A stretch of DNA of 64,000 nt from an uncultured delta proteobacterium (GTDB lineage: Bacteria > Desulfobacterota > Desulfobacteria > Desulfobacterales > Desulfatirhabdiaceae): contig CAWBKP010000010.1 in the NCBI GenBank assembly GCA_963789395.1, positions 7,351-71,350 of the forward strand, in the 5' to 3' direction. The notes under the pieces are model-generated. The model was not told the DNA's origin. It saw only the letters and a list, made by a program, of their open reading frames with translations, and did not search any database. The position numbers were made by a program, and so were the translations under genes. Below, piece by piece: positions 1 through 64,000 of this stretch. How positions within the stretch are numbered: position 1 is the first letter of the stretch; the number at the start of each line of letters is the position of its first letter.

Positions 1-574
1 AGAAGACCGTCACCAAAACAATCAGGATTTGAGTTGCGTTGAACGCCACCGTCGTGAAGCGACCGACCACGCCCTGGAACATCTCGCTCAAACTGGAACG
101 AAGAGATTTCGACTCTTTTACGGGTTTGGATGGAATCGCTTCAGCGATTTGTTGAGCGGCCTCGGGCTTGCCCTCCTCCGTCGCGGTCCGGGCAATTTCA
201 GTGGTGACTTCCGCCTGAAGTTTTTCCTCGGAAAGCACCGCTTGTTGCTCCATCTTGATCAGGGGCTTTTGGAGACGTTCCCAGTAAGCGGGCACTTGCT
301 CCGAGAGCTTGGATACCGAGTCTTTCATCGGCCCGAAGAAAACCCAGCCCATCAAGGTAATGACAACAACCAATGCCGCCACGATCAGACCCGTCGCGCT
401 TTTTCTACCACCCCTTAAAGCCCGCATCCGCGATATCAACGGATTGATTGCGAGCGAAATCAGAAGAATGAGCAGTATCGACAGCAGAATGGGAGACAGC
501 AGCGAGAACGATTGGATGAAAGCAAATAGTGACGCTCCCAGGATCACATAGAAAGAAATCGAGCATTGCTTCAC
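1..574 (-). CDS. AI-2E family transporter (PerM/YhhT-like), N-terminal part; the gene runs off the left edge
   Basis: Absent from the ORF track because there is no stop inside the window. Hand translation of the minus strand from GTG 572-574 gives VKQCSISFYVILGASLFAFIQSFSLLSPILLSILLILLISLAINPLISRMRALRGGRKSATGLIVAALVVVITLMGWVFFGP... The two N-terminal TM helices resemble AI-2E/UPF0118 proteins. The family call is from memory. Confidence 0.5.
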   Translation of the reverse strand, partial: MKQCSISFYVILGASLFAFIQSFSLLSPILLSILLILLISLAINPLISRMRALRGGRKSATGLIVAALVVVITLMGWVFFGPMKDSVSKLSEQVPAYWERLQKPLIKMEQQAVLSEEKLQAEVTTEIARTATEEGKPEAAQQIAEAIPSKPVKESKSLRSSLSEMFQGVVGRFTTVAFNATQILIVLVTVF

Positions 575-973
575 CTCAGACTTGGGGCTGTTTGGCACGA
601 CGTTATCTCCCGTTAATTTCTTTTGTTCGCATGTGTGCCACAATTTTTTTTACCGACAATGACCGCATTTTGCCCCGGCCTGCTCGAAGGACCGTTACGC
701 CCAGGGCGACGACCCAGACTTCGGCAAACCGTGTGGGCCGGCTCGGAGTGAACCTATAAAGCAGGCACACTCCGAAGCATCACTACCAACGGGATAAATA
801 AGCTTCCCGTGTCATACACCCAGAAATGGAAATTCATGCATTGGAAACAGCCGGCCTTCGACGCAGCACTTGACAGTGCTGCTGCCTCATCACAATCATG
901 GCCGGAGACAATGACAGTCATAAGTTTGCCGTCCCACTATTTCGTCAGGGAACGCAGAATAACCGAAAACACG

Positions 974-1165
974 TCAGGCCATCCCCTGGGTTTTGATATC
1001 GCCAAGCTTGCCAGACTTGGCAGACCTCACCCGGTTCTCCAAGGTGGACTTTGGCAAAGAAAGACGCGCAGATACTTCCCCTGCAGACATTCCGTTTTCA
1101 ATAACCAACCGGGCAGCCTCTTCCCTGGATTCTTATGTCTGTCGGTCCTGTGGAATTTTCGCCAT
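974..1165 (-). pseudogene. IS3-family transposase OrfA (HTH) remnant with an in-frame stop
   Basis: Hand translation of the minus strand gives MAKIPQDRQT*ESREEAARLVIENGMSAGEVSARLSLPKSTLENRVRSAKSGKLGDIKTQGMA*. This is the typical IS3/IS911 OrfA helix-turn-helix. There is an in-frame TAA at 1133-1135 and no intact OrfB downstream. Confidence 0.55.
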
Positions 1166-1253
1166 GGATGACACTTCCGTCTTATCTACTTGTAAACTTT
1201 CAAAATTTTGGTGTCCATTATTTTCAGCTTACCGCTGTTTTTGCAGTTCAATA

Positions 1254-2846
1254 TTATCTGCTGATGGCTTTAAGTGCTCCAAGCAAATACTTTGGATTGT
1301 GAGTCGAGTCGTACATTGGATGTACATTCTGTCCCGTATCAAACAACCCATATACAGCCATTTGCGCCGTCCGCACTGAATACTCTACCGTAAACACACA
1401 GTCTTTCGGTGCTTCGGCAAATTGACCCAAAAAGGCAAAATTCGTTGCGCCTTCCGGTATGACCTTTGGTCTATCTCCAATTATTCTCGGCATGAACAGA
1501 CTATCAATAAACGGCATCGCAACCGGAATACAATTTGCCTTACCGGCTGCAGTAACCGGTTTCATGATATCTTGAATTTTCAAATGATAATAAAGCTCTT
1601 CGAGCATTTCGGCACCGGTACACGCTGCCATGGTTTTGTCGATGTAATTGCCTTTTCTGTCGGGATAGAGCCCGTACCCCCAAAAAATCTTTACATCGTC
1701 CGGCTGGTTCGGAAAGTGAGGCTGTCGAGCGATGACAAATGACATGAGCCAGTTGGAGTCAGTCAGGGTAACCAGTCCGCCGGTTCCATCGACATTGCCG
1801 GAAAAGTTTTCCATATAATCATGAAAGGTGCTGTCTTTATAGGTGGCTGTAAATGAATACCATTTTTGCAAACCGATATTGTCACAAAATGGATCTGGGC
1901 TTCCGAACGCCTTGTCTTTTGTCGCTAGTTTTTTCCACAGTTTCCAGGAGCCGGAGTCTTCTATACCTTTCAACTTGGCTGGCGTATCCCAGGTTCCATT
2001 ATCAGAACTTTCTGTGATGGAGCCATTTGTGATCAACACAAAATCATCTTTTCCAAGTACTATTTCAGTGTTGTCTTTAAGGTGGAGCATGGTAGCAGTC
2101 TTTTTGTCAGCGGATAGATTGAAATCGATATCAACAACTTCTTTGCCCAATTCAAACTTCACGCCCTTTTCTTCGAGGTATTTTTTTAACGGCCTAACTA
2201 CAGAGTCGTATTGATTGTATTTGGTACGCATTACACCGCCCAATCTGGGCAGGCCTTCGACAAGATGCACAAACCTTTTCATGTATCTTCTCATTTCGGC
2301 AAGGCTGCTCCATTTTTGAAATGCAAACATGGAACTCCATATATACCAGAATGTTGTGTCAAAAAAGGCTTGATCAAACCAATCCTGTATTCGTTTATTG
2401 CCAAGAGATTTTTCTGAAACGAAAGTTAATTTAAGGAAGTCTGTTTGTTGTTTAAATGATAAACCATAAGAAGAGACATCCATTTTTTTTCCATCTTTCA
2501 GAAGACGGGCCTGTCCGTTTGAAACAAAACGTTCATTAAAATCAAAAGATTCGTCTCGCACCGAAATATCGGGGTCTTCCAGCGAAGGAATGTGAGACAG
2601 CAGCTCCCAATAACATTCGTAATGCATTTCATGCATTCTTCCACCACGAACGACAAATCCTTTATCTTTATCGCCTGAGCCATCAGTGGCGCCACCGACA
2701 ATTGAATCTTTTTCCAAAATGTGAATATTTCCGCCGGGAATTCCAGCATCTTTTTCCAAATATACCGCACTTGCCAGTCCGGCAATTCCGCTGCCTATAA
2801 GGTACACCGTAGAACTTTTCGGGTTTGTATTACTTTCTGTTTTCAT
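1254..2846 (-). CDS. ohyA: oleate hydratase (myosin-cross-reactive antigen family, FAD-dependent)
   Basis: 530-aa ORF. N-terminal FAD fold motif YLIGSGIAGLASAVYL, then GGRMHEMHYECYWELLSHIPS and WYSFTATYKD, which are characteristic of the MCRA/oleate hydratase family. Visibly more AT-rich than its surroundings. Confidence 0.85.
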   Translation of the reverse strand: MKTESNTNPKSSTVYLIGSGIAGLASAVYLEKDAGIPGGNIHILEKDSIVGGATDGSGDKDKGFVVRGGRMHEMHYECYWELLSHIPSLEDPDISVRDESFDFNERFVSNGQARLLKDGKKMDVSSYGLSFKQQTDFLKLTFVSEKSLGNKRIQDWFDQAFFDTTFWYIWSSMFAFQKWSSLAEMRRYMKRFVHLVEGLPRLGGVMRTKYNQYDSVVRPLKKYLEEKGVKFELGKEVVDIDFNLSADKKTATMLHLKDNTEIVLGKDDFVLITNGSITESSDNGTWDTPAKLKGIEDSGSWKLWKKLATKDKAFGSPDPFCDNIGLQKWYSFTATYKDSTFHDYMENFSGNVDGTGGLVTLTDSNWLMSFVIARQPHFPNQPDDVKIFWGYGLYPDRKGNYIDKTMAACTGAEMLEELYYHLKIQDIMKPVTAAGKANCIPVAMPFIDSLFMPRIIGDRPKVIPEGATNFAFLGQFAEAPKDCVFTVEYSVRTAQMAVYGLFDTGQNVHPMYDSTHNPKYLLGALKAISR

Positions 2847-2879
2847 AAAAGTCCCCTTTGAATAGTTTGAGGTCGGTCA

Positions 2880-3131
2880 TCAATAATGTACACCAAGTTG
2901 AGCAGAGAATTGTTCCTGTTCATAAAACCGACGTTCAAAGATTGCTGGTGAAAGATAGCCAAGTTTTTCTTGTCGTCTTTGGCGGTTATAAAAAAACACT
3001 ATGTATTCAGTGAGATCCAGATTAGCCTCTTGCCGGCTCGCATATTTTCGATGAAAAACGAGCTCTGTTTTAAGCGTTTCCCAAAAACTTTCCATGGGAG
3101 CATTGTCAAAGCGGTTTCCTTTTCCACTCAA
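2880..3131 (-). pseudogene. IS3-family transposase OrfB, C-terminal fragment (end of the rve integrase core)
   Basis: The 83-aa ORF reads KGNRFDNAPMESFWETLKTELVFHRKYASRQEANLDLTEYIVFFYNRQRRQEKLGYLSPAIFE, the conserved C-terminal block of IS3 transposases. The N-terminal three quarters are missing, because the ORF abuts the stop of gene 3135-3473. Confidence 0.7.
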
Positions 3132-3134
3132 TGA

Positions 3135-3473
3135 CTATTCCAATTCCGATTCAATTTCGTCAAATGTATCCTCGATGCCGTAAAGAAGTTTGTCAGCCTG
3201 GGCAAGCTTCCAGTCGGCGATATTCTCTTGAATCAGTTTATAGTGCTTCCGGAGCTTTTCAGCATGCCGGAGCAGTACCGCTCTTAGCGGCGTTCCATCA
3301 TGGCGGTATAGAAGCTGATCCAACTGTCCCACCAACTCGTAGAGAGAGGGATTACGGGTTGTCAGACTCGAATCCAGATATCCCAAATCACGCGCCAGTT
3401 TGGGGTAAATCCCTTCCAGATCTTTTTGATAATAAGGACGGACGGTAACCGTCAGTTGCATGTGTTTGCTCAT
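3135..3473 (-). CDS. hypothetical protein
   Basis: 112-aa ORF with no motif I recognise. Coding status rests only on ORF length and its position between genes. Confidence 0.35.
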   Translation of the reverse strand: MSKHMQLTVTVRPYYQKDLEGIYPKLARDLGYLDSSLTTRNPSLYELVGQLDQLLYRHDGTPLRAVLLRHAEKLRKHYKLIQENIADWKLAQADKLLYGIEDTFDEIESELE

Positions 3474-3634
3474 GATCGAATCTCCTTATGCGTTTTGAGC
3501 CACAATATCCCTGACCCTGTTTCTGCTGCTGATTGTGAAAATTCCGGGACAGCGAAAGATCGGGAAAATGAATCGGGTCGGCAGAGTCAAATCTGCGAGA
3601 ATTTTTACTTAGACAGACACTTTCAGAATCTACG

Positions 3635-5074
3635 TTACCCTTCCGGCTGCGCTACGGAACCTGAGTAAAATACCGTGCACTTTTCATTTTGGATGAATTT
3701 CCATGCATCCTCCAGAGGATTCAATACGGATCTGGCAATAGACTCAAAGATTTTTTCCTTATCGATCTGCGGTTGACGGAAGGGCCCGTGCAATTTCTCG
3801 CTGTAAATAGCGCACCCTCGCTTGTCGAGGACCGCTATGGTTACGTCGACAAACCGCTCGTTGATCAAGTTCAATTTCCCTTTCATGGCGATCCTATGTT
3901 TTTTTGACGTAAGGGCCGCATCGCTCGCCGCGGCAATGCCGTTTTTTACCTTCCAGACCGAGACGAGTTTTGTGATGACCCCTTTTCCGCCCTGCGACTC
4001 TTGCAGCAGGCTTGCAAAGTTATAGCTTTTGGTAAGTACTGGCCCGAAGGGGCCCACAAGTAAGAACGCCCCTACATCCACGAGGTTAAAGTTCCGGCTT
4101 CGTTCGTACTCGGTGATAAGAGAATCGATATCGATGCTGTAAAGCATCAGGTTTTCGCCGTTCAAAGAAAGATCGCCGTTAAGCGACCGCTTTATCTCAT
4201 CGGCGCTCTTGCCCATTGCCGTCAGGTCCGCGGAAAAGTTAATCGATCCTTCTATGGTTTTCTCGGGGATTTTCTTGAGCGAGTATAGCTGAAGAAGTTC
4301 TTCGATCCTGACCCGATTAAGACGATAGATTACCCTGTAATGAGGCGACGGTTCCGTCACGTCCACATGAATGCTTCCGTTCCCGGTTCCACCGAAGATG
4401 TTCATACTGACCGCGTTGATATCGAATATTCCCTTTTCACCAGCTGCTCTCATCACGAGGTTATTCAGAGTGAAGTTATAGATCTTGAGCATCTTGCATC
4501 CGGCATCCCCGGTGAATGAGATGTTCTTGAATGGTTCGGAGCTGTCCGTTCCGCTGGAAACAACGTTTCTGATGCTCAAATCCAAGTCACCGACTTCGAT
4601 TTTTTCGCCGGATGTCTCATCCGTATAGACAAGGCTCCCCTGAGAGATGGATATCTTTTCCACCGCAGCGAGTTTTTCCCATGACATGGGTTCCGGTTTT
4701 TCAAGATTGAACATCCCATTCTTGAACCGAACTATGGAGAAAACCGGCTTGACAAGCCCCACCTGGGTTATCTTGATTTGAAACCTCGCGAGGGGGATGA
4801 GCTTCAGCCCGATCCTGATCTGCTCAATCGTAACAACATCCAGTCCCCTGTTCCGCAGGGTGACATCCGTCAACGATAGACCGAAGCCCGGGAAAAGAGC
4901 GATGCCCATCCCGCCTTTGATCCGGACATCCATTCTCAGAGCAGTAGATGCGGCCGCCTCGATCTGCGGTTTAAAAACTTTGATACTGAGCAAAAGAGCG
5001 AGGATACCCGCGAAGACAACAAGCGTGATGACACCCGTTGTTATGAACAGAACCTTTTTCGTATGCAGAGCCAT
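3635..5074 (-). CDS. AsmA family protein (outer-membrane biogenesis / lipid transport-like)
   Basis: 479 aa. N-terminal TM anchor (VLFITTGVITLVVFAGILALLL) followed by repetitive beta-rich sequence typical of AsmA-like proteins (IKGGMGIALFPGFGLSLTDVTLRN..., C-terminal LNGDLSLNGENLMLYSIDID). Confidence 0.75.
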   Translation of the reverse strand: MALHTKKVLFITTGVITLVVFAGILALLLSIKVFKPQIEAAASTALRMDVRIKGGMGIALFPGFGLSLTDVTLRNRGLDVVTIEQIRIGLKLIPLARFQIKITQVGLVKPVFSIVRFKNGMFNLEKPEPMSWEKLAAVEKISISQGSLVYTDETSGEKIEVGDLDLSIRNVVSSGTDSSEPFKNISFTGDAGCKMLKIYNFTLNNLVMRAAGEKGIFDINAVSMNIFGGTGNGSIHVDVTEPSPHYRVIYRLNRVRIEELLQLYSLKKIPEKTIEGSINFSADLTAMGKSADEIKRSLNGDLSLNGENLMLYSIDIDSLITEYERSRNFNLVDVGAFLLVGPFGPVLTKSYNFASLLQESQGGKGVITKLVSVWKVKNGIAAASDAALTSKKHRIAMKGKLNLINERFVDVTIAVLDKRGCAIYSEKLHGPFRQPQIDKEKIFESIARSVLNPLEDAWKFIQNEKCTVFYSGSVAQPEG

Positions 5075-5153
5075 GTTTCATCTTTTCAAACTCTTACAAC
5101 AGAGGTATTGGATTCTCTTTTCAATTGATTTTGGATTCGCCCAAAAATCATCT

Positions 5154-5333
5154 CTACTTACCGATCACTTTCTTGACCTGTCCGACTTTTTCCTGAATTT
5201 TTCCGTCCAGATTTTCGATTTTGCCTTCGGCTTCCAATTCGCGATTCCCGACAACTTTCCCAACGGTCTCCTTGATCTTGCCTTCAGCCTGGTGCATTTT
5301 GCCTTCTACATTGTCTTTTGTGCTTGGTTTCAT
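5154..5333 (-). CDS. CsbD family stress-response protein
   Basis: Below the ORF-track size cutoff. Hand translation gives MKPSTKDNVEGKMHQAEGKIKETVGKVVGNRELEAEGKIENLDGKIQEKVGQVKKVIGK* (59 aa), with the typical CsbD G-K-x-K-E / EGK repeats. Confidence 0.75.
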   Translation of the reverse strand: MKPSTKDNVEGKMHQAEGKIKETVGKVVGNRELEAEGKIENLDGKIQEKVGQVKKVIGK

Positions 5334-5366
5334 GGCCTTCCTCCAGTTTTTTGAGTTAAACGTTGG

Positions 5367-5516
5367 TTAGATTCTGCCCAATAAGAGCAGGATCAAAAGA
5401 ATAACCACAATCAGCCCGACCACGCCTCCGGGTGCATACCCCCAGGATCGGCTATGCGGCCAGACAGGGATTACCCCCACAAGTACCAGTATCAGAATTA
5501 TAAGTAAGATTGACAT
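5367..5516 (-). CDS. DUF3309 family small membrane protein
   Basis: Hand translation gives MSILLIILILVLVGVIPVWPHSRSWGYAPGGVVGLIVVILLILLLLGRI* (49 aa). It has two TM segments and the conserved PxWPxSRxWGY core of DUF3309. Confidence 0.65.
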   Translation of the reverse strand: MSILLIILILVLVGVIPVWPHSRSWGYAPGGVVGLIVVILLILLLLGRI

Positions 5517-5618
5517 GATTTGTTCTCCTTTTTAAAATAATGTGCACTCCAAATTGACTGACTCCAGCAAGTTCTTTACCGAAACGAGCCGGCTGCCTCG
5601 GTCGGTCCAGGACACGGT

Positions 5619-5846
5619 TCACGGTACGGTCATGTTGTTAACCACCTTCTTTACGCCGTGAACGTCACTCACGAATTTGGTGGCCAAGTCCTTTTCAGCC
5701 GCGTTTTTGGCTTTGCCTGCCAACGTTACCACGCCTTCTTTCGTCTCGACTGTGGAAGAATCAAACAAGGCGCTGACAAACGATCTAAAATTGAAAAGGG
5801 GGTATCCATTTCGCTGGCCTATCCGTACCCGAACATCAGTTAACAA
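5619..5846 (-). CDS. BON domain protein; 5' region interrupted by a MITE
   Basis: The C-terminal part FRSFVSALFDSSTVETKEGVVTLAGKAKNAAEKDLATKFVSDVHGVKKVVNNMTVP is a BON domain. The first roughly 19 codons of the listed ORF (TTG start) are encoded by the inserted element 5797-5955. Removing the element plus one target duplication restores an open frame ...NGIASNFNFRSFVSALFDSS... that runs back to sigma-54 promoter A. Confidence 0.55.
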   Translation of the reverse strand: MLTDVRVRIGQRNGYPLFNFRSFVSALFDSSTVETKEGVVTLAGKAKNAAEKDLATKFVSDVHGVKKVVNNMTVP

Positions 5847-5955
5847 TTTATGCTGACAATTGCTCTATATGGAGGAGGGACTTCATATAAAGTATGTTGT
5901 GAACAATGATAATTTATATTCACACAATAATAGGCCAGCGAAATGGATACCCCCT
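5797..5955. mobile_element. 159-bp MITE-like element with 26-bp perfect terminal inverted repeats and an 8-bp target site duplication
   Basis: The left TIR is AGGGGGTATCCATTTCGCTGGCCTAT (5797-5822). Its exact reverse complement is at 5930-5955. Direct repeats AATTGAAA lie at 5789-5796 and 5956-5963. The internal 107 bp is AT-rich and non-coding. Confidence 0.75.
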
Positions 5956-6025
5956 AATTGAAATTACTGGCAATGCCGTTCAAGACAATATTGATGGAAT
6001 TAAACCGCGCGCTGCTTTTTATAAC

Positions 6026-6041
6026 TGCACTCTTTGTGCCA
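6026..6041 (-). promoter_or_regulatory. sigma-54 (-24/-12) promoter, cassette A
   Basis: The minus strand reads TGGCACAAAGAGTGCA (GG-N10-GC spacing; consensus TGGCAC-N5-TTGCA), preceded by TTGGAAACT as in the other cassettes. It lies upstream of the BON / DUF3309 / CsbD genes. Confidence 0.7.
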
Positions 6042-6141
6042 AGTTTCCAATACGCGTCATCACATCACCCATCATTCTGATATTTATTAATAATTAGTTA
6101 ACAATGCATTTGCAGGGTTGTCATTAACAACCATAATAAAA

Positions 6142-6171
6142 GGTCATATTTAACCTGTGGTCATATATGAC
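6142..6171 (-). promoter_or_regulatory. enhancer-like tandem palindrome (UAS) of cassette A
   Basis: The plus strand reads GGTCATATTTAACC-TGT-GGTCATATATGAC. GTCATATATGAC is a perfect 12-bp palindrome. The site lies 100 nt upstream of the -24 box, and the same element occurs at three other loci. Confidence 0.6.
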
Positions 6172-6324
6172 TTATTTGCGGTTAGAATTCCTATTCTTGA
6201 TTCAACCCCGCTTCGGGCTATGACGGTTTCAAGAAGCAAAGCTATCCTCTCTCAGCGGCCGAAACGAAAAAGGTGGGCGTCGTCTTCGCCTTTCTTGGTT
6301 TCCGGTGGTTCCGGTTTCATGCTA

Positions 6325-7395
6325 TCAACCGGATGCAAATTCAATGAGCGCGGCAAAAGCGGAGAAGCCGGCACCGAATGCCAGTAGCATCCCTTTTTGG
6401 CCGGGTTGTGGCCGGCCGCTGTCCAGAATCTCCCGCAAGACAAACAGAACGGAAGGTGACGACATGTTGCCGTAATTCTCGAAAATGCTGTATGAGAAGC
6501 GCAGGGCCTCGTCGGCAAGTTCCAGTTTTTTGGCGACTTGGGCCAGCACCGCCGTGCCTCCCGGATGGACCGCCCACCAGGCAATGTCATTCCGGGAGAG
6601 GTCATGCCGGTCCAGAAGCCCGGATGCCACCTCCGTCACGGTGCGCGCCCCGATAACCGGCACCCGCCTGTTCAGGTAATTCCGCAGGCGGCCGCTTTCC
6701 GTCCGGTAACGCAGATCTTCGCGGTACCGGGGAAAAAGCGCCGCCGCAAAGTCCACCATTTTCACCAGTCCGTCCTGACGGTCTTTCCGAGACAGGTCAA
6801 GAACAGCGGCGGCGGCGCCGTCTCCGAAAATGGAATTGCTCACCACCAGTTCCGGCTCATGGCCGAAAAAAATGGTGGCTGAGCATATTTCCACGGCAAG
6901 GCTGAGAACCGGACCTTCCCCGCTTCGGACCAGCATGCCGGCGGCGGCTTCGAGATTCGGAATCACCGCACCGCACCCCATCCCCATCAAATCCAGGAAG
7001 CGAATCGACGTCTTGAGCCCCAGATCTTCCGCGATATACGAGGAGAGACCGGGGCAGAGGTAACCGGTACAGGTGTTGACAACCAAACCGGATATCTCGG
7101 CGGGTTCCACGCCGGCCTCCGCCAATGCGCGGCGTGCGGCGGCAACGGCTGTGCTACGGCCGAACTTGAGAAAACGCGCCAGCAGCCGGTCGGGATCGGT
7201 TTCAAGAACATCCTCTCTGGCATCCATCCCCAGATAACGGCCTTTGATTTTGCCTTCCAGGAGAATGCGGCGATACAGATCCCGTTCGGCCGGTTTCAGG
7301 GAGAAATGCGTGAAGAAGTATTCATACGCCTCCTCCTGCGTTGCATAAAATGGCGGGGTGGCGGTACCCAACCCTCTTAGGATAATGGATTTCAC
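6325..7395 (-). CDS. type III polyketide synthase (chalcone synthase superfamily, alkylresorcinol/alkylpyrone type)
   Basis: The catalytic triad contexts are all present: NTCTGYLCPG (Cys), WAVHPGG (His) and ENYGNMSSPSV (Asn). The likely start is GTG 7393-7395, preceded by AGGAGA and overlapping the methyltransferase stop (GTGA). The listed ORF extends to 7443. Confidence 0.9.
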   Translation of the reverse strand: MKSIILRGLGTATPPFYATQEEAYEYFFTHFSLKPAERDLYRRILLEGKIKGRYLGMDAREDVLETDPDRLLARFLKFGRSTAVAAARRALAEAGVEPAEISGLVVNTCTGYLCPGLSSYIAEDLGLKTSIRFLDLMGMGCGAVIPNLEAAAGMLVRSGEGPVLSLAVEICSATIFFGHEPELVVSNSIFGDGAAAAVLDLSRKDRQDGLVKMVDFAAALFPRYREDLRYRTESGRLRNYLNRRVPVIGARTVTEVASGLLDRHDLSRNDIAWWAVHPGGTAVLAQVAKKLELADEALRFSYSIFENYGNMSSPSVLFVLREILDSGRPQPGQKGMLLAFGAGFSAFAALIEFASG

Positions 7396-8090
7396 GCAAT
7401 TTCTCCTGGTTTGAATCGGATGATGGCGGCGATCCGAAACCAACTGGCCGGCTCCACTGAAACCGTGACGCCGTCGAGTTGCCGCAACAAGGTTCTCAGC
7501 TCTTCAATCTTGAAGCCGCGCCGGATCGAGAGCAGGGCGTCATGCCGGACCCCTGCCGGCGCAGCGGTGGCGACAAGCAGTAGTCTTGCTGACAGAAACG
7601 CCAGTTGCGAGCGGCGCAGATCGTTGATCAGCATGCTGTTGCGAACGAAACCGCGAAGCCTGTGCAGCAGCATCAGGATCTGTGCATTGCTGAAATGGTG
7701 GAAGCACATGGAGGTCACGGCATAATCATACGGTTCGGCGGGTTGGTGGGTAAAGGCGTCCTCCTGAAGCAGTTTCACCGGCGGATTGCCCGCTCGGGCG
7801 AGTTGCCCGCGCGCAATGGCAATTGCATGGCCGGCCATTTCCAGGCAGGTGAAGTGCAGGGGGATGCCGCAGGCGCGCGCCCATCGGATTACCGCCAGCG
7901 GGATGTCGCAGCTTCCTGAGCCGATGTCGAGGATGCGTAGGGGGGCAAAGGCATGGCGCCCCGCAGTTTCAGCGGCCAGAAAACGCCGGACCAACCGGAT
8001 GCCGCCGAAGCGATAATTGACCGTCTCCATGAACCGGTAGCTGGCGGCGGCCAGCGACGGATCACAGTCCGGCAGGTCCAGAAGCTCCAT
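7392..8090 (-). CDS. class I SAM-dependent methyltransferase
   Basis: SAM-binding motif LRILDIGSGSCDIP, followed by the YDYAVTSMCFHHF block. The likely start is ATG 8088-8090 (MELLDLPDC...), 17 nt after the U32 stop. The listed ORF start at 8366 overlaps the upstream gene. Confidence 0.75.
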   Translation of the reverse strand: MELLDLPDCDPSLAAASYRFMETVNYRFGGIRLVRRFLAAETAGRHAFAPLRILDIGSGSCDIPLAVIRWARACGIPLHFTCLEMAGHAIAIARGQLARAGNPPVKLLQEDAFTHQPAEPYDYAVTSMCFHHFSNAQILMLLHRLRGFVRNSMLINDLRRSQLAFLSARLLLVATAAPAGVRHDALLSIRRGFKIEELRTLLRQLDGVTVSVEPASWFRIAAIIRFKPGEIA

Positions 8091-8106
8091 CTCCGCGGCG
8101 CGTGAG

Positions 8107-9348
8107 TCAAACACCCCAGAGCCCTCCCGTTGCCATGGCTTCGTCCATGTCCGCATACTTTCTAAGCACCTCGGTACGATACGCGGGCAAGATCGAAACG
8201 GCTTGGTCTGCAATCCGCTCGCAATAGCCGCAAGCCTGGCAGTCCATGGAGGCGCAGTCACGGCCCCGAAAACCGTCCAGGAAATTCTCCGGAATCTGCT
8301 GCGCATCCACCCGGATCGGACACTCCGGCAGCGGCGAGAGCCAGCCTTGCAGCCGCGCCAAGTCAAGCATCGGTTTCAATCTCAGCGGATTCACCTGCCG
8401 CGGCTTCCAGAAGTGGCGCAGAGTCCAGTGCGATTCCTTGTGAACCGGATTATTAAAGCCATACGACAGCAGCAGTTCTGCCAGATTGCCGGCGAACCGC
8501 CGCTCGCTGTATGCTTTGACGCGCCGCAGCAGCTCCGCTGACGGAATCCCCCGTTCCAGAAGCTTGAAGGACGTGTATCCCATCGCTTCATACACAGCAA
8601 GGTCCTCCGGCCGAATCCAGGCCGACTTGATGAATTGCGACGGATCCGTCAGCCGCTGCCGGGAACAGCGCATAAAGCAGTAATCGATGAAGAGTGTGTT
8701 GGTGTCGTCAGATGCATGTGCAAAACCGTTTTGATGATAGGTTTGCATCGGACAATTCATGAGGCAGACGTGATTCGCGATCAGTTCCAGATCGCATCGG
8801 ACGGCCTGACGGATAGCCGCAAGGCGGGAGAAATTCCGGTTGATCGAGAAGCTCTCCAGAACGATGGCATCCGCCCCGAGATCTTCCCAGAATCGGGCGC
8901 GCCGGGGCGTGTCCACCTGGGCGTAAATCCCGACCCTTACCTTGAACTCGGGGAAACGGCGTTTGACCAGTTCCAGAAGAAACGGGGTGGATACGGTGAC
9001 CCGGCGGACTCCCAAGCCGCCCAGCCTGGTCAGCAGGGCCGTCATCCGTTTCTGCCAGGGGCGTGTCCATTCGCGATTGCCGAAACAGGCGCCGTTTAAA
9101 AGGTAATTGAAGGCAATGCCATGATGGTCGAGCAGGCGAATGTAACGCCGCAGATCCGCTTCCGTGAGCGGTGTCGCCAGGTAGCGGGGACGGCCACCGC
9201 TGATACCGTCTGCGGGGAACTTGCCGTAAACTTCATCGACCGGGTACGCAGCAAGCTTCGGAACCAGTTCCGGATCGTAGTTAGCCGCCAGTGAGAACCT
9301 GGTTGGCCGGGGTGCGGTCCGGACGGCGCTTGTCGGCTCATTTGGCAT
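8107..9348 (-). CDS. peptidase U32 family protein (Fe-S cluster type; candidate O2-independent hydroxylase rather than protease)
   Basis: TIM-barrel-like U32 layout: [11 protein letters not shown] ... [17 protein letters not shown] ... [16 protein letters not shown] ... [15 protein letters not shown]. Four clustered Cys (HVCLMNC ... DYCFMRC) plus a C-terminal CX4CX2CX2C motif ([14 protein letters not shown]). The true start is probably ATG 9346-9348 (MPNEPTSA). The listed ORF runs on to 9690 by read-through of a hydrolase remnant. Confidence 0.6.
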
Positions 9349-9379
9349 ATTGTTTATCCTTCGCGCCGGCAAAGATAGA

Positions 9380-9690
9380 TCAGCTTTTAAGAAATGCCAG
9401 CAGATCTGCGTTAAGCTGATCTTTGCGTGTATGCAAGGCCGTGGGGTGCGCCGGCGTAGATCTTTAGGGTCGCATTTTTGACCGGTTTCGATGAGCTCCG
9501 AGAGGTCGTCGGCGTAAGTGCCCATATCGTTGTCGCTCCAGGGCTGGCTCGACCGCCCATGGCCGCGACGGTCATGGGCGATGCATCGATAGCCGCCGGA
9601 AGCCCAGAACATCGTCTGAGCCTCCCAGCTATCCGAACTGAGGGGCCAGTCCTTTCTTTGCATCAAGTCTTTCTGCTTTGAATTTGCCAA
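9380..9690 (-). pseudogene. alpha/beta hydrolase (non-haem chloroperoxidase/arylesterase-like) remnant with an internal deletion
   Basis: The N-terminal piece is [54 protein letters not shown]. It is joined directly to the C-terminal end [18 protein letters not shown] / [14 protein letters not shown], which lies in other frames. The nucleophile elbow and core are missing. Confidence 0.6.
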
Positions 9691-9698
9691 CGTGACTG

Positions 9699-10073
9699 CT
9701 ATGCCTTCCAGAGGCCGTGAAGATTACAATACTCTCTTGCAGTAACTTTTGCGGCATCCAGCATAAATGTGGCTTCAGGAACCTTGCCGGGATTCAAAAA
9801 CTGCCGATAGGCTTTACCGTCTGCAACAATTTCAATCCATTCAATCAAATGTTTTTCTTCCATGGGGTGGGCGACACTGCCCACTTTTACCTTGAAGCCG
9901 CCCGGAACTTTTTCAATTACCGGAACATGCTTTTCCTTTGCTGCATCAACGGTGTTTTCAACCGTCTGTTTCATGGGCTGGCCGCAGCAGACAAGATCGC
10001 CCTCGCCGGAATGAAGGACCTCAACGATATTGCCACAGATGTCACATTTATAAACTTGAAGTTTCTCTGTCAT
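9699..10073 (-). CDS. dfx: desulfoferrodoxin (2Fe superoxide reductase)
   Basis: 124 aa. N-terminal desulforedoxin-like CxxC ... CC ([27 protein letters not shown]) and the C-terminal SOR domain (KHVPVIEK ... [13 protein letters not shown] ... YCNLHGLW). Confidence 0.9.
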
Positions 10074-10269
10074 ATAACCTCCCTTTAAATTTTCGGAATA
10101 TAGGGTTTCGGGATATTTTTAGCTTCCTTCTTTCTACTTGCGCACAACCTTCTCGACCTTGCCCAGCTTCCAAGTCGTTATTCCCAGCTACTTTCCCGGC
10201 AGTTTCCTTGATCTTACCTTTCACTTGGTGCATCCTGCCTTCTGCGTTGTCTTTTGTGCTTGATTTCAT
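10048..10269 (-). CDS. CsbD-like protein, apparently degenerate or frameshifted
   Basis: The N-terminus [36 protein letters not shown] is close to CsbD 5154-5333, but the rest of the listed frame is not CsbD-like and overlaps dfx. A +1 frame gives KVEKVVRK* ending at 10134. Confidence 0.45.
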
Positions 10270-10299
10270 AGTCTTTCTCCTGTCTGATTTAAGAATTGA

Positions 10300-11286
10300 T
10301 TAGAATCTGCCCAATAAGAGCAGGATCAAAACGGCTTCAAGGAAGTCATATAGGTCAGCCTTTGAAATGGGCTCTTCCTTTCTCCGCCATGTCTCGACTT
10401 CGACAAATATGCGTTGAACAAGCGGGTAGGCTCGTTTGATCGCACTGTCCAATCCTGCCACGGTCGCCTCAACCGCTGTCGCAAGGATCGGGTCCACAAA
10501 ATCGACGCTGATGTTCACGAGAATAAAGTCTGGTCCCATGTGCATGGTCAATACTTCATTGACCTGTTTGATTTCTTTGTACGAAGAGGCGATATCCCGT
10601 ATTCCCTGGACGACCTCTTTATTGGCACTCTCTCCGATCAACAGACCTTTTGTTTCAGATGCCAGCAATATGGCGGTTCCCGCGAGTATCAGCCCGATAA
10701 TAACGGCTGCGGCGGCGTCATAGGCGGGGATGCCGGTAACATGGCTGAGAAGGATTCCCGTAAATGCGACGACAAGACCGACGATCGCGGCAGAATCCTC
10801 CAACAGCACGATAAATATGGAGGGATCTTTTCCTCTATGAATGGCCTGAATATATCCCCACGTGCCTTTTGATTTGGCGAATTCCGTCAGAGCGATATAC
10901 CAGCTGATTCCTTCGAAAACCAGCGCCAGGCCGATAACGCCGTAGTTGATGTAGGAGTGCTTTACCGGCACCGGCGAAACGAGTTGAGCTATCCCCTTGT
11001 ACATGGACAGCCCCGCGCCGCCGGCAAAAAGTAAAATGGCGACGACAAAGCTCCAGAAGTAAATCTCCTTGCCATGACCGAAAGGAAATTCATTATCGGC
11101 GGGCAATTTTGCCCGCCGCAGTCCATACAGCAGCAGAATCTGGTTGCCTGTATCGGCGCCGGAGTGGACCGCTTCCGACATCATGGCCGAACTTCCGGTC
11201 ATAAAGGCTGCGACTACCTTGGTCATCGCTATCAGGCAATTGCCGGCCAGCGCCGCATAGATAACCTTTCGGGAAGACGCCGCCAT
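10300..11286 (-). CDS. cation diffusion facilitator (CDF) family metal efflux transporter
   Basis: 328 aa with six TM segments and CDF signatures (SSAMMSEAVHSGADTGNQ, LLEDSAAIVG) plus a C-terminal cytoplasmic domain (VLTMHMGPDFILVNISV). The last roughly 9 codons are nearly identical in DNA to the 3' end of the DUF3309 gene. Confidence 0.85.
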   Translation of the reverse strand: MAASSRKVIYAALAGNCLIAMTKVVAAFMTGSSAMMSEAVHSGADTGNQILLLYGLRRAKLPADNEFPFGHGKEIYFWSFVVAILLFAGGAGLSMYKGIAQLVSPVPVKHSYINYGVIGLALVFEGISWYIALTEFAKSKGTWGYIQAIHRGKDPSIFIVLLEDSAAIVGLVVAFTGILLSHVTGIPAYDAAAAVIIGLILAGTAILLASETKGLLIGESANKEVVQGIRDIASSYKEIKQVNEVLTMHMGPDFILVNISVDFVDPILATAVEATVAGLDSAIKRAYPLVQRIFVEVETWRRKEEPISKADLYDFLEAVLILLLLGRF

Positions 11287-11542
11287 GTGTCAGCTCTCTC
11301 CAATAAGAATCATCATGAGAAAAAAATCCCCTCCCGCTTCCCAAAGCGTCATTTTCATAGATGCGGCAGGACCGCTATCCTTCGGTGTCAGCCTGAACGC
11401 CTGTATCTCTCTCCCCTCGCTTCAAATCCTCCCTGGCTTTTTTTGCCAACTTCTCATAATTGATTCGGATTTTACCCAGTTCATTCTCGTCCAATTCTTC
11501 CAAATCCAACAGGGCATTATGCGCGCCATCTATTTCACTTTT

Positions 11543-11983
11543 TTACTTAACGGCAAGGTTGTTTTCCACCGATTTTACATTCTTGACACTGTGGACGATT
11601 TCCATTGCCCGGTCGATACTCTGCTGAGAATCAACGACGCCACTCAGCATCACCACGTTGTTTGTCGTGGTCACGTTGATCTGGGAGACTTTAAGCAACG
11701 GGTCACTCAAAATTTCCGCCTTGATCTTGGCTGTAATAGCGGAATCATCCATGATTTCTCCGGCTTTTTCGGCTTTTGCGTTTATCGCTTTTCCGGCTTC
11801 TTCAATTTTCTTGCCGACTTTTTCGGTCGTTTGTTCAATATTTTTGCCGGCTTTTTCAGTTGCCTGGTCAATCTTTTTCCCTGCCTTTTCGCCTGTCCCC
11901 TCTTGTTGGCAACCGGCAAATCCGAAAACGAAAGCCATTATGATGACGATAAAAAGAACCCTAAGTGTCAGATTCATTTTCAA
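11543..11983 (-). CDS. BON domain lipoprotein with EKAGKxI repeats
   Basis: Lipobox FGFAGC, repeats EKAGKKIDQATEKAGKNIEQTTEKVGKKIEEAGKAI, and a C-terminal BON domain (DDSAITAKIKAEILSDPLLKVSQINVTTTNNVVMLSGVVDS ... VKNVKSVENNLAV). Confidence 0.75.
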   Translation of the reverse strand: MKMNLTLRVLFIVIIMAFVFGFAGCQQEGTGEKAGKKIDQATEKAGKNIEQTTEKVGKKIEEAGKAINAKAEKAGEIMDDSAITAKIKAEILSDPLLKVSQINVTTTNNVVMLSGVVDSQQSIDRAMEIVHSVKNVKSVENNLAVK

Positions 11984-12087
11984 TCTCTTTTCGATAAAAG
12001 TGTAAAATTAAGCAATGGAGGTGACTTAAAATGCTTTAAAAGATCTCAAAAGATATAGATTCCGCATTTCTAAAATTGTGAAATGGT

Positions 12088-13572
12088 TTAAAGAATATAT
12101 CGCTCACAAATTTTGCGGTAGTGATGGCCATATATTGAAAGCGTGACTGCCAATGACAGTTGTCTGGGCCTGCGGATCAGGGTCCAGAGCATCAGTTGCC
12201 AGTAACGAAAACGCTCCTTCCCCAATACCCCGAGTCGGAAAGCGGCGCGAAAGAATGAAAGAAACCGTTGCATATTTATCGGCTGGTTGATTTCAGACGA
12301 CTTGAGTTCCTTCAGTAACGTTCTGACACGCCGGTAGTAGTATTTCGGAGAATAAATCTGTTTCATGATCGATTGATACCCTTCCAAAAGGCTGTCCATG
12401 CCCATTCGAGGAATGATATTGGTTGTTCCATCAACATTATCTCCGGTAAAGGTATCGACCACCCGGCTCTCCCGTTGAAGCCGGTCAAAAAGACGGGTAC
12501 CCGGAATGGCCTGGAGCATTCCCACCATTGCTGTGACGATTCCGCTCTTCTGTATGAAATCGATCTGACGTTGGAAAATTGAAGGCTTATCGTTGTCAAA
12601 GCCCACAATAAAACCGCCCATCACCTGCAGCCCTGAATGGTGGATGATATTGACGCTTTCCAGAAGATCCCGGTTCTTATTCTGGGTTTTATGACATTCC
12701 GTCAGACTGACTTCATCGGGAGACTCGATACCGATAAAAACGGCATCGAATCCGGCCATTACCATCATGTCCAGAAGTTCAGGGTCATCGGCGAGATTGA
12801 TGGAGGCTTCCGTGAAAAAAACACATCCCTTTTTATCTTTGCGCCATTCGATCAGGGCCGGAAGTAAATGCGCTTTAAGGAAGCCCTTATTTCCAATAAA
12901 ATTGTCATCAACAAAAAATATACTGCCGCGCCATCCGGAAGCATAAATTCGGTCCAGTTCCGCGATGACTTGCTGATGTGTTTTTAAGCGCGGCCGGTGA
13001 CCGAACAGCGCCGTCACATTGCAGAATTCGCAGTTGAAAGGACATCCCCTGGAAAACTGAATGTTCAGGGACGCATATCGTTTCATTTTTACCAGGTCCC
13101 ACGAGGGCGTCGGAGAGTCGCAAAGATCGCAGAAGCTTGAAGCCCTGTAGACTTTTTTGGGCTGACCGTTTTGCAAGTCCGACAGAAAGGCGGGAAGGGT
13201 TAATTCCGCTTCATCGAGAACAAGATGATCCACCCCATTGAATTCATCGGGCTCGGAAGTAAAAAGAGGCCCGCCGGCAACGACTTTTAAATGCAGCGCA
13301 TTGCAACGGGCGATGATTTCCCTGGCCGATTTGCGCTGAATTGCCATGCCTCCGATAAATACCAGATCCGCCCATAAAAGTTCTTTATCCGTGAGGATAT
13401 CCACGTTCACGTCCACAAGGCGCTTGGACCATTTTACCGGCAACAGGGACGCTACCGTAAGCAGGCCAAGCGGCGGGAAAGCCGCCTTCTTTCCGATAAA
13501 ACTCAAAGCGTACGTGAAAGACCAGAACGTATCCGGAAATTTGGGGTAAACAAGGAGAACGTTCATATCCAA
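12088..13572 (-). CDS. B12-binding domain radical SAM protein (DUF4070 C-terminal type)
   Basis: N-terminal cobalamin-binding Rossmann part (LLVYPKF ... DLVFIGGM), radical SAM motif RGCPFNCEFC (CX3CX2C), and a long helical C-terminal extension. Confidence 0.85.
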   Translation of the reverse strand: MDMNVLLVYPKFPDTFWSFTYALSFIGKKAAFPPLGLLTVASLLPVKWSKRLVDVNVDILTDKELLWADLVFIGGMAIQRKSAREIIARCNALHLKVVAGGPLFTSEPDEFNGVDHLVLDEAELTLPAFLSDLQNGQPKKVYRASSFCDLCDSPTPSWDLVKMKRYASLNIQFSRGCPFNCEFCNVTALFGHRPRLKTHQQVIAELDRIYASGWRGSIFFVDDNFIGNKGFLKAHLLPALIEWRKDKKGCVFFTEASINLADDPELLDMMVMAGFDAVFIGIESPDEVSLTECHKTQNKNRDLLESVNIIHHSGLQVMGGFIVGFDNDKPSIFQRQIDFIQKSGIVTAMVGMLQAIPGTRLFDRLQRESRVVDTFTGDNVDGTTNIIPRMGMDSLLEGYQSIMKQIYSPKYYYRRVRTLLKELKSSEINQPINMQRFLSFFRAAFRLGVLGKERFRYWQLMLWTLIRRPRQLSLAVTLSIYGHHYRKICERYIL

Positions 13573-13703
13573 AGGCTCCTTTCTGCATAAATATGAAAAT
13601 AATCAGATTCTTTAATTTTCTTACGGAATCGACAGATTCGATTCCTTCAAAACCTGTTACCGTATGGCCCGCTACCTGATTTATATTTTGTCGTTTGTCT
13701 ATC

Positions 13704-14241
13704 TTATTCATCTTCTGGTGAAACTTTCGCTTCGATTTTAACCGGCGCCGCGCCGTCTTTTTCTATGCCGATTTCTTTGCCGGCTTCTTTTGATAAATCG
13801 ATATCACGCCCTTTGCTATAAGGGCCCCGATCATTAATTGTTACTTCTACAGACTTGCCGGATTCCAGGTTCGTCACGGTTGCTTCAGTTCCCATCGGCA
13901 ATGTCGGATGCGCAGCGGTAAGGTCATTGTTGATCAAATTTTTCGCCGCTGGCGGTTTTTTTTCCGTGAAACCCCTTGCCGTACCAGGACGCCTCTCCGA
14001 CCTGTTCAACGACCGGCTCACCTTTGGCGTCAGTTTTCACCTTGACCGCATCCTTCACCAGATCATTCTTCCCTTCCGCTTTCTCAGTCTGCTTGGCTTT
14101 CTTTTCTACTTTTTCCGCGATGGCATCAGCCTTTTGTTCAGTTTTATCCCCGGAAAAAGCTACGCAGCAGTGAAGCCAGAGCATCACTGCTGCGACAGCA
14201 ACTATACCCAATATCAAATTTTGACATACGCGAATGGACAT
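13704..14241 (-). CDS. RlpA-like double-psi beta-barrel lipoprotein (septal ring lytic transglycosylase family), frameshifted
   Basis: ORF 13924-14241 ends ...[27 protein letters not shown] 13704-14021 continues [46 protein letters not shown]. Together they form a complete RlpA DPBB domain, with a frameshift near 13930-13936. Confidence 0.7.
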
Positions 14242-14376
14242 AGATCAGAATCTCCCGTCTGAGTTTCAGCCGATCTTCCTAATATGGTGTTCCGTAGACA
14301 GCATAAATTTCTTTTGTCCAGGACGGGGCGGCCGGTCGACCTGCTTATGGTCTGCCTTGAGAACACCATCGCCCGC

Positions 14377-15551
14377 TCATGACTTCACAAAAAGATCCCG
14401 GCTTTTTTCTATTCCATCCAGAAGGGCGGAAATCGCATACTGCAGTGCCAGCCTGGCGCCGTTTTCCGGCGTCGTTTGCGCGTAATTTCCAATCATAGAC
14501 GTTCCATGCCCTTTGAAAATGATGTTTGAGCCATTATTCGCGTCAAACTCCAGCTGAAGATCGATTTCAAATTCATACTTCTCGTTGTGTTCCAGGGAAT
14601 CGGCTCGCAGGAATTTAGGAATCACCACATAATCATAACTCCGCACCCGGGCATGATCCGGATCATTTGACAAAAGCATCTCCCTGGCTCTGGCTTCGCT
14701 TCGCACCTGCCATACATCAACCTTGGCAAATTCGATCCCTAAAGCTTTTCTCATTTCCAGCTCCGCTTCCCGGCCAAGTTGGTAACGGATGCTGCCTCTC
14801 TTATAGTTGCCGACATGATCGAAGGTCTCAAACTCGGCTGGAATCAGCAGCAGAATTTTCACAGGAATCGGCGGTCTTCCGTACTGAGAATAATCCACGG
14901 GGGTCAGGGCGTATTCGTGAGCGTAAGAACTTCCGCGAGAAATTGTTCTGTCCGCGTTTCTTGGTTCTTCAATGCTTCCGGTTCGATTTAGATCCGATTC
15001 CAGTGTATCGAGCCTGCGGGATATGTCTGCTTCTTCCTCGTATGTCGCGTATCTGCCGCCTTCCGTCATCCGCATATAGTCACGCCGAATGGTGTCCAAT
15101 CTGAATTGAAAATCCCGCTCCGCTGCAAGAGACAAACGCTTGCTGGTGCTTCCATCATCAATTCTCCTTTGAAGTGCGGCAATCCTGTTCCCAATGCCGG
15201 GTTCAACAATTCTTGTCGTCCGGCCATCGCCCTGTCGATCTCTTCACCGAGCCCATCAATTCTGGTAATAAGGTTGTCCCACTCTTCCCGGTAGACACTT
15301 TTGTCTTTCAGCGCCGCATATTCTGATCGAATCGCTTTCAGTTTCATCAGAAAACTCTGAGACTGATCGAGGCTAAGTGCGCCGGTTTTCAGCCCCTCTC
15401 CAATCTTCTCCTGAATGACAAACATCTTGTTCTCTGCAGTTCTTTGATCATCCTGCCATACTTGAATTGAGGCGCAGCCGCTAATCAGAATCAATCCAAA
15501 AATCATTGCTGCCGTCACATAGCCAACGCTTCTTATTTCTTGTTTATTCAT
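14377..15551 (-). CDS. lipoprotein with a coiled-coil N-domain and a conserved C-domain (paralog of 17334-17960); probably one gene split by a frameshift
   Basis: ORF 15066-15551 has a lipobox (LILISGCAS) and coiled-coil sequence. Its last roughly 50 aa look non-protein-like. The frame of ORF 14377-15135 is open from about 15245 and reads ...RIAALQRRIDDGSTSKRLSLAAERDFQFRLDTIRRDY. The C-domain YSQYGRPPIPVKILLLIPAEFETFDH... matches 17334-17960. Confidence 0.5.
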
Positions 15552-15741
15552 TTGCCACCTCCATTTTTTAGATGTTCAATCAGTTGAATAGCTCACGCAC
15601 GTACGGACGTAGAGATCGATATAGACGGGCAGGGAAATGATACTGATGCCCGGCGGTGTAACCGGTGAATAAATGACCGAAGGATAGCGGAAACAAGGCA
15701 TCCAAGGGGAATAACCTACATTTATTTCGCATTTATAATAG

Positions 15742-15757
15742 TGCATTCTTTATGCCA
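15742..15757 (-). promoter_or_regulatory. sigma-54 (-24/-12) promoter, cassette B
   Basis: The minus strand reads TGGCATAAAGAATGCA, preceded by AATGAAACC. It lies about 190 nt upstream of the lipoprotein gene start at 15551. Confidence 0.65.
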
Positions 15758-15859
15758 GGTTTCATTCACGCCGCTTTACATCATACATCATGTTGATTTT
15801 TATGAACAATTAATCCAAAAAGCATTGACAAAGCTGCCACTTGCTGTCTTATATAATAT

Positions 15860-15890
15860 GGTCATATTTAACCAGATGGTCACATATGAC
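15860..15890 (-). promoter_or_regulatory. enhancer-like tandem palindrome (UAS) of cassette B
   Basis: The plus strand reads GGTCATATTTAACC-AGAT-GGTCACATATGAC, 102 nt upstream of the -24 box. Confidence 0.6.
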
Positions 15891-16072
15891 TTTTTTCCGT
15901 CTCTTGCGTGTAGCGTGCTTTTTTACAAAAAAAATCTTTTCAATTGGCTGCCCGATAGAGGGGACAGTTTGAATTTTGCTGTAATATTCTGATTAAATGG
16001 TGTGACAATAAATCTATCAAGGACTATCCTATCGTATTACAGATTGACGAGAAGTACTTTAAAGGGGCTACC

Positions 16073-16279
16073 ATGAACAAGTTATTGATGCAGATGATAG
16101 GGATTGAATCATCCAGGCGGGGCCGGCCGCCTGCCCCCGAATCTCTGCGCAGGCAGCAGATCGGGAGATCGATTCGGCTGCCCAAATGGATTGTTGACTG
16201 GTTGAGGGCTGAAGGAAATTCCGGAAAGAAGATCGAGGCGGCTCTTGTCGGGCATGATGGGCTGACCCCGCCGGAATAA
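16073..16279 (+). CDS. small basic protein, possible ribbon-helix-helix DNA-binding protein
   Basis: 68-aa ORF with an AAGGGG Shine-Dalgarno. The sequence RSIRLPKWIVDWLRAEGNSGKKIEAALVGH fits a strand-helix-helix pattern. It is the only plus-strand ORF in this neighbourhood. No family was recognised. Confidence 0.35.
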   Translation: MNKLLMQMIGIESSRRGRPPAPESLRRQQIGRSIRLPKWIVDWLRAEGNSGKKIEAALVGHDGLTPPE

Positions 16280-16341
16280 AATTTATGCGCGGCAGCCCAT
16301 GTCAACTCGGCTTGAACGATAGGCTGCCGACACGATGCCCC

Positions 16342-16686
16342 TTATGGATAAATAATGATGGGCGGGAAAAAGATACTGATGCCCGGCGGCGGGGGCGGCG
16401 CATAGATGACCGGCGGCGGCGCATAAACGCGACCCCCATAGTCATAACTGTAGCCATAAGGCCGATACACTTGCCGGCCATGCACATAGGGGTTGCGATA
16501 ATACCCGCCCCTTCCGTGATCGTACCCGCGGCCTCTGTGATCGCTACGGCCGTTGTCATGTCCTCCCTTATTATTTTTAGCGAGGGCCGGCGATACGCCC
16601 ATGCAACCGATCATAATGGCTAAAACAAGCCCCATCATAATCCTGCCCACTATGGTCCTATAATTCCAAATACTTGATGTTTTCAT
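16342..16686 (-). CDS. small secreted Gly/Tyr/Arg/His/Pro-rich protein
   Basis: The likely start is MKTSSIWNYRTIVGRIMMGLVLAIMIGCMGVSPALA (signal peptide). The mature part is low-complexity: GGHDNGRSDHRGRGYDHGRGGYYRNPYVHGRQVYRPYGYSYDYGGRVYAPPPVIYAPPPPPGISIFFPPIIIYP. Confidence 0.5.
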   Translation of the reverse strand: MKTSSIWNYRTIVGRIMMGLVLAIMIGCMGVSPALAKNNKGGHDNGRSDHRGRGYDHGRGGYYRNPYVHGRQVYRPYGYSYDYGGRVYAPPPVIYAPPPPPGISIFFPPIIIYP

Positions 16687-16690
16687 AATG

Positions 16691-17239
16691 TCACTCCATT
16701 CTTGGATCGATTCCAATCGCCTGCCTGGCGTCAATCGCTGGTTGAATATGTATGATCAATGCATACTGTTTTTTCCATCTCGCCCTGTCAGAAATATTGT
16801 ATCGGTAGTCTTTTTTCTGTTTATCCGACATACTGTCATAGAGCGCCTCGAAAGGCGGGATGAACTTCTTCAGTTGATCCAAATGGGCTTGGGAAATTTG
16901 AACGCGGAATTTCATTTGCTCGACAGAGTTCATGGTCATGGTTTTTTCAGTCCTGTCCTTGGTAAGCGCGTCCATTTCTTTGGCATTTTCACGCATCACC
17001 TGGGTAAGGTTATTCCATAATTCTTTCTGGGCATCGGTGATCTTCAGCGCGCCTTGAAGCTGTTTGATTTGGGCCTCGGTATACTCGACAGCAGAGGTTC
17101 TGCCGACATCCGAGGATTTCTTTTTGCTTGAGGCAGCAAAAGCAGGATTTGCATCGGCAAAAATGATAATGGATAGAAACGCCATTATTACAACAACGAG
17201 TGTAACGGGGAAAATAAATTGGTTAGCCTTTTGTTTCAT
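16691..17239 (-). CDS. periplasmic Spy/CpxP-like (LTXXQ motif) protein
   Basis: Start at ATG 17237-17239 after GGAGACAGACC. It has a signal peptide (MKQKANQFIFPVTLVVVIMAFLSIIIFADANPAFA) and helical repeats with LTXXQ-like motifs (ITDAQKELWNNLTQVMRE; LDQLKKFIPPFEALYDSMSDKQKK). Confidence 0.55.
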   Translation of the reverse strand: MKQKANQFIFPVTLVVVIMAFLSIIIFADANPAFAASSKKKSSDVGRTSAVEYTEAQIKQLQGALKITDAQKELWNNLTQVMRENAKEMDALTKDRTEKTMTMNSVEQMKFRVQISQAHLDQLKKFIPPFEALYDSMSDKQKKDYRYNISDRARWKKQYALIIHIQPAIDARQAIGIDPRME

Positions 17240-17333
17240 GGTCTGTCTCCTTATGAATTTGTCTTTAGAAAATAGTATGGTTGATGGGACGAATACGCGA
17301 CTTGAACACCTCCGAAATCCAGACGCCCGGTCA

Positions 17334-17960
17334 TTAGTAAACAAAAAGATTCCGTCTTTTTTCAATGCCATCCAGAAGGGCGGAAACCGCGTACTGCAGT
17401 GCCAGGCTGGCGCCTTTTTCCCGCGTCGATTGCGCGTCCTTTCCAATCATGGACTCTCCATGGCCTGTGATGGTGATGCTTGAGCCGTTATTTGCGGTAA
17501 ACTCCACCTGAAGATCGACTTCAAAGCCATACTTCACTTTGTCTTCCGTGGAATCGGCGCGCAGGAATTTAGGTATCGCCACGTAATCATAGGTCCGCAC
17601 CCGGGCGTTTTCCGGATCATTCGGCAAAAGCATCTCTATCGCCCTGGCTTCGCTTTTCACCGGCATTATTTCAACCTTGGCGAATTCAATGCCAAAGGCG
17701 TTTCTCATCTCAAGTTCTGCATCACGGCCGAGGTAGTAACGGATACCACCGCTCTCAATATTGCTGGTATGCTCGAAGCGCTCAAACTCGGCCGGAAACA
17801 GCAGCAGAATTTTCGCCGGAATCGGCGGCCTGCCATACCGGGAATAATCCAAGGGAGTCTCCTCACTTAAAGGCGAAAACCGATGCTCCGAACACGCCAG
17901 GGTGAAACACCCGAGTGTGACAATCATAAAAAGTACAACCACGATTTTGTTGGGTTTCAC
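17334..17960 (-). CDS. lipoprotein of unknown function (paralog of the C-domain of 14377-15135)
   Basis: Lipobox LGCFTLACS. The stretch YSRYGRPPIPAKILLLFPAEFERFEH ... GASLALQYAVSALLDGIEKRRNLFVY aligns along its whole length with 14377-15135. Confidence 0.65.
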   Translation of the reverse strand: MKPNKIVVVLFMIVTLGCFTLACSEHRFSPLSEETPLDYSRYGRPPIPAKILLLFPAEFERFEHTSNIESGGIRYYLGRDAELEMRNAFGIEFAKVEIMPVKSEARAIEMLLPNDPENARVRTYDYVAIPKFLRADSTEDKVKYGFEVDLQVEFTANNGSSITITGHGESMIGKDAQSTREKGASLALQYAVSALLDGIEKRRNLFVY

Positions 17961-18047
17961 TTTTCTTTTCCTTGTAATATGAAAACAATCTCTTAACCAT
18001 GGGTGATGATCTCAAAAAATCAAATTTGGATGGCAGCAGGCGATGGT

Positions 18048-18404
18048 TTAACGGAAAAATTCCAGAGCCACGTCTGATAGCGCGTTGACCACGGGCCGGG
18101 CAAAGCGGCCGGTGGCGCCCGAACGACGAGAGCCTGCACCCAGAAGATACCCCAGCCCGACGCCTACCCCCAATGCGAGAAGCACTGTCTTGCCCGGATT
18201 TTTACTGCCATAACGCTTAACCTGCTCATATGTTTCACTTACCGTCCGGGCTGTTTTATCATAAACTTCACTTACAGCCTCCTGCGCTTGGCCGCGAACC
18301 TCAGCGCCGTTTTCCTGGGTGCTATGCTCAGCAGCGCTATCGCTGCCGGATTCTTCCGCAGTTTGCTGTTTGGGGGTATCGTGTTTTTTGTGTTTGACTT
18401 CCAT
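18048..18404 (-). CDS. YqjD/ElaB-like (DUF883-type) tail-anchored membrane protein
   Basis: Acidic, helical N-part and a single C-terminal TM (NPGKTVLLALGVGVGLGYLLGAG). Confidence 0.45.
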   Translation of the reverse strand: MEVKHKKHDTPKQQTAEESGSDSAAEHSTQENGAEVRGQAQEAVSEVYDKTARTVSETYEQVKRYGSKNPGKTVLLALGVGVGLGYLLGAGSRRSGATGRFARPVVNALSDVALEFFR

Positions 18405-18441
18405 GTTATCCTCCTAAAAAAGATTAAACGTTATCTTTTAT

Positions 18442-18930
18442 TTAAGTATTTGTTGATATATCCGCTTCCGGACTGATGGTTGAACCGCTCCCTGTCCGGG
18501 GTTGAGGCCCGGCCCCGCCACCTGCCGCATCTGCTGAGATTGCCTTCTTTATCCAACTGGCGGCGGCCTTCGTGGCGATTCTTTGCAGGGCCACCAGAAT
18601 CAGGCTGGAGCCGGCGGCTCCGGCAAACACGCCACCGACTGAGCCGCGAACTTCTTTTGCAATGGATCCCATGATGCGCTCCATGGGCGTGGCGCGTGCT
18701 ATCAATATCCTTGAGGCAAGATACCCAAGGCCGGCGGCAGCCCCTATCGCCAGGTATGGAGAGTCCTTCACATATTCACGCCAATTCAGTTTCTCTTCGA
18801 TAAGCTCGCCGATTTGAGCGACCGTCTGGGAAATGTTCTCTTCTCCTTTGGCGATATCCTGACGGATGTCTTCGGAACTGCGCTCGACATCCGCTTCCTC
18901 TGTATCACCAGGATTCTTTGTGTCGGCCAT
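18442..18930 (-). CDS. DUF3618-like membrane protein
   Basis: The N-terminal SSEDIRQDIAKGEENISQTVAQIGELIEEKL resembles DUF3618, and is followed by a TM segment SPYLAIGAAAGLGYLASRIL. Confidence 0.4.
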   Translation of the reverse strand: MADTKNPGDTEEADVERSSEDIRQDIAKGEENISQTVAQIGELIEEKLNWREYVKDSPYLAIGAAAGLGYLASRILIARATPMERIMGSIAKEVRGSVGGVFAGAAGSSLILVALQRIATKAAASWIKKAISADAAGGGAGPQPRTGSGSTISPEADISTNT

Positions 18931-18964
18931 TGCTTGTCCTCCTTTTCAGTGTCTGTATTGTCAT

Positions 18965-19321
18965 CTACGTTTTAAGGGTCGATTTCTTCAATAGCCTGTA
19001 TCCGATGAAGGCAACGCCGACGCCGATGAATGCAAGCGCCGCTCCCGTGACAAGCGCCGCAATGACTGGGGCCATATAAAAAGTGAGTTCGATGAACAAT
19101 GCGGCGCAAAGAGACAGGAAAGCGGCAAAACCGATGACCACGCCTGTCGCGACAATCAGGACACCGCTGCGAACAGCCCTTCCCTTTTCGCGGATTTCCT
19201 GGGTCACGAGCTCAATCTCGTTGTGAACCACCGCGGACGAGTTGTTGGCAAGCTGTTTCAGCAGTTCGGTCAAGGATTCGCGTTGTGTTGCCGGGTCCTT
19301 GTTGACCACGTTGCTGTTCAT
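18965..19321 (-). CDS. phage-holin-family / YqjE-like two-TM membrane protein
   Basis: 118 aa. The pattern LKQLANNSSAVVHNEIELVTQEIREKGRAV followed by two TM helices is that of Holin-X/DUF1469 proteins found next to DUF883 genes. Confidence 0.5.
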   Translation of the reverse strand: MNSNVVNKDPATQRESLTELLKQLANNSSAVVHNEIELVTQEIREKGRAVRSGVLIVATGVVIGFAAFLSLCAALFIELTFYMAPVIAALVTGAALAFIGVGVAFIGYRLLKKSTLKT

Positions 19322-19337
19322 AGGGAAATTCGCCTCC

Positions 19338-19688
19338 TTACCTGCGTCGCAAAATCGCTCCGATAATCAGGCCGGCGCCTCCTGCTATCAAGAGACAGCG
19401 CCCCGGATTCTGCCCGATATATTTCCGGACACCGGCGTTTGCCCGTTCATAATCGAATTGCCGAACATACTCGGCGGATTGGTCCAGCCACGCCGATGCC
19501 GGGTTTTCCGAACCCATGCCGGATTGCACGTCCGAATCTCCCGCTTTTTCGCTTAGCGCATCGGCAATATGATGCAATTTATCAGCGATAATATTTTTGA
19601 CGTTCTCGAAGCCGGTTGACTGCCCCGAACCCTGGAACGCTTCGGCGGCTTCTTCGGTTTCATCAACTGTGCTATTGTTTTCTCCCAT
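19338..19688 (-). CDS. DUF883 (ElaB/YqjD/YgaM) family protein
   Basis: C-terminal NPGRCLLIAGGAGLIIGAILRRR tail anchor and a helical N-part. It is the first gene of a four-gene yqj-like set. Confidence 0.55.
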   Translation of the reverse strand: MGENNSTVDETEEAAEAFQGSGQSTGFENVKNIIADKLHHIADALSEKAGDSDVQSGMGSENPASAWLDQSAEYVRQFDYERANAGVRKYIGQNPGRCLLIAGGAGLIIGAILRRR

Positions 19689-19804
19689 GGTTCACCTCAT
19701 AATAAGTTATCGTGCGATACTGCAGGAAATGGTGAAGCCTCGTGGGGATATTCTTTTCTGCCGTGTTCCCCAAATTTTCACGCAATCGAAGGGTTACCTT
19801 CAGT

Positions 19805-21732
19805 CTAAGGCCGTTGAGCCTTGTTCGCCAAAGCGCGGCAGATCGAGTCGCCAAGCGCCTTGAATTGATACGGCTTTTCCAGAAACGCCTGCGGCCATTC
19901 GTCATGATCACCTGCCATGACATGTTCCTTGCCGTATCCGCTGGTGAGGACAAACGGAATTCCAGGCAACAAGCTGCGAAGGGCTGCCAGCGTTTCCCAG
20001 CCGTCCATGCGTGGCATGGTCAAATCACAAAAAACGCAACGGATCTCAACTGAATGCAATCGGAATACCTCCACAGCCTCGATGCCATCCCTGGCTTCAA
20101 GCACGGTATAGCCCAAGTGCTCCATCATCGTCCTTGACCATATTACGCACCTGATCCTCGTCTTCGACCAACAGCACCGTGCCGCCGCCTTCATTCTCCC
20201 GGATCAAGGCTATCTTTGTCCGGACGGCGTGGAACTACTTCAGCCGATACCGGGAAAAAGACCCGAAAAATACTGCCCCGTCCCGGCGTGCTCTCCACAG
20301 TGACAACCCCGTGGTGTGCCCGCACAATCCCCAGAACCACAGGCAGGCCAAGACCCCGTCCGATAAATTTGGTGGAGAAAAACGGATCGAAGATCTTCTC
20401 GAAATCCTCTTCTGCAATGCCGCTGCCCGCATCCGCGACTTCCAGGCAGGCGTAGGCAATGTCCCGGGGTTGCCAGTCGACAGGAAAACGCTTTAATGCG
20501 GGAATATCTTCGCGGAAACCATCTTGACGGTCAGTCCAATGCCGCGTCTGTTCTTGTCGGCGGACTCCCAGGCATTGGTGACCAGGTTGGTCAAAACCTG
20601 CATTATCTGGACTGCGTCCGCACGAATGACTCGGGCCGGATGACCGGGAAATCGGCCTTTAGGAGTGTGCCTTTTGGTGCCACGGCCTGAAGCAGCGCCA
20701 GACTTCGCCGGAAGGTTTCAGAAAGATTTATGGGTTCCAGCGTACAGGGCGTTTGCCCCAGATAGGTCAGCATCAGACCGCTGACCTCCGCTGCCTTGAG
20801 GGCTGCCTGCATGGCCGAGACCAGGCTATCCATCTTATTTTCACCCAGCGGCGGATCCTTCATGGCCATTTCGAGGTTTCCCATCACCACATGGAGTTGA
20901 TTGTTGAAATGATGGGCGATGGCCCCGGCCATACGGCCCAGGCTTTCGGCCTTCTGGAGCTGCCGGTTCTGGACCTCGAGTCCGGTCTTTTCCGCTTCAA
21001 CCCGCTTGTAGTCGGTAATATCGCTCATCGCAACACGCCACATGTCGGCACCGTCGGCACCCTGCACGGTTGTTGCCTCCAGCCGTACCCATAAGGGTGC
21101 GTCACCATTTTTCTCCATCCGCAGTTCGCAAGTCTGGAGTTTCCCGGTCTCAAAAAGCTGTTTGCTGTGCTGGTAGTAGATGTCCTGGTCTTCTTTGTGG
21201 ATGAACCAGGTGATCGGCTGCTTGACCAGAGTGTCCCGGACCACGCCCAGCAGGGTGGCGGCAGTGAGGTTGGCTTCCAGAATCTGTCCCTGCTTCGCTG
21301 AGGGTGAAATAGCCCACCGGCGCCAGGTCGTACAGATCGAAATAGCGTGCTCGCGATAGAGTCTATTTTCATATATGCTGTTCGCAGCTCCTCGTTCTGC
21401 ATCTCCAATTCAATCTGATGCACACGCAGCTCGTGGAGCATCTGTCGGGTTTCTTCGGGCGCCAGTGCCTTGCGGTCTTCCATCGACACGGCCGCTTTTT
21501 CATGAACCATCTTTTCTGCCTGTTTACGTATTTCCTGCTCACCGGATCCGTGGCGAAAGGAGAAATGGACAGGAAAGGGACAAAGGGCTCCATCAGATGG
21601 CGTACGCCGTTCTGAAACGCCATGTCGCGGGCCGGCTGGATGAACTGCTTTTCCGGCGACCTCATGCGTTTCGATTGCCCGGGCAGACGGCACTTCCACT
21701 GCTGTTTCCTTGTATATATTTCTGGATGTCAT
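19805..21732 (-). pseudogene. hybrid PAS sensor histidine kinase (PAS-HisKA-HATPase-REC), broken by at least 6 frameshifts
   Basis: The domain pieces lie in different frames:
- 21025-21732: [25 protein letters not shown].
- 20603-21244: PAS plus HisKA (AIAHHFNNQL).
- Hand-translated HATPase: QVLTNLVTNAWES ... GRGLGLPVVLGIVRAHHGVVTVES.
- REC in 19805-20194: TVLLVEDEDQVRNMV / DLTMPRMDG.
Several shifts are 1-nt homopolymer changes, so this could be an error-riddled intact gene. Confidence 0.7.
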
Positions 21733-21849
21733 GTTTGGCTTATCCCTGTTTCTTCGCGTTCGCTACAGCAATCCCGGTAATTATGGTGTACTCAAGTCCG
21801 AGTTTTATCATCGAAGTTTCTGTTCAATAAAAACGATCCACCGAAATCG

Positions 21850-21882
21850 AACAATCCGCGGGGCGATTGCCCGCGGATTGTT
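21850..21882 (-). terminator. 13-bp perfect stem-loop downstream of the Thr-rich protein gene
   Basis: AACAATCCGCGGG-gcgattg-CCCGCGGATTGTT. T-runs lie on both sides (plus strand GAATTTTTT; the minus strand has scattered Ts). It lies 23 nt after the stop at 21905. Confidence 0.55.
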
Positions 21883-21904
21883 GAATTTTTTCCGGCTCGA
21901 GCAG

Positions 21905-22396
21905 TTAATTACTCTCGGTCGTTGTTGTAGTGCTGGTTTGCTTCTTTCCGATCGCTGGATTTTCGATCGTCGTGGTAGTGCTGGTTTGTTTTTTCCCGAT
22001 AGAGGGCTTATCGATTGTCGTCGTGGTGCTGGTCCGTTTCTCTTCGATCCCGGGCTTTTCGGTCGTCATCGTGGTTTTCTGAACCATCACTTTGTTAGCG
22101 ACCATGCGATCGCCTTCGCGGGTATAGTAAACCGTTACCGGCAGACCGGATTTGACAGTCTCGATGGAGACAGGCGCACCCGTTTCGTCAACATAGGTTG
22201 TACTCTTCGAGTAGCTATAGCTCATCGGAGATGAACTGGTTTCGGACCGGACCACGATGTTGTTGGGGCTGACTTCGCTGATCGTCCCGGCGGTTTCCGT
22301 TGTCGTGACCGTGCTTACAATCCCCTGTTGGGCAAATAACCCGCATGGTATAATCAAAACTGCCAATACAAATACGAACGACATTGCTGTTTTCAT
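21905..22396 (-). CDS. secreted protein with C-terminal Thr-rich tandem repeats
   Basis: The likely start is MKTAMSFVFVLAVLIIPCGLFAQQ (signal peptide). The C-terminus is KPGIEEKRTSTTTTIDKPSIGKKQTSTTTTIENPAIGKKQTSTTTTTESN, i.e. three repeats of about 15 aa (about 45 bp each). Confidence 0.6.
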   Translation of the reverse strand: MKTAMSFVFVLAVLIIPCGLFAQQGIVSTVTTTETAGTISEVSPNNIVVRSETSSSPMSYSYSKSTTYVDETGAPVSIETVKSGLPVTVYYTREGDRMVANKVMVQKTTMTTEKPGIEEKRTSTTTTIDKPSIGKKQTSTTTTIENPAIGKKQTSTTTTTESN

Positions 22397-22514
22397 AACT
22401 TTTCCTTTTTTTGTGAAATTTTTAAGCATTCGATGTAAATCTTCTTTCATGCTTTAAAATCCCGCAGAGCCTTTCCCTGCAGGCTGTTGAACTTTGAACC
22501 GGTTCTCGAGCACC

Positions 22515-22706
22515 TTAATCATTACTTTCGGTTGTTGTGGTGGTGGTCCGCCTCTCTTGGAGTATGGGTTTTTCGGTCGTCGTGGTCGTGGTTTTCCGGA
22601 TCACTTCTCCTGTGCTTTCGTGTTTGGGTGCCGATGAACAGGCCATCATTGTGGCGATCATCATCAGAAGAACTAAATAAGGGATAATAATTTTTCTCTT
22701 TTTCAT
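22515..22706 (-). CDS. small lipoprotein with the same Thr-rich repeat
   Basis: MKKRKIIIPYLVLLMMIATMMAC lipobox, then RKTTTTTTEKPILQERRTTTTTTESND. The ending TTTTTESN(D) is shared with 21905-22396. Confidence 0.6.
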   Translation of the reverse strand: MKKRKIIIPYLVLLMMIATMMACSSAPKHESTGEVIRKTTTTTTEKPILQERRTTTTTTESND

Positions 22707-22820
22707 AGCGGTTAATCCTCTCTACAAGTTTATGGTGAAAGATGTTGAATGAAGAACCCAATAGAACAATGCGCTCATCCATCGCTTTGACAGATGCTTC
22801 TTGTTCTGCACTGTTTACAT

Positions 22821-22836
22821 TTCAATTATTGTGCCA
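22821..22836 (-). promoter_or_regulatory. sigma-54-like (-24/-12) promoter, cassette C (weaker -12)
   Basis: The minus strand reads TGGCACAATAATTGAA (GA instead of GC at -12), preceded by GTTGAAAACC as in the other cassettes. It lies 115 nt upstream of 22706. Confidence 0.5.
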
Positions 22837-22936
22837 GGTTTTCAACACACAGCATCATTTCACCCATATTCCGATATTTAAGTATAATTTGTGAACAAAG
22901 CAGTTACAGACCTGCCATTTGCTGCCCTGTAACAAG

Positions 22937-22967
22937 GGTCATATTTAACCATGCGGTCATATATGCC
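22937..22967 (-). promoter_or_regulatory. enhancer-like tandem palindrome (UAS) of cassette C
   Basis: The plus strand reads GGTCATATTTAACC-ATGC-GGTCATATATGCC, 100 nt upstream of the -24 box. Confidence 0.55.
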
Positions 22968-23146
22968 CATTTTTCTGTCTTTCGGTGTGATGAGCGGCAA
23001 AAAATAAGGGCGGATTAAAATGATAATGGATTTTTTCCTGGCGCCTGCATCGGAATTGCTTTCAGGAAAATCATCTGATTACGATTCAGTGCTGCGCCAA
23101 CGGGGAAAAACTCGGAACATTCGGAGATGTTAGACGGGTGGAGAAT

Positions 23147-24668
23147 TTATGGTTTTTGGATGCCAAGTTTACGCATGCGCGCGCGCAGGGTGCTGCGGTC
23201 GAGCCCAAGGATTTCAGCCGCGCTGTTTTTTCCGCCGATTTTCCAGTGGGTCTGTTCCAGTGTCTGGACAATATAGTCGCGCTCAACCGCATCCAGGGTT
23301 TTTTTGTTTGTGCTTAAACCCTTGAACGGCTTCTTGAGTTCATCAACCAGGCGCAGCTTGGGACCCGACGAGTTGATGACCGCACGTTCAATGACGTTTT
23401 CCAGCTCCCGGACATTTCCGGGCCAGTGATAGTTTTGCAAGGAACTCATGACACCCGCCGAAATGAGTTCAATGGACTTGCCCATCCGTTTGGAAATTTT
23501 TTTGACGTAAAAATCCACAAGAAGCGGGATGTCTTCCATGCGGTCCCGGAGCGGCGGCATGGTTATCGGAAAAATATTCAACCGGTACAAAAGATCTTCA
23601 CGGAAACGGCCCTTGCGGACTTCCTCTTCCAGATTGCGATTTGTGGCGGCGACAATCCGCACATCGACCTTGACGGTGTGGGAGCTGCCCAGCCGTTCAA
23701 ACTCGCCGTCCTGGAGCACTCTGAGCAGCTTTGACTGCAGTTCCAGCGGCAATTCGCCGATTTCATCCAGAAAAAGGGTGGCGCCGTTTGCGACCTCAAA
23801 TCGCCCCAGACGTCTGGCAATGGGAACCGGTGAACGCGCCTTTCTCATGACCGAACAATTCGCTTTCGATCAGGTTTGCGGGCAGTGCGGCGCAATTTAC
23901 TTTCACCAGAGACCGGTTTTTGCGCAAGCTCAAGCCGTGAATGGCCCGGGCGACCAATTCCTTGCCGGTTCCCGTCTCGCCCAGAACCAGCACGGTGGTA
24001 TCGCTGCCGGCAATTTGCTCCACTTTATAGAGCACGTATTTGAGCCCGTCACTTTGACCGATAATTTTGTCATGGTTGTATTCCAGTTTGATTTCTTCCT
24101 GCAGATAGGCTCTTTCCGCTTCCAGTTGATCTTTTAACATTTTTATTTCGGAAAGGGCGGTTTCAGCTTTTTGTTTTCCTTTTTCCGCCGCTTCTTTTGC
24201 GATGACAAGCTCGGCCGTTCGATTGGTCACCTCGCGTTCAAGAAAGGCGGTCTGGTCCCGCAGGAAATCGGCCATGGCCTTCAGCGCCAGATGGTTCTTC
24301 ACGCGCGCCATGACGATGGGCGGGCTGATCGGCTTGGTGATGTAGTCGACCGCGCCGAGTTCCAGCCCTTTCTTCTCGTCCTCCATTTCAGACCTGGCGG
24401 TGAGAAAGATCACCGGGATGTTCATCGTCTCGGGATCGCGCTTGAGTCGCCGGCACACCTCGTAACCGTCCATGCCGGGCATCATGATGTCGAGCAGGAT
24501 CAGGTCCGGCGGCGGGTCCGACGCCGCGATCCTCAGCGCCTTCTCGCCACCGTTGGCGATTTTCACCTTGTAGGTATCCTTGAGCAGACTGCTCATCAGC
24601 GCCAGGTTGTCCGGCGTGTCGTCGACCACCAGTATCGTGGTCCTTTCGGTGAAATCGAGTTCGTCCAT
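23147..24668 (-). CDS. sigma-54-dependent response regulator (REC - coiled-coil - AAA+ - Fis-type HTH), one frameshift
   Basis: REC ([11 protein letters not shown] ... DIMMPGMDG), AAA+ sigma-54 interaction domain ([42 protein letters not shown]) and HTH ([22 protein letters not shown]). It is split into ORFs 23796-24668 and 23147-23848 by a frameshift near 23825. Confidence 0.85.
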
Positions 24669-24680
24669 GGGTGTTTCCTT

Positions 24681-27600
24681 TCAGACCGATGGTCCGGCGG
24701 CGGCCCTCAGCGCTGCGAGCGCCGCCTCGAAGTCGAATGACCGGATGCCTTCGTCGATCTTGCGGTAGTGGTTGGGGAAAGCGGCGTTAAGCAGGTCCGC
24801 ATTCGCATCCAGCACATCACCCGCCTCCGCGTCGTCGTCGGCCAGCATTGCCTCCAGCTTGTCACAGACAGCCTTGAGTTGTTCCGGGTCTACAGCGGCG
24901 GCCATCCTTGGCCCGTTCCTCCGGAAGCTTGTGTTCCAGTTGGGTGATGAGATATTCAAGCGGCATTTTCAACGCGTCGAGCCGGGCATCGATCTCCTCG
25001 CGCGGATGGCGCTCCCTGATCGCGGTTTCGAGCTTTTCCGCCAGCTGCTGCAGGCCGGTGGCGCCGATGGTGCCGGAAACACCCTTCAGCGTGTGGGCAA
25101 GCCGCTCCGCGGTGTCCAGGCAGTTGCTCTCCAGCGCTTTGCGGATTTCCGCCAGTACGGATTTCTGCCCGGCGACGAACTTGCGCAGCATCGAAAGGTA
25201 GAGCGGTTTTTTGCCGAGCACACGGCGCAGGCCGTTGGCCATATCCAGCCCCTCGATGCCGGACGGCAGGTCGACATCTTCGCGACCGCCTGCGGCTTGC
25301 CATCAGGACTGCTGCTGTCGCGTGCCGCGGCTTGATCCATTTCAGCAGCGCCTTCCACAGGTTTTCGGGTTCGATCGGCTTGGCCACATGATCGTTCATG
25401 CCCGCCGCCATGCAGCGGTCGCGATCGCCCTGCATGGCGTTGGCGGTCATCGCCACCACCGGAAGATCCTTGAAGCGCGCATCCTTGCGGATCTCCCGGG
25501 TCGCCGTCACGCCGTCCATCACCGGCATCTGCATGTCCATCAGCACGATGTCGTAATCGGCGGCCCTGACCTTGTCCAGCGCGATCTGGCCGTTCTCGGC
25601 CAGATCGACGATGAAGCCGGCATCGCGCAGCAGTTCGGTTGCCACTTCCTGGTTGAGATCGTTGTCCTCCACCAGCAGGATGCGGGCGCCCTTGATGGTG
25701 GCGAGTTGCTCGAAGGTGTCGGTCGGCGCATCCCCGGCGATGCGCGCGCCATCGACAACGCCTCCCAGAATGCGCATCACGCTGTCGAAGAGCACCGAGG
25801 CGCTGACCGGCTTGATCAGCACATCCTCGATGCCCGCTTCCTCCGCGCCTTTTATAACTTCCTCGCGGCCGAAAGCGGTCACCATGATCATGTGCGGCAT
25901 GCGGCTGAGCGGAAGCTCCCTCAGCTGCCTGGCCGTTTCGTTGCCATCCATGCCCGGCATCTGCCAGTCGAGGAACACGATCTCGTAGGGCATGCCCTGG
26001 GCCTCGGCGCGTTCCACGGCGCCGATGGCCGCCTGGCCCGACTCGGCCTGGTCGACCTTGAAGCTCATGCTGCCAAGCAGGTCGCCCAGCACCTGGCGGG
26101 CGTTCTCGTTGTCGTCCACCACCAGCACGCGTTTGCCCTGCAGGTCGGCCGACAGCACCAGCTTGCGCTGCTGGCCGACGCCCTTGCCGAGGCGCGCCGT
26201 GAACCAGAAGGTGCTTCCCTTGCCGGGTTCGCTGTCCACGCCCACCTCTCCGCCCATCAGTTCGGCCAGCTTCTTGGAAATGGCCAGCCCGAGGCCGGTG
26301 CCGCCGAATTCGCGGGTGGTCGAGGTGTCGGCCTGCGAAAATCTCTGGAACAACCGCCCCATCTGCTCCTCCGTCAGGCCGATGCCGGTATCGCGCACGG
26401 CGCAGTAGATCAGCACGTCGTCGTCGGTCTGCTCCTTGAGGCGGATGATGATGTCGATCTCGCCATGCTCGGTGAACTTGACGGCATTGTTGCCGTAGTT
26501 GATAAGAATCTGCCCCAGCCGCAGCGGATCGCCGATCAGGTTGGGCGGCACGTTCCTGTCCACGTCAAAGACCAGTTCCAGCCCCTTGGCGGCGGCCTTC
26601 TCGGCGATCAGGTTGGCCACATTGTCAAGCACCTTCTCCAGTTCGAACTCGGTGTGCTCGATCGTCAGCTTGCCCTCCTCGATCTTCGAGAAATCGAGAA
26701 TATCGTTGATGATGTTGAGCAGATGCCGGCTGGAAAGCTTGATCTTCTTGATGTAGTCGCGCTGGCGGGGCGTCAGTTCGGTCTTCAGCGCCAGATGGGA
26801 CATGCCGATGATGGCGTTCATCGGCGTGCGGATCTCGTGGCTCATGTTGGAGAGAAAATCCGATTTGGCGAGGTTGGCTTTTTCCGCCACGGCCTTGGCT
26901 TTCTCCAGCTCGGCGGTCTTTTCCTGCAGCACCTGATCCAGGAGTTTGCGCTCCGTGATGTCGCGCGCAGCGGCGAACACGCCCTGCAGCCTCCTGTCCC
27001 GATCGTAGAAGGTGGTGGCATTCAAGGACACCACCGTTTCCTGCCCGTCCCTGGTGCGCGCGGTGAGCTCGTAGTTGGTGACCTTTTTTTCGCTCAGCAC
27101 GCGTTTGATGCTTGCCTCGGCCCGCTCCGGATCCGTAAAGTAATTCTTGAACGGCGCGCCGATCAATTCGTCGCGCGTGCAATCGGTGAGCGCCTCCATC
27201 TGCTTGTTGACATCGGTGATGATGCCGGACGGATCGGTGGTCATCAGCGCGTCGATATTGGATTCAAAGAGGGAGCGCGTGTAGAACTGATAGTCGCGCA
27301 GGCGCTGATCGAGCTGATTTCGCACGGTGATATCACGCAAAATGCCGGTGAAGTATCGCTGGCCACCCAGCCACATTTCGCTTACCGCAATCTCCAACGG
27401 AAAAGTGCTGCCATCCTTGCGCCTGCCGGTGACTTCGCGTCCGAGGCCGATAGCGCGCGCCTCTTCGCTCGCACTGTAATACTCGAGCGAACCATTGCGC
27501 TGGTCCTGATCCAGTTCGGGGATCAGCAGGCTGAATTTCTGTCCGATGAATTCTTCGGCGGCATAGCCAAACATTCGCTCGGCGGCCGGATTCACCGTCT

Positions 27601-29173
27601 GGACGATGCCGCCGTTGGCGTGGAGGGTGACGATGCCATCCTCCACGGTATTGAGAATGGTCTGGATCAGCGCAGCACTGTCGCGCAAGGCCTGCTGCGC
27701 CGCATATTCCCCGGTGACATCGCGGAACACCAGCACGGCGCCGATCACCTGACCGTCCCGGTCGCGAATCGGCGCGCAACTGTCGGCAATATCGCACTCG
27801 CCGCCATCGCGTGCAATCAGCACGGTGTGGTTGGCCAGGCCCTGTATCATGCCCTGCGCCAGGGTTTCAACAACCGGAATCGTGGCCGGGTGGCGGGTTT
27901 CTTTGTTGATGATGTGAAAAATATCGCTCACCGGGCGTCCGCCGGCCTGCGCCATCGTCCAACCGGTGAGCTTTTCGGCAAGGGGATTCAGGAGTGTCAC
28001 ACGTGCTTCGGTATCGGTGGTTATTACGGCATCGCCAATGGAGTTGAGCGTCACCGCGAGTTTTTCCTCGCTGTCCCGCAAGGTGACGTTGGCCTGCTGC
28101 AGTTGTTTGTTTGTCTCCTGCTGAATCTCGATCAAATGCTGCCGCTCTGCTTCGACCTGCTTGCGCGCGGTGTTGTCCGTGCCAATCAGCAGGTAACCGA
28201 TGATGGCGTTTTTTTCGTCGCGCAGGGCCGTGACCGAAACGATTGCCGGGAACCGACTGCCGTCCTTGCGGATGTAGGTCAGCTCGTAGATGTCCTCGAT
28301 GCCGCGTGACGCCTTGAAAACCAGCGCCTCGAAGCCCGGTGTAATCGGGGTTCCGAGTTCGACGCTGAGCGCTTCGGCGCGCGCGATCACTTCCCGCGGA
28401 TCGGAAATTTCGGCCGGCGTGATTTTGTTCATCACTTCGGCGGCCGTATAGCCCAGCATGCGCTCGGCACCGACATTGAAGATCTGGATGACGCCCTTTG
28501 CGTCGGTTGCGATACTCGAGAAATTGGCGCTGTTGAAAATCGCGTTTTGAAGCGCACCCGTCTTGAGCAGCTCTTTTTCAGCCCGCTTTCGCTCAGTGAT
28601 GTCACTCATCACGATGCGGCATACGGGAGCGCCGTCCGTATCCTGCGAGGTGGCCAATTCCAGATGCGCCCAGAATTGCGTGCCGTTCTTTTTCACCATC
28701 CTCAGATCGCATGCCAGCGGTTCACCGGCCTGCCTTGTGCCTGCCGAAAGGGTTTCCGAGAGTTGTTTGCGGTACAGGTAGTAGATGTCCTGGTCTTCTT
28801 TGCGGATAAACCGGGTGATCGGCTGCTTGACCAGTGCGCCCCGGGCCATGCCCAGCAGCGTCGCAGCGGTCAGGTTGGTCTCCAGAATCAATCCATTTTC
28901 GGAGACGGTGCAATATCCCACCGGCGCCAGATCATAGAGGTCGAAATAGCGCCCCCGTTCGGCGTCCAGTTCCTGCTGCGCCGCGCGCAACTCTTCGTTC
29001 TGGATCTCAAGTTCAATCTGGTGCACGCGCAACTCGTGGAGCATCCGCCGGGTTTCTTCAGGAGACAGGGATTGGATGTTTTCCGTCGACTGCGCCACTT
29101 TTTCCCGGGCGATCTCTTCGGCCCGACGTCTCAGTTCGGTGTCTTTTTCGGGTTGGATATCCTTGTTTTTCAT
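24681..29173 (-). CDS. multi-PAS hybrid sensor histidine kinase (PAS x about 5 - HisKA - HATPase - REC - REC - Hpt), two frameshifts near the 3' end
   Basis: ORF 24956-29173 contains:
- A coiled coil and PAS/PAC repeats.
- HisKA ([17 protein letters not shown]).
- HATPase ([23 protein letters not shown]).
- Two REC domains ([12 protein letters not shown] ... DWQMPGMDG; [13 protein letters not shown] ... DMQMPVMDG).
The Hpt domain ([13 protein letters not shown]) lies in ORF 24862-25242 and the tail in 24681-24959. The frameshifts are near 25295 and 24905. The gene ends 12 nt before the EBP gene. Confidence 0.85.
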
Positions 29174-29322
29174 TGTTGGCTTCCTTCATTTTACGGCCGC
29201 TCATCGGATGCTACCCAATCATGCGATCTTTTCTCCATCTTAAAATTCCCCGCAATCCTTCCTGTGCAACTTTTTTCCCCTGGAGTTCGTAGAAAATTGT
29301 AAAATTCAAAGCATTTATTACA

Positions 29323-30498
29323 TCAATGCTTTGCTCCTTCGCATTCACAAAAGGGCTCAGTATTAAAAATTTCCTGAAAAATGGTTTTAAATTCGAGCAA
29401 CCGTTTTTTTGCAAATAACTGATGAAGCGTTTTGGCCTGTGTTTCCTCAAAATTCAATTCTCCGAGACGTTTTTCAATATAAATCTGTGTCCTCAGTGTA
29501 ACCTTAACCCCCAATATCGCTTCAATATTCGTTTCAATCTCAGACGCCGATAATTTCCGGCAAATCTTATTCTTTCCCATGGCAGTTGCATCAGTCCCAT
29601 TACTGCAAGGCGTTGCCGCATTTCCTTTAACTGCCGAAATATTTGTTAGACTGTGCGCCTCCGATAGGCGACACAAATATTCAGCCTGATGCGCAGCCAC
29701 TTGGAGATAGGCGCTCAAATTGTAAAAGCCTGCATGGATATGCTCTGGAAATTTTATGCCGCTTCGACTGCTCATATATCGATATTTGTGATCAATCTCG
29801 CTCCACGCCTCTTCGAGAATGGTCCGCAATTGTAACTCGAAGCAAAGGTCCTTCAACACCGGCGGAGCATCCGAATTTTCGCCCAGTTTTATCTTGTAAT
29901 GGATGGAAGAGTATCCGGTGTATCTTGGATCTACGCTATCCGGGATCGATTCGCCGGGATCAACCGGCAGCAGGAAAGACTTCTTTGGATCAGGACCTTC
30001 TACAAAATTCAAAATATTTTCTTCGGACAACAATTTGAGATAGGTCTCAATTTTTTCAATATCCGAAAGACGCAGGCAGATGATCCGGACACCCAATAGA
30101 TCACCGACATTTTCCTGATAATTTTTTTCCGTAATTATCCGTGCACCGGTAGCCATCCCTTCATCCAACATATTGATTTTCTCAATCAGCCTCTGTTCGT
30201 CCTTGATGCGGTATATAACGGTGTGCAGACTTTCTTTTGGCGACGATGGATCGTCCTGGATCAGACGAACGATATATTCAGCAAGTTTTTTATATCTTTC
30301 TTTTTCCTTCAAAAACGAGATGAGGATCGCCTCTTTCTGGTGTTTCTTCAAATACCGATTCTCCTCGATAAATTTGTGTACCGACAGACCGTCACCGCCG
30401 TAATACCGAACAACATGCTTAATGATATGCGCATTTTCTTTTGTTTTTTTGCCTTCACGACAAATACCGTTAGAATCCCAGCGACACTTCCATGCCAT
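29323..30498 (-). CDS. RelA/SpoT-domain protein (small alarmone synthetase / toxSAS-like nucleotidyltransferase) with a C-terminal extension of about 140 aa
   Basis: Synthetase-fold motifs: SLHTVIYRIKDEQRLIEKI, DLLGVRIICLRLSDIEKI, YTGYSSIHYKIKL, CFELQLRTILEEAWSEIDHKYRY. The start is taken at ATG 30496-30498 (MAWKCRW...), because the listed start at 30642 overlaps the upstream gene by 170 nt. The gene is markedly AT-rich compared with its flanks. Confidence 0.7.
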   Translation of the reverse strand: MAWKCRWDSNGICREGKKTKENAHIIKHVVRYYGGDGLSVHKFIEENRYLKKHQKEAILISFLKEKERYKKLAEYIVRLIQDDPSSPKESLHTVIYRIKDEQRLIEKINMLDEGMATGARIITEKNYQENVGDLLGVRIICLRLSDIEKIETYLKLLSEENILNFVEGPDPKKSFLLPVDPGESIPDSVDPRYTGYSSIHYKIKLGENSDAPPVLKDLCFELQLRTILEEAWSEIDHKYRYMSSRSGIKFPEHIHAGFYNLSAYLQVAAHQAEYLCRLSEAHSLTNISAVKGNAATPCSNGTDATAMGKNKICRKLSASEIETNIEAILGVKVTLRTQIYIEKRLGELNFEETQAKTLHQLFAKKRLLEFKTIFQEIFNTEPFCECEGAKH

Positions 30499-31675
30499 AG
30501 TAATCAACCTTATTGTTATAAAACTGGCCATACGGATCATACCCACTGTACCACACTGCCATGAGGCGCAGGCGGCGCTGGCCCGGGTAGGGATGACCAA
30601 ACTCGAGGCCTGCCTTGATGCTGGTATCGACGGACCAGTCATTCTCCTCCGTGCTCTTCATATCCACCCCGGCGATTGGTCTGCCGCTCCAAACAAGCGG
30701 CTTGATACCGCGATACTCGAGCCCCCAGTGGGCGATTGCCGGCTTGAGATCACTCGGTTCCTTGTGGACCAGGTACTCCCCGCCACCGTAAACTCGCCAC
30801 TCTCGCCAATCGCGGGAATAGATGAGCTCAGTGGATTCGTAGCTGAGGTTAACCCGTTCCGGATGATTGGCGCTCAGGAGCAGTTCATCCCCCAGATGCG
30901 AGCTCTGATGATAAAGGCGGACACGGAGCGAATTGTCGCCATACCGGTAGGTAACCGGAATGCCGATGGTGTAGTCCGCATTGATAAGGTCGGAGGAAGC
31001 GGAATCCAGGTTGAATTGGGCGAACAGAGCGCCTTCCAGGCTCAATTGAAGCCCGTCCCCCTCGCGGCTGCCGAAAAACCTGTATATGCCGAATGTCTCC
31101 CCGAAGCCGACGGACGCCATGGTGTATCGGACATCCAGTGAGCTGAAACTAAGGAGGCTGACAAAGAACCGCGGCTGCTTCGGGTCGGCAATGAGCGGCC
31201 AGAACAGATCGCCAACTGGAAAGGTTTCTCCCTGGGCGGTAACCCCCATAAAACTGCCTTCCGCTTCCGGCTTGACGGCGTCTGCAGGCTTTACCACGAT
31301 CGTTACCCCCTTGAGTCCATCGATAGCACGCAACTGCTTGTCGGCCGCCTCCTGCCGAATCGGGTCCTCTTTATACAAGGTAATTGTGGCAACTCCGTTG
31401 ACAATCTTCAACATATAGCTGTCTCTTTCCCAGTTCAGGTCCCGCTCAAGGATGGAGGCAACATAACCGGTCAGAAATTCATCGCCGGACCTGTTTGCGG
31501 CCACTGCGGGGAGAGAGGTGAAAAGGAGCATGAGACAGAGGAAGGCGGCGAAGAGGCGTCCGGTAACATTCACACAGGTGGTGATACGCAGCAGCATGGT
31601 CACGTCATTTTCCTTTTTATTGGCAGAACAGGGGGCGTCAAACGCCAGACCGATGGGTCCGGCATCCTGGCTCAT
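30470..31675 (-). CDS. DUF1207 domain outer-membrane-type protein with an N-terminal BON-like domain
   Basis: Signal-like segment RLFAAFLCLMLLFTSLPAVAA, then a BON-like part (GYVASILERDLNWERDSYMLKIVNGVATITLY ... IDGLKGVTIVVKP), then the DUF1207 core (FPVGDLFWPLIADPKQPRFFVS ... RVRLYHQSSHLGDE). ATG 31675 overlaps the upstream stop (ATGA). An alternative start is at 31597. Confidence 0.65.
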   Translation of the reverse strand: MSQDAGPIGLAFDAPCSANKKENDVTMLLRITTCVNVTGRLFAAFLCLMLLFTSLPAVAANRSGDEFLTGYVASILERDLNWERDSYMLKIVNGVATITLYKEDPIRQEAADKQLRAIDGLKGVTIVVKPADAVKPEAEGSFMGVTAQGETFPVGDLFWPLIADPKQPRFFVSLLSFSSLDVRYTMASVGFGETFGIYRFFGSREGDGLQLSLEGALFAQFNLDSASSDLINADYTIGIPVTYRYGDNSLRVRLYHQSSHLGDELLLSANHPERVNLSYESTELIYSRDWREWRVYGGGEYLVHKEPSDLKPAIAHWGLEYRGIKPLVWSGRPIAGVDMKSTEENDWSVDTSIKAGLEFGHPYPGQRRLRLMAVWYSGYDPYGQFYNNKVDYYGMEVSLGF

Positions 31676-31962
31676 TTGAACTTTGAGGCCGCATTGTGGT
31701 AGGCTGTCTTGACTTCATCCCAGGCTTTTTCCGCGCCTGTTTTGACGTCTTCCCATGCCTCGTCTCCGGCGGTCTTCAGCTCGCGCAATCTTGTTCCGGC
31801 AACTTCTTGTTTGTGCTCCAACGCTTCGATGTTTTTGTAGTATTCGATCTTCGCATCGGCCTTGGCCTTGTCCGCCTTGGCCTTAAGCAGCGCTATCTGC
31901 GCGTTCCATTCTTGGAACTGCGCCTCGAGCTTTTCTTCATATGCTTTTCGTTTGTCCTTCAT
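31672..31962 (-). CDS. coiled-coil protein of unknown function
   Basis: 96 aa, Lys/Glu/Ala-rich heptad-like sequence (EEKLEAQFQEWNAQIALLKAKADKAKADAKIEYYKN...). Confidence 0.5.
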   Translation of the reverse strand: MKDKRKAYEEKLEAQFQEWNAQIALLKAKADKAKADAKIEYYKNIEALEHKQEVAGTRLRELKTAGDEAWEDVKTGAEKAWDEVKTAYHNAASKFK

Positions 31963-32004
31963 TTAAAATTCCTTTTCAGTTTATTGAGTGTATCTTCAGA
32001 AGAT

Positions 32005-32196
32005 TCACTTCCCGATACGAATCCTTGAGATGTCACCAATGAGTCCGAAAACACTCAAAAGCCAGAGAATAACCCCAATAACCACGACGGCATTGAGGAT
32101 TTTCTTAATACTGCTCTGCATCGGTATGTAATTGTTAATCACCCACAGGATCACCCCGACGACAACCAAAACAATGACCAATTGTATCAACGGCAT
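32005..32196 (-). CDS. Thivi_2564-type small two-TM membrane protein
   Basis: MPLIQLVIVLVVVGVILWVINNYIPMQSSIKKILNAVVVIGVILWLLSVFGLIGD. The layout and motif match that small-protein family, recalled from memory. Confidence 0.5.
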   Translation of the reverse strand: MPLIQLVIVLVVVGVILWVINNYIPMQSSIKKILNAVVVIGVILWLLSVFGLIGDISRIRIGK

Positions 32197-32347
32197 GGTA
32201 TTTCTCCTTTCATCTTGCGCATTGACGGAGAAGAGACCGGTTCTCTCGCCATGGAGCAGTGAGACGTCATAAACCTCGCATTTGAAGGGGCACCCCGAAA
32301 TTCTGGCGAAATGGGAAGTACTTTGATGGAATGCCCCTTATCCATTC

Positions 32348-32659
32348 TTATTTCTTTTCGACCTTCAAAAGGTTCTTAACGGATTTCACGCCCTTGATTT
32401 TCCTGATGTTTGATACAAGCCGGTTCTCGGTCGTTGTGCTGTTCACAAAACCGGTAAGCACAACCTCTCCTTTTGTGACCGTCACTTCGATCTTTAAATA
32501 ATGGGCATCCGGATCTTGAACTACGATCGCTGTTGCTTGTGTATAAATCGATGAATCGTCGACATGCTCACCTGCTGTCTCGCCCGTCATCATCGCGCAG
32601 CCCGAAAACATGGCCAACCCAAACACCATTAACACTGTCATAAGAATCGCTTTTTTCAT
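32348..32659 (-). CDS. BON domain lipoprotein
   Basis: The start is chosen at the second ATG after GGAG (MKKAILMTVLMVFGLAMFSGC lipobox). The BON domain is DDSSIYTQATAIVVQDPDAHYLKIEVTVTKGEVVLTGFVNSTTTENRLVSNIRKIKGVKSVKNLLKV. Confidence 0.75.
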   Translation of the reverse strand: MKKAILMTVLMVFGLAMFSGCAMMTGETAGEHVDDSSIYTQATAIVVQDPDAHYLKIEVTVTKGEVVLTGFVNSTTTENRLVSNIRKIKGVKSVKNLLKVEKK

Positions 32660-32745
32660 TTTCATTTCTCCTTTTCTTAGATGCGCAATCATACGATTGC
32701 ACGATTAATAAATAACGATGGCAAATTCGTTCCTGATTATACAGT

Positions 32746-32761
32746 TGCACGCATTGTGCCA
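32746..32761 (-). promoter_or_regulatory. sigma-54 (-24/-12) promoter, cassette D
   Basis: The minus strand reads TGGCACAATGCGTGCA, preceded by TTGGAAAAC. It lies about 87 nt upstream of the BON lipoprotein start. Confidence 0.75.
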
Positions 32762-32862
32762 GTTTTCCAACACGCAGCGTCAAGCCACTCATCTATTTGA
32801 TTTTAAATAATAATTTGTTAACAATGCACTTATACGACTGGCATTGGCGGATAGAAATAAAG

Positions 32863-32893
32863 GGTCATATTTAACCGATGGTTATATATGACC
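32863..32893 (-). promoter_or_regulatory. enhancer-like tandem palindrome (UAS) of cassette D
   Basis: The plus strand reads GGTCATATTTAACC-GAT-GGTTATATATGACC, 101 nt upstream of the -24 box. Confidence 0.6.
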
Positions 32894-33323
32894 CTTTTAT
32901 TACAAATCAGTGCGGCGCCGGCGGGAAGAAACTTGAAGGCTCGGAGATGGTTGATCCGCCATGGGCACGCCGGGTACTTTATCTCTATGTCCCATACGGA
33001 CAGGATGCCGCTATGGGTATTGACAGTGCCATAATAAATGCGATAACTTCATGAACCTGCTCTTCTGCTGCTCCTTACACCCTTAATTTCGGGGGCAACC
33101 CCTGTGACGGGTTGAGCAGAAGGGCATTTTACCGGCAAAGCCGACTTTCTCTGACCCCGCCCACTGGACGGGGGTTTTCATGTAAAATCGGATGCACAGT
33201 TACAGAATCAAGCAGCAAGACCCACGTCATTCCTGATTTGCCGGAATAACGTAAATGAAAGCCCCTTTCCATTTTGTTCACTTCATTGTTTGGAATTGTA
33301 ACAGGCGACGGCGGAGGACGCGA

Positions 33324-34298
33324 ATGAGAAAAAGGATCTTCTTCATCTGCGGTTCGATGAATCAGACTACTCAGATGCATCAGATTTCCAAGCACCTTTC
33401 CGACTACGCGCATGCGTTCTCGCCTTTCTACTGCCAGGGTTTTGACGAGATTCTTCGAAAATTCGGGTTGACCGAGTTCACGATCGCAGGCAACAAAACC
33501 GCGGGACGCTGCCGGACGTATCTGGAGAATCATGGCCTGCCCATCGACTTCCAGGGAAAGAAACGGCCCTACGACCTGGTGGTTACCTGCTCGGACGTAT
33601 ACCTTCAAAAGAATATACGAGGCAACAGGATCGTACTGGTTCAGGAGGGGATTATCGACCCGGAATCCGTCATGTATCATCTCGTCAAGCGTTTCCGATT
33701 TCTTCCCCGATGGATGGCGGATACGGCGATGACCGGCCTCAGCGATGCATACGCGGTTTTCTGTGTGGCAAGCGAAGGATACCGCGATTTATTCATCGGA
33801 AAAGGCGTGCGTCCCGGGAAAATCGTCGTTACGGGAATACCCAATTTCGATGACTGCCGGCAATATCTGACGAACGACTTTCCCTACAGGCACTATGTAC
33901 TGGCCTGCACATCCGCGCTAAGGGAGACATTCCGCCGCGAGGACCGCGTATCCTTCATACGAAGGGCTGTAGATATCGCCGGCGGCCGGCGGCTCATCTT
34001 CAAGCTTCACCCGGCTGAAAATGTCGGGCGCGCCACCCGGGAAATCCGGGCGCACGCTCCGGGAGCTTTGGTGTTTGCAGCGGGGAGCGCAGAAGAAATG
34101 ATCGCCAATTGCGATGTCCTGATCACCCGCTTTTCATCGACCGCCTTCGTCGGCGTTGCGCTCGGCAAGGCGACTTATTCGGACTTCGATACCGACCAAT
34201 TGCGTCGACTGATGCCGCTTCAGAACGGCTCGGCGGCTGTTAACATCGCCAATGTCTGCCGCCGGATTCTTGAGGAAAAACAGGATGAGCGCATTTGA
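33324..34298 (+). CDS. GT-B fold glycosyltransferase-like protein (MurG/MGDG-synthase, GT28-like)
   Basis: Start at ATG 33324 after GGAGGA (MRKRIFFICGSMNQT...). The blocks KIVVTGIPNFDDC and ANCDVLITRFSSTAFVGVALGK resemble the GT28 linker and C-terminal nucleotide-sugar motifs. The family assignment is tentative. Confidence 0.4.
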   Translation: MRKRIFFICGSMNQTTQMHQISKHLSDYAHAFSPFYCQGFDEILRKFGLTEFTIAGNKTAGRCRTYLENHGLPIDFQGKKRPYDLVVTCSDVYLQKNIRGNRIVLVQEGIIDPESVMYHLVKRFRFLPRWMADTAMTGLSDAYAVFCVASEGYRDLFIGKGVRPGKIVVTGIPNFDDCRQYLTNDFPYRHYVLACTSALRETFRREDRVSFIRRAVDIAGGRRLIFKLHPAENVGRATREIRAHAPGALVFAAGSAEEMIANCDVLITRFSSTAFVGVALGKATYSDFDTDQLRRLMPLQNGSAAVNIANVCRRILEEKQDERI

Positions 34299-34450
34299 AA
34301 ATCAGCCGGCCGGGACTTTCATACGGCTTGTCATCCCATCCGGCACTGAAACGCTTTGATTTGGCTATTGACATGAAATATCATACAGGATTGATGTCGG
34401 ATAAATCAGTTGCAGTAAAATATTCGAGTTGCCTTGATTAAAGAGAAAAC

Positions 34451-35395
34451 ATGATTCTCAATGCCCGGGACAAAATTACCAGGGGTTTGTTGTCATTGGC
34501 CAAGACCCCCTTGGTCTTTTCTCCTTATTACCGATACCATCTTCCATTGCCCGCCGTGATCCTGATCGAGAATACAAACTGCTGCAACGCGCAGTGTGTC
34601 ATGTGCCCCCGCGAGATGCTGACCCGAAAACGCGGCTTCATGGAGTTCGGATTGTTCGAGAAGATCATACGTGAAGTGTCCAGCGTGAAACGAAAACCCG
34701 TCGTGCATTTGCATGGGTTTGGAGAACCGCTGCTGGATGAGTCGTTGCCGGAAAGGATCAAGCTTGCAAAAGCCTGCGGGATAAAGCATACTTATCTTGT
34801 TACCAATGCTTCGTTACTGTTCCCCGAGAAAGCCGGAAAGATCATCCGTGCGGGACTGGACGTGATGAAGATCAGTTTTTACGGCACCGATCAAGAATCG
34901 TATCGCGCCACCATGAAACGGCTTGATTTCGATGTGGCGCTTGACAACATCAAAGAGTTTGTGAGGATAAGAAAGGATCTGAACAAACGAACTCCGAAAT
35001 TGATTCTTCAATACCTGCCTCAGGAAGCCAATGGAGGCAAGACAAAGGAATTTCAATCTCTGTGGCACTCTGTCCTGGATAAGCGGGCGGGCGACTGCCT
35101 GAATTTCTGTGCTTTGGACAATTTTGGAGGCGGGAGAGCTTACAACCGTTTGGGAGAAAAAATAGTGTCCGTCTGTTTTTACCCCTGGTCAGCCCTGTCG
35201 GTGCTCTGCGACGGCAGGGCCGTTACCTGTTGTGTGGATTACAATGGCGTTCAGGGCGTCGGAAATCTGAACTTCCAGACCGTCAAGGAAATCTGGAACG
35301 GGCCTGAGTTGTCCCGGATCAGGAGCAGCTTTGGAAAAACGGATTATAGCGCGTTTCCGACCTGTCTTTGTTGCGACTGGGTACGCAGGCGGTAG
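34451..35395 (+). CDS. radical SAM / SPASM domain protein
   Basis: CNAQCVMC (CX3CX2C) radical SAM motif near the N-terminus and a Cys-rich C-terminal SPASM-like region (CFYPWSALSVLCDGRAVTCCVDY ... FPTCLCCDW). Confidence 0.8.
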   Translation: MILNARDKITRGLLSLAKTPLVFSPYYRYHLPLPAVILIENTNCCNAQCVMCPREMLTRKRGFMEFGLFEKIIREVSSVKRKPVVHLHGFGEPLLDESLPERIKLAKACGIKHTYLVTNASLLFPEKAGKIIRAGLDVMKISFYGTDQESYRATMKRLDFDVALDNIKEFVRIRKDLNKRTPKLILQYLPQEANGGKTKEFQSLWHSVLDKRAGDCLNFCALDNFGGGRAYNRLGEKIVSVCFYPWSALSVLCDGRAVTCCVDYNGVQGVGNLNFQTVKEIWNGPELSRIRSSFGKTDYSAFPTCLCCDWVRRR

Positions 35396-35517
35396 GCTCC
35401 GGATGATTGAATTGCCGATTCTAACTGCGGTTGCTCTGTGAAGAAAAATGACGATTTCTGACATCCAACCGGGTGCATGTTTTTTATTAATTTAACTTTC
35501 TTTACAGGGAATGATAA

Positions 35518-36498
35518 TTGAAGGTTTTGGTAACCGGCGCCACAGGATTTATCGGGAGCCACCTGGTGGAAGCCCTCGTTCAACGCGGAGCCCAAATCAG
35601 ATGCCTTGTACGGGACAAGAAGCAGTTAGGGTGGGTGAAAGACCTCCCCGTTGAGTTTGTTGCCGGAAATTGTCAGGAGAAGCATTCTCTAACACAAGCC
35701 GTGAAAGACATCGATCAGGTGTTTCACCTTGCGGGTGCGACAACAGCTGTCAAAGAAAAAACGTATTTCGAAGTGAATGCCCTGGGAACGGAGAACCTTG
35801 TCAAAGCCTGCATCGAAATCAATCCCCGTCTCAATAAATTCATCCATATTTCAAGCCAGGCAGCAGCAGGTCCGTGCCTGAGCGGCGGGAAGAAAAAGGA
35901 AACCGACGCTTGCGAACCGGTTTCGCCCTACGGGAAAAGCAAATTGCTGGGAGAGGAATTGGCTTTGTCCCGCTCCCGTGAGCTTCCGCTGCTTATACTG
36001 CGGCCATGTGCCGTTTACGGGCCCAGGGACAAAGGCTTCCTTGCGCTTTTCAAGTGCCTCTCCAGGAATATCCTTCCTTGCCTTTCGGGGATCGATCAAC
36101 ACATCAGCATGTGTCATGTTCAGGATCTTGTCCGGGCAATTCTTTTAGCTGCCGATACCCAATCAGCGCACGGAAATATATTTTTTATATCAGATGGGCA
36201 GGATTATCGGACGGCGGAAATCGGTGATATCTTTGCGGAAGCAATGAAGATCAATGCACTGCAGCTTCATATTCCCAAACAGATACTATTCGGCGTGGCC
36301 TTTTTTGCAGAATGTCTCTCAAGGGTCTCCGGAAAGCCATCCATCATGAACAGAGGCAAGGCAGCGGAAATGATCCAGCAGAACTGGGTTTGCGACATTA
36401 CCAAGGCCAGGACTTTATTGGGTTTTGAGCCCCGGATTTCTCTTGCCCGGGGAGCTGAATCAACCGTTGCCTGGTACAAAAATGAAAATTGGCTGTAA
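35518..36498 (+). CDS. NAD-dependent epimerase/dehydratase family SDR
   Basis: TTG start. VLVTGATGFIGSHLV Rossmann motif and catalytic YGKSK (YxxxK). 326 aa, typical of extended SDRs. Confidence 0.85.
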   Translation: MKVLVTGATGFIGSHLVEALVQRGAQIRCLVRDKKQLGWVKDLPVEFVAGNCQEKHSLTQAVKDIDQVFHLAGATTAVKEKTYFEVNALGTENLVKACIEINPRLNKFIHISSQAAAGPCLSGGKKKETDACEPVSPYGKSKLLGEELALSRSRELPLLILRPCAVYGPRDKGFLALFKCLSRNILPCLSGIDQHISMCHVQDLVRAILLAADTQSAHGNIFFISDGQDYRTAEIGDIFAEAMKINALQLHIPKQILFGVAFFAECLSRVSGKPSIMNRGKAAEMIQQNWVCDITKARTLLGFEPRISLARGAESTVAWYKNENWL

Positions 36499-36545
36499 CG
36501 ATATTGTCGGGAAGTTTCGCGGTTAACCTTATAAAAAGAGCAAGC

Positions 36546-37667
36546 ATGGCCGTCATCGAGATCATTACCGTGGAAAGCAGATCGGATCTTAAGGCCTTTA
36601 TCGATCTGCCCTGGAAAATATATGCGGAATACCCCAATTGGATCCCTCCCCTTAAGAAGGAAATTCGCCGGCTGCTGGATCCCGGCAAACACCCTTTCTG
36701 GGAGTTTTCCGAGCGCATCCTCTTTCTGGCCCGACGGGGTTCGGAAACGGTGGGAAGGATCGCGGGCATCATCGACCGCAATCATAACGCGTTTCACAGC
36801 GAACAGATGGGCATTTGGGGATTCTTCGAATGTGCCGACGATCCGGAAGTCGCGTCGGCCCTCTTCTCTTCCGCAGAGACGTGGGCGCGCCAAAAGGGGA
36901 TGTCCTTCATCAGAGGCCCGCTCAACCCTTCCACCAATTACGAGTTGGGGCTTCTCATCGAGGGTTTCAATTACCCGCCCGCCATCATGATGGCCTACAA
37001 TCCGCCGTACTATCCGGGGTTGGTCGAATCGTGCGGTTTCGTCAAAGAAAAGGATCTGCTGGCCTTTCTGATTGATGGCGATTACCGGCTCCCCGAATGG
37101 ATGGATCACCTTGCCGAATGGATCGCCAAAAAAGGCGGTATCCAAATCAGGCGGTCTCGTCCAAAGGATGCGGATGCCGAGTTTGCCCTGATCAGGGAGA
37201 TATACAATGCCTCCTGGTCCGGCAATTGGGGGTTTGTCCCCTTAAGCGATCATGAGATGCGGGACATTCAAAAGAATGTGATGGCATTTGTGGATCCGGA
37301 TATGGTTTTCTTCATTTATTATGGAGATGAACCCGCAGCATTCTGTGTTATCTTTCCAGACATCAACCCGTTGCTCAAACGTCTCAATGGGCGGATCGGC
37401 CTGCTGGGCTTGCTGAAGTTCCTGCTATATCGGCGGGAGATCAACGGATTGCGGCTGTTGATGTTTGGCGTCAAGGAGAAGTACCAGCAATTGGGACTCC
37501 CCATGCTGGCCTTTCACCACATATATGAGGTTGTGAGGAAGAAAGAAAAATATCGCTCCCTGGAGCTGGGCTGGACCCTTGAGGACAATGCATCGATCAA
37601 CTCTTTGATAGAGGAAGCCGGCGCAAAAATATACAAAAAATATCGCATATTCAGAAAGTCTTTATGA
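36546..37667 (+). CDS. GNAT-like N-acyltransferase (about 370 aa, two-lobed)
   Basis: Start at MAVIEIITVES. The blocks GRIAGIIDRNHNAFH..., WGFFECADD and the C-terminal LLMFGVKEKYQQLGLPMLAF (QxxGxP/A-like acyl-CoA loop) resemble large GNAT-fold acyltransferases. Assigned from memory, moderate confidence. Confidence 0.5.
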   Translation: MAVIEIITVESRSDLKAFIDLPWKIYAEYPNWIPPLKKEIRRLLDPGKHPFWEFSERILFLARRGSETVGRIAGIIDRNHNAFHSEQMGIWGFFECADDPEVASALFSSAETWARQKGMSFIRGPLNPSTNYELGLLIEGFNYPPAIMMAYNPPYYPGLVESCGFVKEKDLLAFLIDGDYRLPEWMDHLAEWIAKKGGIQIRRSRPKDADAEFALIREIYNASWSGNWGFVPLSDHEMRDIQKNVMAFVDPDMVFFIYYGDEPAAFCVIFPDINPLLKRLNGRIGLLGLLKFLLYRREINGLRLLMFGVKEKYQQLGLPMLAFHHIYEVVRKKEKYRSLELGWTLEDNASINSLIEEAGAKIYKKYRIFRKSL

Positions 37668-37742
37668 TCAAGCACCGGATTTCCGGGATGCGGGATTTGA
37701 TATCGATGGTTCTATTGACGACAGCCAAATGAGAAATACAGA

Positions 37743-38578
37743 ATGAAAAGGAAAGTAGCCGAACGCGTATATATAGCGCGGCTCCTCGTGGTGATGAATT
37801 GCTGACAGGGGTTGCGGCAGGCTGCGCGCACCGGATCCACGCTCCGATGCAACCCGATGGCTGGAGTGCCCAGCCTATCGTGATCATGTGCCGCTTTACC
37901 CCCGATGCCGACCTGGATCCCGCCACCGGAAAGCCCGTGGGAGACGAAGGGTATTTTTTTTATATCCTGACCCAACCTGCCAATTGGGATTTCAGCGATG
38001 CCTCGTCGCTTCTCTTCTCAATTTGGCTGCATCCGTCGGCGCATAGCTGGATCATCCTGGAAAGCCCCGGGAATCGTCAGGAATTCGGCCACACCGGCAA
38101 CTTCGGGCAAGAGAAACCGCGCTACCATGACGGTGTGATGCAAAGGGTTCGGGAGGGAGATCCCGATCCAATCGCTTATTTGTGGCAGCCGATGTCCGAT
38201 GGCCAGTTCCAGATCGGCAAGCCCGGTCGCCCCCCTGCGTTCGTCTGGAAAATGCCGATTACCCGACGACGGTATCAAACGATCGAAGAATACGTAACGC
38301 AGCGGAAGTACGATCTGTTTGACTTGAGGACCGGCAACTGCACCGATTTTGTGATGGAGACAGCGGTGCTGGCGGGCATCAATCTGACCTACCGTATCCA
38401 CCTCACCTTGCCGCCTGAAGCAAGGTTCTTGGGCCGGACGCTGCGTGTTTGGACAGATCCGCAATACCGCATACTGGAGTTCGGTACACCCGAAGTTCTG
38501 GAGGTGGACCTGCGCCAGCTTGCCCGGATGGGAATCGGCAGTGACGCCACCGGGTGGTACCTGTCTTTGAAACACTGA
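37743..38578 (+). CDS. lipoprotein of unknown function with an NC-x-x-F Cys motif (possible NlpC/P60- or LRAT-like fold), 5' frameshift
   Basis: ATG 37743 gives MKRKVAERVYIARLLVVMNC*. Adding one T at TT 37799-37800 fuses it to ORF 37799-38578 and creates a lipobox (LLVVMNLLTGVAAGCA). The motif is LRTGNCTDFVMETA. Confidence 0.45.
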
Positions 38579-38644
38579 CAATTGACCCAACCGGCGAATT
38601 GTCATCAATAGGAGAATGTATGACGTTGAAACAGAGGAATGTAA

Positions 38645-41281
38645 ATGTCGGCTGAACATCGCGCTCCAATCATCGCTTTCGTTTGGCGGCCCGAGGAGAT
38701 GACCCCGCCTGTAATCCAAATGGCGCATCAAACAGGGAGCAGGGCCATCTTCGATTTTTCCATGATGGGGGTGGATGCGCTGCGATCTTCCCTGCAAAAA
38801 GCCGGCCCCGACGGCCAGATCAGGGATATCAAGATTTCAGCTGCTGCATTTATGGAACCGTCTTTGGGACAGATATTACCCAATACAGGCGTCCAAAACC
38901 TTTGGATCGAATGTCACCCGCAGTTTTTCCAGGGAGATCCTTCCACGTTTCTACAGAGATTGAGGGAATTGCCGCAAAATTACCGCCTCTTCCCGATTTT
39001 CGGGGACCTGAATCTCCTGACGACTATTTTGACAGATGGCCCGGAAATCGGGCGCATCGTCCTGAAAGGAAGCGAGGCATCCGGATTCGTAAGCAGTGAG
39101 ACGACCCTGACGCTTTATTCAGCGGTCAAGGAAATGCTGCGACGCCGATCGAAGTTTTTGGACATCCTCATCTGGGGAAGTGTTTTCACTCCTGAGGCGG
39201 CTGCGGCATTTTTGTCCACCGGAGCCACGGGGATCGTCTTCGAGAGCCTCCATTGGCTGACAGACCTGGTTGCTGTTGATGATCTCCAACGCCGGCGGCT
39301 CTCCAACCTCCGCCTGGATTCAACCGATCTGGTCGGACTGGACCTGCAGGTTCCCTGTCGCATTTTCAACAAGGGAAACTCGATCGCGTTCAAGGAGATC
39401 AAAAGTTTCGAAAACGCGCTGTGCGGAGCAAGGATCACGGAGGAAAGCCGCCGATCCTTCGAGAACCGAGTGAGTATTGGGACCCGCCACCCTCTGGAGA
39501 GTGCTTTCACCCCGGGCGAGACCATCCCTCTGGGTGTGGAGGCAGCCTTTGCCGCATCCTTTGCCGAGCGTTTTGGAACGGAAACCGAGGAAGCCGTGAA
39601 GTCCTTCATGAACGAGATTCACAGCTCATGCCGCCAGGCTGTTATAAAAAATGACTGCTTTTTGAACAGCCCCGTCGCCGCAGAGATGGGATCCAAATAC
39701 CCTTTTATCCAGGGAGCCATGACCTGGATCACCGATGTCCCTGAGTTTGCCTCACGGGTTGCCGAGGCCGGCGGGTTGCCCACAATCGCCCTGGGCATGA
39801 TGGACGCCGAAACCCTTGATCGGAAGCTGGGACACCTGCCGGAGATCATGGGCGGGCGCTCTTATGCCGTGAATATCGTCTCTCTGGCGGAGAACCCTTT
39901 CAGGGAGACCCAACTGGCATGGATAAAGAAACACCGGCCCCGTTTTGTGGTGATCGCGGGAGGGGATCTCTCCTTTTTAAGGGATTTGTTGGCATGCGGA
40001 CTGGAGATCATGTATATCGCCCCGAACGAGGCATTGTTGCGACTCGCTCTTGAAGCCGGCGCCCGGTATGTGATCTGCGAGGGATATGAGGCCGGCGGGC
40101 ACGTTGGCCGCCATAGCACGCTTACCCTTGCTCAAATGGTACTGGATCTGAAACGAATCAAACCATCCCTGTTCCAGAATTGCCGCATGATTCTTGCCGG
40201 GGGAATTTTCAACCGGGAAACCGCATTCATGGCAGCCATGCTCGGAGCAGATGCCATCCAGATGGGCACCGCATATCTGGCCACCCGTGAAATCATTGAA
40301 ACGGGAGCCCTGACGGCGCTCTATCAGCGGATGGTCCTGGAATCACCTCCTGGCGGAACGGTCGTTTCAGGCAGGGACACCGGACTTCGGGTGCGCTCCT
40401 TGAAGTCCCCGAGAACAGCCGCAGTTTCATCCCTGGAGCGGGAATTTGCAGCGGATCACCCAGACGAGAGTTCCTTCCGCACGAAAATAGAAGAGATGAC
40501 GGCGGGAAGCCTCTTCACCGCGGCCCGCGGCATGGAAAGACCCGGCGGGGCGCCTCTGGATGAGCGGACCTGCCTGGAACGCGGACAATTCATGAGCGGG
40601 GCCAGTGCCGGCCTTATCAGCAATGTCCTGAATCTGCCGTCCTTCCATCGCGAGTTGGCTGAAGGCCATCTTTTGCTGCATCAGCCCGGGGGTTCCACCG
40701 AGAGAATGCCGGAACCTTCACCCGGCGCTTCGCGCCCCATGAAACCCCCATCCAGCGGGATTGTCCAGGGACTGATGAAACCGGCGCTGCATAAAGACGC
40801 CCATGAAAGGGTTGCCATCACCGGGATGAGTATTCTCAATACCCTGGGGGATAGTCCGGAAGGGGTCTGGGCGGCAAGCCTGGCCTTGAAGAGCGGGATT
40901 ACCCTGGTTCCGTCTTCCCGGTGGGATCACACTCTTTTTTATGATCCCCGCCCGTTTGCTCCGGACAAGACTTACTGCAGGGTGGGCGCCTTCCTGGACG
41001 TTCATATCTCCCGAGGCGAACTCGGAATTTCCCCGCATGATTTCCGAACCATGACCGATGCCACAAAGCTCACCCTGTGGCTGGCGGACAAGGCCATCCG
41101 GGAGTCCGGCATCCTGGAGTCGAACATCCCACGGGAGCGAATCGCAGTCCTTGTCTCCCAGAACTCCGGAGAAGCGGCGGCAACCTTCACCGATCTTAAT
41201 CATAAGGGCGCATGTTCACGACATCCTGGCCGATATCAATCGGGTGCTTCACCTCAGTCCGGATCAGATGCGCGCCGCTGA
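38645..41281 (+). CDS. megasynthase part 1: two PfaD/nitronate-monooxygenase-like enoyl reductase domains plus the start of the KS
   Basis: The second ER domain is clear (YPFIQGAMTWITDVPEFASRVAEAGGLPTIALGMM ... CEGYEAGGHVG ... MGTAYLATRE). The first roughly 330 aa form a degenerate copy of the same fold. The KS begins at RVAITGMSILNTLGDSPEGVW. The true reading passes into ORF 41058-45983 at about 41197. Confidence 0.8.
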   Translation: MSAEHRAPIIAFVWRPEEMTPPVIQMAHQTGSRAIFDFSMMGVDALRSSLQKAGPDGQIRDIKISAAAFMEPSLGQILPNTGVQNLWIECHPQFFQGDPSTFLQRLRELPQNYRLFPIFGDLNLLTTILTDGPEIGRIVLKGSEASGFVSSETTLTLYSAVKEMLRRRSKFLDILIWGSVFTPEAAAAFLSTGATGIVFESLHWLTDLVAVDDLQRRRLSNLRLDSTDLVGLDLQVPCRIFNKGNSIAFKEIKSFENALCGARITEESRRSFENRVSIGTRHPLESAFTPGETIPLGVEAAFAASFAERFGTETEEAVKSFMNEIHSSCRQAVIKNDCFLNSPVAAEMGSKYPFIQGAMTWITDVPEFASRVAEAGGLPTIALGMMDAETLDRKLGHLPEIMGGRSYAVNIVSLAENPFRETQLAWIKKHRPRFVVIAGGDLSFLRDLLACGLEIMYIAPNEALLRLALEAGARYVICEGYEAGGHVGRHSTLTLAQMVLDLKRIKPSLFQNCRMILAGGIFNRETAFMAAMLGADAIQMGTAYLATREIIETGALTALYQRMVLESPPGGTVVSGRDTGLRVRSLKSPRTAAVSSLEREFAADHPDESSFRTKIEEMTAGSLFTAARGMERPGGAPLDERTCLERGQFMSGASAGLISNVLNLPSFHRELAEGHLLLHQPGGSTERMPEPSPGASRPMKPPSSGIVQGLMKPALHKDAHERVAITGMSILNTLGDSPEGVWAASLALKSGITLVPSSRWDHTLFYDPRPFAPDKTYCRVGAFLDVHISRGELGISPHDFRTMTDATKLTLWLADKAIRESGILESNIPRERIAVLVSQNSGEAAATFTDLNHKGACSRHPGRYQSGASPQSGSDARR

Positions 41282-44200
41282 ACGCGAGGTGAAATCCGGA
41301 CGCCTGGCCCCGGACGATACCACACTCCTGGGCAGGCTCAACTGCGCGGCGGCCGGCTTTATCTGCAACCGGTATGGGTTCATGGGACCCAGCCATTCCG
41401 TCTCCGCAGCCTGCGCAACCTCACTGGTCGCACTTCACAGCGCCATCCAGATGATCCGGACCGGCATCATCGATGCAGCCATCGTCGGAGGGGGCGAGGA
41501 GTATCTCAGTCGAATGCATTTTCTGGAATTCTCCGCCCTGGGCGCCCTTTTCGGGTTGTCCGGGCAGGAAAGGCCCGCTCATGAAACCTCCCGCCCCTTC
41601 GACGCCGAAAGAGACGGAATGGTACTGGGCGAAGGCGGGGGAATGATCATTATCGAGCGGGAAAGCTCGGCCCTGCACAGAGGGGCGCATATCCACGCCG
41701 TCATCACGGGCATGGGCGCCAGCAACAACCATCTGGGCATGGTAGAATCCTCCAGTGTCACCCAGGAGATCGCCATCCGCGCCTCTTTCCAGGGGACACC
41801 CTATGGACCCGATGCGGTGGACCTGGTGGAATGCCATGCCACGAGCACCCGGCAAGGGGACGTGGAGGAGGTCCGTGCCCTGAAGGCGATTTTTCATTCT
41901 TCCAATCGCACAGTCATTACCTCATTCAAATCCCAGATCGGACACACACTGGGCGCCTCGGGCATCAACAGCCTCATTCGCGGCGTCATGGCCATGAAGG
42001 CGGGGGTTTTCCCTCCCACCCTCAATTATACGCATCCAGACCCGGAAATCGGCCTGGAAGGATCGGGACTCTTCATTACCCCCGAGCCGCTTGACTGGAA
42101 GTGCAGGGCCGGCCGGTTAAGAAGGCTCCAGGTTAATGCTTTCGGGTTTGGAGGTTCCAACTACGTGGTGCAGTTGGAACAGTCCATGGATGAAGCGGCC
42201 ACGATCCTTGTCTCCCCCGAAGGTGAGCCTTCTGAGCTTCAGGGGATCTCTTTCTTCCGGACCCAGATGGACGGCCGTCACTACCGGACGGCCGTCGTGG
42301 CGGAATCCGAAGAAGCGGCGCTCACTGTCTTTGAGAGATCGCGCCACCTCCTTTCAAAAGACGGAATCGCCACTCCCAGGGCATTGAGATCCCTGGCACA
42401 TCAGGGAATCTTCATGGGCGCTGAGGATCTGCCGGTGCTGCCGCTCGCGTTGGTATTTCCCGGACAGGGCACCCACTATGCAGGAATGGGGCGGGATCTC
42501 TACGAGTCCTTTTCCGTCATCAAGGGGTGGATGGATCGGGCTGCGGCGGCCGCGGACTTTGACCTTCTTCATCTCTTGTTCCATGACCGCGAAGAGAACC
42601 TTCAAATGACCCGGTGGCAGCAACCGGCCCTGTTCGTTCTGGAATACGCCATGGCGAAATTCCTCCTCTCACTTGGCATCCGCCCGGTGGCGATGGCCGG
42701 CCACAGTTTGGGCGAACTGACCGCCCTGTGCCTGTCCGGCGTCTATTCCCTTGAGGACGGATTCCGAATTGTGAATAAGCGGGCGCTCTGTATGGACAAG
42801 GCCGCCGCCATGCACGTGGATCCGGGTGTCATGGCGGCCACGGACGCCCCCCTGGAATTGCTGAAAGAGATGGTCCGGGAACGGGACGATGTCCATATCT
42901 GCAATATCAATTCACCGAAACAGGTCGTTCTGGGTGGCAACACCGAGGCGGTCAAATATCTGGGTATCAGACTGAAAGAGAAGGGATTCCGCTCAACCCT
43001 TTTACGGGTCAGCATGGCCTTCCACTCTCCTATCATGAGAGTCATTCATGACGAACTCGAAGCGTTTATTGCCACCATCCCGTTTCATTCCCCGCAGATT
43101 CCCGTCATCTCCAACACGACCATGGCGCCGTATCCATCCGATCCAGGAGAGATCCGGCGCATTCTGATGACTCACCTGGAATCTCCCGTCCACTGGATGC
43201 ATAACGTTCAGACGCTTTGGAACGACTACGGCGTCCGACTCTTCATGGAGGTCGGTCCAGGCGACATATTGAGCAATCTCATCGCAGACACGCTCTCTGG
43301 CGCAACATGCATCCAAACTTGCCTTCCCCGGGAAGAGAGTTTGACCTGCAGGACAGCTCTTGCCCAGCTTTTCGTGCAAGGACATCTGATGGGACAAAGG
43401 GAAATCAGCCCGGCATACCCGGAAGCCTCACCGGCATCAGATATCCAATCCATGACAGGCGGCCCCTTGCCCCCCGAAAACCGGATGGAACCCCCCGACA
43501 CTACGAAGACTCCTTCTCCAGACAATGCGCCTGAGAACCCGGATCACATGGAGCGTCTTATACGAATCATCATGGAGGCTACGGGTTTCGAAAGAAGCGA
43601 GATCCAACCCGATATGGATCTGAGGAAAGACCTTTCCATCCGCTCCAGCCGCCTTCCGATCATCATGGACGCTGCGGAACACCAATTCGGAATCACTATC
43701 GAATTGCAGGATTTTATCCATGTCCGCACCGTGAAGGACATCGCGCAGAAGATCTCCGAGATAATCGCCAGGCAGGAAGGCTCCGGACCACTTCCGGCCA
43801 CCCGGGCTGTTGACCCCGGCATGGTGCGGGATGAAATCCTGAAACCCTCTGCGAATGCGGTGAGCCTGAAGCGACTCGTATTCAGTTATGTCCCTGTCGA
43901 TCCACCAGCTTCCATTCCCATACATTTTGAGCCGGACCAGTCAGTTCTCGTTCTCTCACCGGACCGGGAGGACAGCATTGCAGCAAGCGTCGCAGACATC
44001 TTCCGCCGGGATTGCGGAATTGACTTATTTCCCCTGTCGTTCATGCAATGGAGCTCCGGTCCAGTCGAAACAGGCCACGACATCAGAACCGCCGAAGGGG
44101 GCCATGAGCTTGCCGATCGGATTGCGGGTTTGACGTCTGCGGTTGGGATGGTTATCTCCTTGCATCAACTGGCGGAAAATTTAAAACGCATGGAGGATAT

Positions 44201-45983
44201 TGCACAGATTCTCAGAGGCTTCTTTATCCTCCTGAAAACATTTCTCCAGACACCGGACAGGAAACTCGTCATGCTGATCCACTCTCGGGAGGATACCGAA
44301 ACACCGGTTCGGCTCCTGGCGGAGGGGATGACGGGACTTTTTCTGAGCGCAGCGCTGGAACACCCGGCGGTCCTGTTTCGCACACTGGAAATCGACCACG
44401 ACACCGACATTCGCATTGCCTTACGTGATGCTTTGGACAGTGGATACAAGATAGTGGAGATGGTGCATCGCAATGGGAGGGTTTTCACCTCCGAGGGACA
44501 TGTCGCTCCGTCGCTCTTCAGGGATGTATCAAGCCTGGAACTGAGTCCAGGAGACGTTGTCGTCATGTCCGGAGGCGCAACGGGAATCAGCTCCCATCTG
44601 GCCCGCAGTTTTGTTCCCTTTAAGCCCCGCCTGGTCTTTCTGGGAAGAACGACTCTCGATCCAGGCATGCATGTAACTCCCCGCACCATGCATCCGACTT
44701 CAACGCCTTTTGTTCTCGAAGACAGGGCTTTGGAGATTACCCGGACCCTGGCTGATTTGCACGCCTCAGGGATCGAGGCATCCTACCATACCTGCGATGT
44801 CGCTGATCCCGAGGCGGTCCGTGCCGTCATGGACGAGTTGGCAAATCGTTATGGCAAGATCCGGGGGATCATCCATGGTGCAGGCGTCCTCAGGGACGGA
44901 TTCCTCAACCAACTGACTCCGGATGATTTTTCCATTGTCACGGACATCAAATTCCTCGGTGCATGGAATTTATTCCTGGCTGCCGAGAAGGCCGGCTTGA
45001 GGTTTTTCGTGGGCCTTTCTTCGGTGGCCGCGATCCAGGGGAATCCCGGCCAAACCAACTACGCGGCCGCCAACCGGATGATGTCCGCGTTGATCAGAAC
45101 CCTCCGGCGGAAGAATGGCGCCATCCGGTTCAAGGCATTAATGCTTCCCCCAATCGAGGGGGCGGGCATGGCCGAGGACCCGGATATTCGGGAACTGATG
45201 CGGCTGAAGGGCGCGTCGTACATTCATGTAGATGAGCTTGCAGGGCTTTTCTGCCGGGAGCTTTTCGCATCCCCGGCCGACGATAATTGGGTCATGTTCA
45301 TGCGGACGCTGCCCTCCGTAAAGACGGCAAGGCTAAATGACAGGACCGGTCCTTTGCCCAATGGAGTACTGGATGGAGGCTTCGCGGCTTTAAGCCCCGA
45401 GGGCTTTCCCATGATAGAGGGGATCTCCGGCCTGGACATCCGCCGGGAACAACTCGAAGCCTTCAGGTCCTTCTCCCGGGAGAAGGATCTTTGGATTGAG
45501 GATCACAGACCCTTGACGTTTATCAAGCATCCCCTGGTTTCAGCCGCCATGTTTCTGGAGACATTCATGGAAGCCGCCCGGATCCTGTATCCTTATTTGC
45601 AGGTGTGCGGAGCCCGCCAGGTGCGGTTCCTGGACATGATCCAATGTCCTCCCGGGATAGTGCGGTCCATCCATCATCTCCTGCCGCCGGGTGGGGAGCC
45701 ACCTTCCGGAGGTATTGTGCGAGGTTTCTCTGGCGACACAGGCGCTCTCCCCCACAGGAAAATTGGCAGACCGCTTCACCCCCCACTGCAAGGGTCAGGT
45801 CATTCTGGGCGGCGGGGAAGGCTTTCTGGGAGAGGGTTTCCTGGATTTTCCCGTCCGGGCCGACGAACTGACTACGGATCCCATGAATCAAAAAAATATG
45901 CTGAAATGGTACAAGAAACATTCCGGCCTCAAAGGCAGGTATCGCGTATTGGAAAGTCCTTGACGGCGCCGGTCCGAAAGTGA
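41058..45983 (+). CDS. megasynthase part 2: KS-AT-ACP-KR-DH(N-terminal part) of a type I PKS/FAS-like enzyme
   Basis: KS (SVSAACATSLVALHSA, VECHATST, SQIGHTLGASG), AT (FPGQGTHY, AGHSLGE), ACP (MDLRKDLSIRSSRL), KR (VMSGGATGISSH ... QTNYAAANRMM), and the DH hot-dog start (LWIEDHRPLTFIKHPLVSAAMFLE). Only residues from about 41197 onward are real. The last roughly 100 aa of the listed ORF are out of frame. Confidence 0.85.
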   Translation: MPQSSPCGWRTRPSGSPASWSRTSHGSESQSLSPRTPEKRRQPSPILIIRAHVHDILADINRVLHLSPDQMRAAEREVKSGRLAPDDTTLLGRLNCAAAGFICNRYGFMGPSHSVSAACATSLVALHSAIQMIRTGIIDAAIVGGGEEYLSRMHFLEFSALGALFGLSGQERPAHETSRPFDAERDGMVLGEGGGMIIIERESSALHRGAHIHAVITGMGASNNHLGMVESSSVTQEIAIRASFQGTPYGPDAVDLVECHATSTRQGDVEEVRALKAIFHSSNRTVITSFKSQIGHTLGASGINSLIRGVMAMKAGVFPPTLNYTHPDPEIGLEGSGLFITPEPLDWKCRAGRLRRLQVNAFGFGGSNYVVQLEQSMDEAATILVSPEGEPSELQGISFFRTQMDGRHYRTAVVAESEEAALTVFERSRHLLSKDGIATPRALRSLAHQGIFMGAEDLPVLPLALVFPGQGTHYAGMGRDLYESFSVIKGWMDRAAAAADFDLLHLLFHDREENLQMTRWQQPALFVLEYAMAKFLLSLGIRPVAMAGHSLGELTALCLSGVYSLEDGFRIVNKRALCMDKAAAMHVDPGVMAATDAPLELLKEMVRERDDVHICNINSPKQVVLGGNTEAVKYLGIRLKEKGFRSTLLRVSMAFHSPIMRVIHDELEAFIATIPFHSPQIPVISNTTMAPYPSDPGEIRRILMTHLESPVHWMHNVQTLWNDYGVRLFMEVGPGDILSNLIADTLSGATCIQTCLPREESLTCRTALAQLFVQGHLMGQREISPAYPEASPASDIQSMTGGPLPPENRMEPPDTTKTPSPDNAPENPDHMERLIRIIMEATGFERSEIQPDMDLRKDLSIRSSRLPIIMDAAEHQFGITIELQDFIHVRTVKDIAQKISEIIARQEGSGPLPATRAVDPGMVRDEILKPSANAVSLKRLVFSYVPVDPPASIPIHFEPDQSVLVLSPDREDSIAASVADIFRRDCGIDLFPLSFMQWSSGPVETGHDIRTAEGGHELADRIAGLTSAVGMVISLHQLAENLKRMEDIAQILRGFFILLKTFLQTPDRKLVMLIHSREDTETPVRLLAEGMTGLFLSAALEHPAVLFRTLEIDHDTDIRIALRDALDSGYKIVEMVHRNGRVFTSEGHVAPSLFRDVSSLELSPGDVVVMSGGATGISSHLARSFVPFKPRLVFLGRTTLDPGMHVTPRTMHPTSTPFVLEDRALEITRTLADLHASGIEASYHTCDVADPEAVRAVMDELANRYGKIRGIIHGAGVLRDGFLNQLTPDDFSIVTDIKFLGAWNLFLAAEKAGLRFFVGLSSVAAIQGNPGQTNYAAANRMMSALIRTLRRKNGAIRFKALMLPPIEGAGMAEDPDIRELMRLKGASYIHVDELAGLFCRELFASPADDNWVMFMRTLPSVKTARLNDRTGPLPNGVLDGGFAALSPEGFPMIEGISGLDIRREQLEAFRSFSREKDLWIEDHRPLTFIKHPLVSAAMFLETFMEAARILYPYLQVCGARQVRFLDMIQCPPGIVRSIHHLLPPGGEPPSGGIVRGFSGDTGALPHRKIGRPLHPPLQGSGHSGRRGRLSGRGFPGFSRPGRRTDYGSHESKKYAEMVQETFRPQRQVSRIGKSLTAPVRK

Positions 45984-46317
45984 TGCGCGGACAAAGCGTC
46001 TGCCGGCAGACAGGTGATTTTAAAAATCTGCGGAACGTTCATTATCAATACTCTCCCTATCTTTTAGAAGCCATTTTGCAATTGGCCGGCCTCCACTGCA
46101 TTGTCATGAATATAACGGAGAAACGATCCATGATTCCCATGGAGATCGGGGAGATGCGCTTTTCCCGAAAATGCCGGGCGGGGGAACAGATCACCCTGGA
46201 GGCCCGCATGCGGGCGCAGAATGCGCAAAGTCAGCTTGGGACGCCCGAGGACTTGATGATCAAGGCCGCACCATCATGCAGGTTTCCAATTTGGTGATGC
46301 ACTGGATTTCAGGCTGA
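45691..46317 (+). CDS. megasynthase part 3: remainder of the DH domain, spread over three frames
   Basis: ORF 45691-45963 reads ...LCEVSLATQALSPTGKLADRFTPHCKGQVILGGGEG ... KWYKKHSGLKGRYRVLES. ORF 45980-46297 reads ...HYQYSPYLLEAILQLAGLHCIVMN ... IGEMRFSRKCRAGEQITLEARMRAQ. A final frame gives WDARGLDDQGRTIMQVSNLVMHWISG*, ending at 46317. The frameshifts are near 45670, 45955 and 46225. Confidence 0.65.
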
Positions 46318-46335
46318 GTCGTCATGGATAGGGGG

Positions 46336-46368
46336 AGACCGGCTCGGTTATGGAAACCGAGCCGGTCT
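46336..46368 (+). terminator. 13-bp perfect hairpin after the megasynthase (no T-tract)
   Basis: AGACCGGCTCGGT-tatggaa-ACCGAGCCGGTCT, 19 nt after the reconstructed stop at 46317. The lack of a U-tract makes its function as an intrinsic terminator uncertain. Confidence 0.35.
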
Positions 46369-46430
46369 GGAAGTCACGAACAATTTTTACTTGTCTGAGG
46401 CCTAAGTAATGCAGCACGGCAAATATTGGA

Positions 46431-47162
46431 GTGGATATGGGGAAGGATTGCCAGGGCATTACCGTCCATGCAGTGAGTTTTGATCATCGCGGGGGACCCG
46501 CATTCTATGCATCCTTGCCGGGTGATGGTGAAAACCACAAAGGGTGCCGGTCGAACGGGGAAGAAGACAAGAATCGCCTGGTCTCCTTTCTGTTGGATCA
46601 CGTTACGGGGATGGATAGTCCTCTTGGGAAATGCCGGCTTTCGTTCGATAGCGATCCTTTTCCCATTCACGTGGTCCGCGACCCGCTCGGCAGGCCGCAT
46701 CTCCTGTTGGGAGAACATCGGGGTCCGGCCATCTCCTTCAGCGAGGGTGGCGGGAAAATCTGGGCCGCGCTTTGCGGGGATGCATCCGATATCGGCATCG
46801 ATGTAGCAACGGCCGATGAATTTCAGGGAGGATACCCCTGTCACCGGGTCTTTCATGACCGGGAGATCCAATATGCCTTAAGGTTGACGGGGGGAGACAT
46901 GGAAAAGGCTTCAGCCCTGCTCTGGTCCATCAAGGAAGCGGTTGTCAAGGCCCTGGGATGCGCATTCCATCTTGTGGCGCCCCGGCAAGTTCACATCTAT
47001 CCTTCGACAGGGGGGGACGGGGGATATACTTTCCCCGTGTGCTTATCGAGGAAGGCCCTGGCACGGTCTCCCACGAGCACAGGCTGTTTCATATGGGTGC
47101 GTTCGTTTCCCCAGGCGAAGATGTGGCTTTCCATTGCCCTCTTGAGCTGGCAGCCACGTTGA
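46431..47162 (+). CDS. 4'-phosphopantetheinyl transferase (Sfp-type)
   Basis: Motifs DPLGRPHLLL, ISFSEGGG, DIGIDVATADEF and WSIKEAVVKALG (the PPTase W/F-x-x-K-E-A-x-x-K signature). Confidence 0.8.
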   Translation: MDMGKDCQGITVHAVSFDHRGGPAFYASLPGDGENHKGCRSNGEEDKNRLVSFLLDHVTGMDSPLGKCRLSFDSDPFPIHVVRDPLGRPHLLLGEHRGPAISFSEGGGKIWAALCGDASDIGIDVATADEFQGGYPCHRVFHDREIQYALRLTGGDMEKASALLWSIKEAVVKALGCAFHLVAPRQVHIYPSTGGDGGYTFPVCLSRKALARSPTSTGCFIWVRSFPQAKMWLSIALLSWQPR

Positions 47163-47215
47163 GACGATGGCTTAGATTTTAATATCCGTGTTCTATGGAG
47201 GCAGGCTTTTGATTC

Positions 47216-48168
47216 ATGATGAAAGAAACTGAATACGCCATCGAAGTCGAAAAACTGACGAAGCGTTATGGGGATTTGCAGGCAGTTAACGACATCTCGT
47301 TCAACGTCCGGAAAGGCGAGGTTTTCGCCTTGTTGGGCCCGAACGGAGCCGGCAAGACCACCACTGTCGAGATCATCGACACCATCCGCACGCCCACGTC
47401 GGGAAACGTTCGCCTTCTGGGAATGGACGTCACAAAGAAGAAGCGCGACATCGTCCCCCGCATCGGCGTCCTCCCGCAGGGGTTCAACTCGTTCGATAGG
47501 ATAACCGTCAGGGAAACCGTGCAGTACTACTCGCGGCTTTTCTGTTGCAGGAACGTCAATATCGACGGGCTGATAGCGCTTGTGAATCTCAATGAAAAGG
47601 CCAAAGAGCAATACATGAATCTCTCCGGTGGATTGAGACAGCGCCTCGGGATCGCAATTGCGCTCGTGAACGACCCCGAGGTCGTGTTTCTAGACGAGCC
47701 GACGACAGGACTCGACCCCCGCGCCAGGCGCGAGGTATGGGACGTCCTGCTGGGCCTGAAGCAGGCTGGAAAGACGGTATTTCTCACCACGCACTACATG
47801 GAGGAAGCTGAGCTTCTTGCGGACACTGTAGCAATTATCTCCAAGGGGAAGATCATCGCCATGGACTCTCCCGTGCAGCTCATCGAAAGCAACGCGGATT
47901 ACCTGGTCCTCACGCTGCAGTCTGTGGATGAAAAAACTTTTGAAGTCGTAGGGAAGATGGGCTTCGCGCCGGAACTTACCAACACAAAAGCCTCAATGTG
48001 AAGGTGGCGGGCACGGACGACATCCGGAAGATACTGAACGCCATGGAAGACTCCGGGGCCGCGTTGCTCAGCATGGACGTTCGCAAGCCCAACCTCGAAC
48101 AGGTCTTCCTGAATCTTACCGGCGAGGCGCTCCACGAAGGCGCTTCCGTGGGAAAGGGGGTGAAATGA
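47216..48168 (+). CDS. ABC transporter ATP-binding protein (ABC-2 exporter type), one frameshift
   Basis: Walker A GPNGAGKTT, signature LSGGLRQR, Walker B VVFLDEPTTGLD. ORF 47216-48001 stops prematurely. One extra A in the A-run 47986-47989 restores ...TNTKSLNVKVAGTDDIRKILNAMEDSGAALLSMDVRKPNLEQVFLNLTG..., ending at 48168. Confidence 0.85.
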
Positions 48169-49279
48169 ACCTGCGCGTTGTTGTCGCAAGCCTCGTCGTG
48201 AGCCTCAAGAGCTTCTACCGCGAGAAGACCACGATGTTCTTCACAACTACCTTCCCGATACTCCTGATACTCGTGTTCGGCACGATTTTCCAGGACCAGG
48301 ACAAATTGAATTTCGACCTTTGCCTGCAGGACCTCGACCAGACAGAAACCACGGCGGAAATCGCAAAGACCCTGTCCCTTACCGGGAAGTTCAACGTCAC
48401 CAAGGTCGATCCTACCATCGATGCCGCACATTACGCCAAGACCAACCAGATAAACCTTGTTGTCATCATTCCCAAAGACTATGAAAAATCTTGTATGCAA
48501 TATCTGCAATCCGGCGATCCCGATGCATTCGTTACCATCCAGTTTGTCTACGATCCCAGCTCCAATCGGTGGATACGAAGATGCGAATTCTGGACATTAT
48601 ATTCGCCAAGCTGAACCAGGGGATGTCCGGAAAGCCGCCGTTCGTCAAGACGGAAGAAATATCGATTCTCACCAGGAAATACCGGTTCATCGAGTTCTTT
48701 ATCCCCGGCGTCATCGCAATGGCGGTGATGACCGCAAGCCTGTTCGGAACTGTGAACGTGAACACGGAGCTGCGGCAGAAGGGCATCATCCGGAAACTGT
48801 CCACCACGCCCATCACCCGCTCGGACTGGATACTGTCTAACATTCTATACCAGTTCATACTTGCGGTCATATCCACCACGGCAATGCTTATAGTGAGCTA
48901 CGCCGTGTTTGACGTCAAATTGCAGATAAACGCCTGGCTCCCGCTGTTCATCGTGCTTGACGTTTTTACGTTCGTTGGTATCGGGTTGATACTCACCCGC
49001 ATCGTGAAGGAGGCGCAGAGCGCCGCCGCCGCAGCCAACGCCCTCATATTCCCGATGATGTTCCTCTCGGGGAGCTTCTTCCCGCTCGAGATGATGCCGC
49101 GCTTCTTGCAGACGTTCGCCAGGGCCCTGCCTCTGTACTATGTGAACGAGGGTCTTCGGGCATCCATGGTGTTTCACGACAACGCCGCCGCACTGAATTA
49201 TGCCGCGATAATCGGAGCCTTCGCGTCACTGGTCTTCGTTCTGGGTCTCATCGCCACCAAATGGGAAGAGGGTAATTGA
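48165..49279 (+). CDS. ABC-2 type transporter permease, one frameshift
   Basis: ORFs 48165-48614 and 48491-49279 join if CC at 48562-48563 is read as CCC (...VYDPSSQSVDTKMRILDIIFAKLNQ...). The C-terminal half has the ABC-2 membrane domain (FFIPGVIAMAVMTASLFG ... FPMMFLSGSFFPLEMMP). The ATG overlaps the ATPase stop. Confidence 0.8.
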
Positions 49280-51039
49280 CAGCCAAACATCCCTTTCGCG
49301 CCATCACGCAAGCACCCCATGCCCGTGTCATTACCGCCTTGCTTGCAGCAACGCTCGCTGTCCTTATCGATTTCATTTTCAGATTCAGCAATTACCGGGA
49401 TCTACTGCATCTGCTCCCGGACGCCGGAGCCATGAAGTTTTCGGGCGCACTCACGCTGGTATTTCTCCAGGTGATCGCTCTCTTTTATCTCATGCTTCTT
49501 CTTCCCAGGCTTCTCCGTGCGGTCGTCTTCCTGTTTTTTGTTTTTGTCCTGGTCGTCCAATTCTCCTACTGGCTGACACTTAACCAGTTCATGACAAGCA
49601 CCGACCTGTTTCTCGCCCTGAATGTCAGCGCCGACAATTTCGAAGGCGCCATTTCAAGCTTCCTCAAGCCGCTTATCTTCTGGTATGCGCTTCCCTACGC
49701 ACTCGTACTATCCACACTGATTTTCGTCCCAGTCAGATCCACATTCCGAAAGTCCCTCGCGCTCAGCCTCCTGCCCGCATTCTACCTGCTCTTTTCCAAT
49801 TCCGCCCTCTTTCTTTACGCGGCTGAAGGCAATTTCCATCTGAATCCCCTGACCTCCCTCCTCCGTACAGCACTTCATTACGAATTTGAAACCCTCCGAG
49901 AATATCAGGGCCCCCGGGAAGACCTGCCGGTATTTCCTGCCTCCCAACGGCCACATAACAGCATCATCTATATCATCGATGAATCCATTCGAGGCAGCAA
50001 TCTCAGTCTGAACGGCTACCCGCGGGCCACCACACCGTTTCTTCAATCTTTAGAGACCCAGGGACGCCTCAAGAATCTCGGCATTTGCGTTGCTGCCGGC
50101 ACCTATTCCTACCTCAGCAATGCTTATCTGGTTACCGGCCACAACGCATTTCCCGACGACACTTTTCGAACATTCAAGAACCCGACCCTCTTTGATTACG
50201 CTAAAAAAATGGGTTACGAAACGATCTATATCGATGTCGACAGTGGCTATCTTTCCAAGCTTCTGGAAACCGCCCGGGAGGGTCACGTGAGATCCCTGGA
50301 CCGGTGGATGACCGATCAATCGTTCAGGGATCGCCATATCGATCTTGAAACCACGAAAGACCCGGGCGTCGCACGCTTTCTGAGTAGTCTTCTGAACGAA
50401 AGAGGCGGTTATTTCATTCTCGTCAACAAGAAGGGCCTTCATTTCCACTATCGCAATACCTACCCGGATGATCCGGCCTTTACGTTTTGGGAGCCGGTTA
50501 TGGAAACATCGGAACCCATCGACCCCAGCCCGACCGGCCGCGAAAAGCTCGTTAATACCTATGACAACGGGATTCGCTTTCAGGTGGATGAATTCTTCCG
50601 GGAGTTCGTGTCCGATACAACGAATCAGAATTATGTCATCCTTTACACTTCGGACCATGGCCAGACGTTGGCCGAGCATGGGCAGGTGTATACCCATGTA
50701 AAGTCTGACAAGGTGATCGTCGACGTACCGGCGTTTCTCGTAGTCGGTGAGCGATATGACAAGAAGGGTTCCTTAGCCGGCATTCGCCCCGGCATCCGGG
50801 TTTCCCATCTGAACAATTTCGCGACCATCCTCGATCTGATGGACGTACCGTTGTCTTTGCGGGTTCGTCCCTACGACAAATCGATTTTTTCTTTGACGTC
50901 CGAGGACAACAGCGAGCGCTACTATATGAGCGGTTCTCTTCATGGCTCCGGCGATTACGTGGTGAAGATGATACCGACACCACCGGATGAGGGATGGGGC
51001 GTTTCGAGACTTCTCGGCAAGGTCCTCAAGTCTGAATGA
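49276..51039 (+). CDS. membrane-anchored sulfatase-family transferase (phosphoethanolamine/phosphoglycerol transferase-like)
   Basis: Five or six N-terminal TM helices, then an alkaline-phosphatase-superfamily domain (IIYIIDESIRGSNLSLNGYPRATTPFL ... ILYTSDHGQTLAEHGQ). The TTG start overlaps the permease stop. Confidence 0.7.
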   Translation: MTAKHPFRAITQAPHARVITALLAATLAVLIDFIFRFSNYRDLLHLLPDAGAMKFSGALTLVFLQVIALFYLMLLLPRLLRAVVFLFFVFVLVVQFSYWLTLNQFMTSTDLFLALNVSADNFEGAISSFLKPLIFWYALPYALVLSTLIFVPVRSTFRKSLALSLLPAFYLLFSNSALFLYAAEGNFHLNPLTSLLRTALHYEFETLREYQGPREDLPVFPASQRPHNSIIYIIDESIRGSNLSLNGYPRATTPFLQSLETQGRLKNLGICVAAGTYSYLSNAYLVTGHNAFPDDTFRTFKNPTLFDYAKKMGYETIYIDVDSGYLSKLLETAREGHVRSLDRWMTDQSFRDRHIDLETTKDPGVARFLSSLLNERGGYFILVNKKGLHFHYRNTYPDDPAFTFWEPVMETSEPIDPSPTGREKLVNTYDNGIRFQVDEFFREFVSDTTNQNYVILYTSDHGQTLAEHGQVYTHVKSDKVIVDVPAFLVVGERYDKKGSLAGIRPGIRVSHLNNFATILDLMDVPLSLRVRPYDKSIFSLTSEDNSERYYMSGSLHGSGDYVVKMIPTPPDEGWGVSRLLGKVLKSE

Positions 51040-51075
51040 TGAAAATATAAAAGCTGGGTTTTTCGACAGTTTGCG

Positions 51076-54000
51076 TTATTTTTCAATCCGTTGCAGGGCT
51101 TCCAGTTCCGAGGCGACGACATCCAGAGCAAAGCGGATCTGATCGGGTGTATGGGTGCAATTGACAAAAAAGCGCAGACGGGCGGAGTTATCAGGGACGG
51201 CCGGATAGACCATGGGCAGGGCATCGATCCCTTGCCGGAGGATGGATTGTGAGAGTCTTAGCGCCTTCAAGGAATCTCCGACGATGACTGGAATAACCGG
51301 GGAAAAGCTGCTGCTGGCGCCGGTATTCAGACCCCTTTCCCGGGCGAGCATGAGAAAAAACCCGGAGAGCTCATGGAGGCGCATCACCCGTTGGGGCTCC
51401 TTCCTGAGCAAACGAATGGCGGCCAGTGCTGCTGCGACATTCGACGGAGGCATTCCCACACTGTAGACAAAGCCCGGCGCGGTGTATTTCAGGTATTCAA
51501 CAAGGGCTCCGGATCCGGCGATATAGCCTCCGCAGCTGGCAAATGACTTGCTCAATGTGCCCATCCAAAGTTCGACTTCGGCGGGAGCGATTCCAAAGTG
51601 CTCACCAATACCCCTGCCTCTTTTCCCCAATACGCCGATGGAATGCGCCTCGTCCACCATCAGAAAGGCTCCGTGCCGTTTCTTGATCTTTATAAATTCA
51701 GGAAGTTCCGGGATATCGCCATCCATGCTGTAAAGGGCTTCGATAACCACGAGGGCCCGTCGGAAACGGGGTCGCAACTCCTTGAGAATCATGTCCAGGG
51801 CTTGCCAGTTGTTGTGGGGAAAAGAAAGGTATGTTGCCTGGGAAAGCTGGCATCCCTGGAGAACACTGTTATGAATCAGGGCGTCATGAACAATGAGATC
51901 GGACTTGCCGAAGAGATGGCCGATTGTAGTCACGTTCGTGGCATGTCCGCTGACAAAAACGAGGCTGTCCTCTGTGCCGATCAAGTCAGCAATTTCTTTC
52001 TCAATCTCACGATGCAGGGGCCTTTCGCCTGAAACCAGACGGCTTGCCGAAACCGAAGTCCCATAGCGGTCGATAGCATCTTTGGCGGCTTGAGATACGA
52101 CCGGATCTCCGGACATACCCAGGTAATTGTACCTGGAAAAGGTGATGAACGCCCGGCCTTTTGCAGTTGCGTCTTTTGAATCGGTCTCTTCGTGCACCCT
52201 GAAGTAAGGGTTGTCGATACCCCGCGCCTTCATCCCCTGCATGATCTGTTGCAGGTTACGGTATTCGGGGTAATCCACAAACGGCAGGCACTCCGGTTGA
52301 ATCTCACGGACCTCTCTCTGGTCAACACCCCTTTCTGCCGGCTCTCCGGACTGACGGTCGGATGATAGCACTTTTCCCAAAGGTCCGTCTTTGGCTTCAA
52401 GCCCTCTTCCCAAAGTCCTTTGCCAGAGAACGTGAGCCGTCAGATCGGAAATGCCGGCTCCCAGAAAGAGCGCTTCGACGGGAAATTCGATTCCCATGTC
52501 TTCTTCAATCGTCGTCTTCAGCTCTGCTGCCATCAAAGAATCGATGCCAAGCGTATTCAAGGGACTGTGCACATCTATCCTGGTGAACGAGATTTTGAGG
52601 AGATCCGCCACTTTTTTAGCAATGCGAGCCTCAATGACCCGGTTGAGCCAGGAAACGGCTTCCGCACCCATGTCCTCAGATTCCAAATCGCCGACTTTGA
52701 GCGTTGAAGCATCCAGACCGATCGAAACCGATGCGTCGTTCCCCAGATGGACGGGTCGGCATTCTTCCAATGCCTGGAGGGTTATCTCCGGATCGATTTT
52801 TTGGGAATACCCGACGCACTGGGCAACGGCCCTCAAACTGCCCTGGATAAAATGCTCCCGACAAAGGCGGCGCTGGATCTTTCCACTGGTCGTCTTGGGA
52901 AGACCGGCGGTCTTGAGCAGCACAACTGCGTAAGCGTGGATTTCATGCTCTCGTGACACACTTTGGCGAATGGCCCCGATCACCGCCTCTGCATCCAGCT
53001 TTTTGATGTATCGTCGCTCGATTTCTTGCACCACCACCAGTCGTTCCTCATCCCCGACTTCAACGGAAAACGCCGCCCCGCAGCCTGGTCGCAGGGCCTC
53101 ATGGCTTCTTTCCACGGTCCTCTCGATGTCTTGAGGATAATGATTGAGGCCCCGTATGATGATAAGATCCTTCCAACGGCCCGTGACAAAGAGCTGGCCG
53201 TCATGGATAAACCCGAGGTCTCCCGTGCGCAGATAAAGACCTTTACCACCATCGGCAAGCCTTGCCCGGAAGACGTGATCCGAATCTTCAGGACGATGCC
53301 AATATCCTTGTGCAACGCTTGGCCCTGCGATCCATATTTCTCCAATCGTATCGATTTTGCAGGGGGTCTGCTTCTCCGGATCGACGATAACAATCTCATT
53401 GCCAGGCGGTGCTCCCCCATTTGCTACCAGCTCGAAGTCATGCTCCCGATCTTCTGCAGAAAGGACCAAACGACCGGATTGTAACGACTGCGCGTCCACC
53501 TTCAGGAATGTCGGTGCGGCGCTTTTGCTGCCTCCAGAAGCGATAAGGGTGTTTTCCGCAAGGCCATAACAGGGCAGAAATGCTTTTTGCCGAAAGCCGC
53601 AGGACTCGAAAGCCGCAGCAAAACGGCGGAGCGTCTCCCCCCTGACCGGCTCGGCACCGTTGAAAGCAACCTCCCAACTGCTCAGATCAAGTCCTGATTT
53701 CTGCTCCGGCGTGATCTTTCGAACACAAAGATCGTAAGCAAAATTCGGTCCACCACTTGTCGTGGCCCTATAGCGTGAGATGGCCATCAGCCAGCGAAGC
53801 GGTTTTTGGATGAAGTGAACAGGTGACATCAAGATCATATCGGCGCCAGCATAAACAGGCTGAACGATCCCTCCGATCAATCCCATATCGTGGTATGGGG
53901 GAAGCCAGAATATGCCGCGGTTACTCGATGAATACCCAAAGACTTCATGGATAACGGATGAATTATGGAGCAGGTTCCCATGGCTGACCATTACGCCCTT

Positions 54001-54582
54001 GGGATTTCCGGTGGAACCGGATGTGTATTGGAGAACAGCAAGGGAATCAGCACCCAGGGAAGGTTCTTTCCAGACATTTGCCAGATCGTCGGAAATGGTG
54101 TCGGTTAATATCCATTTGAGAGCAGCCAACCCGGGAGTCTTATTAATTTGGTGTCTATATGCTTCCAGGGTAGAAGCCGTAGTGAGTGCAATTGTGGGTT
54201 CAGCGTCGGCTACTGTTGCTACAAGGTTTGCCAAAAACTGGTTGGAATGGGGGGGATAGGCCGGCACGGCGACCAAGCCCGCACACAAGCACCCGAAGAA
54301 TGCCGTGGGAAACTCGATGCCTGGAGGGTAGAGCAAAAGGATCCTCTCTCCCGGAGAGAGGTGAGATTGGAGATGCGCCGCAATGGCGAGTGCCCTGCGT
54401 TCCAGTTCACAATATGTCAGTCTGGTTTCTTGTGATTCTCCATCCTTGAGATAGGTGTAGAGGGTTTTTTCTCCCTGCTCTTGAACCCTCCGGCGCAGCA
54501 GGTGGATCAGATTCGGCAGCCTATTCGTGCAGATTGTTGAGCTCGGTCCGGGCTGATTACCACGGCTCATATAGTCTTTCAT
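51076..54582 (-). CDS. tri-domain fatty acyl-AMP ligase - ACP - alpha-oxoamine synthase (serine palmitoyltransferase/AONS-like, PLP-dependent)
   Basis: 1168 aa, intact. FAAL/adenylation domain (LQYTSGSTGNPKGVMVSHGNLL, YLRTGDLGF, PKTTSGKIQR), ACP (LNTLGIDSLMAAEL), and class II aminotransferase/AOS domain (YNYLGMSGDP, HATNVTTIGHL, DEAHSIGVLG, GTLSKSFASCGGY with the PLP lysine). Confidence 0.9.
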   Translation of the reverse strand: MKDYMSRGNQPGPSSTICTNRLPNLIHLLRRRVQEQGEKTLYTYLKDGESQETRLTYCELERRALAIAAHLQSHLSPGERILLLYPPGIEFPTAFFGCLCAGLVAVPAYPPHSNQFLANLVATVADAEPTIALTTASTLEAYRHQINKTPGLAALKWILTDTISDDLANVWKEPSLGADSLAVLQYTSGSTGNPKGVMVSHGNLLHNSSVIHEVFGYSSSNRGIFWLPPYHDMGLIGGIVQPVYAGADMILMSPVHFIQKPLRWLMAISRYRATTSGGPNFAYDLCVRKITPEQKSGLDLSSWEVAFNGAEPVRGETLRRFAAAFESCGFRQKAFLPCYGLAENTLIASGGSKSAAPTFLKVDAQSLQSGRLVLSAEDREHDFELVANGGAPPGNEIVIVDPEKQTPCKIDTIGEIWIAGPSVAQGYWHRPEDSDHVFRARLADGGKGLYLRTGDLGFIHDGQLFVTGRWKDLIIIRGLNHYPQDIERTVERSHEALRPGCGAAFSVEVGDEERLVVVQEIERRYIKKLDAEAVIGAIRQSVSREHEIHAYAVVLLKTAGLPKTTSGKIQRRLCREHFIQGSLRAVAQCVGYSQKIDPEITLQALEECRPVHLGNDASVSIGLDASTLKVGDLESEDMGAEAVSWLNRVIEARIAKKVADLLKISFTRIDVHSPLNTLGIDSLMAAELKTTIEEDMGIEFPVEALFLGAGISDLTAHVLWQRTLGRGLEAKDGPLGKVLSSDRQSGEPAERGVDQREVREIQPECLPFVDYPEYRNLQQIMQGMKARGIDNPYFRVHEETDSKDATAKGRAFITFSRYNYLGMSGDPVVSQAAKDAIDRYGTSVSASRLVSGERPLHREIEKEIADLIGTEDSLVFVSGHATNVTTIGHLFGKSDLIVHDALIHNSVLQGCQLSQATYLSFPHNNWQALDMILKELRPRFRRALVVIEALYSMDGDIPELPEFIKIKKRHGAFLMVDEAHSIGVLGKRGRGIGEHFGIAPAEVELWMGTLSKSFASCGGYIAGSGALVEYLKYTAPGFVYSVGMPPSNVAAALAAIRLLRKEPQRVMRLHELSGFFLMLARERGLNTGASSSFSPVIPVIVGDSLKALRLSQSILRQGIDALPMVYPAVPDNSARLRFFVNCTHTPDQIRFALDVVASELEALQRIEK

Positions 54583-54858
54583 ACTGTTGTTTATTTCTTC
54601 CTGTTGGTTCGAAGATCCCCGTGGTCATCAACGGCAGCCCCGCATTCTTCTCAAAGATCAATGCGCAATCGTGAATTACGAAGGAATGAGATACCATCAT
54701 TGATATTAAATTTTCTCAAAGTATACGGAATTTGTCAACCATGGTTCTTCGAAAAGAACGCTTTATATCCTTCAATTTAAAGGACCTATGACGATCACGT
54801 TCTTGTTGGCGTCTGAAGCGCGGTCCATGCCGGTTTGGAGTTTGCGTGCAGAAACGTT

Positions 54859-55977
54859 CTATACGCGTGAATAGCTGACGCTGTCCTTTTCAAACTCGGC
54901 AATTACTTGATCGCTCAAAGACGGGGGTACTTTCGGCAGGATCTGGATGATTGTCTCCGTGTTTACCCGGTAGTCTTCTTTGCTGGCAAGCTCCTGCTCG
55001 AATGCAAAATGCGCGACCTGCTGAAAAAGATACTGGATATCCGAAGGCGTGAACCCGGATGTCATTTCGACGATGCGATCCAGATCGATTTGTCCGGTAT
55101 TGAGCTTGGAAAGATAATGTTCAAGAATCGTTGTCCTGCCCTCCCTGTCCAGTCCCCCAACCGGAATGATGCAGTCAAATCGCCCCGGACGCAGCATTGC
55201 GGCATCCAGTTGCCGGATGTAATTGGTGGCACACATCAGAAGGATCTTGTTCTTCTGATTCTTCAGCAACGGGATTTGTTTCAGGAACTCGTTCGTAATG
55301 GACTTGTCAATCCGGTCAGCCGTATCCCGACTGCCTGCGATCTCCTCGAACTCATCGATGAATAGGACCACTTTATCAAGATGCCTTGCCTCTTCCATGA
55401 TTTCCCGCAGATTGGCGCCTATCTTCTCGACCCCGTCCGCCATGAGCATGCTGGGGAAGATCTCTATGTACCGCCAGGACAGGATGCCGGCGATCGCCTT
55501 TACAAAATGGGTCTTCCCCGTACCCGGAGGCCCGAAGAAAACGATCGCCTTCGGCGGAACAACCCCGTGCTTTATCGAGAGATTCTCCTCCATAAGGGGA
55601 AGAATGATTCGGCGTTGGACCAACTGCTTGGGGGGCTGTGAGTCGGATATGGTATCCCAGATTTCTCTGCCGATGGCCTGTGCTCCCATCTCATACAAGA
55701 TACTCTTGCGTTGATGGGCTAAGTACTCATCAGGAGCCTGCTCTATATTTTCCAGGAAATCGATGCAGGCAGTCCGCAATCCCACATCCCGGCCGAGTTT
55801 TTCGGAGAGAAGCCACTTGTGCTTCAATATCTTGGACCAAAGGTCGGAGGAGACATCCGGTTCAAACGCCACCCCGCTGAGTTCAAGAATTCTAGTTGCA
55901 GACTCTTCTGGTGATAGGATTTCCGGCAGAATATCATTCATACTATAATTATACCTTGTTCTGGAATTTGGTGACAT
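54859..55977 (-). CDS. AAA+ ATPase (CDC48/FtsH-type module) with a DUF4032-like N-terminal domain
   Basis: Walker A GPPGTGKTH, Walker B VLFIDEFEE, second region of homology ATNYIRQLDAAMLRPGRFD. The N-terminal HKWLLSEKLGRDVGLRTACIDFLEN resembles DUF4032. The start is taken at MSPNSR, because the first roughly 55 codons of the listed ORF lie in very AT-rich, non-protein-like sequence. Confidence 0.7.
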   Translation of the reverse strand: MSPNSRTRYNYSMNDILPEILSPEESATRILELSGVAFEPDVSSDLWSKILKHKWLLSEKLGRDVGLRTACIDFLENIEQAPDEYLAHQRKSILYEMGAQAIGREIWDTISDSQPPKQLVQRRIILPLMEENLSIKHGVVPPKAIVFFGPPGTGKTHFVKAIAGILSWRYIEIFPSMLMADGVEKIGANLREIMEEARHLDKVVLFIDEFEEIAGSRDTADRIDKSITNEFLKQIPLLKNQKNKILLMCATNYIRQLDAAMLRPGRFDCIIPVGGLDREGRTTILEHYLSKLNTGQIDLDRIVEMTSGFTPSDIQYLFQQVAHFAFEQELASKEDYRVNTETIIQILPKVPPSLSDQVIAEFEKDSVSYSRV

Positions 55978-56214
55978 GAGTTTATTGTAACGTTTTGCTT
56001 GGAGAATCAGATATAGATAGGGACGTACATAAATATATAAATTATATTCCATGGACATATTGGTTTCAGCAGCAAATTGCACATCGCGTTCAATGCCTTT
56101 CACGATATGGCGATACATTGCATAGATGGTCATCACATGCAAGCTTATCTTAGCATGATTTCCCTTTAAATGACACCGATTGCTATTTAAAACTTATTTA
56201 TTTATGTACCCCTA

Positions 56215-57850
56215 TCATTGCCTGGATTTTTTGTAGCGCCGGATCAGGGTGTTGGTAGAGCTGTCATGACTGAGCTGGCGCTTGTCCCCGGTCTCAAGTT
56301 CGGGAATGATGCGCGCGGCAAGCGCCTTGCCCAGTTCGACCCCCCACTGGTCGAATGAGTCGATGCCCCAGATGGCACCTTGCGTGAAGACGCTGTGTTC
56401 GTAAAGTGCCACGAGTTTGCCCAGCGCCTCCGGCGTCAGCCGTTCCATAAGGATCGTGCTGGAGGGGCGGTTGCCCGTGAAGGTCCGGTGCGGCGCCAGC
56501 CATTCGGGGATGCCCTCGGCCTGAACCTCCTGCGATGTTTTGCCGAATGCCAGCGCCTCTGCCTGGGCAAACACGTTGGCCAGGAGCAGGTCGTGGTGCC
56601 GGCCAAGCGGGTTGAGCGGCTGAATAAATCCGATGAAATCGCAGGGAATGAGCTTGGTCCCCTGATGAATCAGCTGGTAGAAGGAATGCTGGCCATTGGT
56701 GCCCGGCTCCCCCCAGTAGATCGGCCCGGTCTGGCAGGCGACCTCTGTCCCGTCAAGACCGACATGCTTGCCGTTGCTCTCCATCGTCAACTGCTGGAGA
56801 TAGGCCGGAAAACGCTTCAGGTACTGGTCATACGGAAGCACCGCCAGTGTCTGTGCACCAAAGAAGTTATTGTACCAGATTCCCAGGAGCCCCATGAGCA
56901 CCGGCAGGTTGGCCTCGAAAGGGGCGGTGCGGAAATGCTCGTCCATCTGGTGGAAACCGCCGAGCATGGCCCGAAAATCCGCGGGGCCGATGGCGATCAT
57001 CGTTGAGAGGCCGATCGCCGAGTCCATGGAATACCGTCCGCCGACCCAATCCCAGAACTCGAACATATTCTCCGTGTCAATGCCGAACTTGGCGACTTCC
57101 CCGGCATTGGTCGAAACGGCAACAAAATGCCTGGCGACGGCAGCCGGATGTTTCAAGGTCTCCAGCGCCCAGTCGCGGGCCGTGTGCGCGTTGGTCATTG
57201 TCTCCAGGGTCGTAAAGGTCTTTGACGAGATGATGAACAGCGTCTCCTCGGCGTCAAGATCCCGGGTGGCCTCGGCAAAGTCGGTCCCGTCGATATTGGA
57301 GACGAAGCGGAAGGTCAGGCTGCGCAGGCTGTAATGCCGCAATGCCTCGTATGCCATCACCGGCCCCAGGTCGGACCCGCCGATGCCGATGTTGACGATG
57401 TTGCGGATAGGCTTGCCGGTATGGCCTTTCCACTCCCCGCTGCGCACCCGGTTGGAGAAGTCGGCCATCTTGTCAAGCACCGCATGGACCTGGGGCACGA
57501 CATCTTCACCGTCCAGGACGATGGATTGCCCTTTGGGGGCGCGAAGGGCAACGTGCAGAACGGCCCGCTTCTCCGTGACGTTGATCTTCTCGCCACGGAA
57601 CATGGCGTCGATGCGGGTCTGGAGGCCGGACTCCCTTGCCAGTTGCAACAGGAGCCGGAGCGTCTCGTCCGTGATGCGGTGCTTCGAATAGTCGAAATAG
57701 ATGCCGACGGCCTCGGTTGCCAGGCGCTCGCCGCGCTCTGGATCGTCGGCGAAGAGCTTTCGAAGATGCAGGTCCCGGACTTTGGCGTAATGTGCCTCAA
57801 GTGCCTGCCAGGCAGCATAGTTTGGGGAGTTGCGGAATACGTGTTGTCAT
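56215..57850 (-). CDS. pgi: glucose-6-phosphate isomerase, 5' frameshift
   Basis: ORF 56215-57648 carries the PGI signatures ([11 protein letters not shown] ..., [18 protein letters not shown]). The same frame is open upstream ([38 protein letters not shown]...) but has no start. ATG 57848-57850 (MTTRIPQ) is in another frame, so there is an indel near 57825-57832. Confidence 0.9.
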
Positions 57851-58101
57851 GCTCATATGCTCGTTCTCATTCATATGGGGTTGCTCCATTTCCAGTTGCG
57901 GGTTTCCGGCTTATCCTCGCCGTGCTTGTTGATGAATTGCCTGTGCGCGAGCGGTTTATCCCGCGTGAACAGAATTGCTCCGTTACAGACGATTCCTGTC
58001 CCTATGCTTTTTGATATCGCTTTTACTTTATCAAGTCAATGACGTTAAAGGGCTGCCATTGAGGGCCATAAATAAAGTCAAAGTAACTACTCAGGCATAC
58101 A

Positions 58102-58319
58102 GAATTCAGGAGTCAGAATTCAGAATGGCCCGCATGTCAGTTTTGAGCAATTTACCGACTTCTTCCATCAAGCGGGTTGGCTTAGTAACATCTCCATGAG
58201 CGAGATCGTGGACAAGTATCAAATAGCAACTCGATTCTTCGAGGGGCTCTTGAGCGAAATTGAAAAAACGGATTTGCCGGCTCCCTCATTCCGGCTTCTG
58301 AATTCTGACTCCTGAATTC
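58102..58319. repeat. 24-bp inverted repeat pair enclosing a four-helix-bundle gene relic (IVS-like element)
   Basis: GAATTCAGGAGTCAGAATTCAGAA at 58102-58125 has its reverse complement at 58296-58319. The two arms are 170 bp apart. Confidence 0.6.
58106..58285 (-). pseudogene. C-terminal relic of a four-helix-bundle protein (23S rRNA intervening-sequence protein family)
   Basis: Hand translation gives GSRQIRFFNFAQEPLEESSCYLILVHDLAHGDVTKPTRLMEEVGKLLKTDMRAILNSDS*. This matches the pattern FxxFLxxAxGSxxExxxxLxLAxDLGYI ... KMLxGL of that family. There is no start codon, and an in-frame TGA at 58286-58288 bounds it. Confidence 0.5.
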
Positions 58320-58420
58320 CTGTGTAGTGACAAGTCCAACCTACCGTTTTCGGGATTTTCATGATGTTTTGGAAAATCGTCGTCAGAGGTTACCCCTTTA
58401 AGAGGCGGAGGGAGAAGAAT

Positions 58421-59145
58421 TCAGCTCAAATCCAGTCGGGCGGCCGCGGCCTTGTCAGTCAGCCATATAATTTCGCCGATCCGGGGCCGGACAAGCTGGG
58501 CAGGCAGCCGGGAAGGATCGTCCGGTTCGGTGAGCACCGCTTTAAGCACGGAAGCCTTGGTATCCCCGCTGACCAGAAATACCACCAGCCGTGCCCGGTT
58601 GATAATCGCGGGCATCAGGGTCACCCGGTGCATCTCCTGCTCTTTCAGATAAATCGAAGCCGTCCAGGCGGTTTGATCGTTGAGGATCTCTGTTTGCGGA
58701 AAAAGAGAGGCGGTATGCCCGTTTTCGCCCAGTCCCAGCAGGATCAGATCAAATGCGGGCGGCCCGCCGGAAAAAAAATCATGGAGCAGATCGCGGTATT
58801 GTCTGGCGGATTCCGCGGGTTTTTCAAGGCATATCATCGGGTGAATCTGGTCCGGCGGCACGGAAACATGATCCAGAAGCGCCTCCTGGCCATGCGAGCG
58901 TTGCTCCGCCGGTCATCCGCCGGCACGCACCGTTCGTCTCCCCAGAAAACATGGGTCTTGTCCCAGGCGACTTCATCGCGAAAAGGCGGCCCAGCCAATA
59001 TCTCATAAAGGCGCCGGGGGGTGCTCCCGCCCGACAATGCCACGGCAAAACGTCCCTGCCGGGCTACGGAAAGCCGCGCCTGCCGGACAAAAAGCGCTGC
59101 CGCTTCCCGGCTGAGCGATTCCGGATCCGGAAAAACGCGGATCAT
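58421..59145 (-). CDS. pgl: 6-phosphogluconolactonase, one frameshift
   Basis: ORF 58834-59172 (start probably ATG 59143-59145, overlapping the zwf stop as ATGA) reads ...FAVALSGGSTPRRLYE ... VFWGDERCVPADD. ORF 58421-58861 reads ...FDLILLGLGENGHTASLFP. They join if GCC-AGG at about 58889 is GCC-CAGG. Confidence 0.85.
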
Positions 59146-60697
59146 GGACGCGGCTCCGTGCTGATATGACACACCGCCGCATCATCCTGGCACTGGAGGG
59201 AAGTGGGGGTGATCCAGCTGATGCCGTCCCGGGCGATCAACGTGTCGGCATCTTCCGGTCCCCAGGTGCCGGCCTGGTAGTTCGGAAAATCGGCGGACCT
59301 CACCGAGTTCCAGACATCCAGAATCGGTGCGATAACTGACCAGGCCGCCTCGGTCTGGTCCTTTCGCAAAAACAGCGTGGCATCCCCTTTCATGATATCG
59401 AGGAGCAGCGTCTCATAAGCCTCGGGCGGCACCACTTTAAAGGCTTCCCGGTAGTAAAACTGCATCATCACCGGGGACAGGTGCATCACTGGGCCTGGCT
59501 TTTTGATCTGGAACCTGAGCAGAATGCCTTCTTCCGGCTGGATGGCGATCAAAAGCCGGTTGGGACGAAGGTCCAGGGTCGCGGATGCCGGAAAAGTCTG
59601 ATGGGGAACGGGTTTGAATTGAATGGAAATTTCTGAAATTCTGGCCGGCAGCCGTTTGCCGGTTCTCAGAAAAAACGGGACCCCCTGCCATCGCCAGTTG
59701 TCCACATAAAACTTGGCGGCAACGAATGTTTCGGTAAAGGAATCTTCGGCGATGTCTTCTCGTCATGGTACCCTTTGACATATTCTCCGTTGATTTTTCC
59801 CGCGCCATACTGGCCGCGGACGGCGAACTGGGGAACCTGTTCCGGCAGGATGGGCCGTATGGCGTGCAGCACGTCCACCTTTTTGTTGCGGATTTCGTTG
59901 TCGTTAAAAGAAACCGGCGCTTCCATGGCGATCAGGCAGAGTATCTGCAGCAGGTGGTTCTGGATCATGTCCCGCAGGGCGCCGGCCTTGTCATAGTACC
60001 CGCCCCTGTGGCCGACACCCACCTCTTCGGCCACGGTAATCTGGATGTGATCGATATGCTGGCGGTTCCAGACGGGCTCAAAAAGCGTATTGCCGAAACG
60101 AAAGGCAAGGATGTTCTGAACGGTTTCCTTGCCCAGGTAATGATCGATGCGGAAGATCTGCCGCTCCTCGAAAATCTCGGTCAGCAGGCGGTTTAAATTG
60201 CGCGCCGACGCCAGATCATGCCCGAAAGGCTTTTCGACGACAAAGCGGACCCGTTGCCGGTTTTCATTCAATTTGGCGTCTCCCAGATGCCGGGCCACGG
60301 GTTCAATCATGCTCGGGGGAAGGGCCAGGTAGAAAATTCGGTTTACTTCAGCGCCCCATTTCTTTTCACGGGCCGAGAGCATTTTTCCCAGGTCCTTGTA
60401 AATTTTTGCATCGATCAGGTCCACGCGGTTAAAATGGAGGCAAGGCGCGAAATTTTTCCAGTCTTCGTCTTTAGCCTTTCCCCGGCGGGAAAATTGATTC
60501 ACGCCGTCCCGCAGATGGTCCCGGAAATTGTCATCATTCATCTCGTCGTTGCTCATGCCGATAATTTCAAATTTTTCGGGCATCCATCCGCTCAAATACA
60601 GGTTGTAGAGTGCCGGAACCAGTTTTCGCCACGTCAGATCGCCCGATGCGCCGAAAATAACGAAAACAGTCGGATCGCAGCGTTTTTCAACTTCCAT
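59142..60697 (-). CDS. zwf: glucose-6-phosphate 1-dehydrogenase, one frameshift
   Basis: ORF 59666-60697 (VIFGASGDLTWRKLVPALYNL, RIDHYLGKE) and ORF 59142-59705 (DNWRWQGVPFFLRTGKRLP) join if GAGAAGACATC at about 59756 is GAGAAGGACATC (...GYHDEKDIAEDSFTETFVAAKFYVDNWRWQG). Confidence 0.9.
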
Positions 60698-60706
60698 GTA
60701 GCCTCC

Positions 60707-62137
60707 TTATGGTTTTCCCCATTTCGTGTGAAAGGTGCCTGCCGCATCCACCCGTTCATAGGTATGGGCGCCGAAATAGTCGCGCTGTGCCATGATCAGG
60801 TTGGCCGGCAGCCTGCCGCTGCGGAAGGCGTCAAAATAGGACAGGGCCATCATCAGACCCGGCATCGGCAGCCCCAGGGTTGCACCGGTGCAGACCACGT
60901 ATCTCAGTTCGGTTTGCCGGACAACCACGGCCTGGCCCAGATGCCCGTCCAAAAGCAGATTTTCCAGATCGGGAGCTGATTGATAGGCGGACCGGATGTC
61001 TTCCAGCAGGGCCGCCCGGATAATGCACCCGCCTCGCCAGATGCGCGCCACGGTTTCGAGGTTCAAGTCATATTCATATGTTTTGGAAGCCTTTGCCAGC
61101 AATGCCATGCCCTGGGCATAGGTGACGATCATGGCTGCGTAAAGCGCATTTTTGACCTGGTGGAGTATATGCTCCCTTTCCCCTTCAAAGCCCGGACTCG
61201 GACCCTTGAGCTTGCGGCCGGCTTTTTCACGCTGCTTTTTATATGCGGACATGTCCCGCATCATGACCGCGATGTCGATATTGAAGGCCGGCACCTGAAG
61301 GCCCAGGTCCTCCGAGACGGTCCACTCTCCGGTGCCTTTCTGCCGGGCCTGGTCCTGAATCACGTCGATGAGGGGCTTTCCGGATTTCTCGTCTTTCTGA
61401 AGAAATATATCCGCCGTGATCTCGATCAGATAGCTGTTCAACTCTTTTCCGTTCCAGCGATCGAATACTTCATGCAGTTCATCGGGCTGCATGCCCAGTC
61501 CCCGTTTCATCAGGTCGTAGGTCTCGGAAATAAGCTGCATCAGCCCGTATTCAATCCCGTTATGCACCATTTTGACATAGTGGCCCGCCGAACCGGGCCC
61601 CAGGTATGCCACACAGGGGTCATTGTCCACGCGGGCGGCGGCGGATTCCAGAATATGGCCGACCCTGTCATAACCCTTGCGGGTGCCGCCCGGCATCAGG
61701 CTGGGGCCGCGGCGAGCGCCGCTTTCCCCGCCGGACATGCCCATTCCCATGAAGGAAAGCCCCCTGTCTTCAACCCTGCGGATGCGCCGGTTCGTGTCCG
61801 TAAAACGGGAGTTGCCGCTGTCGATGACAAGATCCCCGGATTCCAGATGCGGCAGGAGCTCCTCAATCACCGCGTCCACCGGATCGCCTGCCGGGACAAG
61901 CATCATCACGGCCCGGGGCCGGGAGAGCAGTCCGAGAAATTCTTTGATGTCATGGCCGGTCCGAAGATCCTGATCCCGGGTCCTTTCAAGTGTCAGGGCC
62001 TGCATCTTGTCCGTATCCCGGTCATACCCGGCCACTGAAAAACCGTGATCAGCCATGTTCTGCGCAAAATTGCGCCCCATCACCCCCAACCCGATCAGCC
62101 CGATATCGCATTTCCTGTTTTTGTCATGCCCTGCCAT
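60707..62137 (-). CDS. gnd: NADP-dependent 6-phosphogluconate dehydrogenase (decarboxylating)
   Basis: 476 aa, intact. GLIGLGVMGRNFAQN Rossmann motif, GMGMSGGESGARRGPSLMPGG, and GHYVKMVHNGIEYGLMQLISE. Confidence 0.92.
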   Translation of the reverse strand: MAGHDKNRKCDIGLIGLGVMGRNFAQNMADHGFSVAGYDRDTDKMQALTLERTRDQDLRTGHDIKEFLGLLSRPRAVMMLVPAGDPVDAVIEELLPHLESGDLVIDSGNSRFTDTNRRIRRVEDRGLSFMGMGMSGGESGARRGPSLMPGGTRKGYDRVGHILESAAARVDNDPCVAYLGPGSAGHYVKMVHNGIEYGLMQLISETYDLMKRGLGMQPDELHEVFDRWNGKELNSYLIEITADIFLQKDEKSGKPLIDVIQDQARQKGTGEWTVSEDLGLQVPAFNIDIAVMMRDMSAYKKQREKAGRKLKGPSPGFEGEREHILHQVKNALYAAMIVTYAQGMALLAKASKTYEYDLNLETVARIWRGGCIIRAALLEDIRSAYQSAPDLENLLLDGHLGQAVVVRQTELRYVVCTGATLGLPMPGLMMALSYFDAFRSGRLPANLIMAQRDYFGAHTYERVDAAGTFHTKWGKP

Positions 62138-62450
62138 GGCTATTTCTCCCGTTATTTCAGATTATTTTACCGTAAAAACACATCCGCGCCATCATTCCGG
62201 CGAACACCGAAATCCAAGTCCCCCCGATCCGCGGGTTTCACGTTCCCGCGCGTTTGCGCAGATCCTTCCCTCAGAAAGGTCCGGTCACCTATCATGTGCA
62301 GGAGGGGGATCGCCAGCATCATGAACAGGCACACGCGGATCGTCTCAGCAATGCGTCAGATCGCATAGCTGTTCATCCGCCGGAAGATTCTCAGGCAGTC
62401 CGATCCGGTCGATCCCGCCTTCCGCACCGTCTTTTCTTCCGTCGATCGGA

Positions 62451-64000
62451 TCATCGCTGCCACAGGATCCGTGCGTCTTCCAGCGGGATCGAAACACCAT
62501 CGCAGCAGGGTATCACACGCGCCGTATAGTCCGCCGGCGGGCGGTCCGCGGACACCGACGCGCTGTAAACGGCAGCTCCCGACGATTCGGCCGGTTGCCG
62601 AACACGCTGCATCTCCTGCCGCACCGGTGTTTCGCCGTTTATTCCGTCGGCATAAAGCTCCACCCGCACCGACCGGGGTCGAGATCATTGAGATAGAGCT
62701 GAATCTCATACACATGCTGACTGTCATGGGTCTCCACCTTCACTTCGCCGAATCGCAGCGCGGCCCATTTCTGTTCCAGGCTGTGCTGCCAATAAACCAT
62801 TTGCCTGCCTGCAGTCCCATTGTCGGCGGCACGCGAACGGTAGGCGGCGGCGGACGGAATGTAGTACTGCTCGGTGTATTCGCGCACCGTGCGGTTGGCG
62901 GAAAAGCGGGGTGTCAACTGTGCCATGCTCTCCCGCATCCGCTTGATCCAAGCGGTGGGAATATTGCTCTCGTTCCGGGTATAAAACTCCGGGATCACCT
63001 CGCGCTCGAGCAGGTCGTAGAGGGCCTCGGCTTCAGCGGCGTTCCAGGCGGGATCATCGCCATGCTCCTGGCCGTCCCCCAGGGCCCACCCCACTTCCGG
63101 CGTGTAAGCTTCGGCCCACCAGCCGTCCAATTCCGACAGATTGATGCCGCCATTGACGAGCACCTTCATGCCGCTCGTTCCGCTGGCCTCCCAGGGTCTC
63201 AGCGGCGTGTTGATCCAGACGTCCACCCCCTGCACCAGGTGCTCTGTAAGCAGCATGTCGTAGTCGGCCAGAAAAACGATATGGGGCCGGACCTCCGGCT
63301 GGCGGATGAATTTTATCCATTCGCGGATCAGGTCCTTTCCCGCCTGATCCTCCGGATGGGCCTTTCCGGCGATGATGAGCTGCACCGGACGCTCGGGATT
63401 GCTTAACAGGCGCAGCAGCCGCTCCGGGTCGTGCAGCAGCAGGTTCGGCCGCTTGTAGGTTGCAAAGCGCCGTGCAAAGCCAAGTGTCAACGCATTGGGA
63501 TCAAACAGATGTTTCGCCCCTTCAACCGCTCCGGGTGACGCGCCGGAGGCGGCCAGTTGCCGGGTCAATCGATCCCGGGTGAATTCAACCAGGTCGGTGG
63601 TGGCGGCAATGCGAAACTGCCAGAGGCCGGCGTCAGAAATGCCGCGAATATCCTTCTCCAGGGTTTCCGTCGTTCCCAGCCACCGGTTTTTTTCACAGGC
63701 CTTTGTCCAGAGATCGTCGGCCGCGGCCGAGTCCCAGCTCGGCATGTGAACACCGTTGGTCACGTGTCCGACGGGCACTTCGTCCGGCGGCCAGTGCGGA
63801 AAGAGCGGCTCAAAGAGACGCCGGCTGACCTTGCCGTGCAAGCGGCTCACGCCATTCACCGAACCGCTCCCCCGGATTGCCAGATAGGCCATGTTGAAAC
63901 TTTCCGATGCGTCGTTCGGGTTCCGGCGGCCCAGTGCCAGCAGATCGTGTCGGGTGATACCGAGTTTCTGCTCGGCATAACCGCCGAGGTACTGCTCGAT
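62451..64000 (-). CDS. glgP: alpha-glucan (glycogen/maltodextrin) phosphorylase, C-terminal part; the 5' end lies beyond the window; one frameshift
   Basis: SVNGVSRLHG, the GT35-family block TPLRPWEASGTSGMKVLVNGGINLSELDGWW containing the PLP-binding lysine, plus a C-terminal extension. ORF 62639-63892 is open to 64000 and continues in ORF 62451-62669 after a 1-nt indel near 62672. Confidence 0.85.

Follow-up and report, generated by a model that had tools for sequence, protein, structure and literature searches.

A MITE of the IS1595 family, probably old and vertically inherited, in the sigma-54 leader of an operon with a damaged BON gene

Between a predicted sigma-54 promoter and what is left of a BON-domain gene, the genome of an uncultured deltaproteobacterium of the Desulfatirhabdiaceae carries a short sequence with inverted ends flanked by direct repeats, which raises the question of whether a recent insertion has damaged the gene or whether the insertion and the damage have separate histories. 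The locus lies in a window of 64,000 nucleotides (assembly GCA_963789395.1, contig CAWBKP010000010.1, positions 7,351 to 71,350), and coordinates given here without a contig or locus name refer to that window. An earlier sequence-only reading of the window had taken the insertion to be recent, and to have either inactivated the BON gene or re-started it from a TTG inside the element. Based on the comparisons with related loci described below, we consider it probable that the element is instead an old, vertically inherited MITE of the IS1595 family in a sigma-54 leader, and that the BON gene was damaged by a separate deletion.

The anatomy of the element is clear. It is 159 bp long (5797–5955), is non-autonomous, has its sense strand on the minus strand according to the family alignment and the operon, and is bounded by perfect 26-bp terminal inverted repeats: the arm at 5797–5822 (AGGGGGTATCCATTTCGCTGGCCTAT), which is the 3' arm in operon sense, is complementary in all 26 nt to the 5' arm at 5930–5955. 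Two copies of the octamer AATTGAAA, at 5789–5796 and 5956–5963, form the target-site duplication. In these respects (length, perfect 26-bp repeats, 8-bp direct repeats) the sequence-only reading is confirmed, and it also correctly recognized a MITE that duplicated 8 bp of its target and that separates a sigma-54 promoter from a BON gene. Inverted repeats of this kind gave 0 matches in shuffled windows, and beyond the 26 bp a weaker complementarity of the arms extends to 49 nt at 78%. The longest ORF inside the element is 33 aa, a transposase gene is absent from it, and no transposase with matching ends is present in the window, as had been stated before. The 26-mer has no second match in the window and none in the whole assembly at up to 3 mismatches; the assembly consists of 25 contigs and is 94% complete, and repeats may be under-assembled in it, which bears on the apparent single copy of the element.

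The operon around the element is read on the minus strand. Its putative promoter, a -24/-12 box at 6026–6041 (TGGCACAAAGAGTGCA), has GG at -24 and GC at -12 with canonical spacing, and a scan for such boxes gave 2 matches in the window vs 0.11 expected. The orthologous leaders of L063, L062, L086 and G012 retain the box, those of L063 and L062 in identical form. It belongs to a promoter and enhancer cassette (~6017–6180, with palindromes at 6138–6176) that occurs in many copies in this genome and in the genus. Transcription would start near 6015, which would place the MITE at about +61. The part of the leader upstream of the MITE (5964–6015) aligns with L063, L062, L086 and G012, and the part downstream of it (5756–5788) is untranslated in relatives, where it precedes the RBS and ATG of the BON gene (G010, L062, L063). 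There follow the BON gene remnant (5619–5755), which comprises the last 45 codons and the stop, an intact DUF3309 gene (5367–5516; PF11752, E-value 4.7e-21) and an intact CsbD-like gene (5154–5333; PF05532), the latter two also identified by synteny. In G002, the sigma-54 cassette of the syntenic locus is followed by the gene of a 263-aa protein (signal peptide, three BON domains) and then by DUF3309 and CsbD. The orthologs in relatives, with 260–263 aa, a signal peptide and three BON domains, resemble OsmY-type periplasmic BON proteins, and the source annotations of the BON homologues of relatives name them OsmY; however, with 97.7 bits these proteins fall short of the 174-bit cut-off of the NCBIfam OsmY equivalog, and the genome studied here retains only the last 45 BON codons.

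That the element is a genuine MITE of the IS1595 family is supported by its relatives at other loci. A 161-bp copy that is 85% identical lies at an unrelated locus in a genome of the same genus (G001), and at least seven short elements with nearly identical ends occur in G020, a genome of the same family; the four of them that are readable in full are each flanked by an AT-rich 8-bp duplication without mismatch. When one genome per species was scanned, the core of the repeat was located at 17 loci in other genomes, belonging to Desulfobacterales, Desulfatiglandales and a MAG labelled Candidatus Brocadia. The repeat ends bound non-coding elements of 78–340 bp and three elements of 1040–1045 bp, and the 8-bp duplications are mostly perfect (at 11 of the 15 paired elements listed); across the repeat family, the duplications are merely AT-rich and a shared consensus is absent. 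Elements of ~160 bp form a subfamily at three distinct sites across genomes (the window site, the G001 site and a further one, site 3), and the wider repeat family is found at more than 10 sites with different duplications. Across the order, 13 of 401 genomes have the repeat at up to 2 mismatches, and such a patchy distribution is as expected for a mobile family. In the count of terminal repeat copies that had been proposed as a check of the MITE, the repeat family occurs at many loci elsewhere, and a single copy was found in the genome itself.

The three elements of 1040–1045 bp are IS copies, each encoding a single protein of 325–328 aa that combines a zinc ribbon at the N-terminus (PF12760) with a DDE domain (PF12762, E-values of about 1e-33 to 2e-33), and these proteins reach 198–208 bits with the NCBIfam model NF033547 "IS1595 family transposase" (cut-off 75). 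Duplications of 8 bp, a zinc finger and a DDE domain are features of the IS1595 family (PMC8101967). One end of the full-length IS in L039 is identical to the window repeat in 25 of 25 nt, and the IS ends in L033 and L040 in 24 of 25 nt; a full-length IS with matching ends, for which a search had been suggested earlier, exists in other genomes. Similarity to every IS copy is limited to ~25 terminal nt, and the internal 107 nt come from no IS that we found. Since the similarity is confined to the ends, the interior is not that of a deleted IS, and an IS-derived interior is not required of MITEs in general. As to the subgroup of IS1595 to which the element belongs, we considered ISSod11-like ends, which we take to have the form nnnGcnTATC.

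The Brocadia-labelled MAG contains elements of 202–203 bp in several copies with perfect 8-bp duplications (L029, L030, L041), and an intact full IS with matching ends (L040:6171-7212). Either the family is active in a different phylum, or the copies are there through an error of binning.

Within the genome studied here, the sole IS1595-type element in the assembly is one of ~1006 bp on contig C13 (~29817–30822; L045:1353-2358), and the assembly has no further PF12762 match. The imperfect 35-nt terminal repeats of this element share a 20-nt core with the MITE repeat (right end), and a frameshift within the zinc ribbon divides its transposase into ORFs of 71 and 293 aa. Because the only IS1595 transposase gene is frameshifted, the MITE is probably immobile in this genome now.

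The age of the insertion can be judged from copies at the same site, which were found via an exact 29-mer from the element core and look-ups of the BON protein. Four other lineages share the insertion, with site, orientation and duplication in agreement; in one of them the element is a remnant. In L063 (AMWB02069410.1; also L079 and L080), it is 160 bp long and accompanied by an intact 260-aa BON gene, with U32, methyltransferase and type III PKS genes upstream as in the window (an exact-protein look-up of the PKS gene gave no record). In L062 (Ga0268283_1000040; also L081 and L082), it is 162 bp long and the BON (260 aa), DUF3309 and CsbD genes are intact, and in L086 (ERZ25039459), an element of 150 bp, one arm of which lacks 12 nt, stands beside an intact 261-aa BON gene. 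In these three lineages, the MITE lies 93 nt upstream of the intact BON start codon. G012 retains a 12-nt remnant (AGGGGGTCTCCA) between both duplication copies, which fits a 147-bp microhomology deletion. The duplication flanking the element is unchanged in L063 and L086, and mutated in L062 and G012.

At four-fold sites, the window and L063 differ by 17% in the PKS gene, and L063 and L062 by 20% in the BON gene. Because the insertion is common to lineages that are 17–20% apart at such sites, the alignments support an old insertion, one that would predate substantial divergence, and the claim that it looks recent does not hold. When L086 is included, the four orthologs have 12.6% variable columns in the MITE vs 17.3% in the adjacent leader (p = 0.41), and this similar level of variation fits co-inheritance of the two. 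An empty site at the locus, the comparison that had been recommended, was observed in none of 30 relatives, neither in genome contigs nor in metagenome contigs, and every orthologous leader found has the element or its remnant; the insertion here is therefore deduced from the duplication and from the behavior of the family. For the G001 copy, no homologous locus that could provide an empty site was found in 22 relatives, and the uninterrupted motifs seen, for site 3, are paralogous only. The sequence-only reading had itself named two observations that would speak against it, namely that an empty site is never seen and that the repeat is conserved in orthologous leaders; both have now been made and dispose of the recent date, whereas the identity of the element as a MITE survives independently.

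Several other BON loci bear a relation to this leader. The BON genes of L083–L085 and L087–L089 are ~93% identical to the L063 protein and have the same sigma-54 cassette with a different, shorter leader without the MITE; they co-occur with MITE-bearing loci in samples 3300003154 and GCA_000315315.2. In G010, the leader homology of a BON paralogue (C554 ~15815–15915; L058:760-860) begins exactly at the octamer TTTCAATT, with unrelated sequence further upstream and the sigma-54 cassette absent, and this may be a rearrangement with its breakpoint at a former MITE boundary. In G012 (C14; L048:930-1500), the BON gene downstream of the MITE remnant is broken across several frames, which represents either a decaying copy or assembly errors.

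If the element is old, the state of the BON gene requires an explanation of its own. The argument that linked the two was that precise excision restores a continuous frame, and excising 5797–5963 does give an open minus-strand frame (...NGIASNFNFRSFVSALFDSSTVETKEGVV...). What this frame joins to the BON domain, however, is UTR and promoter box, and the joining is due to a deletion. The stretch NFRSFVSALFDSS is 5' UTR in G010, L062 and L063, where 50 nt separate it from the real ATG and where the ~50 nt that follow it hold the RBS and the ATG. In the window, the homology to the leader ends, and that to the third BON domain begins, at a CCA microhomology at 5753–5755 on the minus strand, and 698 bp are missing compared with L062. 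This deletion of about 698 bp took the RBS, the start codon and ~216 BON codons; residues 215–259 of 260 are the only BON match left anywhere in the assembly, and the Pfam BON profile matches the remnant at its positions 24–67 only. The frame reaches the BON domain only because the deletion fused the leader to the last 45 codons. In the other direction, it runs back through the -24/-12 box, and its transcribed part lacks ATG and GTG codons as well as a Shine-Dalgarno sequence. The restored frame is a coincidence of the later deletion and is non-coding. Evidence for the BON deletion comes from a single assembly; the gene layout of the window recurs in a JGI contig, but this may come from the same sample.

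Neither of the two effects ascribed to the element is borne out by the same-site copies. Inactivation of the BON gene by the element is contradicted by the intact BON genes of 260–261 aa alongside it in L062, L063 and L086. As for a re-start, an ORF of 75 aa does begin at a TTG within the element and extend into the BON domain, but the corresponding ORF in L062 has 48 aa and ends at the BON ATG, and it is absent from L063. With no Shine-Dalgarno sequence and no conservation, the 75-aa ORF was rejected as a gene.

An antisense ORF of 58–64 aa, which starts inside the MITE and crosses the sigma-54 box (5906–6097 on the plus strand; L062:3634-3828 and L063:3621-3797, both on the minus strand), was also considered; it is open in the window, L062 and L063. 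About 10 of 63 residues differ between the window and L062, as for neutral change, and the frame is not open in copies at other loci; judged by these alignments, it is probably not a gene. Near its position, a 63-aa minus-strand gene is called in the JGI contig.

The perfection of the repeats might still be taken as a sign of youth, but the same-site copies suggest otherwise. At repeat position 8 (window 5948), the window has A and all other same-site copies have C. In the paired arms, this position is a C opposite U, i.e., a mismatch, in L063, G001 and L060/L064, an A-U pair in the window and L061, and a C-G pair in L062 and L086. On these alignments, the most parsimonious history would be that an ancestral mismatch was repaired three times in two different ways, and the perfect 26-bp repeat of the window is most simply read as a derived state. 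Templated correction of quasi-palindromes during replication would repair such mismatches without selection.

Two accounts of the locus that dispense with an old, shared insertion can be weighed against these observations. The model of a recent insertion that inactivated the BON gene, or caused it to be re-started from the TTG, draws on the perfect repeats and duplication and on the 75-aa ORF, but it would have to accommodate an insertion common to lineages that have diverged by 17–20% at four-fold sites, a BON gene that is intact after the element in three of them (L062, L063 and L086), a frame that crosses untranslated leader and promoter box and offers no ATG, GTG or Shine-Dalgarno sequence within its transcribed part, and a TTG ORF that shrinks to 48 aa in L062 and is lost in L063. 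We regard this model as extremely improbable. Alternatively, each lineage might have received its own insertion at a hotspot, or the filled allele might have spread recently by recombination, as might be suspected from the MITE of three orthologs being less diverged than four-fold sites and the promoter cassette. Yet a family whose duplications are AT-rich and without consensus is very unlikely to have inserted several times at one and the same base and in one orientation. Further, the duplication itself has mutated in L062 and G012, the deletions in individual lineages nest as they would by descent, with L086 and G012 sharing the C-G state of L062, and the divergence of the MITE is not different from that of the adjacent leader once L086 is included. 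Independent insertion or recent spread is therefore very improbable, and inheritance from a common ancestor remains our preferred reading of the shared site.

A different question is whether the old element has been put to use by its host. On the operon strand, it is predicted to fold into a hairpin with a closing stem of 26–27 bp (-87.8 kcal/mol for 251 nt, z-score -8.4), and the genome encodes an RNase III homologue. A Correia-like RNase III substrate would be expected to present a perfect RNA duplex of at least ~22 bp within a transcript, and an intrinsic terminator a G+C-rich stem and a short loop ahead of a U-tract. Past the stem, the operon strand reads CCCCCU and then UUUCAAUUUU. A scan of the element for promoter and terminator consensus found none on the operon strand, the lack of a terminator call being due to the loop of 107 nt; -35/-10 pairs in the element were checked by eye as candidates and were poor. 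The only Rfam match, to a microRNA precursor (31.5 bits vs a threshold of 71, E-value 0.2), was rejected. A core of ~55 nt (5845–5900) is almost invariant in seven copies from three loci, with two single changes, and is itself predicted to form a hairpin with CCCUCCUCC in its loop, which on the operon strand is C-rich and anti-Shine-Dalgarno-like; since most copies were found with a 29-mer from this core, its conservation is partly built in. At all three sites (L065:2676-2836; L060:9913-10073; window 5797–5955), the MITE lies between co-directional genes and has the same orientation, three insertion sites being too few for a test of orientation. The G001 copy is located 36 nt upstream of the start codon of an acyl-CoA dehydrogenase. 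About 140 nt upstream of the site-3 copy (L060:9745-9885) are a multi-copy module in G010 and G002, which may be another repeated promoter or leader cassette.

These features could be explained if the element had been domesticated as a structured 5'-leader module that tunes the sigma-54 stress operon, acting as an RNase III site, an attenuator or through its C-rich loop. Several observations point in this direction: several lineages whose BON gene is intact keep the element at this site, one repeat mismatch was apparently repaired three times in two ways, the core with its CCCUCCUCC loop is almost invariant, and the orientation matches the flanking genes at all three sites. In addition, the MITE has 6.4% variable columns vs 21.6% in non-coding flanks among the window, L063 and L062 (p = 7e-4), and at an independent site it differs by 6.0% vs 14.5% in the intergenic flanks (p = 0.005). 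However, most of these copies were located by an exact match to the core 29-mer, which biases the comparison, and the addition of L086, which was found by its BON protein, removes the effect (12.6% vs 17.3%); an excess conservation of the MITE, which looked significant with three orthologs, was therefore rejected as not robust. L086 has lost 12 nt of one arm and G012 147 bp, and the BON gene of L086 is intact without the full stem. The RNAalifold consensus contains no pair changed on both sides, there is neither an Rfam family nor a promoter or terminator call on the operon strand, and templated quasi-palindrome correction accounts for the repairs without selection. On these grounds, we rate domestication as unlikely. 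Its wider form likewise seems unlikely to us: here, an IS1595-type MITE of low copy number would have become, by domestication, a portable structured leader that serves RNA processing or attenuation in the sigma-54 stress operons of Desulfobacterota.

Comparison with known systems places the element among familiar types. With IS1595-family IS, it shares the 25/25-nt repeat and the 8-bp duplication, but these IS carry a zinc ribbon and DDE transposase, whereas the element has only 159 bp, no transposase and an unrelated interior. Correia repeat-enclosed elements of Neisseria are non-coding, ~100–160 bp long and bounded by 26-bp terminal inverted repeats; they often lie between promoters and genes, are co-transcribed and form long hairpins that RNase III can cut. 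Their target duplication is TA, they are present in hundreds of copies, and parts of promoters can be contained in them. The element described here is like them in its size range, its 26-bp repeats, its position between promoter and gene and its predicted long hairpin, but it duplicates 8 bp, is single-copy per genome as far as seen, and has no detected promoter. ERIC/IRU and other MITE-like intergenic repeats of enterobacteria are transcribed imperfect palindromes in leaders and intergenic regions, with effects on mRNA stability that depend on orientation. No cognate transposase is known for them, whereas a cognate IS family has been identified for the element, which also belongs to a different sequence family. 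It is a genuine but ordinary MITE of the IS1595 type.

Taken together, we propose the following history for the locus. An IS1595-type transposase, acting in trans, would have recognized the ~25-nt terminal repeats, as the anatomy of the element suggests, and placed the element in an AT-rich target (TTTCAATT in operon sense), with duplication of 8 bp. The target would have been the 5' leader of a sigma-54-driven stress operon for a BON (OsmY-like) protein, DUF3309 and CsbD, at a site ~61 nt after the predicted start of transcription and 93 nt before the BON start codon. The insertion presumably dates from an ancestor shared by at least five lineages and was vertically inherited from there; the element can coexist with an intact BON gene, and in some lineages deletions are slowly eroding it. 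In the genome studied here, a single mismatch between the repeats was probably corrected, which made them perfect, and a microhomology-mediated deletion of ~698 bp would have removed the rest of the leader, the RBS, the start codon and ~216 codons, leaving a remnant of 45 BON codons that happens to be in frame with the untranslated sequence now joined to it. Should the sigma-54 promoter be active, its transcript would contain the element ahead of DUF3309 and CsbD, folded into a long hairpin with a perfect stem of 26 bp, and the element may then serve as an RNase III site or a partial barrier to transcription.

For the organism, the OsmY-like protein appears to be lost, with DUF3309 and CsbD kept behind a very long leader. 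In annotation, the 75-aa "BON" ORF should become a gene remnant and the 159-bp element an IS1595-family MITE, and the locus illustrates that perfect terminal repeats together with a perfect duplication are no proof of a recent insertion. If the reading as a portable leader were true, hosts would keep the element in sense orientation, actively maintain its stem and hold its C-rich loop near invariant. The repeat family AGGGG[C/G]TATCCATTTCGCTGGCC, with its autonomous partners, is now defined and can be used for annotating Desulfobacterales, Desulfatiglandales and Brocadia-labelled MAGs.

What the first reader, a model, noticed from the sequence alone, without database searches (positions are those of the whole stretch)
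6325..9348. Type III PKS operon has a U32-family Fe-S protein where aerobes have a flavin hydroxylase
Three translationally coupled genes form the order U32-like protein, SAM methyltransferase, type III PKS. The U32 stop is 17 nt from the MT start, and the MT stop overlaps the PKS GTG as GTGA.

Established knowledge:
- The widespread srsABC-type operons combine a type III PKS, a methyltransferase and an O2-dependent flavoprotein hydroxylase. They convert alkylresorcinols to methoxy-alkylquinones.
- U32-family proteins (UbiU/UbiV, TrhP, RlhA) carry 4Fe-4S clusters and perform O2-independent hydroxylations.

Seen here: the U32-like protein has a four-Cys cluster (HVCLMNC ... DYCFMRC) plus a C-terminal CX4CX2CX2C motif. 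The host looks strictly anaerobic, since desulfoferrodoxin is the next gene.

Inference: this could be an anaerobic route to hydroxylated or quinone-type phenolic lipids, which I do not know to be described. The operon is visibly more GC-rich than the stress genes on either side, and it is bordered by a hydrolase relic and a MITE-bearing locus.
Basis: partly seen in the sequence, partly recalled or inferred. Interest (0 to 1): 0.8.

Follow-up and report, generated by a model that had tools for sequence, protein, structure and literature searches.

The report
Anaerobe polyketide operon with U32 enzyme
A three-gene cassette (iron-sulfur U32-type enzyme, methyltransferase, type III polyketide synthase) that spreads between many anaerobic bacterial phyla looks like an oxygen-free version of the known pathway that turns phenolic lipids into quinones, and no paper I could search links these enzyme families.

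Summary
On the minus strand lie three intact genes. The U32-like gene is 8107-9348. After a 16-nt gap comes a SAM methyltransferase (7392-8090). Its stop overlaps the GTG start of a type III PKS (6325-7395) as GTGA. The block is 60% GC against 38-50% GC beside it.

The first protein is a real but divergent U32 member:
- Pfam gives 30 bits.
- The profile and fold best hit is PDB 5D88.
- Seven Cys are invariant or nearly so; two of them align with the Fe-S ligands C169 and C176 of UbiU.

Linkage with a type III PKS is strong:
- 54 of 74 assessable genome loci from many phyla carry a PKS next to this U32 gene.
- A second U32 clade, only 41-42% identical, has one in 58 of 60 loci, with a different methyltransferase.

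In aerobes the homologous methyltransferase and PKS sit with an FAD monooxygenase instead. One relative is fused to chorismate mutase, which makes prephenate. Others sit beside cytochrome bd genes.

The best reading is an O2-independent hydroxylation step that yields a quinone-type phenolic lipid. The chemistry is inferred, not shown. I found no paper linking U32 and type III PKS.

The parts
8107..9348 (-). U32-like putative Fe-S enzyme (413 aa): a TIM-barrel core plus a C-terminal Cys4 domain. It is the proposed O2-independent hydroxylase.
   Evidence: Pfam PF01136 30.2 bits. Profile search of PDB: 5D88, E 3e-11. AF2 model pLDDT 91.5, and Foldseek top hit 5D88 at E 6e-14, TM 0.76. hhalign to E. 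coli UbiU gives E 1.8e-5, with C195 and C199 on UbiU C169 and C176. Conserved Cys.
7392..8090 (-). Class I SAM-dependent methyltransferase (232 aa). It starts 16 nt after the U32 stop.
   Evidence: Methyltransf_25 and _12; NCBIfam PRK06202 at E 1e-36, below its cut-off. SAM motif LDIGSGSCD is visible in the sequence. It is 29% identical (E 5e-22) to the methyltransferase of the D. radiodurans T3PKS-MT-FAD oxidoreductase operon.
6325..7395 (-). Type III polyketide synthase (356 aa). The GTG start overlaps the methyltransferase stop as GTGA.
   Evidence: Chal_sti_synt_N and _C, FAE1_CUT1_RppA. Best PDB matches are Pks11 (E 1e-38), an algal PKS III, Pks18 and a rice type III PKS (Os07g0271500); I know these as long-chain acyl users. 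The Cys (GMGCGA), His (HPGG) and Asn (GNMSS) positions are aligned and intact.
9386..9648 (-). Decayed remnant of an alpha/beta hydrolase gene. In related cassettes the intact gene sits immediately upstream of the U32 gene.
   Evidence: tblastn with the intact 286-aa protein of L002: residues 41-95 (84% identity) and 249-285 match in different frames, and the middle ~150 residues are missing. Weak Abhydrolase_1 hit. The intact gene lies close upstream of U32 in L002, L013, L021 and L029, and elsewhere in the locus in L045, L055 and L077.
6269..6293 (.). Hairpin about 30 nt after the PKS stop; a possible terminator. The evidence is weak.
   Evidence: Terminator-like match, listed on the + strand only, and the total number of matches is not above the shuffle expectation. 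DNA homology to other cassettes ends at about 6289-6337.

Best explanation
The three genes form one horizontally mobile biosynthetic cassette. It is the anaerobe counterpart of the aerobic srsABC / pkqABC / hidABC triads.

Proposed steps:
1. The type III PKS builds a phenolic (resorcinol-type) ring, probably on a fatty-acyl starter.
2. The U32-like Fe-S enzyme adds a ring hydroxyl without O2. By analogy with UbiU/V, TrhP and RlhA it would use prephenate as the oxygen donor.
3. The methyltransferase methylates the ring or a hydroxyl.

The product would be a quinol/quinone-type phenolic lipid. It would plausibly act as a membrane redox carrier or antioxidant during oxygen stress.

Shown here: gene identities, intact catalytic and Cys motifs, operon structure, recurrent linkage, homology of the methyltransferase and PKS to the aerobic triads, and absence of a flavin monooxygenase.

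Inferred: Fe-S binding, hydroxylase activity, prephenate use, starter unit, product and physiological role.
For: Operon structure: 16-nt gap and GTGA overlap.

U32 membership: Pfam, PDB 5D88 by profile and by fold with a pLDDT-91.5 model.

Cys motif: C195 and C199 align to the UbiU cluster ligands C169 and C176 (ligands from PMC6747719). Seven Cys are conserved down to 30% identity.

Linkage in the window's own clade:
- A PKS is present in 54 of 74 assessable loci.
- Linkage survives swaps to non-orthologous partners. Examples are a 30-35% identical PKS in L016, L018, L020, L027, L069, L075, L078 and L080, and a different methyltransferase family in L069.

Linkage in a second clade: at 41-42% identity, the operon is YceI-T3PKS-(MMPL-unknown)-U32-UbiE-type MT, with a PKS in 58 of 60 assessable loci.

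Aerobic homologues: the methyltransferase and PKS sit with an FAD monooxygenase in Sphingobium and Deinococcus, and in published triads (PMC10896814, PMC9927152).

Gene fusions:
- One subfamily member is fused to a chorismate-binding domain plus chorismate mutase, the enzyme that makes prephenate.
- Another is fused to a methyltransferase.

Quinol-enzyme context:
- UbiA prenyltransferase, cydA, cydB and rubrerythrin run divergent from the triad in Victivallales. In L067 the PKS lies in the cydAB operon.
- A 45% identical relative overlaps a CydA-like gene followed by multihaem cytochromes.

Horizontal transfer: DNA identity of 75-93% to other loci, including loci from other phyla, stops at the cassette ends. 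Cassette GC is more uniform than host GC.
Against: - No biochemical data exist for any member of this subfamily.
- The Pfam U32 hit of the window protein is weak and partial.
- The Cys spacing (C-X3-C-X24-C-X3-C) differs from the canonical CX6CX15CX3/4C, and C224 is only about 80% conserved in the broad alignment.
- There is no UbiV-like partner and no UbiT.
- 19 of 80 loci carry a highly conserved U32 gene with no PKS or methyltransferase within 6 kb, so the enzyme may have another substrate, or the PKS lies elsewhere.
- Other subfamily members sit among B12-radical SAM genes without a PKS.
- Direct hydroxylase activity has not been demonstrated in vitro for any U32 protein (PMC10990095).
- The cytochrome bd link is seen in only a few lineages.
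Confidence: 0.55

Rival explanations
1. The U32-like Fe-S enzyme acts on the polyketide but does something other than hydroxylation. Possibilities include decarboxylation or aromatisation of an alkylresorcylic acid, reductive dehydroxylation, or another redox tailoring step. It could also make a chorismate- or prephenate-derived starter unit for the PKS.
For: Linkage to the PKS is as strong as for the main explanation. The protein has a second, C-terminal Cys4 site that the canonical U32 motif described in PMC6747719 does not include. The Cys spacing is non-canonical. The fusion to chorismate-binding plus chorismate mutase domains would also fit prephenate as a substrate rather than an oxygen donor. 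Relatives sit in B12-radical SAM clusters.
Against: Every U32 protein with a known role is tied to O2-independent ring hydroxylation (PMC6747719, PMC10990095, PMC11574389). The enzyme missing relative to the aerobic triads is precisely the hydroxylase.
Confidence: 0.22
2. The U32-like protein has a role of its own, unrelated to the PKS, such as RNA or another cofactor's hydroxylation. It sits next to the PKS only because both travel in the same mobile pool of stress genes.
For: 19 of 80 loci have the U32 gene without a PKS or methyltransferase, yet at 84-88% identity. It is often paired with the alpha/beta hydrolase instead. Neighbouring genes (cupin, ferritin-like protein, nitroreductase, P-type ATPase) are also 74-95% identical between loci assigned to different phyla.
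Against: DNA homology ends exactly at the three-gene block. Linkage persists with non-orthologous PKS and methyltransferase genes and with changed gene order. It persists in a clade only 41-42% identical (58 of 60 loci). The genes are tightly spaced or overlapping. In a neighbour-joining tree, the U32-only loci fall mostly in derived groups nested among triad-bearing ones.
Confidence: 0.1
3. It is a collagenase-like (PrtC) protease, as the database names say.
For: Source annotations read 'collagenase-like PrtC family protease' or 'U32 family peptidase'.
Against: The names are inherited from the family label. The conserved Cys clusters, the operon with a PKS and methyltransferase, and the fusions to chorismate mutase or a methyltransferase do not suggest a protease. 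I ran no signal-peptide prediction.
Confidence: 0.02

Closest known systems
srsABC (Streptomyces griseus), pkqABC (Mycobacterium smegmatis, Streptomyces) and hidABC (picocyanobacteria, planctomycetes): type III PKS + methyltransferase + FAD-dependent hydroxylase/oxidoreductase operons that make alkylresorcinol-derived quinones
   Same: [quoted passage not shown] Identity to the Deinococcus and Sphingobium versions is 29-30% for both proteins. A third gene is a candidate ring-oxidising enzyme. The published products are alkyl-benzoquinones used as alternative electron carriers in low oxygen (PMC9927152).
   Different: The flavin, O2-dependent hydroxylase is absent, and a U32-type Fe-S protein occupies its place. 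The hosts are mostly anaerobes. The cassette is 75-93% identical in DNA to other loci, including loci from other phyla. The product is unknown.
UbiU-UbiV (with UbiT): O2-independent, prephenate-dependent hydroxylases of ubiquinone biosynthesis
   Same: U32 superfamily. The Cys pair aligns with UbiU C169 and C176. The proposed job is the same: hydroxylating a benzenoid ring of a lipid quinone precursor without O2, followed by methylation.
   Different: Similarity is only remote (hhalign E 1.8e-5, N-terminal 157 columns). There is no similarity to UbiV. It is a single gene, not a heterodimer pair, with no UbiT. It has an extra C-terminal Cys4 domain and a different Cys spacing. The substrate would come from a polyketide, not from 4-hydroxybenzoate.
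TrhP and RlhA: U32 proteins needed for O2-independent hydroxylation of tRNA U34 and 23S rRNA C2501
   Same: U32 fold and Cys-rich motif. Genetic dependence on prephenate is reported for them (PMC11574389).
   Different: The NCBIfam TrhP score is 14.7 bits against a cut-off of 534. The genomic context is a PKS and a methyltransferase, not RNA modification genes.
MK0906 of Methanopyrus kandleri (PDB 5D88), the only solved U32 structure
   Same: Best sequence-profile hit (E 3e-11) and best fold hit (E 6e-14, TM 0.76).
   Different: In the alignment MK0906 lacks the Cys at the positions of C195 and C199. It is 254 aa with no C-terminal domain, and its function is unknown.

Membership tests
Peptidase U32 / U32 Fe-S 'oxidase' superfamily (PF01136) | Match to the Pfam U32 model above its gathering score | tested here: met
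   30.2 bits against a cut-off of 22.4, E 3.3e-7, but only profile positions 3-97 of 233. Relatives at 33-40% identity score 46-53 bits over positions 3-192.
Peptidase U32 / U32 Fe-S 'oxidase' superfamily (PF01136) | TIM-barrel fold like PDB 5D88 | tested here: met
   AF2 model pLDDT 91.5, pTM 0.90. Foldseek top hit is 5D88 at E 6e-14, TM 0.76; the next hit is at E 6.6e-7. The profile hit to 5D88 is E 3e-11.
Peptidase U32 / U32 Fe-S 'oxidase' superfamily (PF01136) | Four conserved Cys in a CX6CX15CX3/4C pattern that bind a [4Fe-4S] cluster | tested here: inconclusive
   The pattern here is C195-X3-C199-X24-C224-X3-C228. C195 and C199 align to UbiU C169 and C176. C195, C199 and C228 are invariant, and C224 is present in 32 of 40. 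The spacing is not canonical. The 3D positions of the Cys could not be read from the model.
Peptidase U32 / U32 Fe-S 'oxidase' superfamily (PF01136) | Binds Fe-S and supports prephenate-dependent, O2-independent hydroxylation | not testable with these tools
   Only indirect evidence: a subfamily member fused to chorismate mutase.
UbiU/UbiV orthologues | Full-length similarity to UbiU or UbiV, a paired U and V gene, and UbiT nearby | tested here: not met
   No NCBIfam UbiU or UbiV hit. hhalign to UbiU covers the N-terminal 157 columns only (E 1.8e-5), and UbiV gives E 0.16. It is a single gene with no SCP2/UbiT neighbour.
TrhP / RlhA orthologues | Score above the NCBIfam equivalog cut-off | tested here: not met
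   TrhP model: 14.7 bits against a cut-off of 534.
Type III polyketide synthase | Chal_sti_synt N and C domains with the Cys-His-Asn triad | tested here: met
   Pfam hits. In the alignment to Pks11 the Cys (GMGCGA), His (HPGG) and Asn (GNMSS) are all in place.
srsABC/pkqABC/hidABC-type phenolic-lipid quinone operon | A methyltransferase homologous to the one in those operons, adjacent to the PKS | tested here: met
   29% identity, E 5e-22, to the D. radiodurans methyltransferase that lies between a type III PKS and an FAD oxidoreductase. 30% identity to the Sphingobium indicum one. SrsB, PkqB and HidA themselves were not compared.
srsABC/pkqABC/hidABC-type phenolic-lipid quinone operon | An FAD-dependent monooxygenase or oxidoreductase in the operon | tested here: not met
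   The operon holds no such gene, and none adjoins it. The upstream neighbour is desulfoferrodoxin and the ORFs downstream are a BON fragment and an AsmA-family gene. The nearest flavin-domain protein is an MCRA-family gene at 1254-2846, about 3.5 kb away.
srsABC/pkqABC/hidABC-type phenolic-lipid quinone operon | The PKS makes an alkylresorcinol (aldol cyclisation; Trp at ArsB position 281), and the product is an alkylquinone | not tested
   No ArsB or SrsA sequence was available to map the position. The best PDB relatives (Pks11, Pks18, an algal PKS III, a rice type III PKS) are, to my knowledge, long-chain acyl users, which is only suggestive.

The most novel reading that the evidence does not exclude
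Two deep clades of a U32 Fe-S enzyme subfamily are dedicated partners of type III PKSs. Together they would give strict anaerobes in many phyla an O2-independent, isoprenoid-independent route to benzoquinone-type 'polyketide quinones'. These lipids would feed cytochrome bd-type quinol oxidases or otherwise buffer oxygen stress. This would be the first U32 hydroxylase working in polyketide metabolism, and a new class of anaerobic membrane redox carrier spread by horizontal transfer.
Probability: 0.35. Interest if true: 0.85.

Novelty: new variant of a known kind. Interest (0 to 1): 0.75.

Why it matters
U32 proteins are a large and mostly uncharacterised family. Their only known roles are anaerobic ubiquinone synthesis and RNA hydroxylation, and no in vitro assay exists for them. 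A compact three-gene cassette with a soluble or simple lipid substrate made by its own PKS would give a tractable system to test prephenate-dependent hydroxylation.

If the product is a quinone, this matters in three ways:
- It would extend polyketide quinones from actinobacteria to Desulfobacterota, Lentisphaerota, Kiritimatiellia, Planctomycetota and others.
- It would suggest how strict anaerobes could supply quinol to cytochrome bd.
- It would add possible new lipid biomarkers for anoxic sediments.

The very high conservation across phyla (78-95% protein identity among the 120 best of more than 1300 90%-identity clusters matched) suggests strong selection and active horizontal spread.

Tried and rejected
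- First AF2 run, with 20 close homologues, gave pLDDT 60. I replaced it with a 104-sequence alignment, which gave pLDDT 91.5. Model coordinates cannot be read, so Cys-Cys distances were not measured.
- PDB sequence search with the methyltransferase found nothing.
- Rfam on the whole window found nothing, and there are no tRNA genes.
- The promoter and terminator scans were not above the shuffle expectation. The operon's promoter remains unknown, and co-transcription with the desulfoferrodoxin gene is possible.
- Plasmid search with the U32 protein gave only a 30% identical Bacillus hit and three partial Clostridium hits, so there is no evidence of plasmid carriage.
- My first ORF clustering was polluted by antisense ORFs in GC-rich DNA. 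I replaced it with tblastn maps.
- Look-ups of several distant relatives landed on short contigs and gave little context.
- One literature query was badly designed and returned only clinical papers.
- I considered an integron-cassette or transposon origin. I looked for no attC-like site and searched no inverted repeats at the cassette borders, and the ORF maps of the loci I examined showed no transposase or integrase next to the cassette. The transfer mechanism stays unexplained.
- I rejected 'MITE' for 6018-6180 in favour of a sigma-54 promoter module.
Full report
**1. What is in the sequence**

Three ORFs lie head to tail on the minus strand.
- The U32-like gene starts at ATG 9348, with AGGA 8 nt upstream, and stops at 8109-8107 (413 aa).
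- Sixteen nucleotides later the methyltransferase starts at ATG 8090 (232 aa).
- Its TGA (7394-7392) overlaps the GTG (7395-7393) of the type III PKS (356 aa, ends 6325), which is preceded by AGGAGAA.

Pfam and NCBIfam assign the following.
- Peptidase_U32: 30.2 bits against a cut-off of 22.4, partial coverage.
- A class I methyltransferase related to PRK06202, E 1e-36.
- Chal_sti_synt N and C domains.

GC is 0.57-0.63 in the block and 0.38-0.52 beside it. Upstream lie a desulfoferrodoxin gene (9699-10073) and, between it and the U32 gene, the wreck of an alpha/beta hydrolase gene.

**2. Is the first protein really a U32 enzyme?**

Yes, but it is a divergent one.
- A profile of 20 homologues finds the only solved U32 structure, 5D88, at E 3e-11.
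- An AlphaFold model built on 104 diverse homologues has pLDDT 91.5 and pTM 0.90.
- The best PDB fold match for that model is again 5D88 (E 6e-14, TM 0.76), seven orders of magnitude ahead of the next hit.

A scan of 1.84 billion representative proteins finds about 500 clusters (at 50% identity) below E 1e-30. So this is a sizeable subfamily of proteins of roughly 390-440 aa.

Across 40 members down to 30% identity, Cys conservation is as follows.
- C195, C199, C228, C370, C373 and C376 are invariant.
- C365 is present in 39 of 40.
- C224 and C88 are each present in 32 of 40.

A profile comparison with E. coli UbiU (E 1.8e-5) places C195 and C199 on UbiU C169 and C176. Those two residues are experimentally assigned [4Fe-4S] ligands (PMC6747719). 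The spacing here, C-X3-C-X24-C-X3-C, differs from the canonical CX6CX15CX3/4C. The C-terminal C-X4-C-X2-C-X2-C is extra.

The protein is not an orthologue of UbiU, UbiV, TrhP or RlhA.

**3. Linkage to type III PKS**

A scan of one genome per species returned 80 loci that encode relatives 60-95% identical. They come from Desulfobacterota, Lentisphaerota/Victivallales, Kiritimatiellia, Verrucomicrobiota, Planctomycetota, BRC1, Acidobacteriota, Gemmatimonadota, Ignavibacteriota and others.

tblastn maps of these loci give the following.

| Arrangement | Loci |
|---|---|
| U32-MT-PKS in the window's order | 47 |
| U32 with a PKS but no orthologous methyltransferase | 7 |
| U32 with the methyltransferase but no PKS | 1 |
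| U32 alone | 19 |
| Cut by a contig end | 6 |

So 54 of 74 assessable loci have a type III PKS within 6 kb.

The linkage survives partner swaps.
- Several Verrucomicrobia and Planctomycetota loci pair the U32 gene with a PKS only 30-35% identical to the window's.
- L069 has the order PKS-MT-U32, with a methyltransferase of another family.

A second clade, 41-42% identical to the window protein, sits in a different operon: YceI, T3PKS, (MMPL, unknown), U32, UbiE-type methyltransferase. In 80 metagenome loci of that clade, 58 of 60 assessable ones have the PKS, and 67 have the UbiE-type methyltransferase.

Adjacency therefore recurs across two deep clades, in different gene orders and with non-orthologous partners. 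That is hard to explain without functional coupling.

**4. The aerobic counterpart**

tblastn of the window methyltransferase against plasmids and chromids finds homologues of about 30% identity in Sphingobium, Novosphingobium and Deinococcus.
- In Sphingobium indicum pSRL1 the annotated neighbours are an FAD-dependent monooxygenase and a type III PKS.
- In D. radiodurans the order is type III PKS, methyltransferase, NAD(P)/FAD-dependent oxidoreductase.

Pairwise BLASTP gives 29% identity (E 5e-22) for the methyltransferases and 30% (E 6e-35 and E 9e-26) for the PKSs.

The same triad is published in three settings:
- hidABC and 58 planctomycete operons (PMC10896814);
- the S. griseus operon;
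- pkqABC of mycobacteria and Streptomyces.

In pkqABC the product is an alkyl-benzoquinone ('polyketide quinone') that serves respiration in hypoxia (PMC9927152). The window operon has the PKS and the methyltransferase. It has no flavoprotein, and a U32 enzyme stands in its place.

**5. Clues to chemistry and role**

All characterised U32 proteins are tied to O2-independent hydroxylation of aromatic or heteroaromatic rings, with prephenate as the oxygen donor in the ubiquinone case (PMC10990095, PMC11574389).

Two natural fusions in this subfamily fit that picture.
- P0194 (924 aa) joins an anthranilate/isochorismate-synthase-like chorismate-binding domain, a type II chorismate mutase (the enzyme that makes prephenate) and a U32 domain. 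The U32 domain keeps the subfamily's Cys motifs.
- P0241 joins the U32 domain to a class I methyltransferase.

Context also points towards quinols.
- In Victivallales loci L065, L066 and L067, a UbiA-family prenyltransferase, cydA, cydB and rubrerythrin are transcribed divergently from the U32 gene.
- This arrangement is kept even where CydA is only 49% identical. In L067 the PKS itself lies in the cydAB operon.
- A 45% identical relative overlaps a CydA-like gene that is followed by multihaem cytochromes. Another lies beside a cupredoxin and a cytochrome c.
- In the second PKS-linked clade the partners are a UbiE/COQ5-family methyltransferase, a YceI lipid-binding protein and sometimes an MMPL transporter. 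All three fit a lipidic ring product.

The window PKS is closest to Pks11 and Pks18, an algal PKS III and a rice type III PKS (Os07g0271500), which to my knowledge are all long-chain acyl users. None of this shows the product. It makes a hydroxylated, methylated phenolic lipid that can cycle between quinol and quinone the most economical reading.

**6. Mobility**

blastn of the window against the 80 loci gives 75-93% DNA identity. That identity starts and stops at 6325-9348 in most loci, including loci from other phyla.

In L002 (Desulfobacterium sp. N47) the homology continues into an intact hydrolase gene, whose remnant is at 9386-9648 in the window. The ancestral unit may therefore have had four genes.

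Cassette GC varies less (sd 0.041) than the GC of its flanks (sd 0.078). It is far above the flanks in low-GC hosts such as L023, L038 and L042. The ORF maps of the loci I examined showed no transposase or integrase next to the cassette, and how it moves is unknown.

The closest relatives of the window as a whole are Desulfobacteraceae and Desulfatirhabdiaceae MAGs.

**7. What weakens the case**

- Nineteen loci have the U32 gene alone, still at 84-88% identity. It often lies with the same hydrolase, or near cupin, ferritin-like, nitroreductase or P-type ATPase genes that are also highly similar across phyla.
- In a neighbour-joining tree these loci fall mostly in derived groups, interleaved with loci that carry the 35%-type PKS. 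Relocation or exchange of the PKS is therefore plausible but unproven.
- Other subfamily members sit in B12-radical SAM clusters without a PKS. The subfamily as a whole is not PKS-specific.
- Fe-S binding, hydroxylation and the oxygen donor are all inferred.

**8. Novelty**

Full-text searches combining U32, UbiU or O2-independent quinone biosynthesis with type III PKS or polyketide terms returned no paper that links them. A late-2024 review lists only ubiquinone and RNA substrates for U32 'oxidases'.

The library lacks most subscription journals, so prior description cannot be excluded. I rate this a new variant of a known kind: a known pathway logic, with a non-orthologous, oxygen-independent enzyme class in the hydroxylase position.

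**9. Verdict**

- Confidence that the three genes are one functional unit is about 0.9.
- Confidence that the U32 enzyme is the O2-independent hydroxylase of the pathway is about 0.55.
- Confidence that the product is a quinone-type redox lipid is about 0.35-0.4.
- Interest is 0.75.

Noticed in passing
window 6018-6180, 15732-15899, 22829-22965, 32746-32892 (minus-strand sense): A ~150-bp element occurs four times at 72-75% identity. It has an invariant core, GTCATATATGACC...GGTTAAATATGACC, and then TGGCAC-N5-GTGCA, which matches the sigma-54 -24/-12 consensus as I know it. The same element occurs in L001.
   Followed up: partly
window 23147-24668 (-): A sigma-54-dependent response regulator is split into two overlapping ORFs. 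One holds the receiver domain plus the first half of the Sigma54_activat domain; the other holds the second half plus the HTH_8 domain. This is either a frameshifted pseudogene or a sequencing error. It could be the activator for the repeated sigma-54 elements.
   Followed up: no
window 5797-5822 and 5930-5955; ORF 5619-5846 (-): A perfect 26-bp inverted repeat lies just downstream of the cassette. The BON-domain ORF there matches only the C-terminal two-thirds of the BON profile, so it seems truncated. This suggests a rearrangement at the cassette's downstream edge.
   Followed up: no
L004 7940-12890: In a Desulfatirhabdiaceae MAG, the methyltransferase and PKS of an otherwise 93-95% identical cassette are separated by about 4.9 kb of inserted DNA.
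   Followed up: no
L082 3179-5953 (protein P0194): A 924-aa fusion of anthranilate-synthase-like chorismate-binding domains, a type II chorismate mutase and a U32 domain of this subfamily. A glutamine amidotransferase gene precedes it. It links the subfamily physically to chorismate and prephenate metabolism.
   Followed up: partly
L100/L101 8004-9173 and 9230-10393; L083-L086: In contigs carrying a protein that NCBI attributes to Candidatus Omnitrophica, two tandem U32-like paralogues (33-36% identical to the window protein) sit among several B12-binding radical SAM genes and PMT_2 glycosyltransferases. A U32-methyltransferase fusion sits in a similar radical SAM cluster. The tandem pair recalls UbiU and UbiV.
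   Followed up: no
L102 3511-10119; L093 5706-9278: U32 relatives 45% identical to the window protein lie next to a 658-aa CydA-like protein, multihaem cytochromes c and a cupredoxin, with no PKS. This is a third context that ties the subfamily to quinol-oxidising respiratory modules.
   Followed up: partly
L002 5109-5969, L013, L021, L029, L045, L055, L077; also cupin, ferritin-like, nitroreductase and P-type ATPase genes in L008, L009, L016, L024, L029, L031, L032, L035, L039: An alpha/beta hydrolase 81-89% identical across phyla travels with the U32 gene, even where no PKS is present. Several other neighbours are 74-95% identical between loci assigned to different phyla, as if drawn from a common mobile pool of stress genes. 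The hydrolase's role is unexplained.
   Followed up: partly
window 2880-3131 (-): An 83-aa ORF, ...DNAPMESFWETLKTELV...YNRQRRQEKLGYLSPAIFE, looks to me like the C-terminal end of an IS3-family transposase. No tool was run on it. It would be a relic about 3 kb from the cassette.
   Followed up: no
window 1254-2846 (-) and 12088-13572 (-): An MCRA-family (oleate hydratase-like) flavoprotein and a B12-binding radical SAM protein with DUF4070 flank the stress-gene region. There is no evident link to the cassette.
   Followed up: no

Follow-up and report, generated by a model that had tools for sequence, protein, structure and literature searches.

The window, i.e., the whole 64,000-nt stretch of DNA analyzed here, carries on its minus strand four predicted sigma-54 promoter cassettes (A–D), which had been proposed in an initial annotation and were found where it had placed them. 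Each cassette is built from (i) two abutting 14-bp palindromes, a GGTCATATATGACC-like distal one followed by the invariant GGTTAAATATGACC, (ii) an IHF-like element of the form WATCAR-N4-ATG, and (iii) a -24/-12 box of the form TGGCAY-N6-TGMA. In cassette D, the 31-nt enhancer GGTCATATATAACC-ATC-GGTTAAATATGACC (32863–32893; weight-matrix score 52.2) comprises two 14-bp palindromic sites, presumably for dimers of an enhancer-binding protein (EBP), followed by the IHF-like element AATCAAATAGATG (32790–32802), itself preceded by an A/T tract, and by the sigma-54 box TGGCACAATGCGTGCA (32746–32761). Cassette C consists of the enhancer GGGCATATATGACC-GCAT-GGTTAAATATGACC (22937–22968), which begins 179 nt past the stop codon of an EBP gene, the IHF-like element TATCGGAATATGG (22864–22877), which is the weakest match of the four, and the box TGGCACAATAATTGAA (22821–22836) with TTGA instead of TTGC as -12 element. 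The sole sigma-70-like promoter predicted nearby is located on the plus strand inside the spacer of this cassette (22859–22888). Cassette B is formed by the enhancer AGTCATATGTGACC-ATCT-GGTTAAATATGACC (15860–15891), the IHF-like element AATCAACATGATG (15786–15798) and the box TGGCATAAAGAATGCA (15742–15757), and cassette A by AGTCATATATGACC-ACA-GGTTAAATATGACC (6142–6172), TATCAGAATGATG (6070–6082) and TGGCACAAAGAGTGCA (6026–6041), respectively.

Mean column identity across the four cassettes (~213 nt each, MAFFT alignment) amounts to 76 %. The segment from the IHF-like site to the -24 box is 67 % identical, and the flanks are diverged (34 % identity in the 40 nt upstream, 32 % in the 5' UTR). 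The proximal 14-mer occurs exactly four times in the window (at 6142, 15860, 22937 and 32863); allowing up to three mismatches, 11 matches are found compared to 3.6 expected, a number reached in none of 100 shuffles. The second 14-mer is located 3 nt upstream of it in cassettes A and D, and 4 nt upstream in B and C. Five matches to TGGCAY-N6-TGMA are present in the window (0.57 expected), four of which are those of the cassettes; the fifth is at 56373 on the plus strand within the PGI gene. A gap of about 100 nt between palindromes and box had been noted for all four cassettes and measures 100, 102, 100 and 101 nt in A, B, C and D, respectively. The boxes of A, B and D fully fit TGGCAC-N5-TTGCW, and that of C reads TTGAA, i.e., GA at -12. 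No further cassettes were detected in the window by the weight-matrix scan.

Two details of the initial annotation require revision. The 14-mer GTCATATATGAC is a perfect palindrome in cassette A only, and not in the other three. The block TGGCAG-N9-TGCWTTGTT, suggested as an additional shared element, is merely approximated (TGACAA in A, TGCCAG in D) and was rejected as a general part of the module, being unconserved in a profile of 107 cassettes from other genomes; it looks like a trace of shared ancestry among the window copies.

The genes behind cassette D (29323–32692, minus strand) are co-directional with the kinase and EBP genes described below and encode a BON lipoprotein (32348–32665), a member of the Thivi_2564 family (32005–32196), a sll1863-family stress protein (31672–31962), a DUF1207 protein (30470–31675) and a RelA_SpoT-like protein (29323–30642). 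Cassette C precedes genes for two Thr-repeat lipoproteins (21905–22706, minus strand; 22515–22706, 63 aa, and 21905–22396/22450). The lipoprotein gene behind cassette B (14377–15551, minus strand) is split by a frameshift (15066–15551 and 14377–15135), its counterpart in the related locus L002 encoding a single protein of 390 aa. In case of cassette A (genes at 5154–5846, minus strand), the proposed families, i.e., BON (5619–5846), DUF3309 (5367–5516) and CsbD (5154–5333), were confirmed; the BON gene, however, is not intact but a 3' remnant which has lost ~650 nt and is interrupted by an inverted-repeat element. Genes for DUF883-like and holin-X proteins are also located nearby in the window. 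The window contains no rpoN gene. An Rfam scan of the whole window yielded no match, and the long 5' leaders therefore contain no known RNA element.

Conservation of the module in Desulfobacterota

The double palindrome alone was searched for in 185,579 species genomes, with the search pattern fixing the spacer at 3 nt, such that the pattern-specified positions, including the spacer, are conserved by construction. At least 119 loci were retrieved, nearly all of the matches listed being labelled Desulfobacterota, and the same module is present in at least about 90 other genomes of this phylum. Cultured carriers among the matches listed are Desulfosarcina alkanivorans PL12, D. variabilis Montpellier, Desulfopila sp. 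IMCC35006 and Desulfamplus magnetovallimortis.

Among the matches listed, 107 unique cassettes were compared (hereafter the listed cassettes). In 98 of them, the GG of the -24 element lies 100–103 nt from the palindromes (102 nt in 43, 101 nt in 25, 103 nt in 16 and 100 nt in 14 cases). The motif YGG-N9-TG is 37-fold enriched at offsets 96–104 in the matches listed, with 103 occurrences in this peak versus 97 over the remaining 311 positions; the positional linkage of palindromes and box, for which the initial annotation had suggested a genome search, thus exists. About a quarter of the palindrome sites listed are not accompanied by a box, as judged by a simple box pattern. Within the boxes of the matches listed, GG and TTG are invariant, the full consensus being CTGGCAC-N5-TTG. 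TTG is followed by A in 52 of these matches, by C in 44, by T in 5 and by G in 2, and TTGA rather than the canonical TTGC occupies the -12 position in about half of the listed cassettes, as in cassette C of the window.

Conservation in the listed cassettes also extends to positions outside the search pattern, i.e., to the first six nucleotides of the distal site (GGTCAT, 68–97 %) and to the first spacer base, which is A in 84 %. In 90 of the 107 listed cassettes, the IHF consensus WATCAANNNNTTR is matched, allowing at most two mismatches, in the interval from -44 to -40 relative to the GG, as compared to 0–3 % at control offsets. The position of this match is constant (-42 relative to the GG) in 84 % of the listed cassettes, in agreement with the suspected IHF-type site between enhancer and box. 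The corresponding predicted sites in the window are those of cassettes A, B and D, with C matching weakly. The comparative data thus provide evidence, independent of the window, for a sigma-54 promoter activated from tandem palindromes some 100 nt upstream, with an IHF-type site in between, based on the fixed spacing and on the linkage to an EBP clade described below.

The protein families encoded downstream of the matches listed include BON (26 cases), ABM (24), DUF3309 (9), KH (9), B12-rSAM (8), sll1863-type (7) and CsbD (5). Recurrence across genomes of BON, CsbD, DUF3309, sll1863-family and Thivi_2564 proteins, joined by KhpA-type KH domain proteins and a B12-radical-SAM enzyme, corroborates the stress-type gene content deduced earlier, and by their family names these genes fit a stress regulon.

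Candidate activator and partner kinase

The candidate activator is a response-regulator EBP (23147–24668, minus strand) with the Pfam domains Response_reg, Sigma54_activat, AAA_lid_14 and HTH_8, corresponding to a receiver (REC), a coiled-coil linker, a sigma-54 AAA+ domain, a lid and a Fis-type helix-turn-helix; its loop motif is GAFTGS where the NtrC-family criterion is GAFTGA. Compared with L002, one inserted nucleotide at 23818 splits the gene into two overlapping ORFs. Without the inserted base the protein comprises 506 aa, is 95 % identical to P0001, and reads GSHSRRLGRFE across the repaired junction (alignment to L002). The initial annotation could not assign the enhancer to a known EBP, and indeed the protein remains below the cutoff of every NCBIfam equivalog compared (NtrC, NifA, AtoC, ZraR, NorR, FhlA, PspF, PrsR, LuxO, GlrR and others), the best scores relative to cutoff being 398/830 (FhlA), 388/529 (NifA), 384/714 (AtoC) and 367/559 bits (NtrC). 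Its best 120 homologues are mostly sequences of uncultured MAGs or metagenomes and include no D. vulgaris protein. No published account of the EBP or the regulon was found in the literature searched, and a BON or CsbD regulon is absent from the papers on the D. vulgaris sigma-54 regulome.

Among the matches listed, 35 of 119 loci encode an EBP of the same clade (last 75 aa 58–92 % identical to the window's EBP). In 23 of these 35, a co-directional cassette is located 6–241 nt past the EBP stop codon, in the manner of cassette C. Both counts are far higher than chance would give for a single family in genomes of thousands of genes.

Directly upstream of the EBP gene, a cytoplasmic multi-PAS hybrid histidine kinase is encoded (24681–29173, minus strand; 5 PAS stretches of PF13426, HisKA, HATPase and 2 REC domains), which is the presumed partner sensor of the EBP. 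A 92-aa ORF between the two genes was considered as a separate Hpt protein and dismissed, having no Pfam match; since it matches the C-terminus of the kinase of the related locus L001 in another frame, it represents the frameshifted kinase tail.

The two related loci L001 and L002 (EBPs 79 and 95 % identical to that of the window, respectively) each contain four cassettes around a kinase-EBP pair, ahead of BON, CsbD, DUF3309 and DUF1207 genes. No co-directional cassette precedes the kinase-EBP pair of L001, and a search there for another sigma-54 promoter directed at the kinase gene showed no convincing box. Judging from the arrangement of these genes, autoregulation by a cassette is not general.

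Proposed regulation and comparison with known systems

The four cassettes quite probably represent activator-dependent sigma-54 promoters of stress-type genes, served by the EBP clade and an IHF-type protein. Sigma-54 RNA polymerase would occupy the -24/-12 box (CTGGCAC-N5-TTGC/A) as a closed complex. The two abutting palindromes ~100 nt upstream (17–18 bp centre to centre) would bind dimers of the EBP clade via the C-terminal Fis-type helix-turn-helix and thereby nucleate the active AAA+ ring. An IHF-type protein may bend the A/T-rich DNA at WATCAA-N4-nTR, ~60 nt upstream of the start, and the bend would deliver the ring to the polymerase, with ATP hydrolysis then opening the promoter. The window's EBP is presumably phosphorylated by the multi-PAS hybrid kinase, and since the genes of both are located behind cassette D, the system may amplify itself. 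The predicted output consists of small proteins of the periplasm, membrane and cytoplasm, of the kinds usually found in regulons for general, osmotic or envelope stress, i.e., BON, CsbD, DUF3309, sll1863-family, Thivi_2564 and DUF1207 proteins as well as Thr-repeat lipoproteins, which may point to a stress signal.

It is rather unlikely that the promoters are sigma-54-dependent while the palindromes are bound by a regulator other than the neighbouring EBP clade (another EBP or a non-EBP co-regulator), gene adjacency then reflecting co-regulation instead of cognate binding. Candidates for such a regulator would be available, with up to 50–69 EBP genes per genome in Desulfobacteria (PMC12316311). 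Moreover, we infer the binding of clade EBPs to the palindromes from sequence, the window's own EBP copy is frameshifted, and 84 of the 119 loci listed encode no clade EBP inside the 8-kb tile. However, the remaining 35 tiles, selected by DNA pattern, do encode the clade (23 of them with a cassette at most 241 nt from the stop codon), paralogues that differ in every sensor domain have an identical recognition helix, and no other regulator gene was found to recur beside cassettes.

Still less likely is a regulon decaying in the source organism, with the cassettes being relics and the activator, the kinase and the first target (the BON protein of cassette A) being nonfunctional. The frameshift at 23818, if real, would leave an EBP copy unable to activate, the C-terminal part of the kinase matches the 1460-aa L001 homologue in three different frames, and the BON gene of cassette A has been shortened and received the inverted-repeat insertion. 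Against decay, the proximal site is exact in all four enhancers, and none of the boxes is disrupted. An assembly error is the probable cause of the EBP frameshift, given at least eight such breaks within the 64 kb, including ones in the PKS and RlpA genes, and given that the differences from L002 fall mainly on third codon positions both before and after it (13/6/37 and 5/4/28 at codon positions 1/2/3, respectively). A very improbable third explanation, i.e., operators of a repressor or activator on ordinary sigma-70 promoters with coincidental -24/-12-like boxes, could draw on the many dimeric regulators for which palindromic 14-mers are typical and on the canonical -12 GC missing from half of the boxes, but conflicts with the 37-fold enrichment of the box at one fixed distance and the invariant GG and TTG within the full consensus (both among the matches listed), with minus-strand predictions that show no sigma-70-like promoter at cassette C or D, and with a site 100 nt upstream plus an intervening IHF-like element, which is the geometry of an enhancer and not of an operator.

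Building on the preferred reading of EBP-activated sigma-54 promoters, one may tentatively consider the cassettes as the output layer of a sigma-54-based general stress response, in which multi-sensor EBP paralogues converge on one enhancer, in a system that is widespread among Desulfobulbales and Desulfobacterales and has outliers in Desulfatiglandales and Syntrophales. The paralogues combine a shared coiled-coil linker, AAA+ core and recognition helix with different sensors (two kinds of REC, REC-PAS, REC-PAS-GAF, PAS-PAS, GAF). The recognition helix is identical in seven of the ten sequences read and differs by 1–4 residues in the other three, with five architectures represented; paralogues with an identical helix would thus all target one enhancer sequence. 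At least two clade EBPs per MAG or contig were found in several cases (P0001 with P0113, P0012 with P0117, a tandem pair in L098, L004 with L083). The recurrence of common target families points the same way. If true, the enhancer-bound ATPase ring, perhaps in mixed form, would be the point at which many signals are integrated, and a sigma-54 system would do the job performed elsewhere by RpoS, SigB or EcfG.

Sulfate-reducing and related Desulfobacterota carry dozens of uncharacterised sigma-54 activators. The 31-bp enhancer, the fixed promoter geometry, the candidate activator family and the target list together define an unnamed, widespread regulon of this phylum, and provide a shared regulatory context for DUF3309, Thivi_2564, DUF1207 and DUF5670 proteins, the ABM/KH/B12-radical-SAM operon and the Thr-repeat lipoproteins. 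The resulting hypothesis places general-stress-type genes under enhancer-dependent sigma-54 control, perhaps with several sensor paralogues feeding one enhancer. While the sigma-54/EBP/IHF scheme as such is already known, no published description of this enhancer sequence, activator clade and target set was found in the literature searched.

One of the closest parallels is NtrC of enteric bacteria, composed of REC, AAA+ and Fis-type helix-turn-helix domains, which undergoes phosphorylation-driven oligomerisation at the glnAp2 enhancer. Its two palindromic dimer sites are located more than 100 nt upstream of TGGCAC-N5-TTGC, and looping is assisted by IHF at glnHp2. The window's system resembles NtrC at glnAp2/glnHp2 in domains, paired palindromes, promoter type and predicted IHF-type looping geometry. 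It differs in site sequence (GGTCATATATGACC), in the spacing of the sites, which abut at 17–18 bp whereas those of NtrC are about three helical turns apart, in a regulon unrelated to nitrogen, and in an EBP score of 367 bits versus the NtrC equivalog cutoff of 559. In case of FhlA (formate hydrogenlyase activator), the best-scoring NCBIfam model, the AAA+/DNA-binding core aligns over residues 151–505; the score (398 bits, cutoff 830), the N-terminus (a receiver, as opposed to the GAF domains of FhlA) and the unrelated targets set the two apart.

Within the same phylum, the orp operons of D. vulgaris Hildenborough depend on OrpR, sigma-54 and required IHF, with the IHF site located between enhancer and promoter (PMC3897727, PMC8359166). 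They share the sigma-54 promoter, a cognate EBP and IHF with the cassettes, for which these components are predicted from sequence. By its description as an iron-sulfur redox sensor EBP with different targets, OrpR is distinct from the candidate activator. In D. vulgaris, the 'general stress' response regulator DVU3305, an EBP, regulates its own operon (PMC3333781; table in PMC4641369). Like the window's candidate, it is a two-component EBP of a sulfate reducer with a proposed role in modulating general stress genes. However, DVU3305 contains GAFSGA rather than GAFTGS, its partner is a Lon-protease response regulator, and its targets comprise UspA-type and membrane proteins, the TRAP transporter/pyruvate formate-lyase operon DVU2822-2825 and kdp; on account of these differing features it was rejected as an orthologue of the window's EBP.

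HrpR and HrpS of Pseudomonas syringae are two paralogous EBPs acting on one promoter. Similarly, two or more EBP paralogues probably share an enhancer in Desulfobacterota, where, in contrast to HrpR/HrpS, the paralogues differ in sensor domains (REC, PAS, GAF) and share an identical recognition helix. Stress regulons governed by dedicated sigma factors are those of RpoS in E. coli (including osmY of the BON, yjbJ of the CsbD and yqjD of the DUF883 family), SigB in Bacillus (csbD) and EcfG in Alphaproteobacteria. Their output families overlap with those of the window (BON, CsbD, small membrane proteins), whereas control in the window would be exerted by sigma-54 together with an enhancer-binding ATPase instead of a dedicated stress sigma factor.

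The four promoter cassettes and their genes

Alignment of the minus-strand regions reveals cassettes A (6026-6172), B (15742-15891), C (22821-22968) and D (32746-32893) as one colinear module of ~185 nt with a mean column identity of 76 %. The 14-mer GGTTAAATATGACC occurs exactly four times in the window (6142, 15860, 22937, 32863); with up to three mismatches it is found 11 times vs. 3.6 expected, a count reached in none of 100 shuffles. A second 14-mer close to GGTCATATATGACC is located 5' of each GGTTAAATATGACC, with a spacer of 3 nt in cassettes A and D and of 4 nt in B and C. The initial annotation considered this distal site a perfect palindrome, which holds for cassette A, but not for B, C and D. 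TGGCAY-N6-TGMA occurs five times in the window (0.57 expected), i.e., in the four cassettes and, on the opposite strand, within the PGI gene. The gap from palindrome to box amounts to 100, 102, 100 and 101 nt, respectively, confirming, together with the colinear alignment and the four exact GGTTAAATATGACC copies, the four cassettes originally proposed. At the -12 position, cassette C carries A in place of the canonical C. No further cassettes were detected in the window by a weight matrix derived from other genomes. Among the four copies, the segment from the IHF-like site to the box shows 67 % identity vs. 32 % (sd 14) between genomes; thus, their common ancestry reaches past the functional elements, as the initial annotation held.

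Cassette D precedes a co-directional row of genes for a BON lipoprotein, a Thivi_2564-family membrane protein, an sll1863-family "stress response protein", DUF1207 and a RelA_SpoT-like protein (29323-30642; possibly a small alarmone synthetase), followed by a cytoplasmic multi-PAS hybrid histidine kinase (24681-29173) and the REC-AAA+-HTH_8 enhancer-binding protein (EBP; 23147-24668). The RelA_SpoT gene is present in a JGI contig of equal gene order and absent from L002, the locus with the closest orthologous DNA. Since a terminator scan of the minus strand from cassette D to the EBP gene yielded only one weak, intragenic hairpin, read-through is possible, and transcription from cassette D could extend into kinase and EBP. 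Cassette C begins 179 nt past the EBP stop codon and precedes genes for two Thr-repeat lipoproteins. Downstream of a broken second hybrid kinase, clustered genes (18048-19688) encode small membrane proteins of the DUF883-like (YqjD/ElaB-type) and holin-X (YqjE-type) families; these stress-type genes lack their own cassette and may be read from cassette C. Cassette B precedes a lipoprotein gene, the product of which is one single protein of 390 aa in a close relative, and a B12-binding radical SAM enzyme with DUF4070 (12088-13572) is encoded downstream of its operon. A Gly/Arg/Pro-rich secreted protein of 130 aa (16342-16734; C-terminal end ...GISIFFPPIIIYP) lacks a cassette in the window; homologues are encoded behind cassettes elsewhere (cluster C17, e.g., locus L059).

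Cassette A is followed by a BON remnant, DUF3309 and CsbD. Compared to orthologous operons in two other genomes (L111, L116), ~650 nt are missing from the BON gene (5755-6016), so that only the last BON domain of a ~260-aa protein is kept; DUF3309 and CsbD remain intact. A putative miniature inverted-repeat transposable element of ~159 bp (5797-5955) separates promoter A from the BON remnant. Its terminal inverted repeats of 26 bp (ATAGGCCAGCGAAATGGATACCCCCT; 5797-5822 and 5930-5955) are perfect, a direct duplication of TTTCAATT flanks it, and further copies were absent from both the window and 121 fetched loci.

A large polyketide or fatty-acid-type cluster (38645-54582) encodes KS-AT-ACP-KR, a nitronate-monooxygenase-like enoyl reductase, a 1168-aa AMP-ligase-ACP-aminotransferase and a sulfatase-family protein. 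This cluster and a separate type III PKS with methyltransferase (6325-9690) are unconnected with the cassettes.

Cassettes and target families in other genomes

Scanning 185,579 species, each represented by one genome, for the palindromes alone (ATRTRRCCNNNGGTYAWATRTGRCC) yielded at least 119 loci, vs. fewer than ~10 chance matches by our own estimate. Desulfobulbales and Desulfobacterales account for almost all matches listed, Desulfatiglandales and Syntrophales for some; cultured carriers among them are Desulfosarcina alkanivorans PL12, D. variabilis Montpellier, Desulfamplus magnetovallimortis and Desulfopila sp. IMCC35006. A few matches listed bear odd bin labels; at least one of these loci (L090) carries homologues of the window's DUF3309 and CsbD and is therefore probably mis-binned.

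Downstream of the palindromes, YGG-N9-TG occurs 103 times at offsets 96-104 vs. 97 times over 311 other positions among the matches listed (per-position rate 0.072 vs. 0.002), and this 37-fold enrichment substantiates the palindrome-to-box linkage suggested at the outset. In the 107 unique cassettes among the matches listed, on which all following profile data are based, the GG is mostly located at offset 102 (n = 43), 101 (n = 25), 103 (n = 16) or 100 (n = 14). The 3-nt spacer and the query-specified bases are conserved by construction and were excluded from the conservation evidence. At positions left free by the query, the distal site opens with the six bases GGTCAT (68-97 %), confirming the palindrome over its full 14 bp; the spacer, likewise unconstrained at its first base, mostly starts with A (84 %). 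About half of the cassettes share the A at -12 with cassette C. In loci L015, L053, L108, L023 and L079, GGTCACATGTGACC-type cores tend to replace GGTCATATATGACC; these cassettes adjoin the most divergent EBPs of the clade (58-62 % identity of the DNA-binding domain), which hints at co-variation of EBP and site.

The GG-anchored profile reads aATTttt.ttaaAAATCAA.atgaTgg at -54 to -29. The IHF consensus WATCAANNNNTTR is matched at offsets -44 to -40 with up to two mismatches in 90 of the 107 cassettes (10 perfect, 33 with one mismatch) vs. 0-3 % at control offsets, placing a predicted IHF-type site ~60 nt 5' of the presumed start. In D. vulgaris, a sigma-54 promoter was shown to depend on IHF (PMC3897727). 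The block TGGCAG-N9-TGCWTTGTT of the initial annotation is approximately present in the window, but its TGGCAG-N9-TGC part is absent from the conserved positions of the 107-cassette profile and was rejected as a general part of the module.

ORFs downstream of these 107 cassettes were called heuristically and clustered; their boundaries are rough, and the recurrence of target families is independent of them. Most frequent are BON (26) and ABM-fold proteins (24), followed by DUF3309 and KhpA-type KH proteins (9 each), B12-binding radical SAM enzymes with DUF4070 as at 12088-13572 (8), sll1863-type proteins (7), CsbD (5), DUF5670 and Thr-repeat proteins (4 each), as well as Desulforedoxin-like proteins and Thivi_2564 (3 each). 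In eight other genomes among the matches listed, the radical SAM enzyme forms a cassette-driven operon with KhpA-type KH and ABM-fold genes. In the closest relatives (L002, 11541-13701; L106), one cassette precedes a 648-aa SbmA/BacA-type ABC transporter; the regulon thus extends past small proteins.

The candidate enhancer-binding protein

In the window, the EBP reading frame consists of two overlapping ORFs dividing the AAA+ domain. Alignment to L002 (93.8 % identity) reveals one extra base at 23818, deletion of which restores a 506-aa protein carrying GAFTGSHSRRLGRFE. Nucleotide differences by codon position are 13/6/37 before and 5/4/28 after the break, i.e., most fall on third positions on both sides. 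At least seven other frameshift-like breaks bring the total to at least eight in 64 kb; they affect, among others, the adjacent hybrid kinase twice (~25300 and ~24908; three frames), the cassette B lipoprotein (~15200-15260), an RlpA/DPBB gene (13924-14021) and a PKS ketosynthase domain (41058-41281), and the second hybrid kinase is in pieces (19805-21732). Based on the third-position bias and these other breaks, the EBP frameshift most probably reflects an assembly indel error; the breaks together suggest indel errors of long-read assembly, and base-level claims on the window need to be read accordingly.

Protein search with the repaired EBP retrieved ~100 full-length homologues (506-518 aa, 67-95 % identity), the few with source name stemming from MAGs of Desulfobulbaceae, Desulfocapsaceae, Desulfoprunum and Desulfatirhabdiaceae. 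Paralogues of 523-797 aa differ in their N-termini (REC-PAS, REC-PAS-GAF, PAS-PAS or GAF), but retain coiled-coil linker and AAA+ core. The EBP recognition helix (24 residues) is identical in seven of ten sequences read, with 1-4 residues differing in the remaining three. Two or more EBPs of the clade are present in at least four assemblies (homologues P0001 with P0113 and P0012 with P0117, a tandem pair in L098, and L004 with L083 from one MAG). The EBP scores below the curated cutoff of all named NCBIfam equivalogs (FhlA 398 vs. 830, NifA 388 vs. 529, NtrC 367 vs. 559), agreeing with the earlier view that the enhancer is not assignable to a known EBP.

Tiles chosen by DNA pattern alone were examined for EBPs of this clade. 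Among the matches listed, 35 of 119 tiles contain one (last 75 residues 58-92 % identical to the window EBP), and in 23 of these 35 a co-directional cassette is located 6-241 nt past the EBP stop codon, exactly the layout of cassette C. Tile EBPs often align to the window EBP only from residue 107-169 on and thus bear other N-terminal domains. L002 (EBP 95 % identical) harbours four cassettes of the same geometry and the syntenic row BON-Thivi_2564-sll1863-DUF1207-kinase-EBP. L001 (EBP 79 % identical), located on a 3.18-Mb contig, harbours four tandem-palindrome sites, each followed at a distance of 100-102 nt by a GG-N10-GC box (e.g., CTGGCTCAAAGATTGCT); its cassettes lead into CsbD with BON, BON, and BON-DUF3309-...-DUF1207.

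Proposed mechanism and known systems

The comparative evidence supports the reading as sigma-54 promoters with upstream enhancer, and classical enhancer-dependent sigma-54 promoters represent the best-supported interpretation of the cassettes. A closed complex would form on CTGGCAC-N5-TTGC/A, two EBP dimers would bind the abutting palindromes (centres near -133 and -150), and an IHF-type bend near -60 would precede ATP-driven promoter opening. In the window, the activator would be the response-regulator EBP, with the PAS-rich cytoplasmic hybrid kinase encoded next to it as phosphoryl donor, presumably upon a stress signal, with positive feedback via cassette D; the latter arrangement is not general, being absent from L001. 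In sigma-54 promoters, the GC at -12 contributes to keeping the closed complex silent; one may therefore speculate that the A variant changes basal activity.

Systems of this type are well known. The particular enhancer, the activator clade and the regulon are widespread and apparently undescribed: no description of the motif or regulon was found in the literature searched, and the sigma-54 regulome study of D. vulgaris lists neither a BON nor a CsbD regulon. Possibly, the cassettes belong to a general stress response based on sigma-54, in which many sensor paralogues would feed one common enhancer. The nearest functional analogue is DVU3305, the "general stress" EBP of D. vulgaris, which differs from the window EBP in loop motif, Lon-type partner and targets. 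The RpoS, SigB and EcfG regulons comprise similar output gene families, but differ in control logic.

Follow-up and report, generated by a model that had tools for sequence, protein, structure and literature searches.

A conserved cluster pairing a fused FAAL-ACP-oxoamine synthase with an iterative megasynthase most likely makes a ceramide-like lipid in an uncultured member of the Desulfobacterota

The question raised by this locus is what is made by a 21-kb cluster (positions 33324 to 54582) in which counterparts of the bacterial ceramide enzymes lie beside a giant fatty-acid-building enzyme; the cluster occupies part of a 64,000-nucleotide stretch of DNA (here called the window) from an uncultured bacterium of the sulfate-reducer type. 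The proteobacterial dihydroceramide pathway consists of AasR, AcpR, Spt, CerR, and bCerS, encoded by CC_1165-1162 together with CC_1154 in Caulobacter and by ECD_02850-02854, including yghO, in E. coli BL21, and an earlier note had claimed that all five functions have a plausible counterpart in the window, with three of them fused into one polypeptide. Open reading frames and HMM annotation recovered the ten genes named in that note, in the order and on the strands described, with matches far beyond chance (E values of 1.6e-66 for AMP-binding, 1.1e-40 for Aminotran_1_2, 1.7e-43 for Acyl_transf_1, 4e-33 for KR, and 9e-39 for Epimerase), and homologues of bCerS, a CerR-type SDR, an AasR-type FAAL, an ACP, and an SPT-like alpha-oxoamine synthase (AOS) are all present. 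The cluster is real and widely conserved, the ceramide reading is largely supported, and the product is most likely a ceramide-like (sphingolipid-type) membrane lipid that is both made and exported. Our literature search found no paper describing a fused three-in-one first enzyme in combination with a giant fatty-acid-building enzyme, and we regard the cluster as a putative new variant of bacterial sphingolipid synthesis.

Seven single-base frameshifts interrupt the cluster: four in the megasynthase gene (at about 41195, 45670, 45958, and 46233, mapped against related loci L002 and L001) and one each in the genes for a lipoprotein (about 37797), an ABC ATPase (about 47985), and an ABC-2 permease (about 48565-48587), the frame change in both ABC genes being revealed by tblastn with the L002 orthologues, a 317-aa ATPase and a 370-aa permease. 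They are most likely long-read assembly errors and not marks of pseudogenes, since contig L001, which is 97% identical, keeps an unbroken frame at the affected positions in the megasynthase and ABC genes (it ends short of the lipoprotein gene) and has frameshifts of its own at other sites (window-equivalent positions 44024 and 49802), since unrelated genes of the window are also broken (a sigma-54 activator at 23147-24668 and G6PD), and since more distant relatives have intact megasynthases of 2446 to 2770 aa.

The three fused functions reside in an intact gene at 51076 to 54582 on the minus strand, the 1168-aa product of which carries FAAL, ACP, and AOS domains, as had been claimed. To the AMP-binding and Aminotran_1_2 matches given above is added a PP-binding domain (7.8e-12) that sits between the FAAL and the AOS as a dedicated carrier in cis, and the same three domains recur in thousands of full-length homologues. 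The FAAL domain matches NCBIfam FAAL families at E values of 1e-126 to 1e-133 and shares 35% identity with E. coli AasR. Alignment of the AOS domain shows conservation of the PLP-binding Lys, the catalytic His, and the Asp-x-x-His motif, and its top-scoring solved structures are SPTs (245 bits for S. multivorum SPT, 220 for plant LCB2a, and 210 to 216 for Sphingomonas SPTs), compared with about 192 bits for BioF and KBL, 183 for ALAS, and 81 for CqsA. In a small neighbor-joining tree from which ALAS and CqsA were left out, the fused-AOS clade joined BioF in 3% of bootstraps and BioF, KBL, and ThAOS in 2%; these three enzymes were separate from all others in 66%, with the fused-AOS clade on the SPT side. 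The strongest grouping in this tree was with plant LCB2a and may be due to long-branch attraction. The clade is deep, with 29 to 36% identity to every reference, SPT or other, and no NCBIfam SPT model was matched at cut-off, the broad BioF model scoring 352 and the best SPT model 322. The choice among SPT, AONS, KBL, and CqsA affinities that the earlier note had posed leans towards SPT in that the best scores are to SPTs and the tree seldom groups the domain with BioF or KBL; CqsA is set apart by score. That the AOS is fused to a FAAL points to a long-chain acyl donor, and the occurrence of planctomycete FAAL-ACP-AOS genes with no megasynthase nearby suggests that the tri-domain enzyme is probably self-sufficient.

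The candidate for the CerR-like 3-ketoreductase is an extended SDR of 326 aa (35518 to 36498, plus strand), identified by the Epimerase match. Its top NCBIfam matches, to HpnA and the OleD 2-alkyl-3-oxoalkanoate reductase, are both under cut-off, and it is 40, 37, and 30% identical to SDRs of Spt clusters from Geobacteraceae, Streptomyces, and E. coli, respectively, with an E value of 2e-38 against the E. coli ECD_02852-type protein. CerR of Caulobacter is periplasmic (PMC11087976), whereas the window SDR starts with MKVLVTGATGFIGSHL, directly at the Rossmann motif, and inspection of this N terminus by eye revealed no signal peptide; the protein thus appears to be cytoplasmic and, in departure from the Caulobacter location, may work like a cytoplasmic 3-ketosphinganine reductase.

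Immediately downstream, a 373-aa GNAT protein (36546 to 37667, plus strand) has only a sub-threshold Pfam match (Acetyltransf_1, E value of 0.0017) and is related over residues 1-373 to E. coli YghO (36% identity; E value of 9e-74) and to the bCerS proteins of Roseomonas (34%) and Sphingomonas (32%). YghO (ECD_02850) is given as the counterpart of CC_1154 (bCerS), under the name 'aca', in PMC9386255, through which the link to CC_1154 runs; membership was judged via CC_1154 orthologues of about 370 to 390 aa with an acyl-CoA N-acyltransferase fold. The suspected kinship of this protein with bCerS is borne out by this full-length homology. In Sphingomonas, Roseomonas, and E. coli, the bCerS homologue adjoins lptF/lptG and spt-acp-reductase, and the Caulobacter gene map agrees (PMC11324152); the window, in contrast, has an ABC-2 exporter in place of LptF/LptG paralogues, and its bCerS homologue falls in a distinct subfamily whose members are always found coupled with a megasynthase of 2500 aa and a PPTase. 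In the window, as in L003-L005, L007, L021, L022, and L048, the SDR gene lies directly upstream of the GNAT gene; in L012 it adjoins that gene on the opposite strand. The FAAL-ACP-AOS gene is found in the same cluster where flanks reach (the window, L005, L007, and L012). Spt-CerR-bCerS triads are attributed to Deltaproteobacteria, Actinobacteria, and other phyla (Stankeviciute 2022, cited in PMC11334938). Such triads (L013 and L019) have the same three families adjacent, the window proteins sharing 36 to 42% identity with their counterparts in the triads from Geobacteraceae and Streptomyces, but the AOS stands alone and there is no megasynthase. The exception is Geobacteraceae L013, in which a stand-alone SDR-AOS-GNAT triad lies beside a second GNAT, 78% identical to that of the window and attached to a megasynthase, an argument for pairing the subfamily of the window GNAT with the megasynthase.

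The megasynthase itself (38645 to 46314, plus strand; about 2555 aa) is an iterative type I FAS/PKS-like protein whose domain HMM matches run in the order degenerate ER-like, FabK-type ER, KS, AT, ACP, KR, and PS-DH. The order ER-ER-KS-AT-ACP-KR-DH that had been proposed is thus retained, but not as a single open reading frame, given the four frameshifts, nor with two full ER domains: residues 348-661 form a FabK/NMO-type ER, and residues 1-340 are only a degenerate copy of this domain, weakly matched (24% identity; E value of 2e-4) and with EASGF in place of EAGGH. Read by eye, the corrected protein has the KS Cys/His/His residues, the AT motifs GHSLG and AFHS (malonyl type), and YAAAN in the KR; it carries one ACP, and the domain search found no TE. 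A gene for an Sfp-type 4'-phosphopantetheinyl transferase (46431 to 47162, plus strand; ACPS, 2.1e-10) comes after the megasynthase gene in every related locus where the flank reaches. With Pfa-type synthases (Shulse and Allen 2011, PMC3098273) the window shares the NMO/FabK-type ER, KS-AT-ACP-KR, and PS-DH domains and the neighbouring Sfp-type PPTase, and uncharacterised pfa-like clusters are known from Deltaproteobacteria (PMC3098273). The cluster might therefore be read as a 'secondary lipid' synthase of the Pfa or Ole type, supplying PUFA or olefin precursors with an OleD-like SDR and having no sphingolipid role, a reading to which the union of PfaD-like ER and PfaA-like KS-AT-ACP-KR-DH domains and the sub-threshold SDR match to OleD (108 bits; cut-off, 580) would also lend themselves. 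We consider it very improbable: the window protein, unlike Pfa synthases, fuses the ER to the PfaA-like domains, has a single ACP, and sits among amino-lipid genes, its score against the PfaA model TIGR02813 (371 bits) is far under the cut-off of 1010, so that it does not classify as a PUFA synthase PfaA/PfaD, PfaB and PfaC (KS-CLF and FabA-type DH) and OleA/B/C are absent from the cluster, and the bCerS homologue and the FAAL-ACP-AOS would be left unexplained.

The pathway that we favour, with moderate confidence, would have the cluster produce and export a ceramide-like lipid, a long-chain 2-amino-3-hydroxy base that is N-acylated and probably bears a sugar or phospho head group. Beyond the observed domain content, homologies, and co-conservation, we infer the chemistry, the amino acid substrate, the head group, and the assignment of chains to modules, including the split of work between the megasynthase and the FAAL. 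In the base module, the FAAL would adenylate a free fatty acid and load its own ACP, and the fused SPT-like PLP domain would condense the acyl chain with an amino acid, either serine or, to yield a 1-deoxy base, alanine or glycine, to form a 3-keto base; the FAAL-ACP-AOS would thus amount to AasR, AcpR, and Spt within one polypeptide. This order of events, from free fatty acid to dedicated ACP to PLP condensation, is that of the proteobacterial pathway, for which the activities of E. coli AasR, AcpR, and Spt are established (PMC9386255), the differences being the fusion of the first three proteins and a host that is an anaerobic member of the Desulfobacterota and not an alpha-, beta-, or gammaproteobacterium. 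The 3-keto group would be reduced, ahead of acylation or following it, by the apparently cytoplasmic SDR. In the N-acyl module, the adjacent PPTase would prime the megasynthase, which would assemble on its ACP a dedicated acyl chain that is probably long and for the most part saturated, and the upstream bCerS/YghO-family enzyme would take and release this chain and make the amide bond. The megasynthase is proposed as the source of the N-acyl chain because it always comes after the bCerS-like gene, both in L011-L013 and in all of the 80 metagenome loci whose downstream sequence is long enough to tell; the PPTase comes next wherever the flank extends that far. We know of no case in which a bCerS-type enzyme has been demonstrated to receive an acyl chain from the ACP of a megasynthase, and we put forward only tentatively, as a suggestion short of probable, that the bCerS-family protein is an ACP-dependent 'ceramide synthase' that draws its chain straight from the carrier domain of an iterative megasynthase of the PfaD/PfaA type, thereby serving as release enzyme for a type I synthase. 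If so, the GNAT-megasynthase-PPTase-ABC module with the fused FAAL-ACP-SPT would be a source of unusual ceramide-type lipids (very-long-chain, hydroxy, or 1-deoxy), for which, to our knowledge, no producer or pathway is at present assigned in anoxic sediments.

The megasynthase could instead serve the base. FAAL-ACP didomains often prime PKS modules, as in FadD32-Pks13, and it is conceivable, though in our view rather unlikely, that the FAAL-ACP loads a starter, the megasynthase elongates it, and the AOS off-loads an unusually long base, with the bCerS-like enzyme using ordinary acyl-CoA or acyl-ACP. The megasynthase has no TE, and the AOS would be able to act as the releasing enzyme; the two proteins co-occur in L001, L002, L005-L008, and L012. 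PKS-fed sphingolipids also have a precedent, as described in PMC12134224: in Pseudomonas fluorescens MYb115, the iterative PKS SgaA directly feeds SgaB, a stand-alone SPT-active AOS, and the products are free sphinganines and phosphoglycerol sphingolipids. The likeness lies in an iterative type I synthase, an SPT-like AOS, and an SDR in one cluster, but that paper presents a two-gene sgaAB cluster plus the SDR ketoreductase sgaC, the sections consulted mentioning neither a FAAL-ACP fusion nor a bCerS homologue, whereas the window megasynthase is PfaD/PfaA-like and linked to the gene for an N-acyltransferase. It invariably adjoins the GNAT and not the AOS, it occurs in L013 with a stand-alone AOS that lacks a FAAL-ACP, FAAL-ACP-AOS genes are found without any megasynthase in L009, L010, L101, and L102, and the AOS already has an ACP of its own in cis.

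Decoration would fall to a 324-aa GT-B-superfamily protein, a putative head-group glycosyl- or glycerophospho-transferase (33324 to 34298, plus strand; start placed at 33324 because homologues are 319 to 324 aa long). It matches no Pfam or NCBIfam model at cut-off. All 25 family members show weak matches to TIGR04396 (down to 9e-10), the BFO_1060 GT, Glyphos_transf, and Epimerase_2; MGDG_synth is matched by 10 of the 25 at E values of at least 0.088 and UgtP by 4 of the 25 at 0.043. AF2 gave a poor model of the protein (pLDDT 41), and hhalign against E. coli MurG was negative (probability 0.5%). The original GT28-like label could not be upheld, MGDG_synth being weak and MurG negative, and membership in the GT-B superfamily is what is supported; the gene is kept beside the SDR in L003, L004, L021, and L022. 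An ABC-2 transporter, composed of an ATPase (47216 to 48165, plus strand; ABC_tran, 1e-30) and a permease (48165 to 49279, plus strand; ABC2_membrane, 2.4e-27), would export the lipid from the inner membrane.

Three further genes may modify the lipid in this lineage. The 314-aa radical SAM/SPASM enzyme (34451 to 35395, plus strand; Radical_SAM, 1.8e-14; SPASM, 3.6e-12) has no NCBIfam equivalog at cut-off and appears to be a lineage-specific accessory, with orthologues only in L005, L021, and L022 and an inverted copy in L059. The lipoprotein (37725 to 38578, plus strand) belongs to an uncharacterised His/Cys family; its signal peptide and lipobox lie in another reading frame and were recovered by comparison with L005. 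The Cys motif noted earlier is genuine: of 45 aligned members, at least 90% retain the lipobox Cys, and in this alignment H82 and C181 are invariant and Cys9 of the lipobox nearly so. The AF2 model has a pLDDT of 94, yet no fold match was found in the PDB, and roughly half of the related loci carry the gene. The third, a membrane-anchored sulfatase-fold phospho-group transferase of 587 aa (49276 to 51039, plus strand; Sulfatase, 2.3e-20), is EptA-like: residues 22-524 match NF028537, the phosphoethanolamine-lipid A transferase domain, at 1.4e-23 and 83 bits (cut-off, 500), and its motifs as read by eye, DES...GT...SDHG, are of the Thr-nucleophile type. This accessory gene occurs only in L001, L005, and L087.

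Conservation among relatives, on which the earlier note had staked its reading, holds for the core in Syntrophobacteraceae, Acidobacteria, and other Desulfobacterota and not for the rSAM, lipoprotein, and EptA-like genes, which we place outside the core because only the nearest relatives have them. The FAAL-ACP-AOS, SDR, and bCerS homologue stay together in Desulfobacterota and Acidobacteria, accompanied by the megasynthase in acidobacterial L012; L008 retains the SDR and megasynthase, and in L101 and L102 the FAAL-ACP-AOS, SDR, and bCerS-family genes are joined by a Glyco_transf_21 gene (GT21, the ceramide glucosyltransferase family). This bears on an improbable alternative in which two separate pathways are neighbours, the GNAT-megasynthase-PPTase-ABC module making a different amide lipid, such as an N-acyl amino acid or an N-acyl polyamine, and the FAAL-ACP-AOS and SDR an unrelated amino-alcohol or signalling molecule. 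Of 27 metagenome loci whose upstream sequence extends 6 kb or more, 17 show no AOS, SDR, or GT in the 6 to 10 kb upstream of the GNAT-megasynthase module, which may therefore also serve other amine acceptors; the FAAL-ACP-AOS gene is convergent on the opposite strand and so a separate transcription unit, and in L004 it apparently lies on the same 195-kb contig but outside the 10 kb that follow the megasynthase. However, the 10-kb flanks end before the position of the AOS, about 13 kb downstream of the GNAT in the window, known members of the bCerS/YghO family to which the GNAT belongs act in ceramide synthesis, and SDR, GNAT, megasynthase, and FAAL-ACP-AOS remain grouped in different phyla (L012 from Acidobacteria; L003-L007 from Syntrophobacteraceae). 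In JGI metagenomes, the GNAT-megasynthase-PPTase-ABC module matched 511 stretches. Two related MAGs come from the SPRUCE peatland experiment.

The gene order and orientation claimed for the cluster in the earlier note are borne out by the ORF listing and HMM scans. On the plus strand, a GT-B-like protein (33324-34298, 324 aa) is followed by a radical SAM/SPASM enzyme (34451-35395), an extended SDR (35518-36498), a 373-aa acyltransferase of the bacterial ceramide synthase (bCerS)/YghO family (36546-37667), a lipoprotein (~37725-38578) between the bCerS-like gene and the megasynthase, the megasynthase itself (38645-46314), an Sfp-type PPTase (46431-47162), an ABC ATPase with an ABC-2 permease (47216-49279) and a membrane sulfatase-fold, EptA-like enzyme (49276-51039); the intact gene for the 1168-aa FAAL-ACP-AOS (51076-54582) lies on the minus strand, convergent with the rest. 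The closest named homologues come from MAGs of Desulfatirhabdiaceae, Syntrophobacteraceae and "delta proteobacterium", which places the organism among the uncultured Desulfobacterota (Thermodesulfobacteriota); an exact-sequence look-up of the window FAAL-ACP-AOS gave no match, its nearest relative being 99% identical.

Pfam returned for the acyltransferase a GNAT match below threshold (E 0.0017), and tblastn against annotated plasmid and chromid records gave full-length matches to E. coli YghO and to Sphingomonas and Roseomonas N-acetyltransferases, some of them mislabelled "dATP pyrophosphohydrolase". Aligned over its whole length, the window protein is 36% identical to YghO (E 9e-74), 34% to the Roseomonas protein, 32% to that of Sphingomonas and 36% to a GNAT encoded in a Streptomyces AOS-GNAT-SDR triad; the E. 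coli, Sphingomonas and Roseomonas orthologues stood in for Caulobacter CC_1154, CC_1164 and CC_1162 in our comparisons. In Sphingomonas parapaucimobilis the acyltransferase homologue comes after reductase-ACP-aminotransferase (spt) and lptF-lptG, and in E. coli PN43 lptF-lptG is followed by genes for an AOS, an ACP, an epimerase and a fatty acyl-AMP ligase, with yghO last. Both contexts match the Caulobacter arrangement, in which CC_1165-1162 are aasR, cerR, acpR and spt, CC_1156/1155 are lptF2/lptG2 and CC_1154 is cerS (PMC11324152), and they are diagnostic; YghO is, moreover, listed together with the Caulobacter enzyme ("aca: CC_1154, yghO ECD_02850, Swit_3908...") in PMC9386255. The GNAT-like protein is thus a homologue of bCerS and a candidate for the counterpart role that it had been given.

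Homologues for the remaining ceramide functions were also found. The SDR shares 30% identity with the reductase of the E. coli cluster, 37% with that of Streptomyces and 40% with one from Geobacteraceae, and the FAAL domain shares 35% with E. coli AasR, which by experiment acylates AcpR alone for Spt (PMC9386255). The AOS domain retains the PLP lysine, His and Asp-x-x-His residues, and its best matches among all PDB sequences are serine palmitoyltransferases (S. multivorum, 245 bits; plant LCB2a, 220; Sphingomonas, 210 to 216), ahead of BioF and KBL (~192 bits), ALAS (183) and CqsA (81). A grouping with biotin or quorum-signal synthases, which had been named as evidence against the ceramide reading, did not emerge: in a 21-sequence neighbor-joining tree the fused AOS domains form one clade in 100% of replicates, BioF, KBL and ThAOS stand apart from all others in 66%, and the fused clade joins BioF in 3%; CqsA and ALAS were compared through their much lower PDB scores alone. 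The fused clade is deep (29 to 36% identity to every reference) and the HMM scan of the AOS domain reached no NCBIfam equivalog cut-off; for these reasons the domain is best described as probably SPT-like, a label supported by the comparisons that does not extend to serine specificity.

The megasynthase was found where the earlier note had placed it, but not as a single ORF in this assembly: its KS domain is divided over two frames at ~41195, and further frame changes occur at ~45670, 45958 and 46233. We conclude from sequence comparison that these are probably long-read assembly errors, because a relative contig with 97% identity (L001) is in frame at precisely these four sites, where single-base indels, mostly outside homopolymers, set it apart from the window, but carries breaks of its own at window-equivalent 44024 and 49802, positions at which the window is intact; because unrelated window genes are also broken, a sigma-54 activator (23147-24668) being split in two and G6PD truncated; because megasynthase orthologues elsewhere are intact at 2446 to 2770 aa; and because the corrected 2555-aa protein retains, as judged by eye, the KS Cys-His-His, AT GHSLG/AFHS and KR motifs. 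A pseudogene was rejected, since the break sites differ between the window and L001, other genes are broken too and the catalytic motifs are intact. Single-base shifts also affect the lipoprotein (37797), the ABC ATPase (47985) and the ABC-2 permease (48565), once each, and such indels break many window genes, housekeeping genes included, at sites running from 23147-24668 to 59666-60697. The window resembles an unpolished assembly of long reads, and ORF-based readings of it therefore need frameshift-aware translation; the contigs of the relatives bear names ("contig_12189" and similar) that would fit a long-read assembler.

The expectation that the genes would be co-conserved in relatives was upheld for the core of the cluster. 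A scan of the genome collection gave only five loci, because the peptide patterns were narrow; in these and in several contigs (Syntrophobacteraceae and related MAGs), the GT-SDR-GNAT-megasynthase-PPTase-ABC-ABC2 series is kept together with the convergent FAAL-ACP-AOS. An Acidobacteria MAG carries FAAL-ACP-AOS, SDR, GNAT, megasynthase, PPTase and ABC genes, and in a more distant locus from Syntrophobacteraceae (L008, 57% identity) the megasynthase, SDR and FAAL-ACP-AOS remain together, accompanied by three radical SAM genes. Two loci from other Desulfobacterota (L101 and L102, ~56%) combine FAAL-ACP-AOS, SDR and a bCerS-family GNAT (30 to 32% to the window protein) with a Glyco_transf_21 gene and a B12-radical SAM gene, without a megasynthase, and planctomycete FAAL-ACP-AOS homologues (~52%) stand alone. 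The Glyco_transf_21 family includes ceramide glucosyltransferases, and the presence of such genes and of B12-radical SAM genes beside FAAL-ACP-AOS relatives hints that other Desulfobacterota make C-methylated or otherwise modified glycosyl-ceramide-like lipids. B12-binding radical SAM enzymes of the DUF4070 type flank the FAAL-ACP-AOS relatives at L101 4732-9736, L102 2837-8257 and L008 4153-8602.

An invariant linkage joins the bCerS-like gene to the megasynthase. Scanning JGI metagenomes with the GNAT family gave 511 confirmed stretches, from which 80 loci were retained; in every retained locus with downstream sequence the megasynthase comes after the GNAT, followed by PPTase and ABC genes where the flank reaches, and this module is abundant in these metagenomes. 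The lipoprotein gene lies between GNAT and megasynthase in about half of the loci. Upstream partners, counted in the 27 loci whose upstream sequence spans at least 6 kb and within 10-kb flanks that are too short for an AOS positioned as in the window (~13 kb downstream), are diverse: the arrangement is window-like in two, a Geobacteraceae-type SDR-AOS-GNAT1 triad in three, a divergent AOS-SDR pair in two, an EptA-like (sulfatase) gene in one and a weak (26 to 28%) SDR-like match alone in two. None of the cluster's AOS, SDR, GT or EptA-like genes lies upstream in the other 17, six of which (L023, L029, L030, L037, L038 and L052) have unrelated KaiC/KaiB-like and PAS/sigma-54 regulator genes there. 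A Geobacteraceae MAG (L013) has a stand-alone triad with its own GNAT (42% to the window protein) and a second GNAT (78%) with the megasynthase. Its segment 5620-17134 comprises the SDR-AOS-GNAT triad, a PAP2 phosphatase, the second bCerS paralogue, the lipoprotein and the megasynthase, as also seen in L079, L082 and L091; two ceramide-synthase-like genes side by side suggest two different N-acyl chains or acceptors.

The observed homologies and linkages lead us to propose that the tri-domain enzyme would by itself serve as the long-chain-base synthase, combining AasR, AcpR and Spt functions in cis on a presumptive amino acid substrate, and that the SDR would reduce the 3-keto group. The megasynthase, which has a complete reductive loop and a single ACP but lacks a TE, would make a dedicated acyl chain; release of this chain would come from the adjacent bCerS-family enzyme, which may move it onto the amine. 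A putative head group would be decorated by the GT-B enzyme, joined in this lineage by the EptA-like enzyme, and the ABC-2 system would export the lipid. We infer this assignment of the chain in preference to the main rival, a wiring like that of the Pseudomonas PfSgaAB system, in which the megasynthase feeds the AOS (PMC12134224); this rival ranks lower, since the megasynthase goes with the GNAT and not with the AOS.

Bacterial sphingolipid synthesis has been solved only recently, almost entirely in aerobic Proteobacteria and Bacteroidota. The bacterial ceramide toolkit and the Pfa-like synthase are known, and PKS-derived sphingolipids have a precedent; metalipidomics of anoxic waters has indicated Desulfobacterota as producers of unusual ceramides, and surveys have already placed Spt-like genes with bCerS and CerR in this phylum (PMC11334938). 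A full-text literature search found no description of an AasR-AcpR-Spt (FAAL-ACP-SPT) fusion in such a context or of a bCerS-subfamily gene paired obligately with an ER-KS-AT-ACP-KR-DH megasynthase. The cluster, widespread in environmental anaerobes, offers a concrete, testable gene set for uncultured organisms; if the acyl chain does pass from megasynthase to bCerS-like enzyme, it would widen the range of known sphingolipid acyl-chain supply routes, represent a new chain-release mechanism for type I synthases and provide genetic markers for reading environmental and sedimentary lipid records.

Some accessory assignments required revision. All 25 GT family members have weak GT-B matches (TIGR04396 down to 9e-10, BFO_1060 GT, Glyphos_transf, Epimerase_2), so the superfamily stands; the GT28 label does not, as hhalign against MurG was negative and MGDG_synth was matched by 10 of the 25. 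A PDB profile search with the GT was empty, and its AF2 model (pLDDT 41) is too poor for a fold search. Of the two ER domains claimed for the megasynthase, one is present and the N-terminal 340 residues are a degenerate copy. The PEtN-lipid A transferase domain model covers the full length of the sulfatase-fold protein with a score below cut-off (E 1.4e-23), and the protein has, by eye, EptA-type Thr-nucleophile motifs and no C/S-x-P-x-R motif, on which grounds an anSME-type maturase role for the radical SAM/SPASM enzyme was rejected. Among the loci compared, orthologues of the latter are confined to L005, L021 and L022, besides a copy in inverted orientation in L059, and the EptA-like gene is confined to L001, L005 and L087; the lipoprotein, in about half of loci, is more widespread than either. 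Its family is small (239 representative clusters; members at window 37725-38578, L005 3567-4427, L011 11659-12516 and L013 11134-11979), with His82, Trp84 and Cys181 invariant and the lipobox Cys conserved. AF2 models the protein with confidence (pLDDT 94), and searches gave no Pfam match, no PDB sequence match and no Foldseek PDB match (best E 1.4). It may represent a periplasmic His/Cys enzyme with a new fold; a permuted papain-like His/Cys fold is a guess of ours.

Just upstream of the cluster, on the minus strand, lie genes for a DUF1207 protein (30470-31675) and a small BON-domain protein (32348-32692), and in the relative L002 a BON-domain gene (8987-9301) adjoins FAAL-ACP-AOS; an envelope-related link with the cluster is possible. 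A 1405-aa hybrid PAS/histidine-kinase/receiver gene (24956-29173, minus) is overlapped by a 1032-aa antisense ORF (25211-28309, plus) that is most likely an artefact of a high-GC region (GC 0.61) and no gene. Directly upstream of FAAL-ACP-AOS, an AAA+ ATPase gene on the same strand (54859-56142, minus), at the same place in L001 and L005 and not in L002, may be co-transcribed with it.
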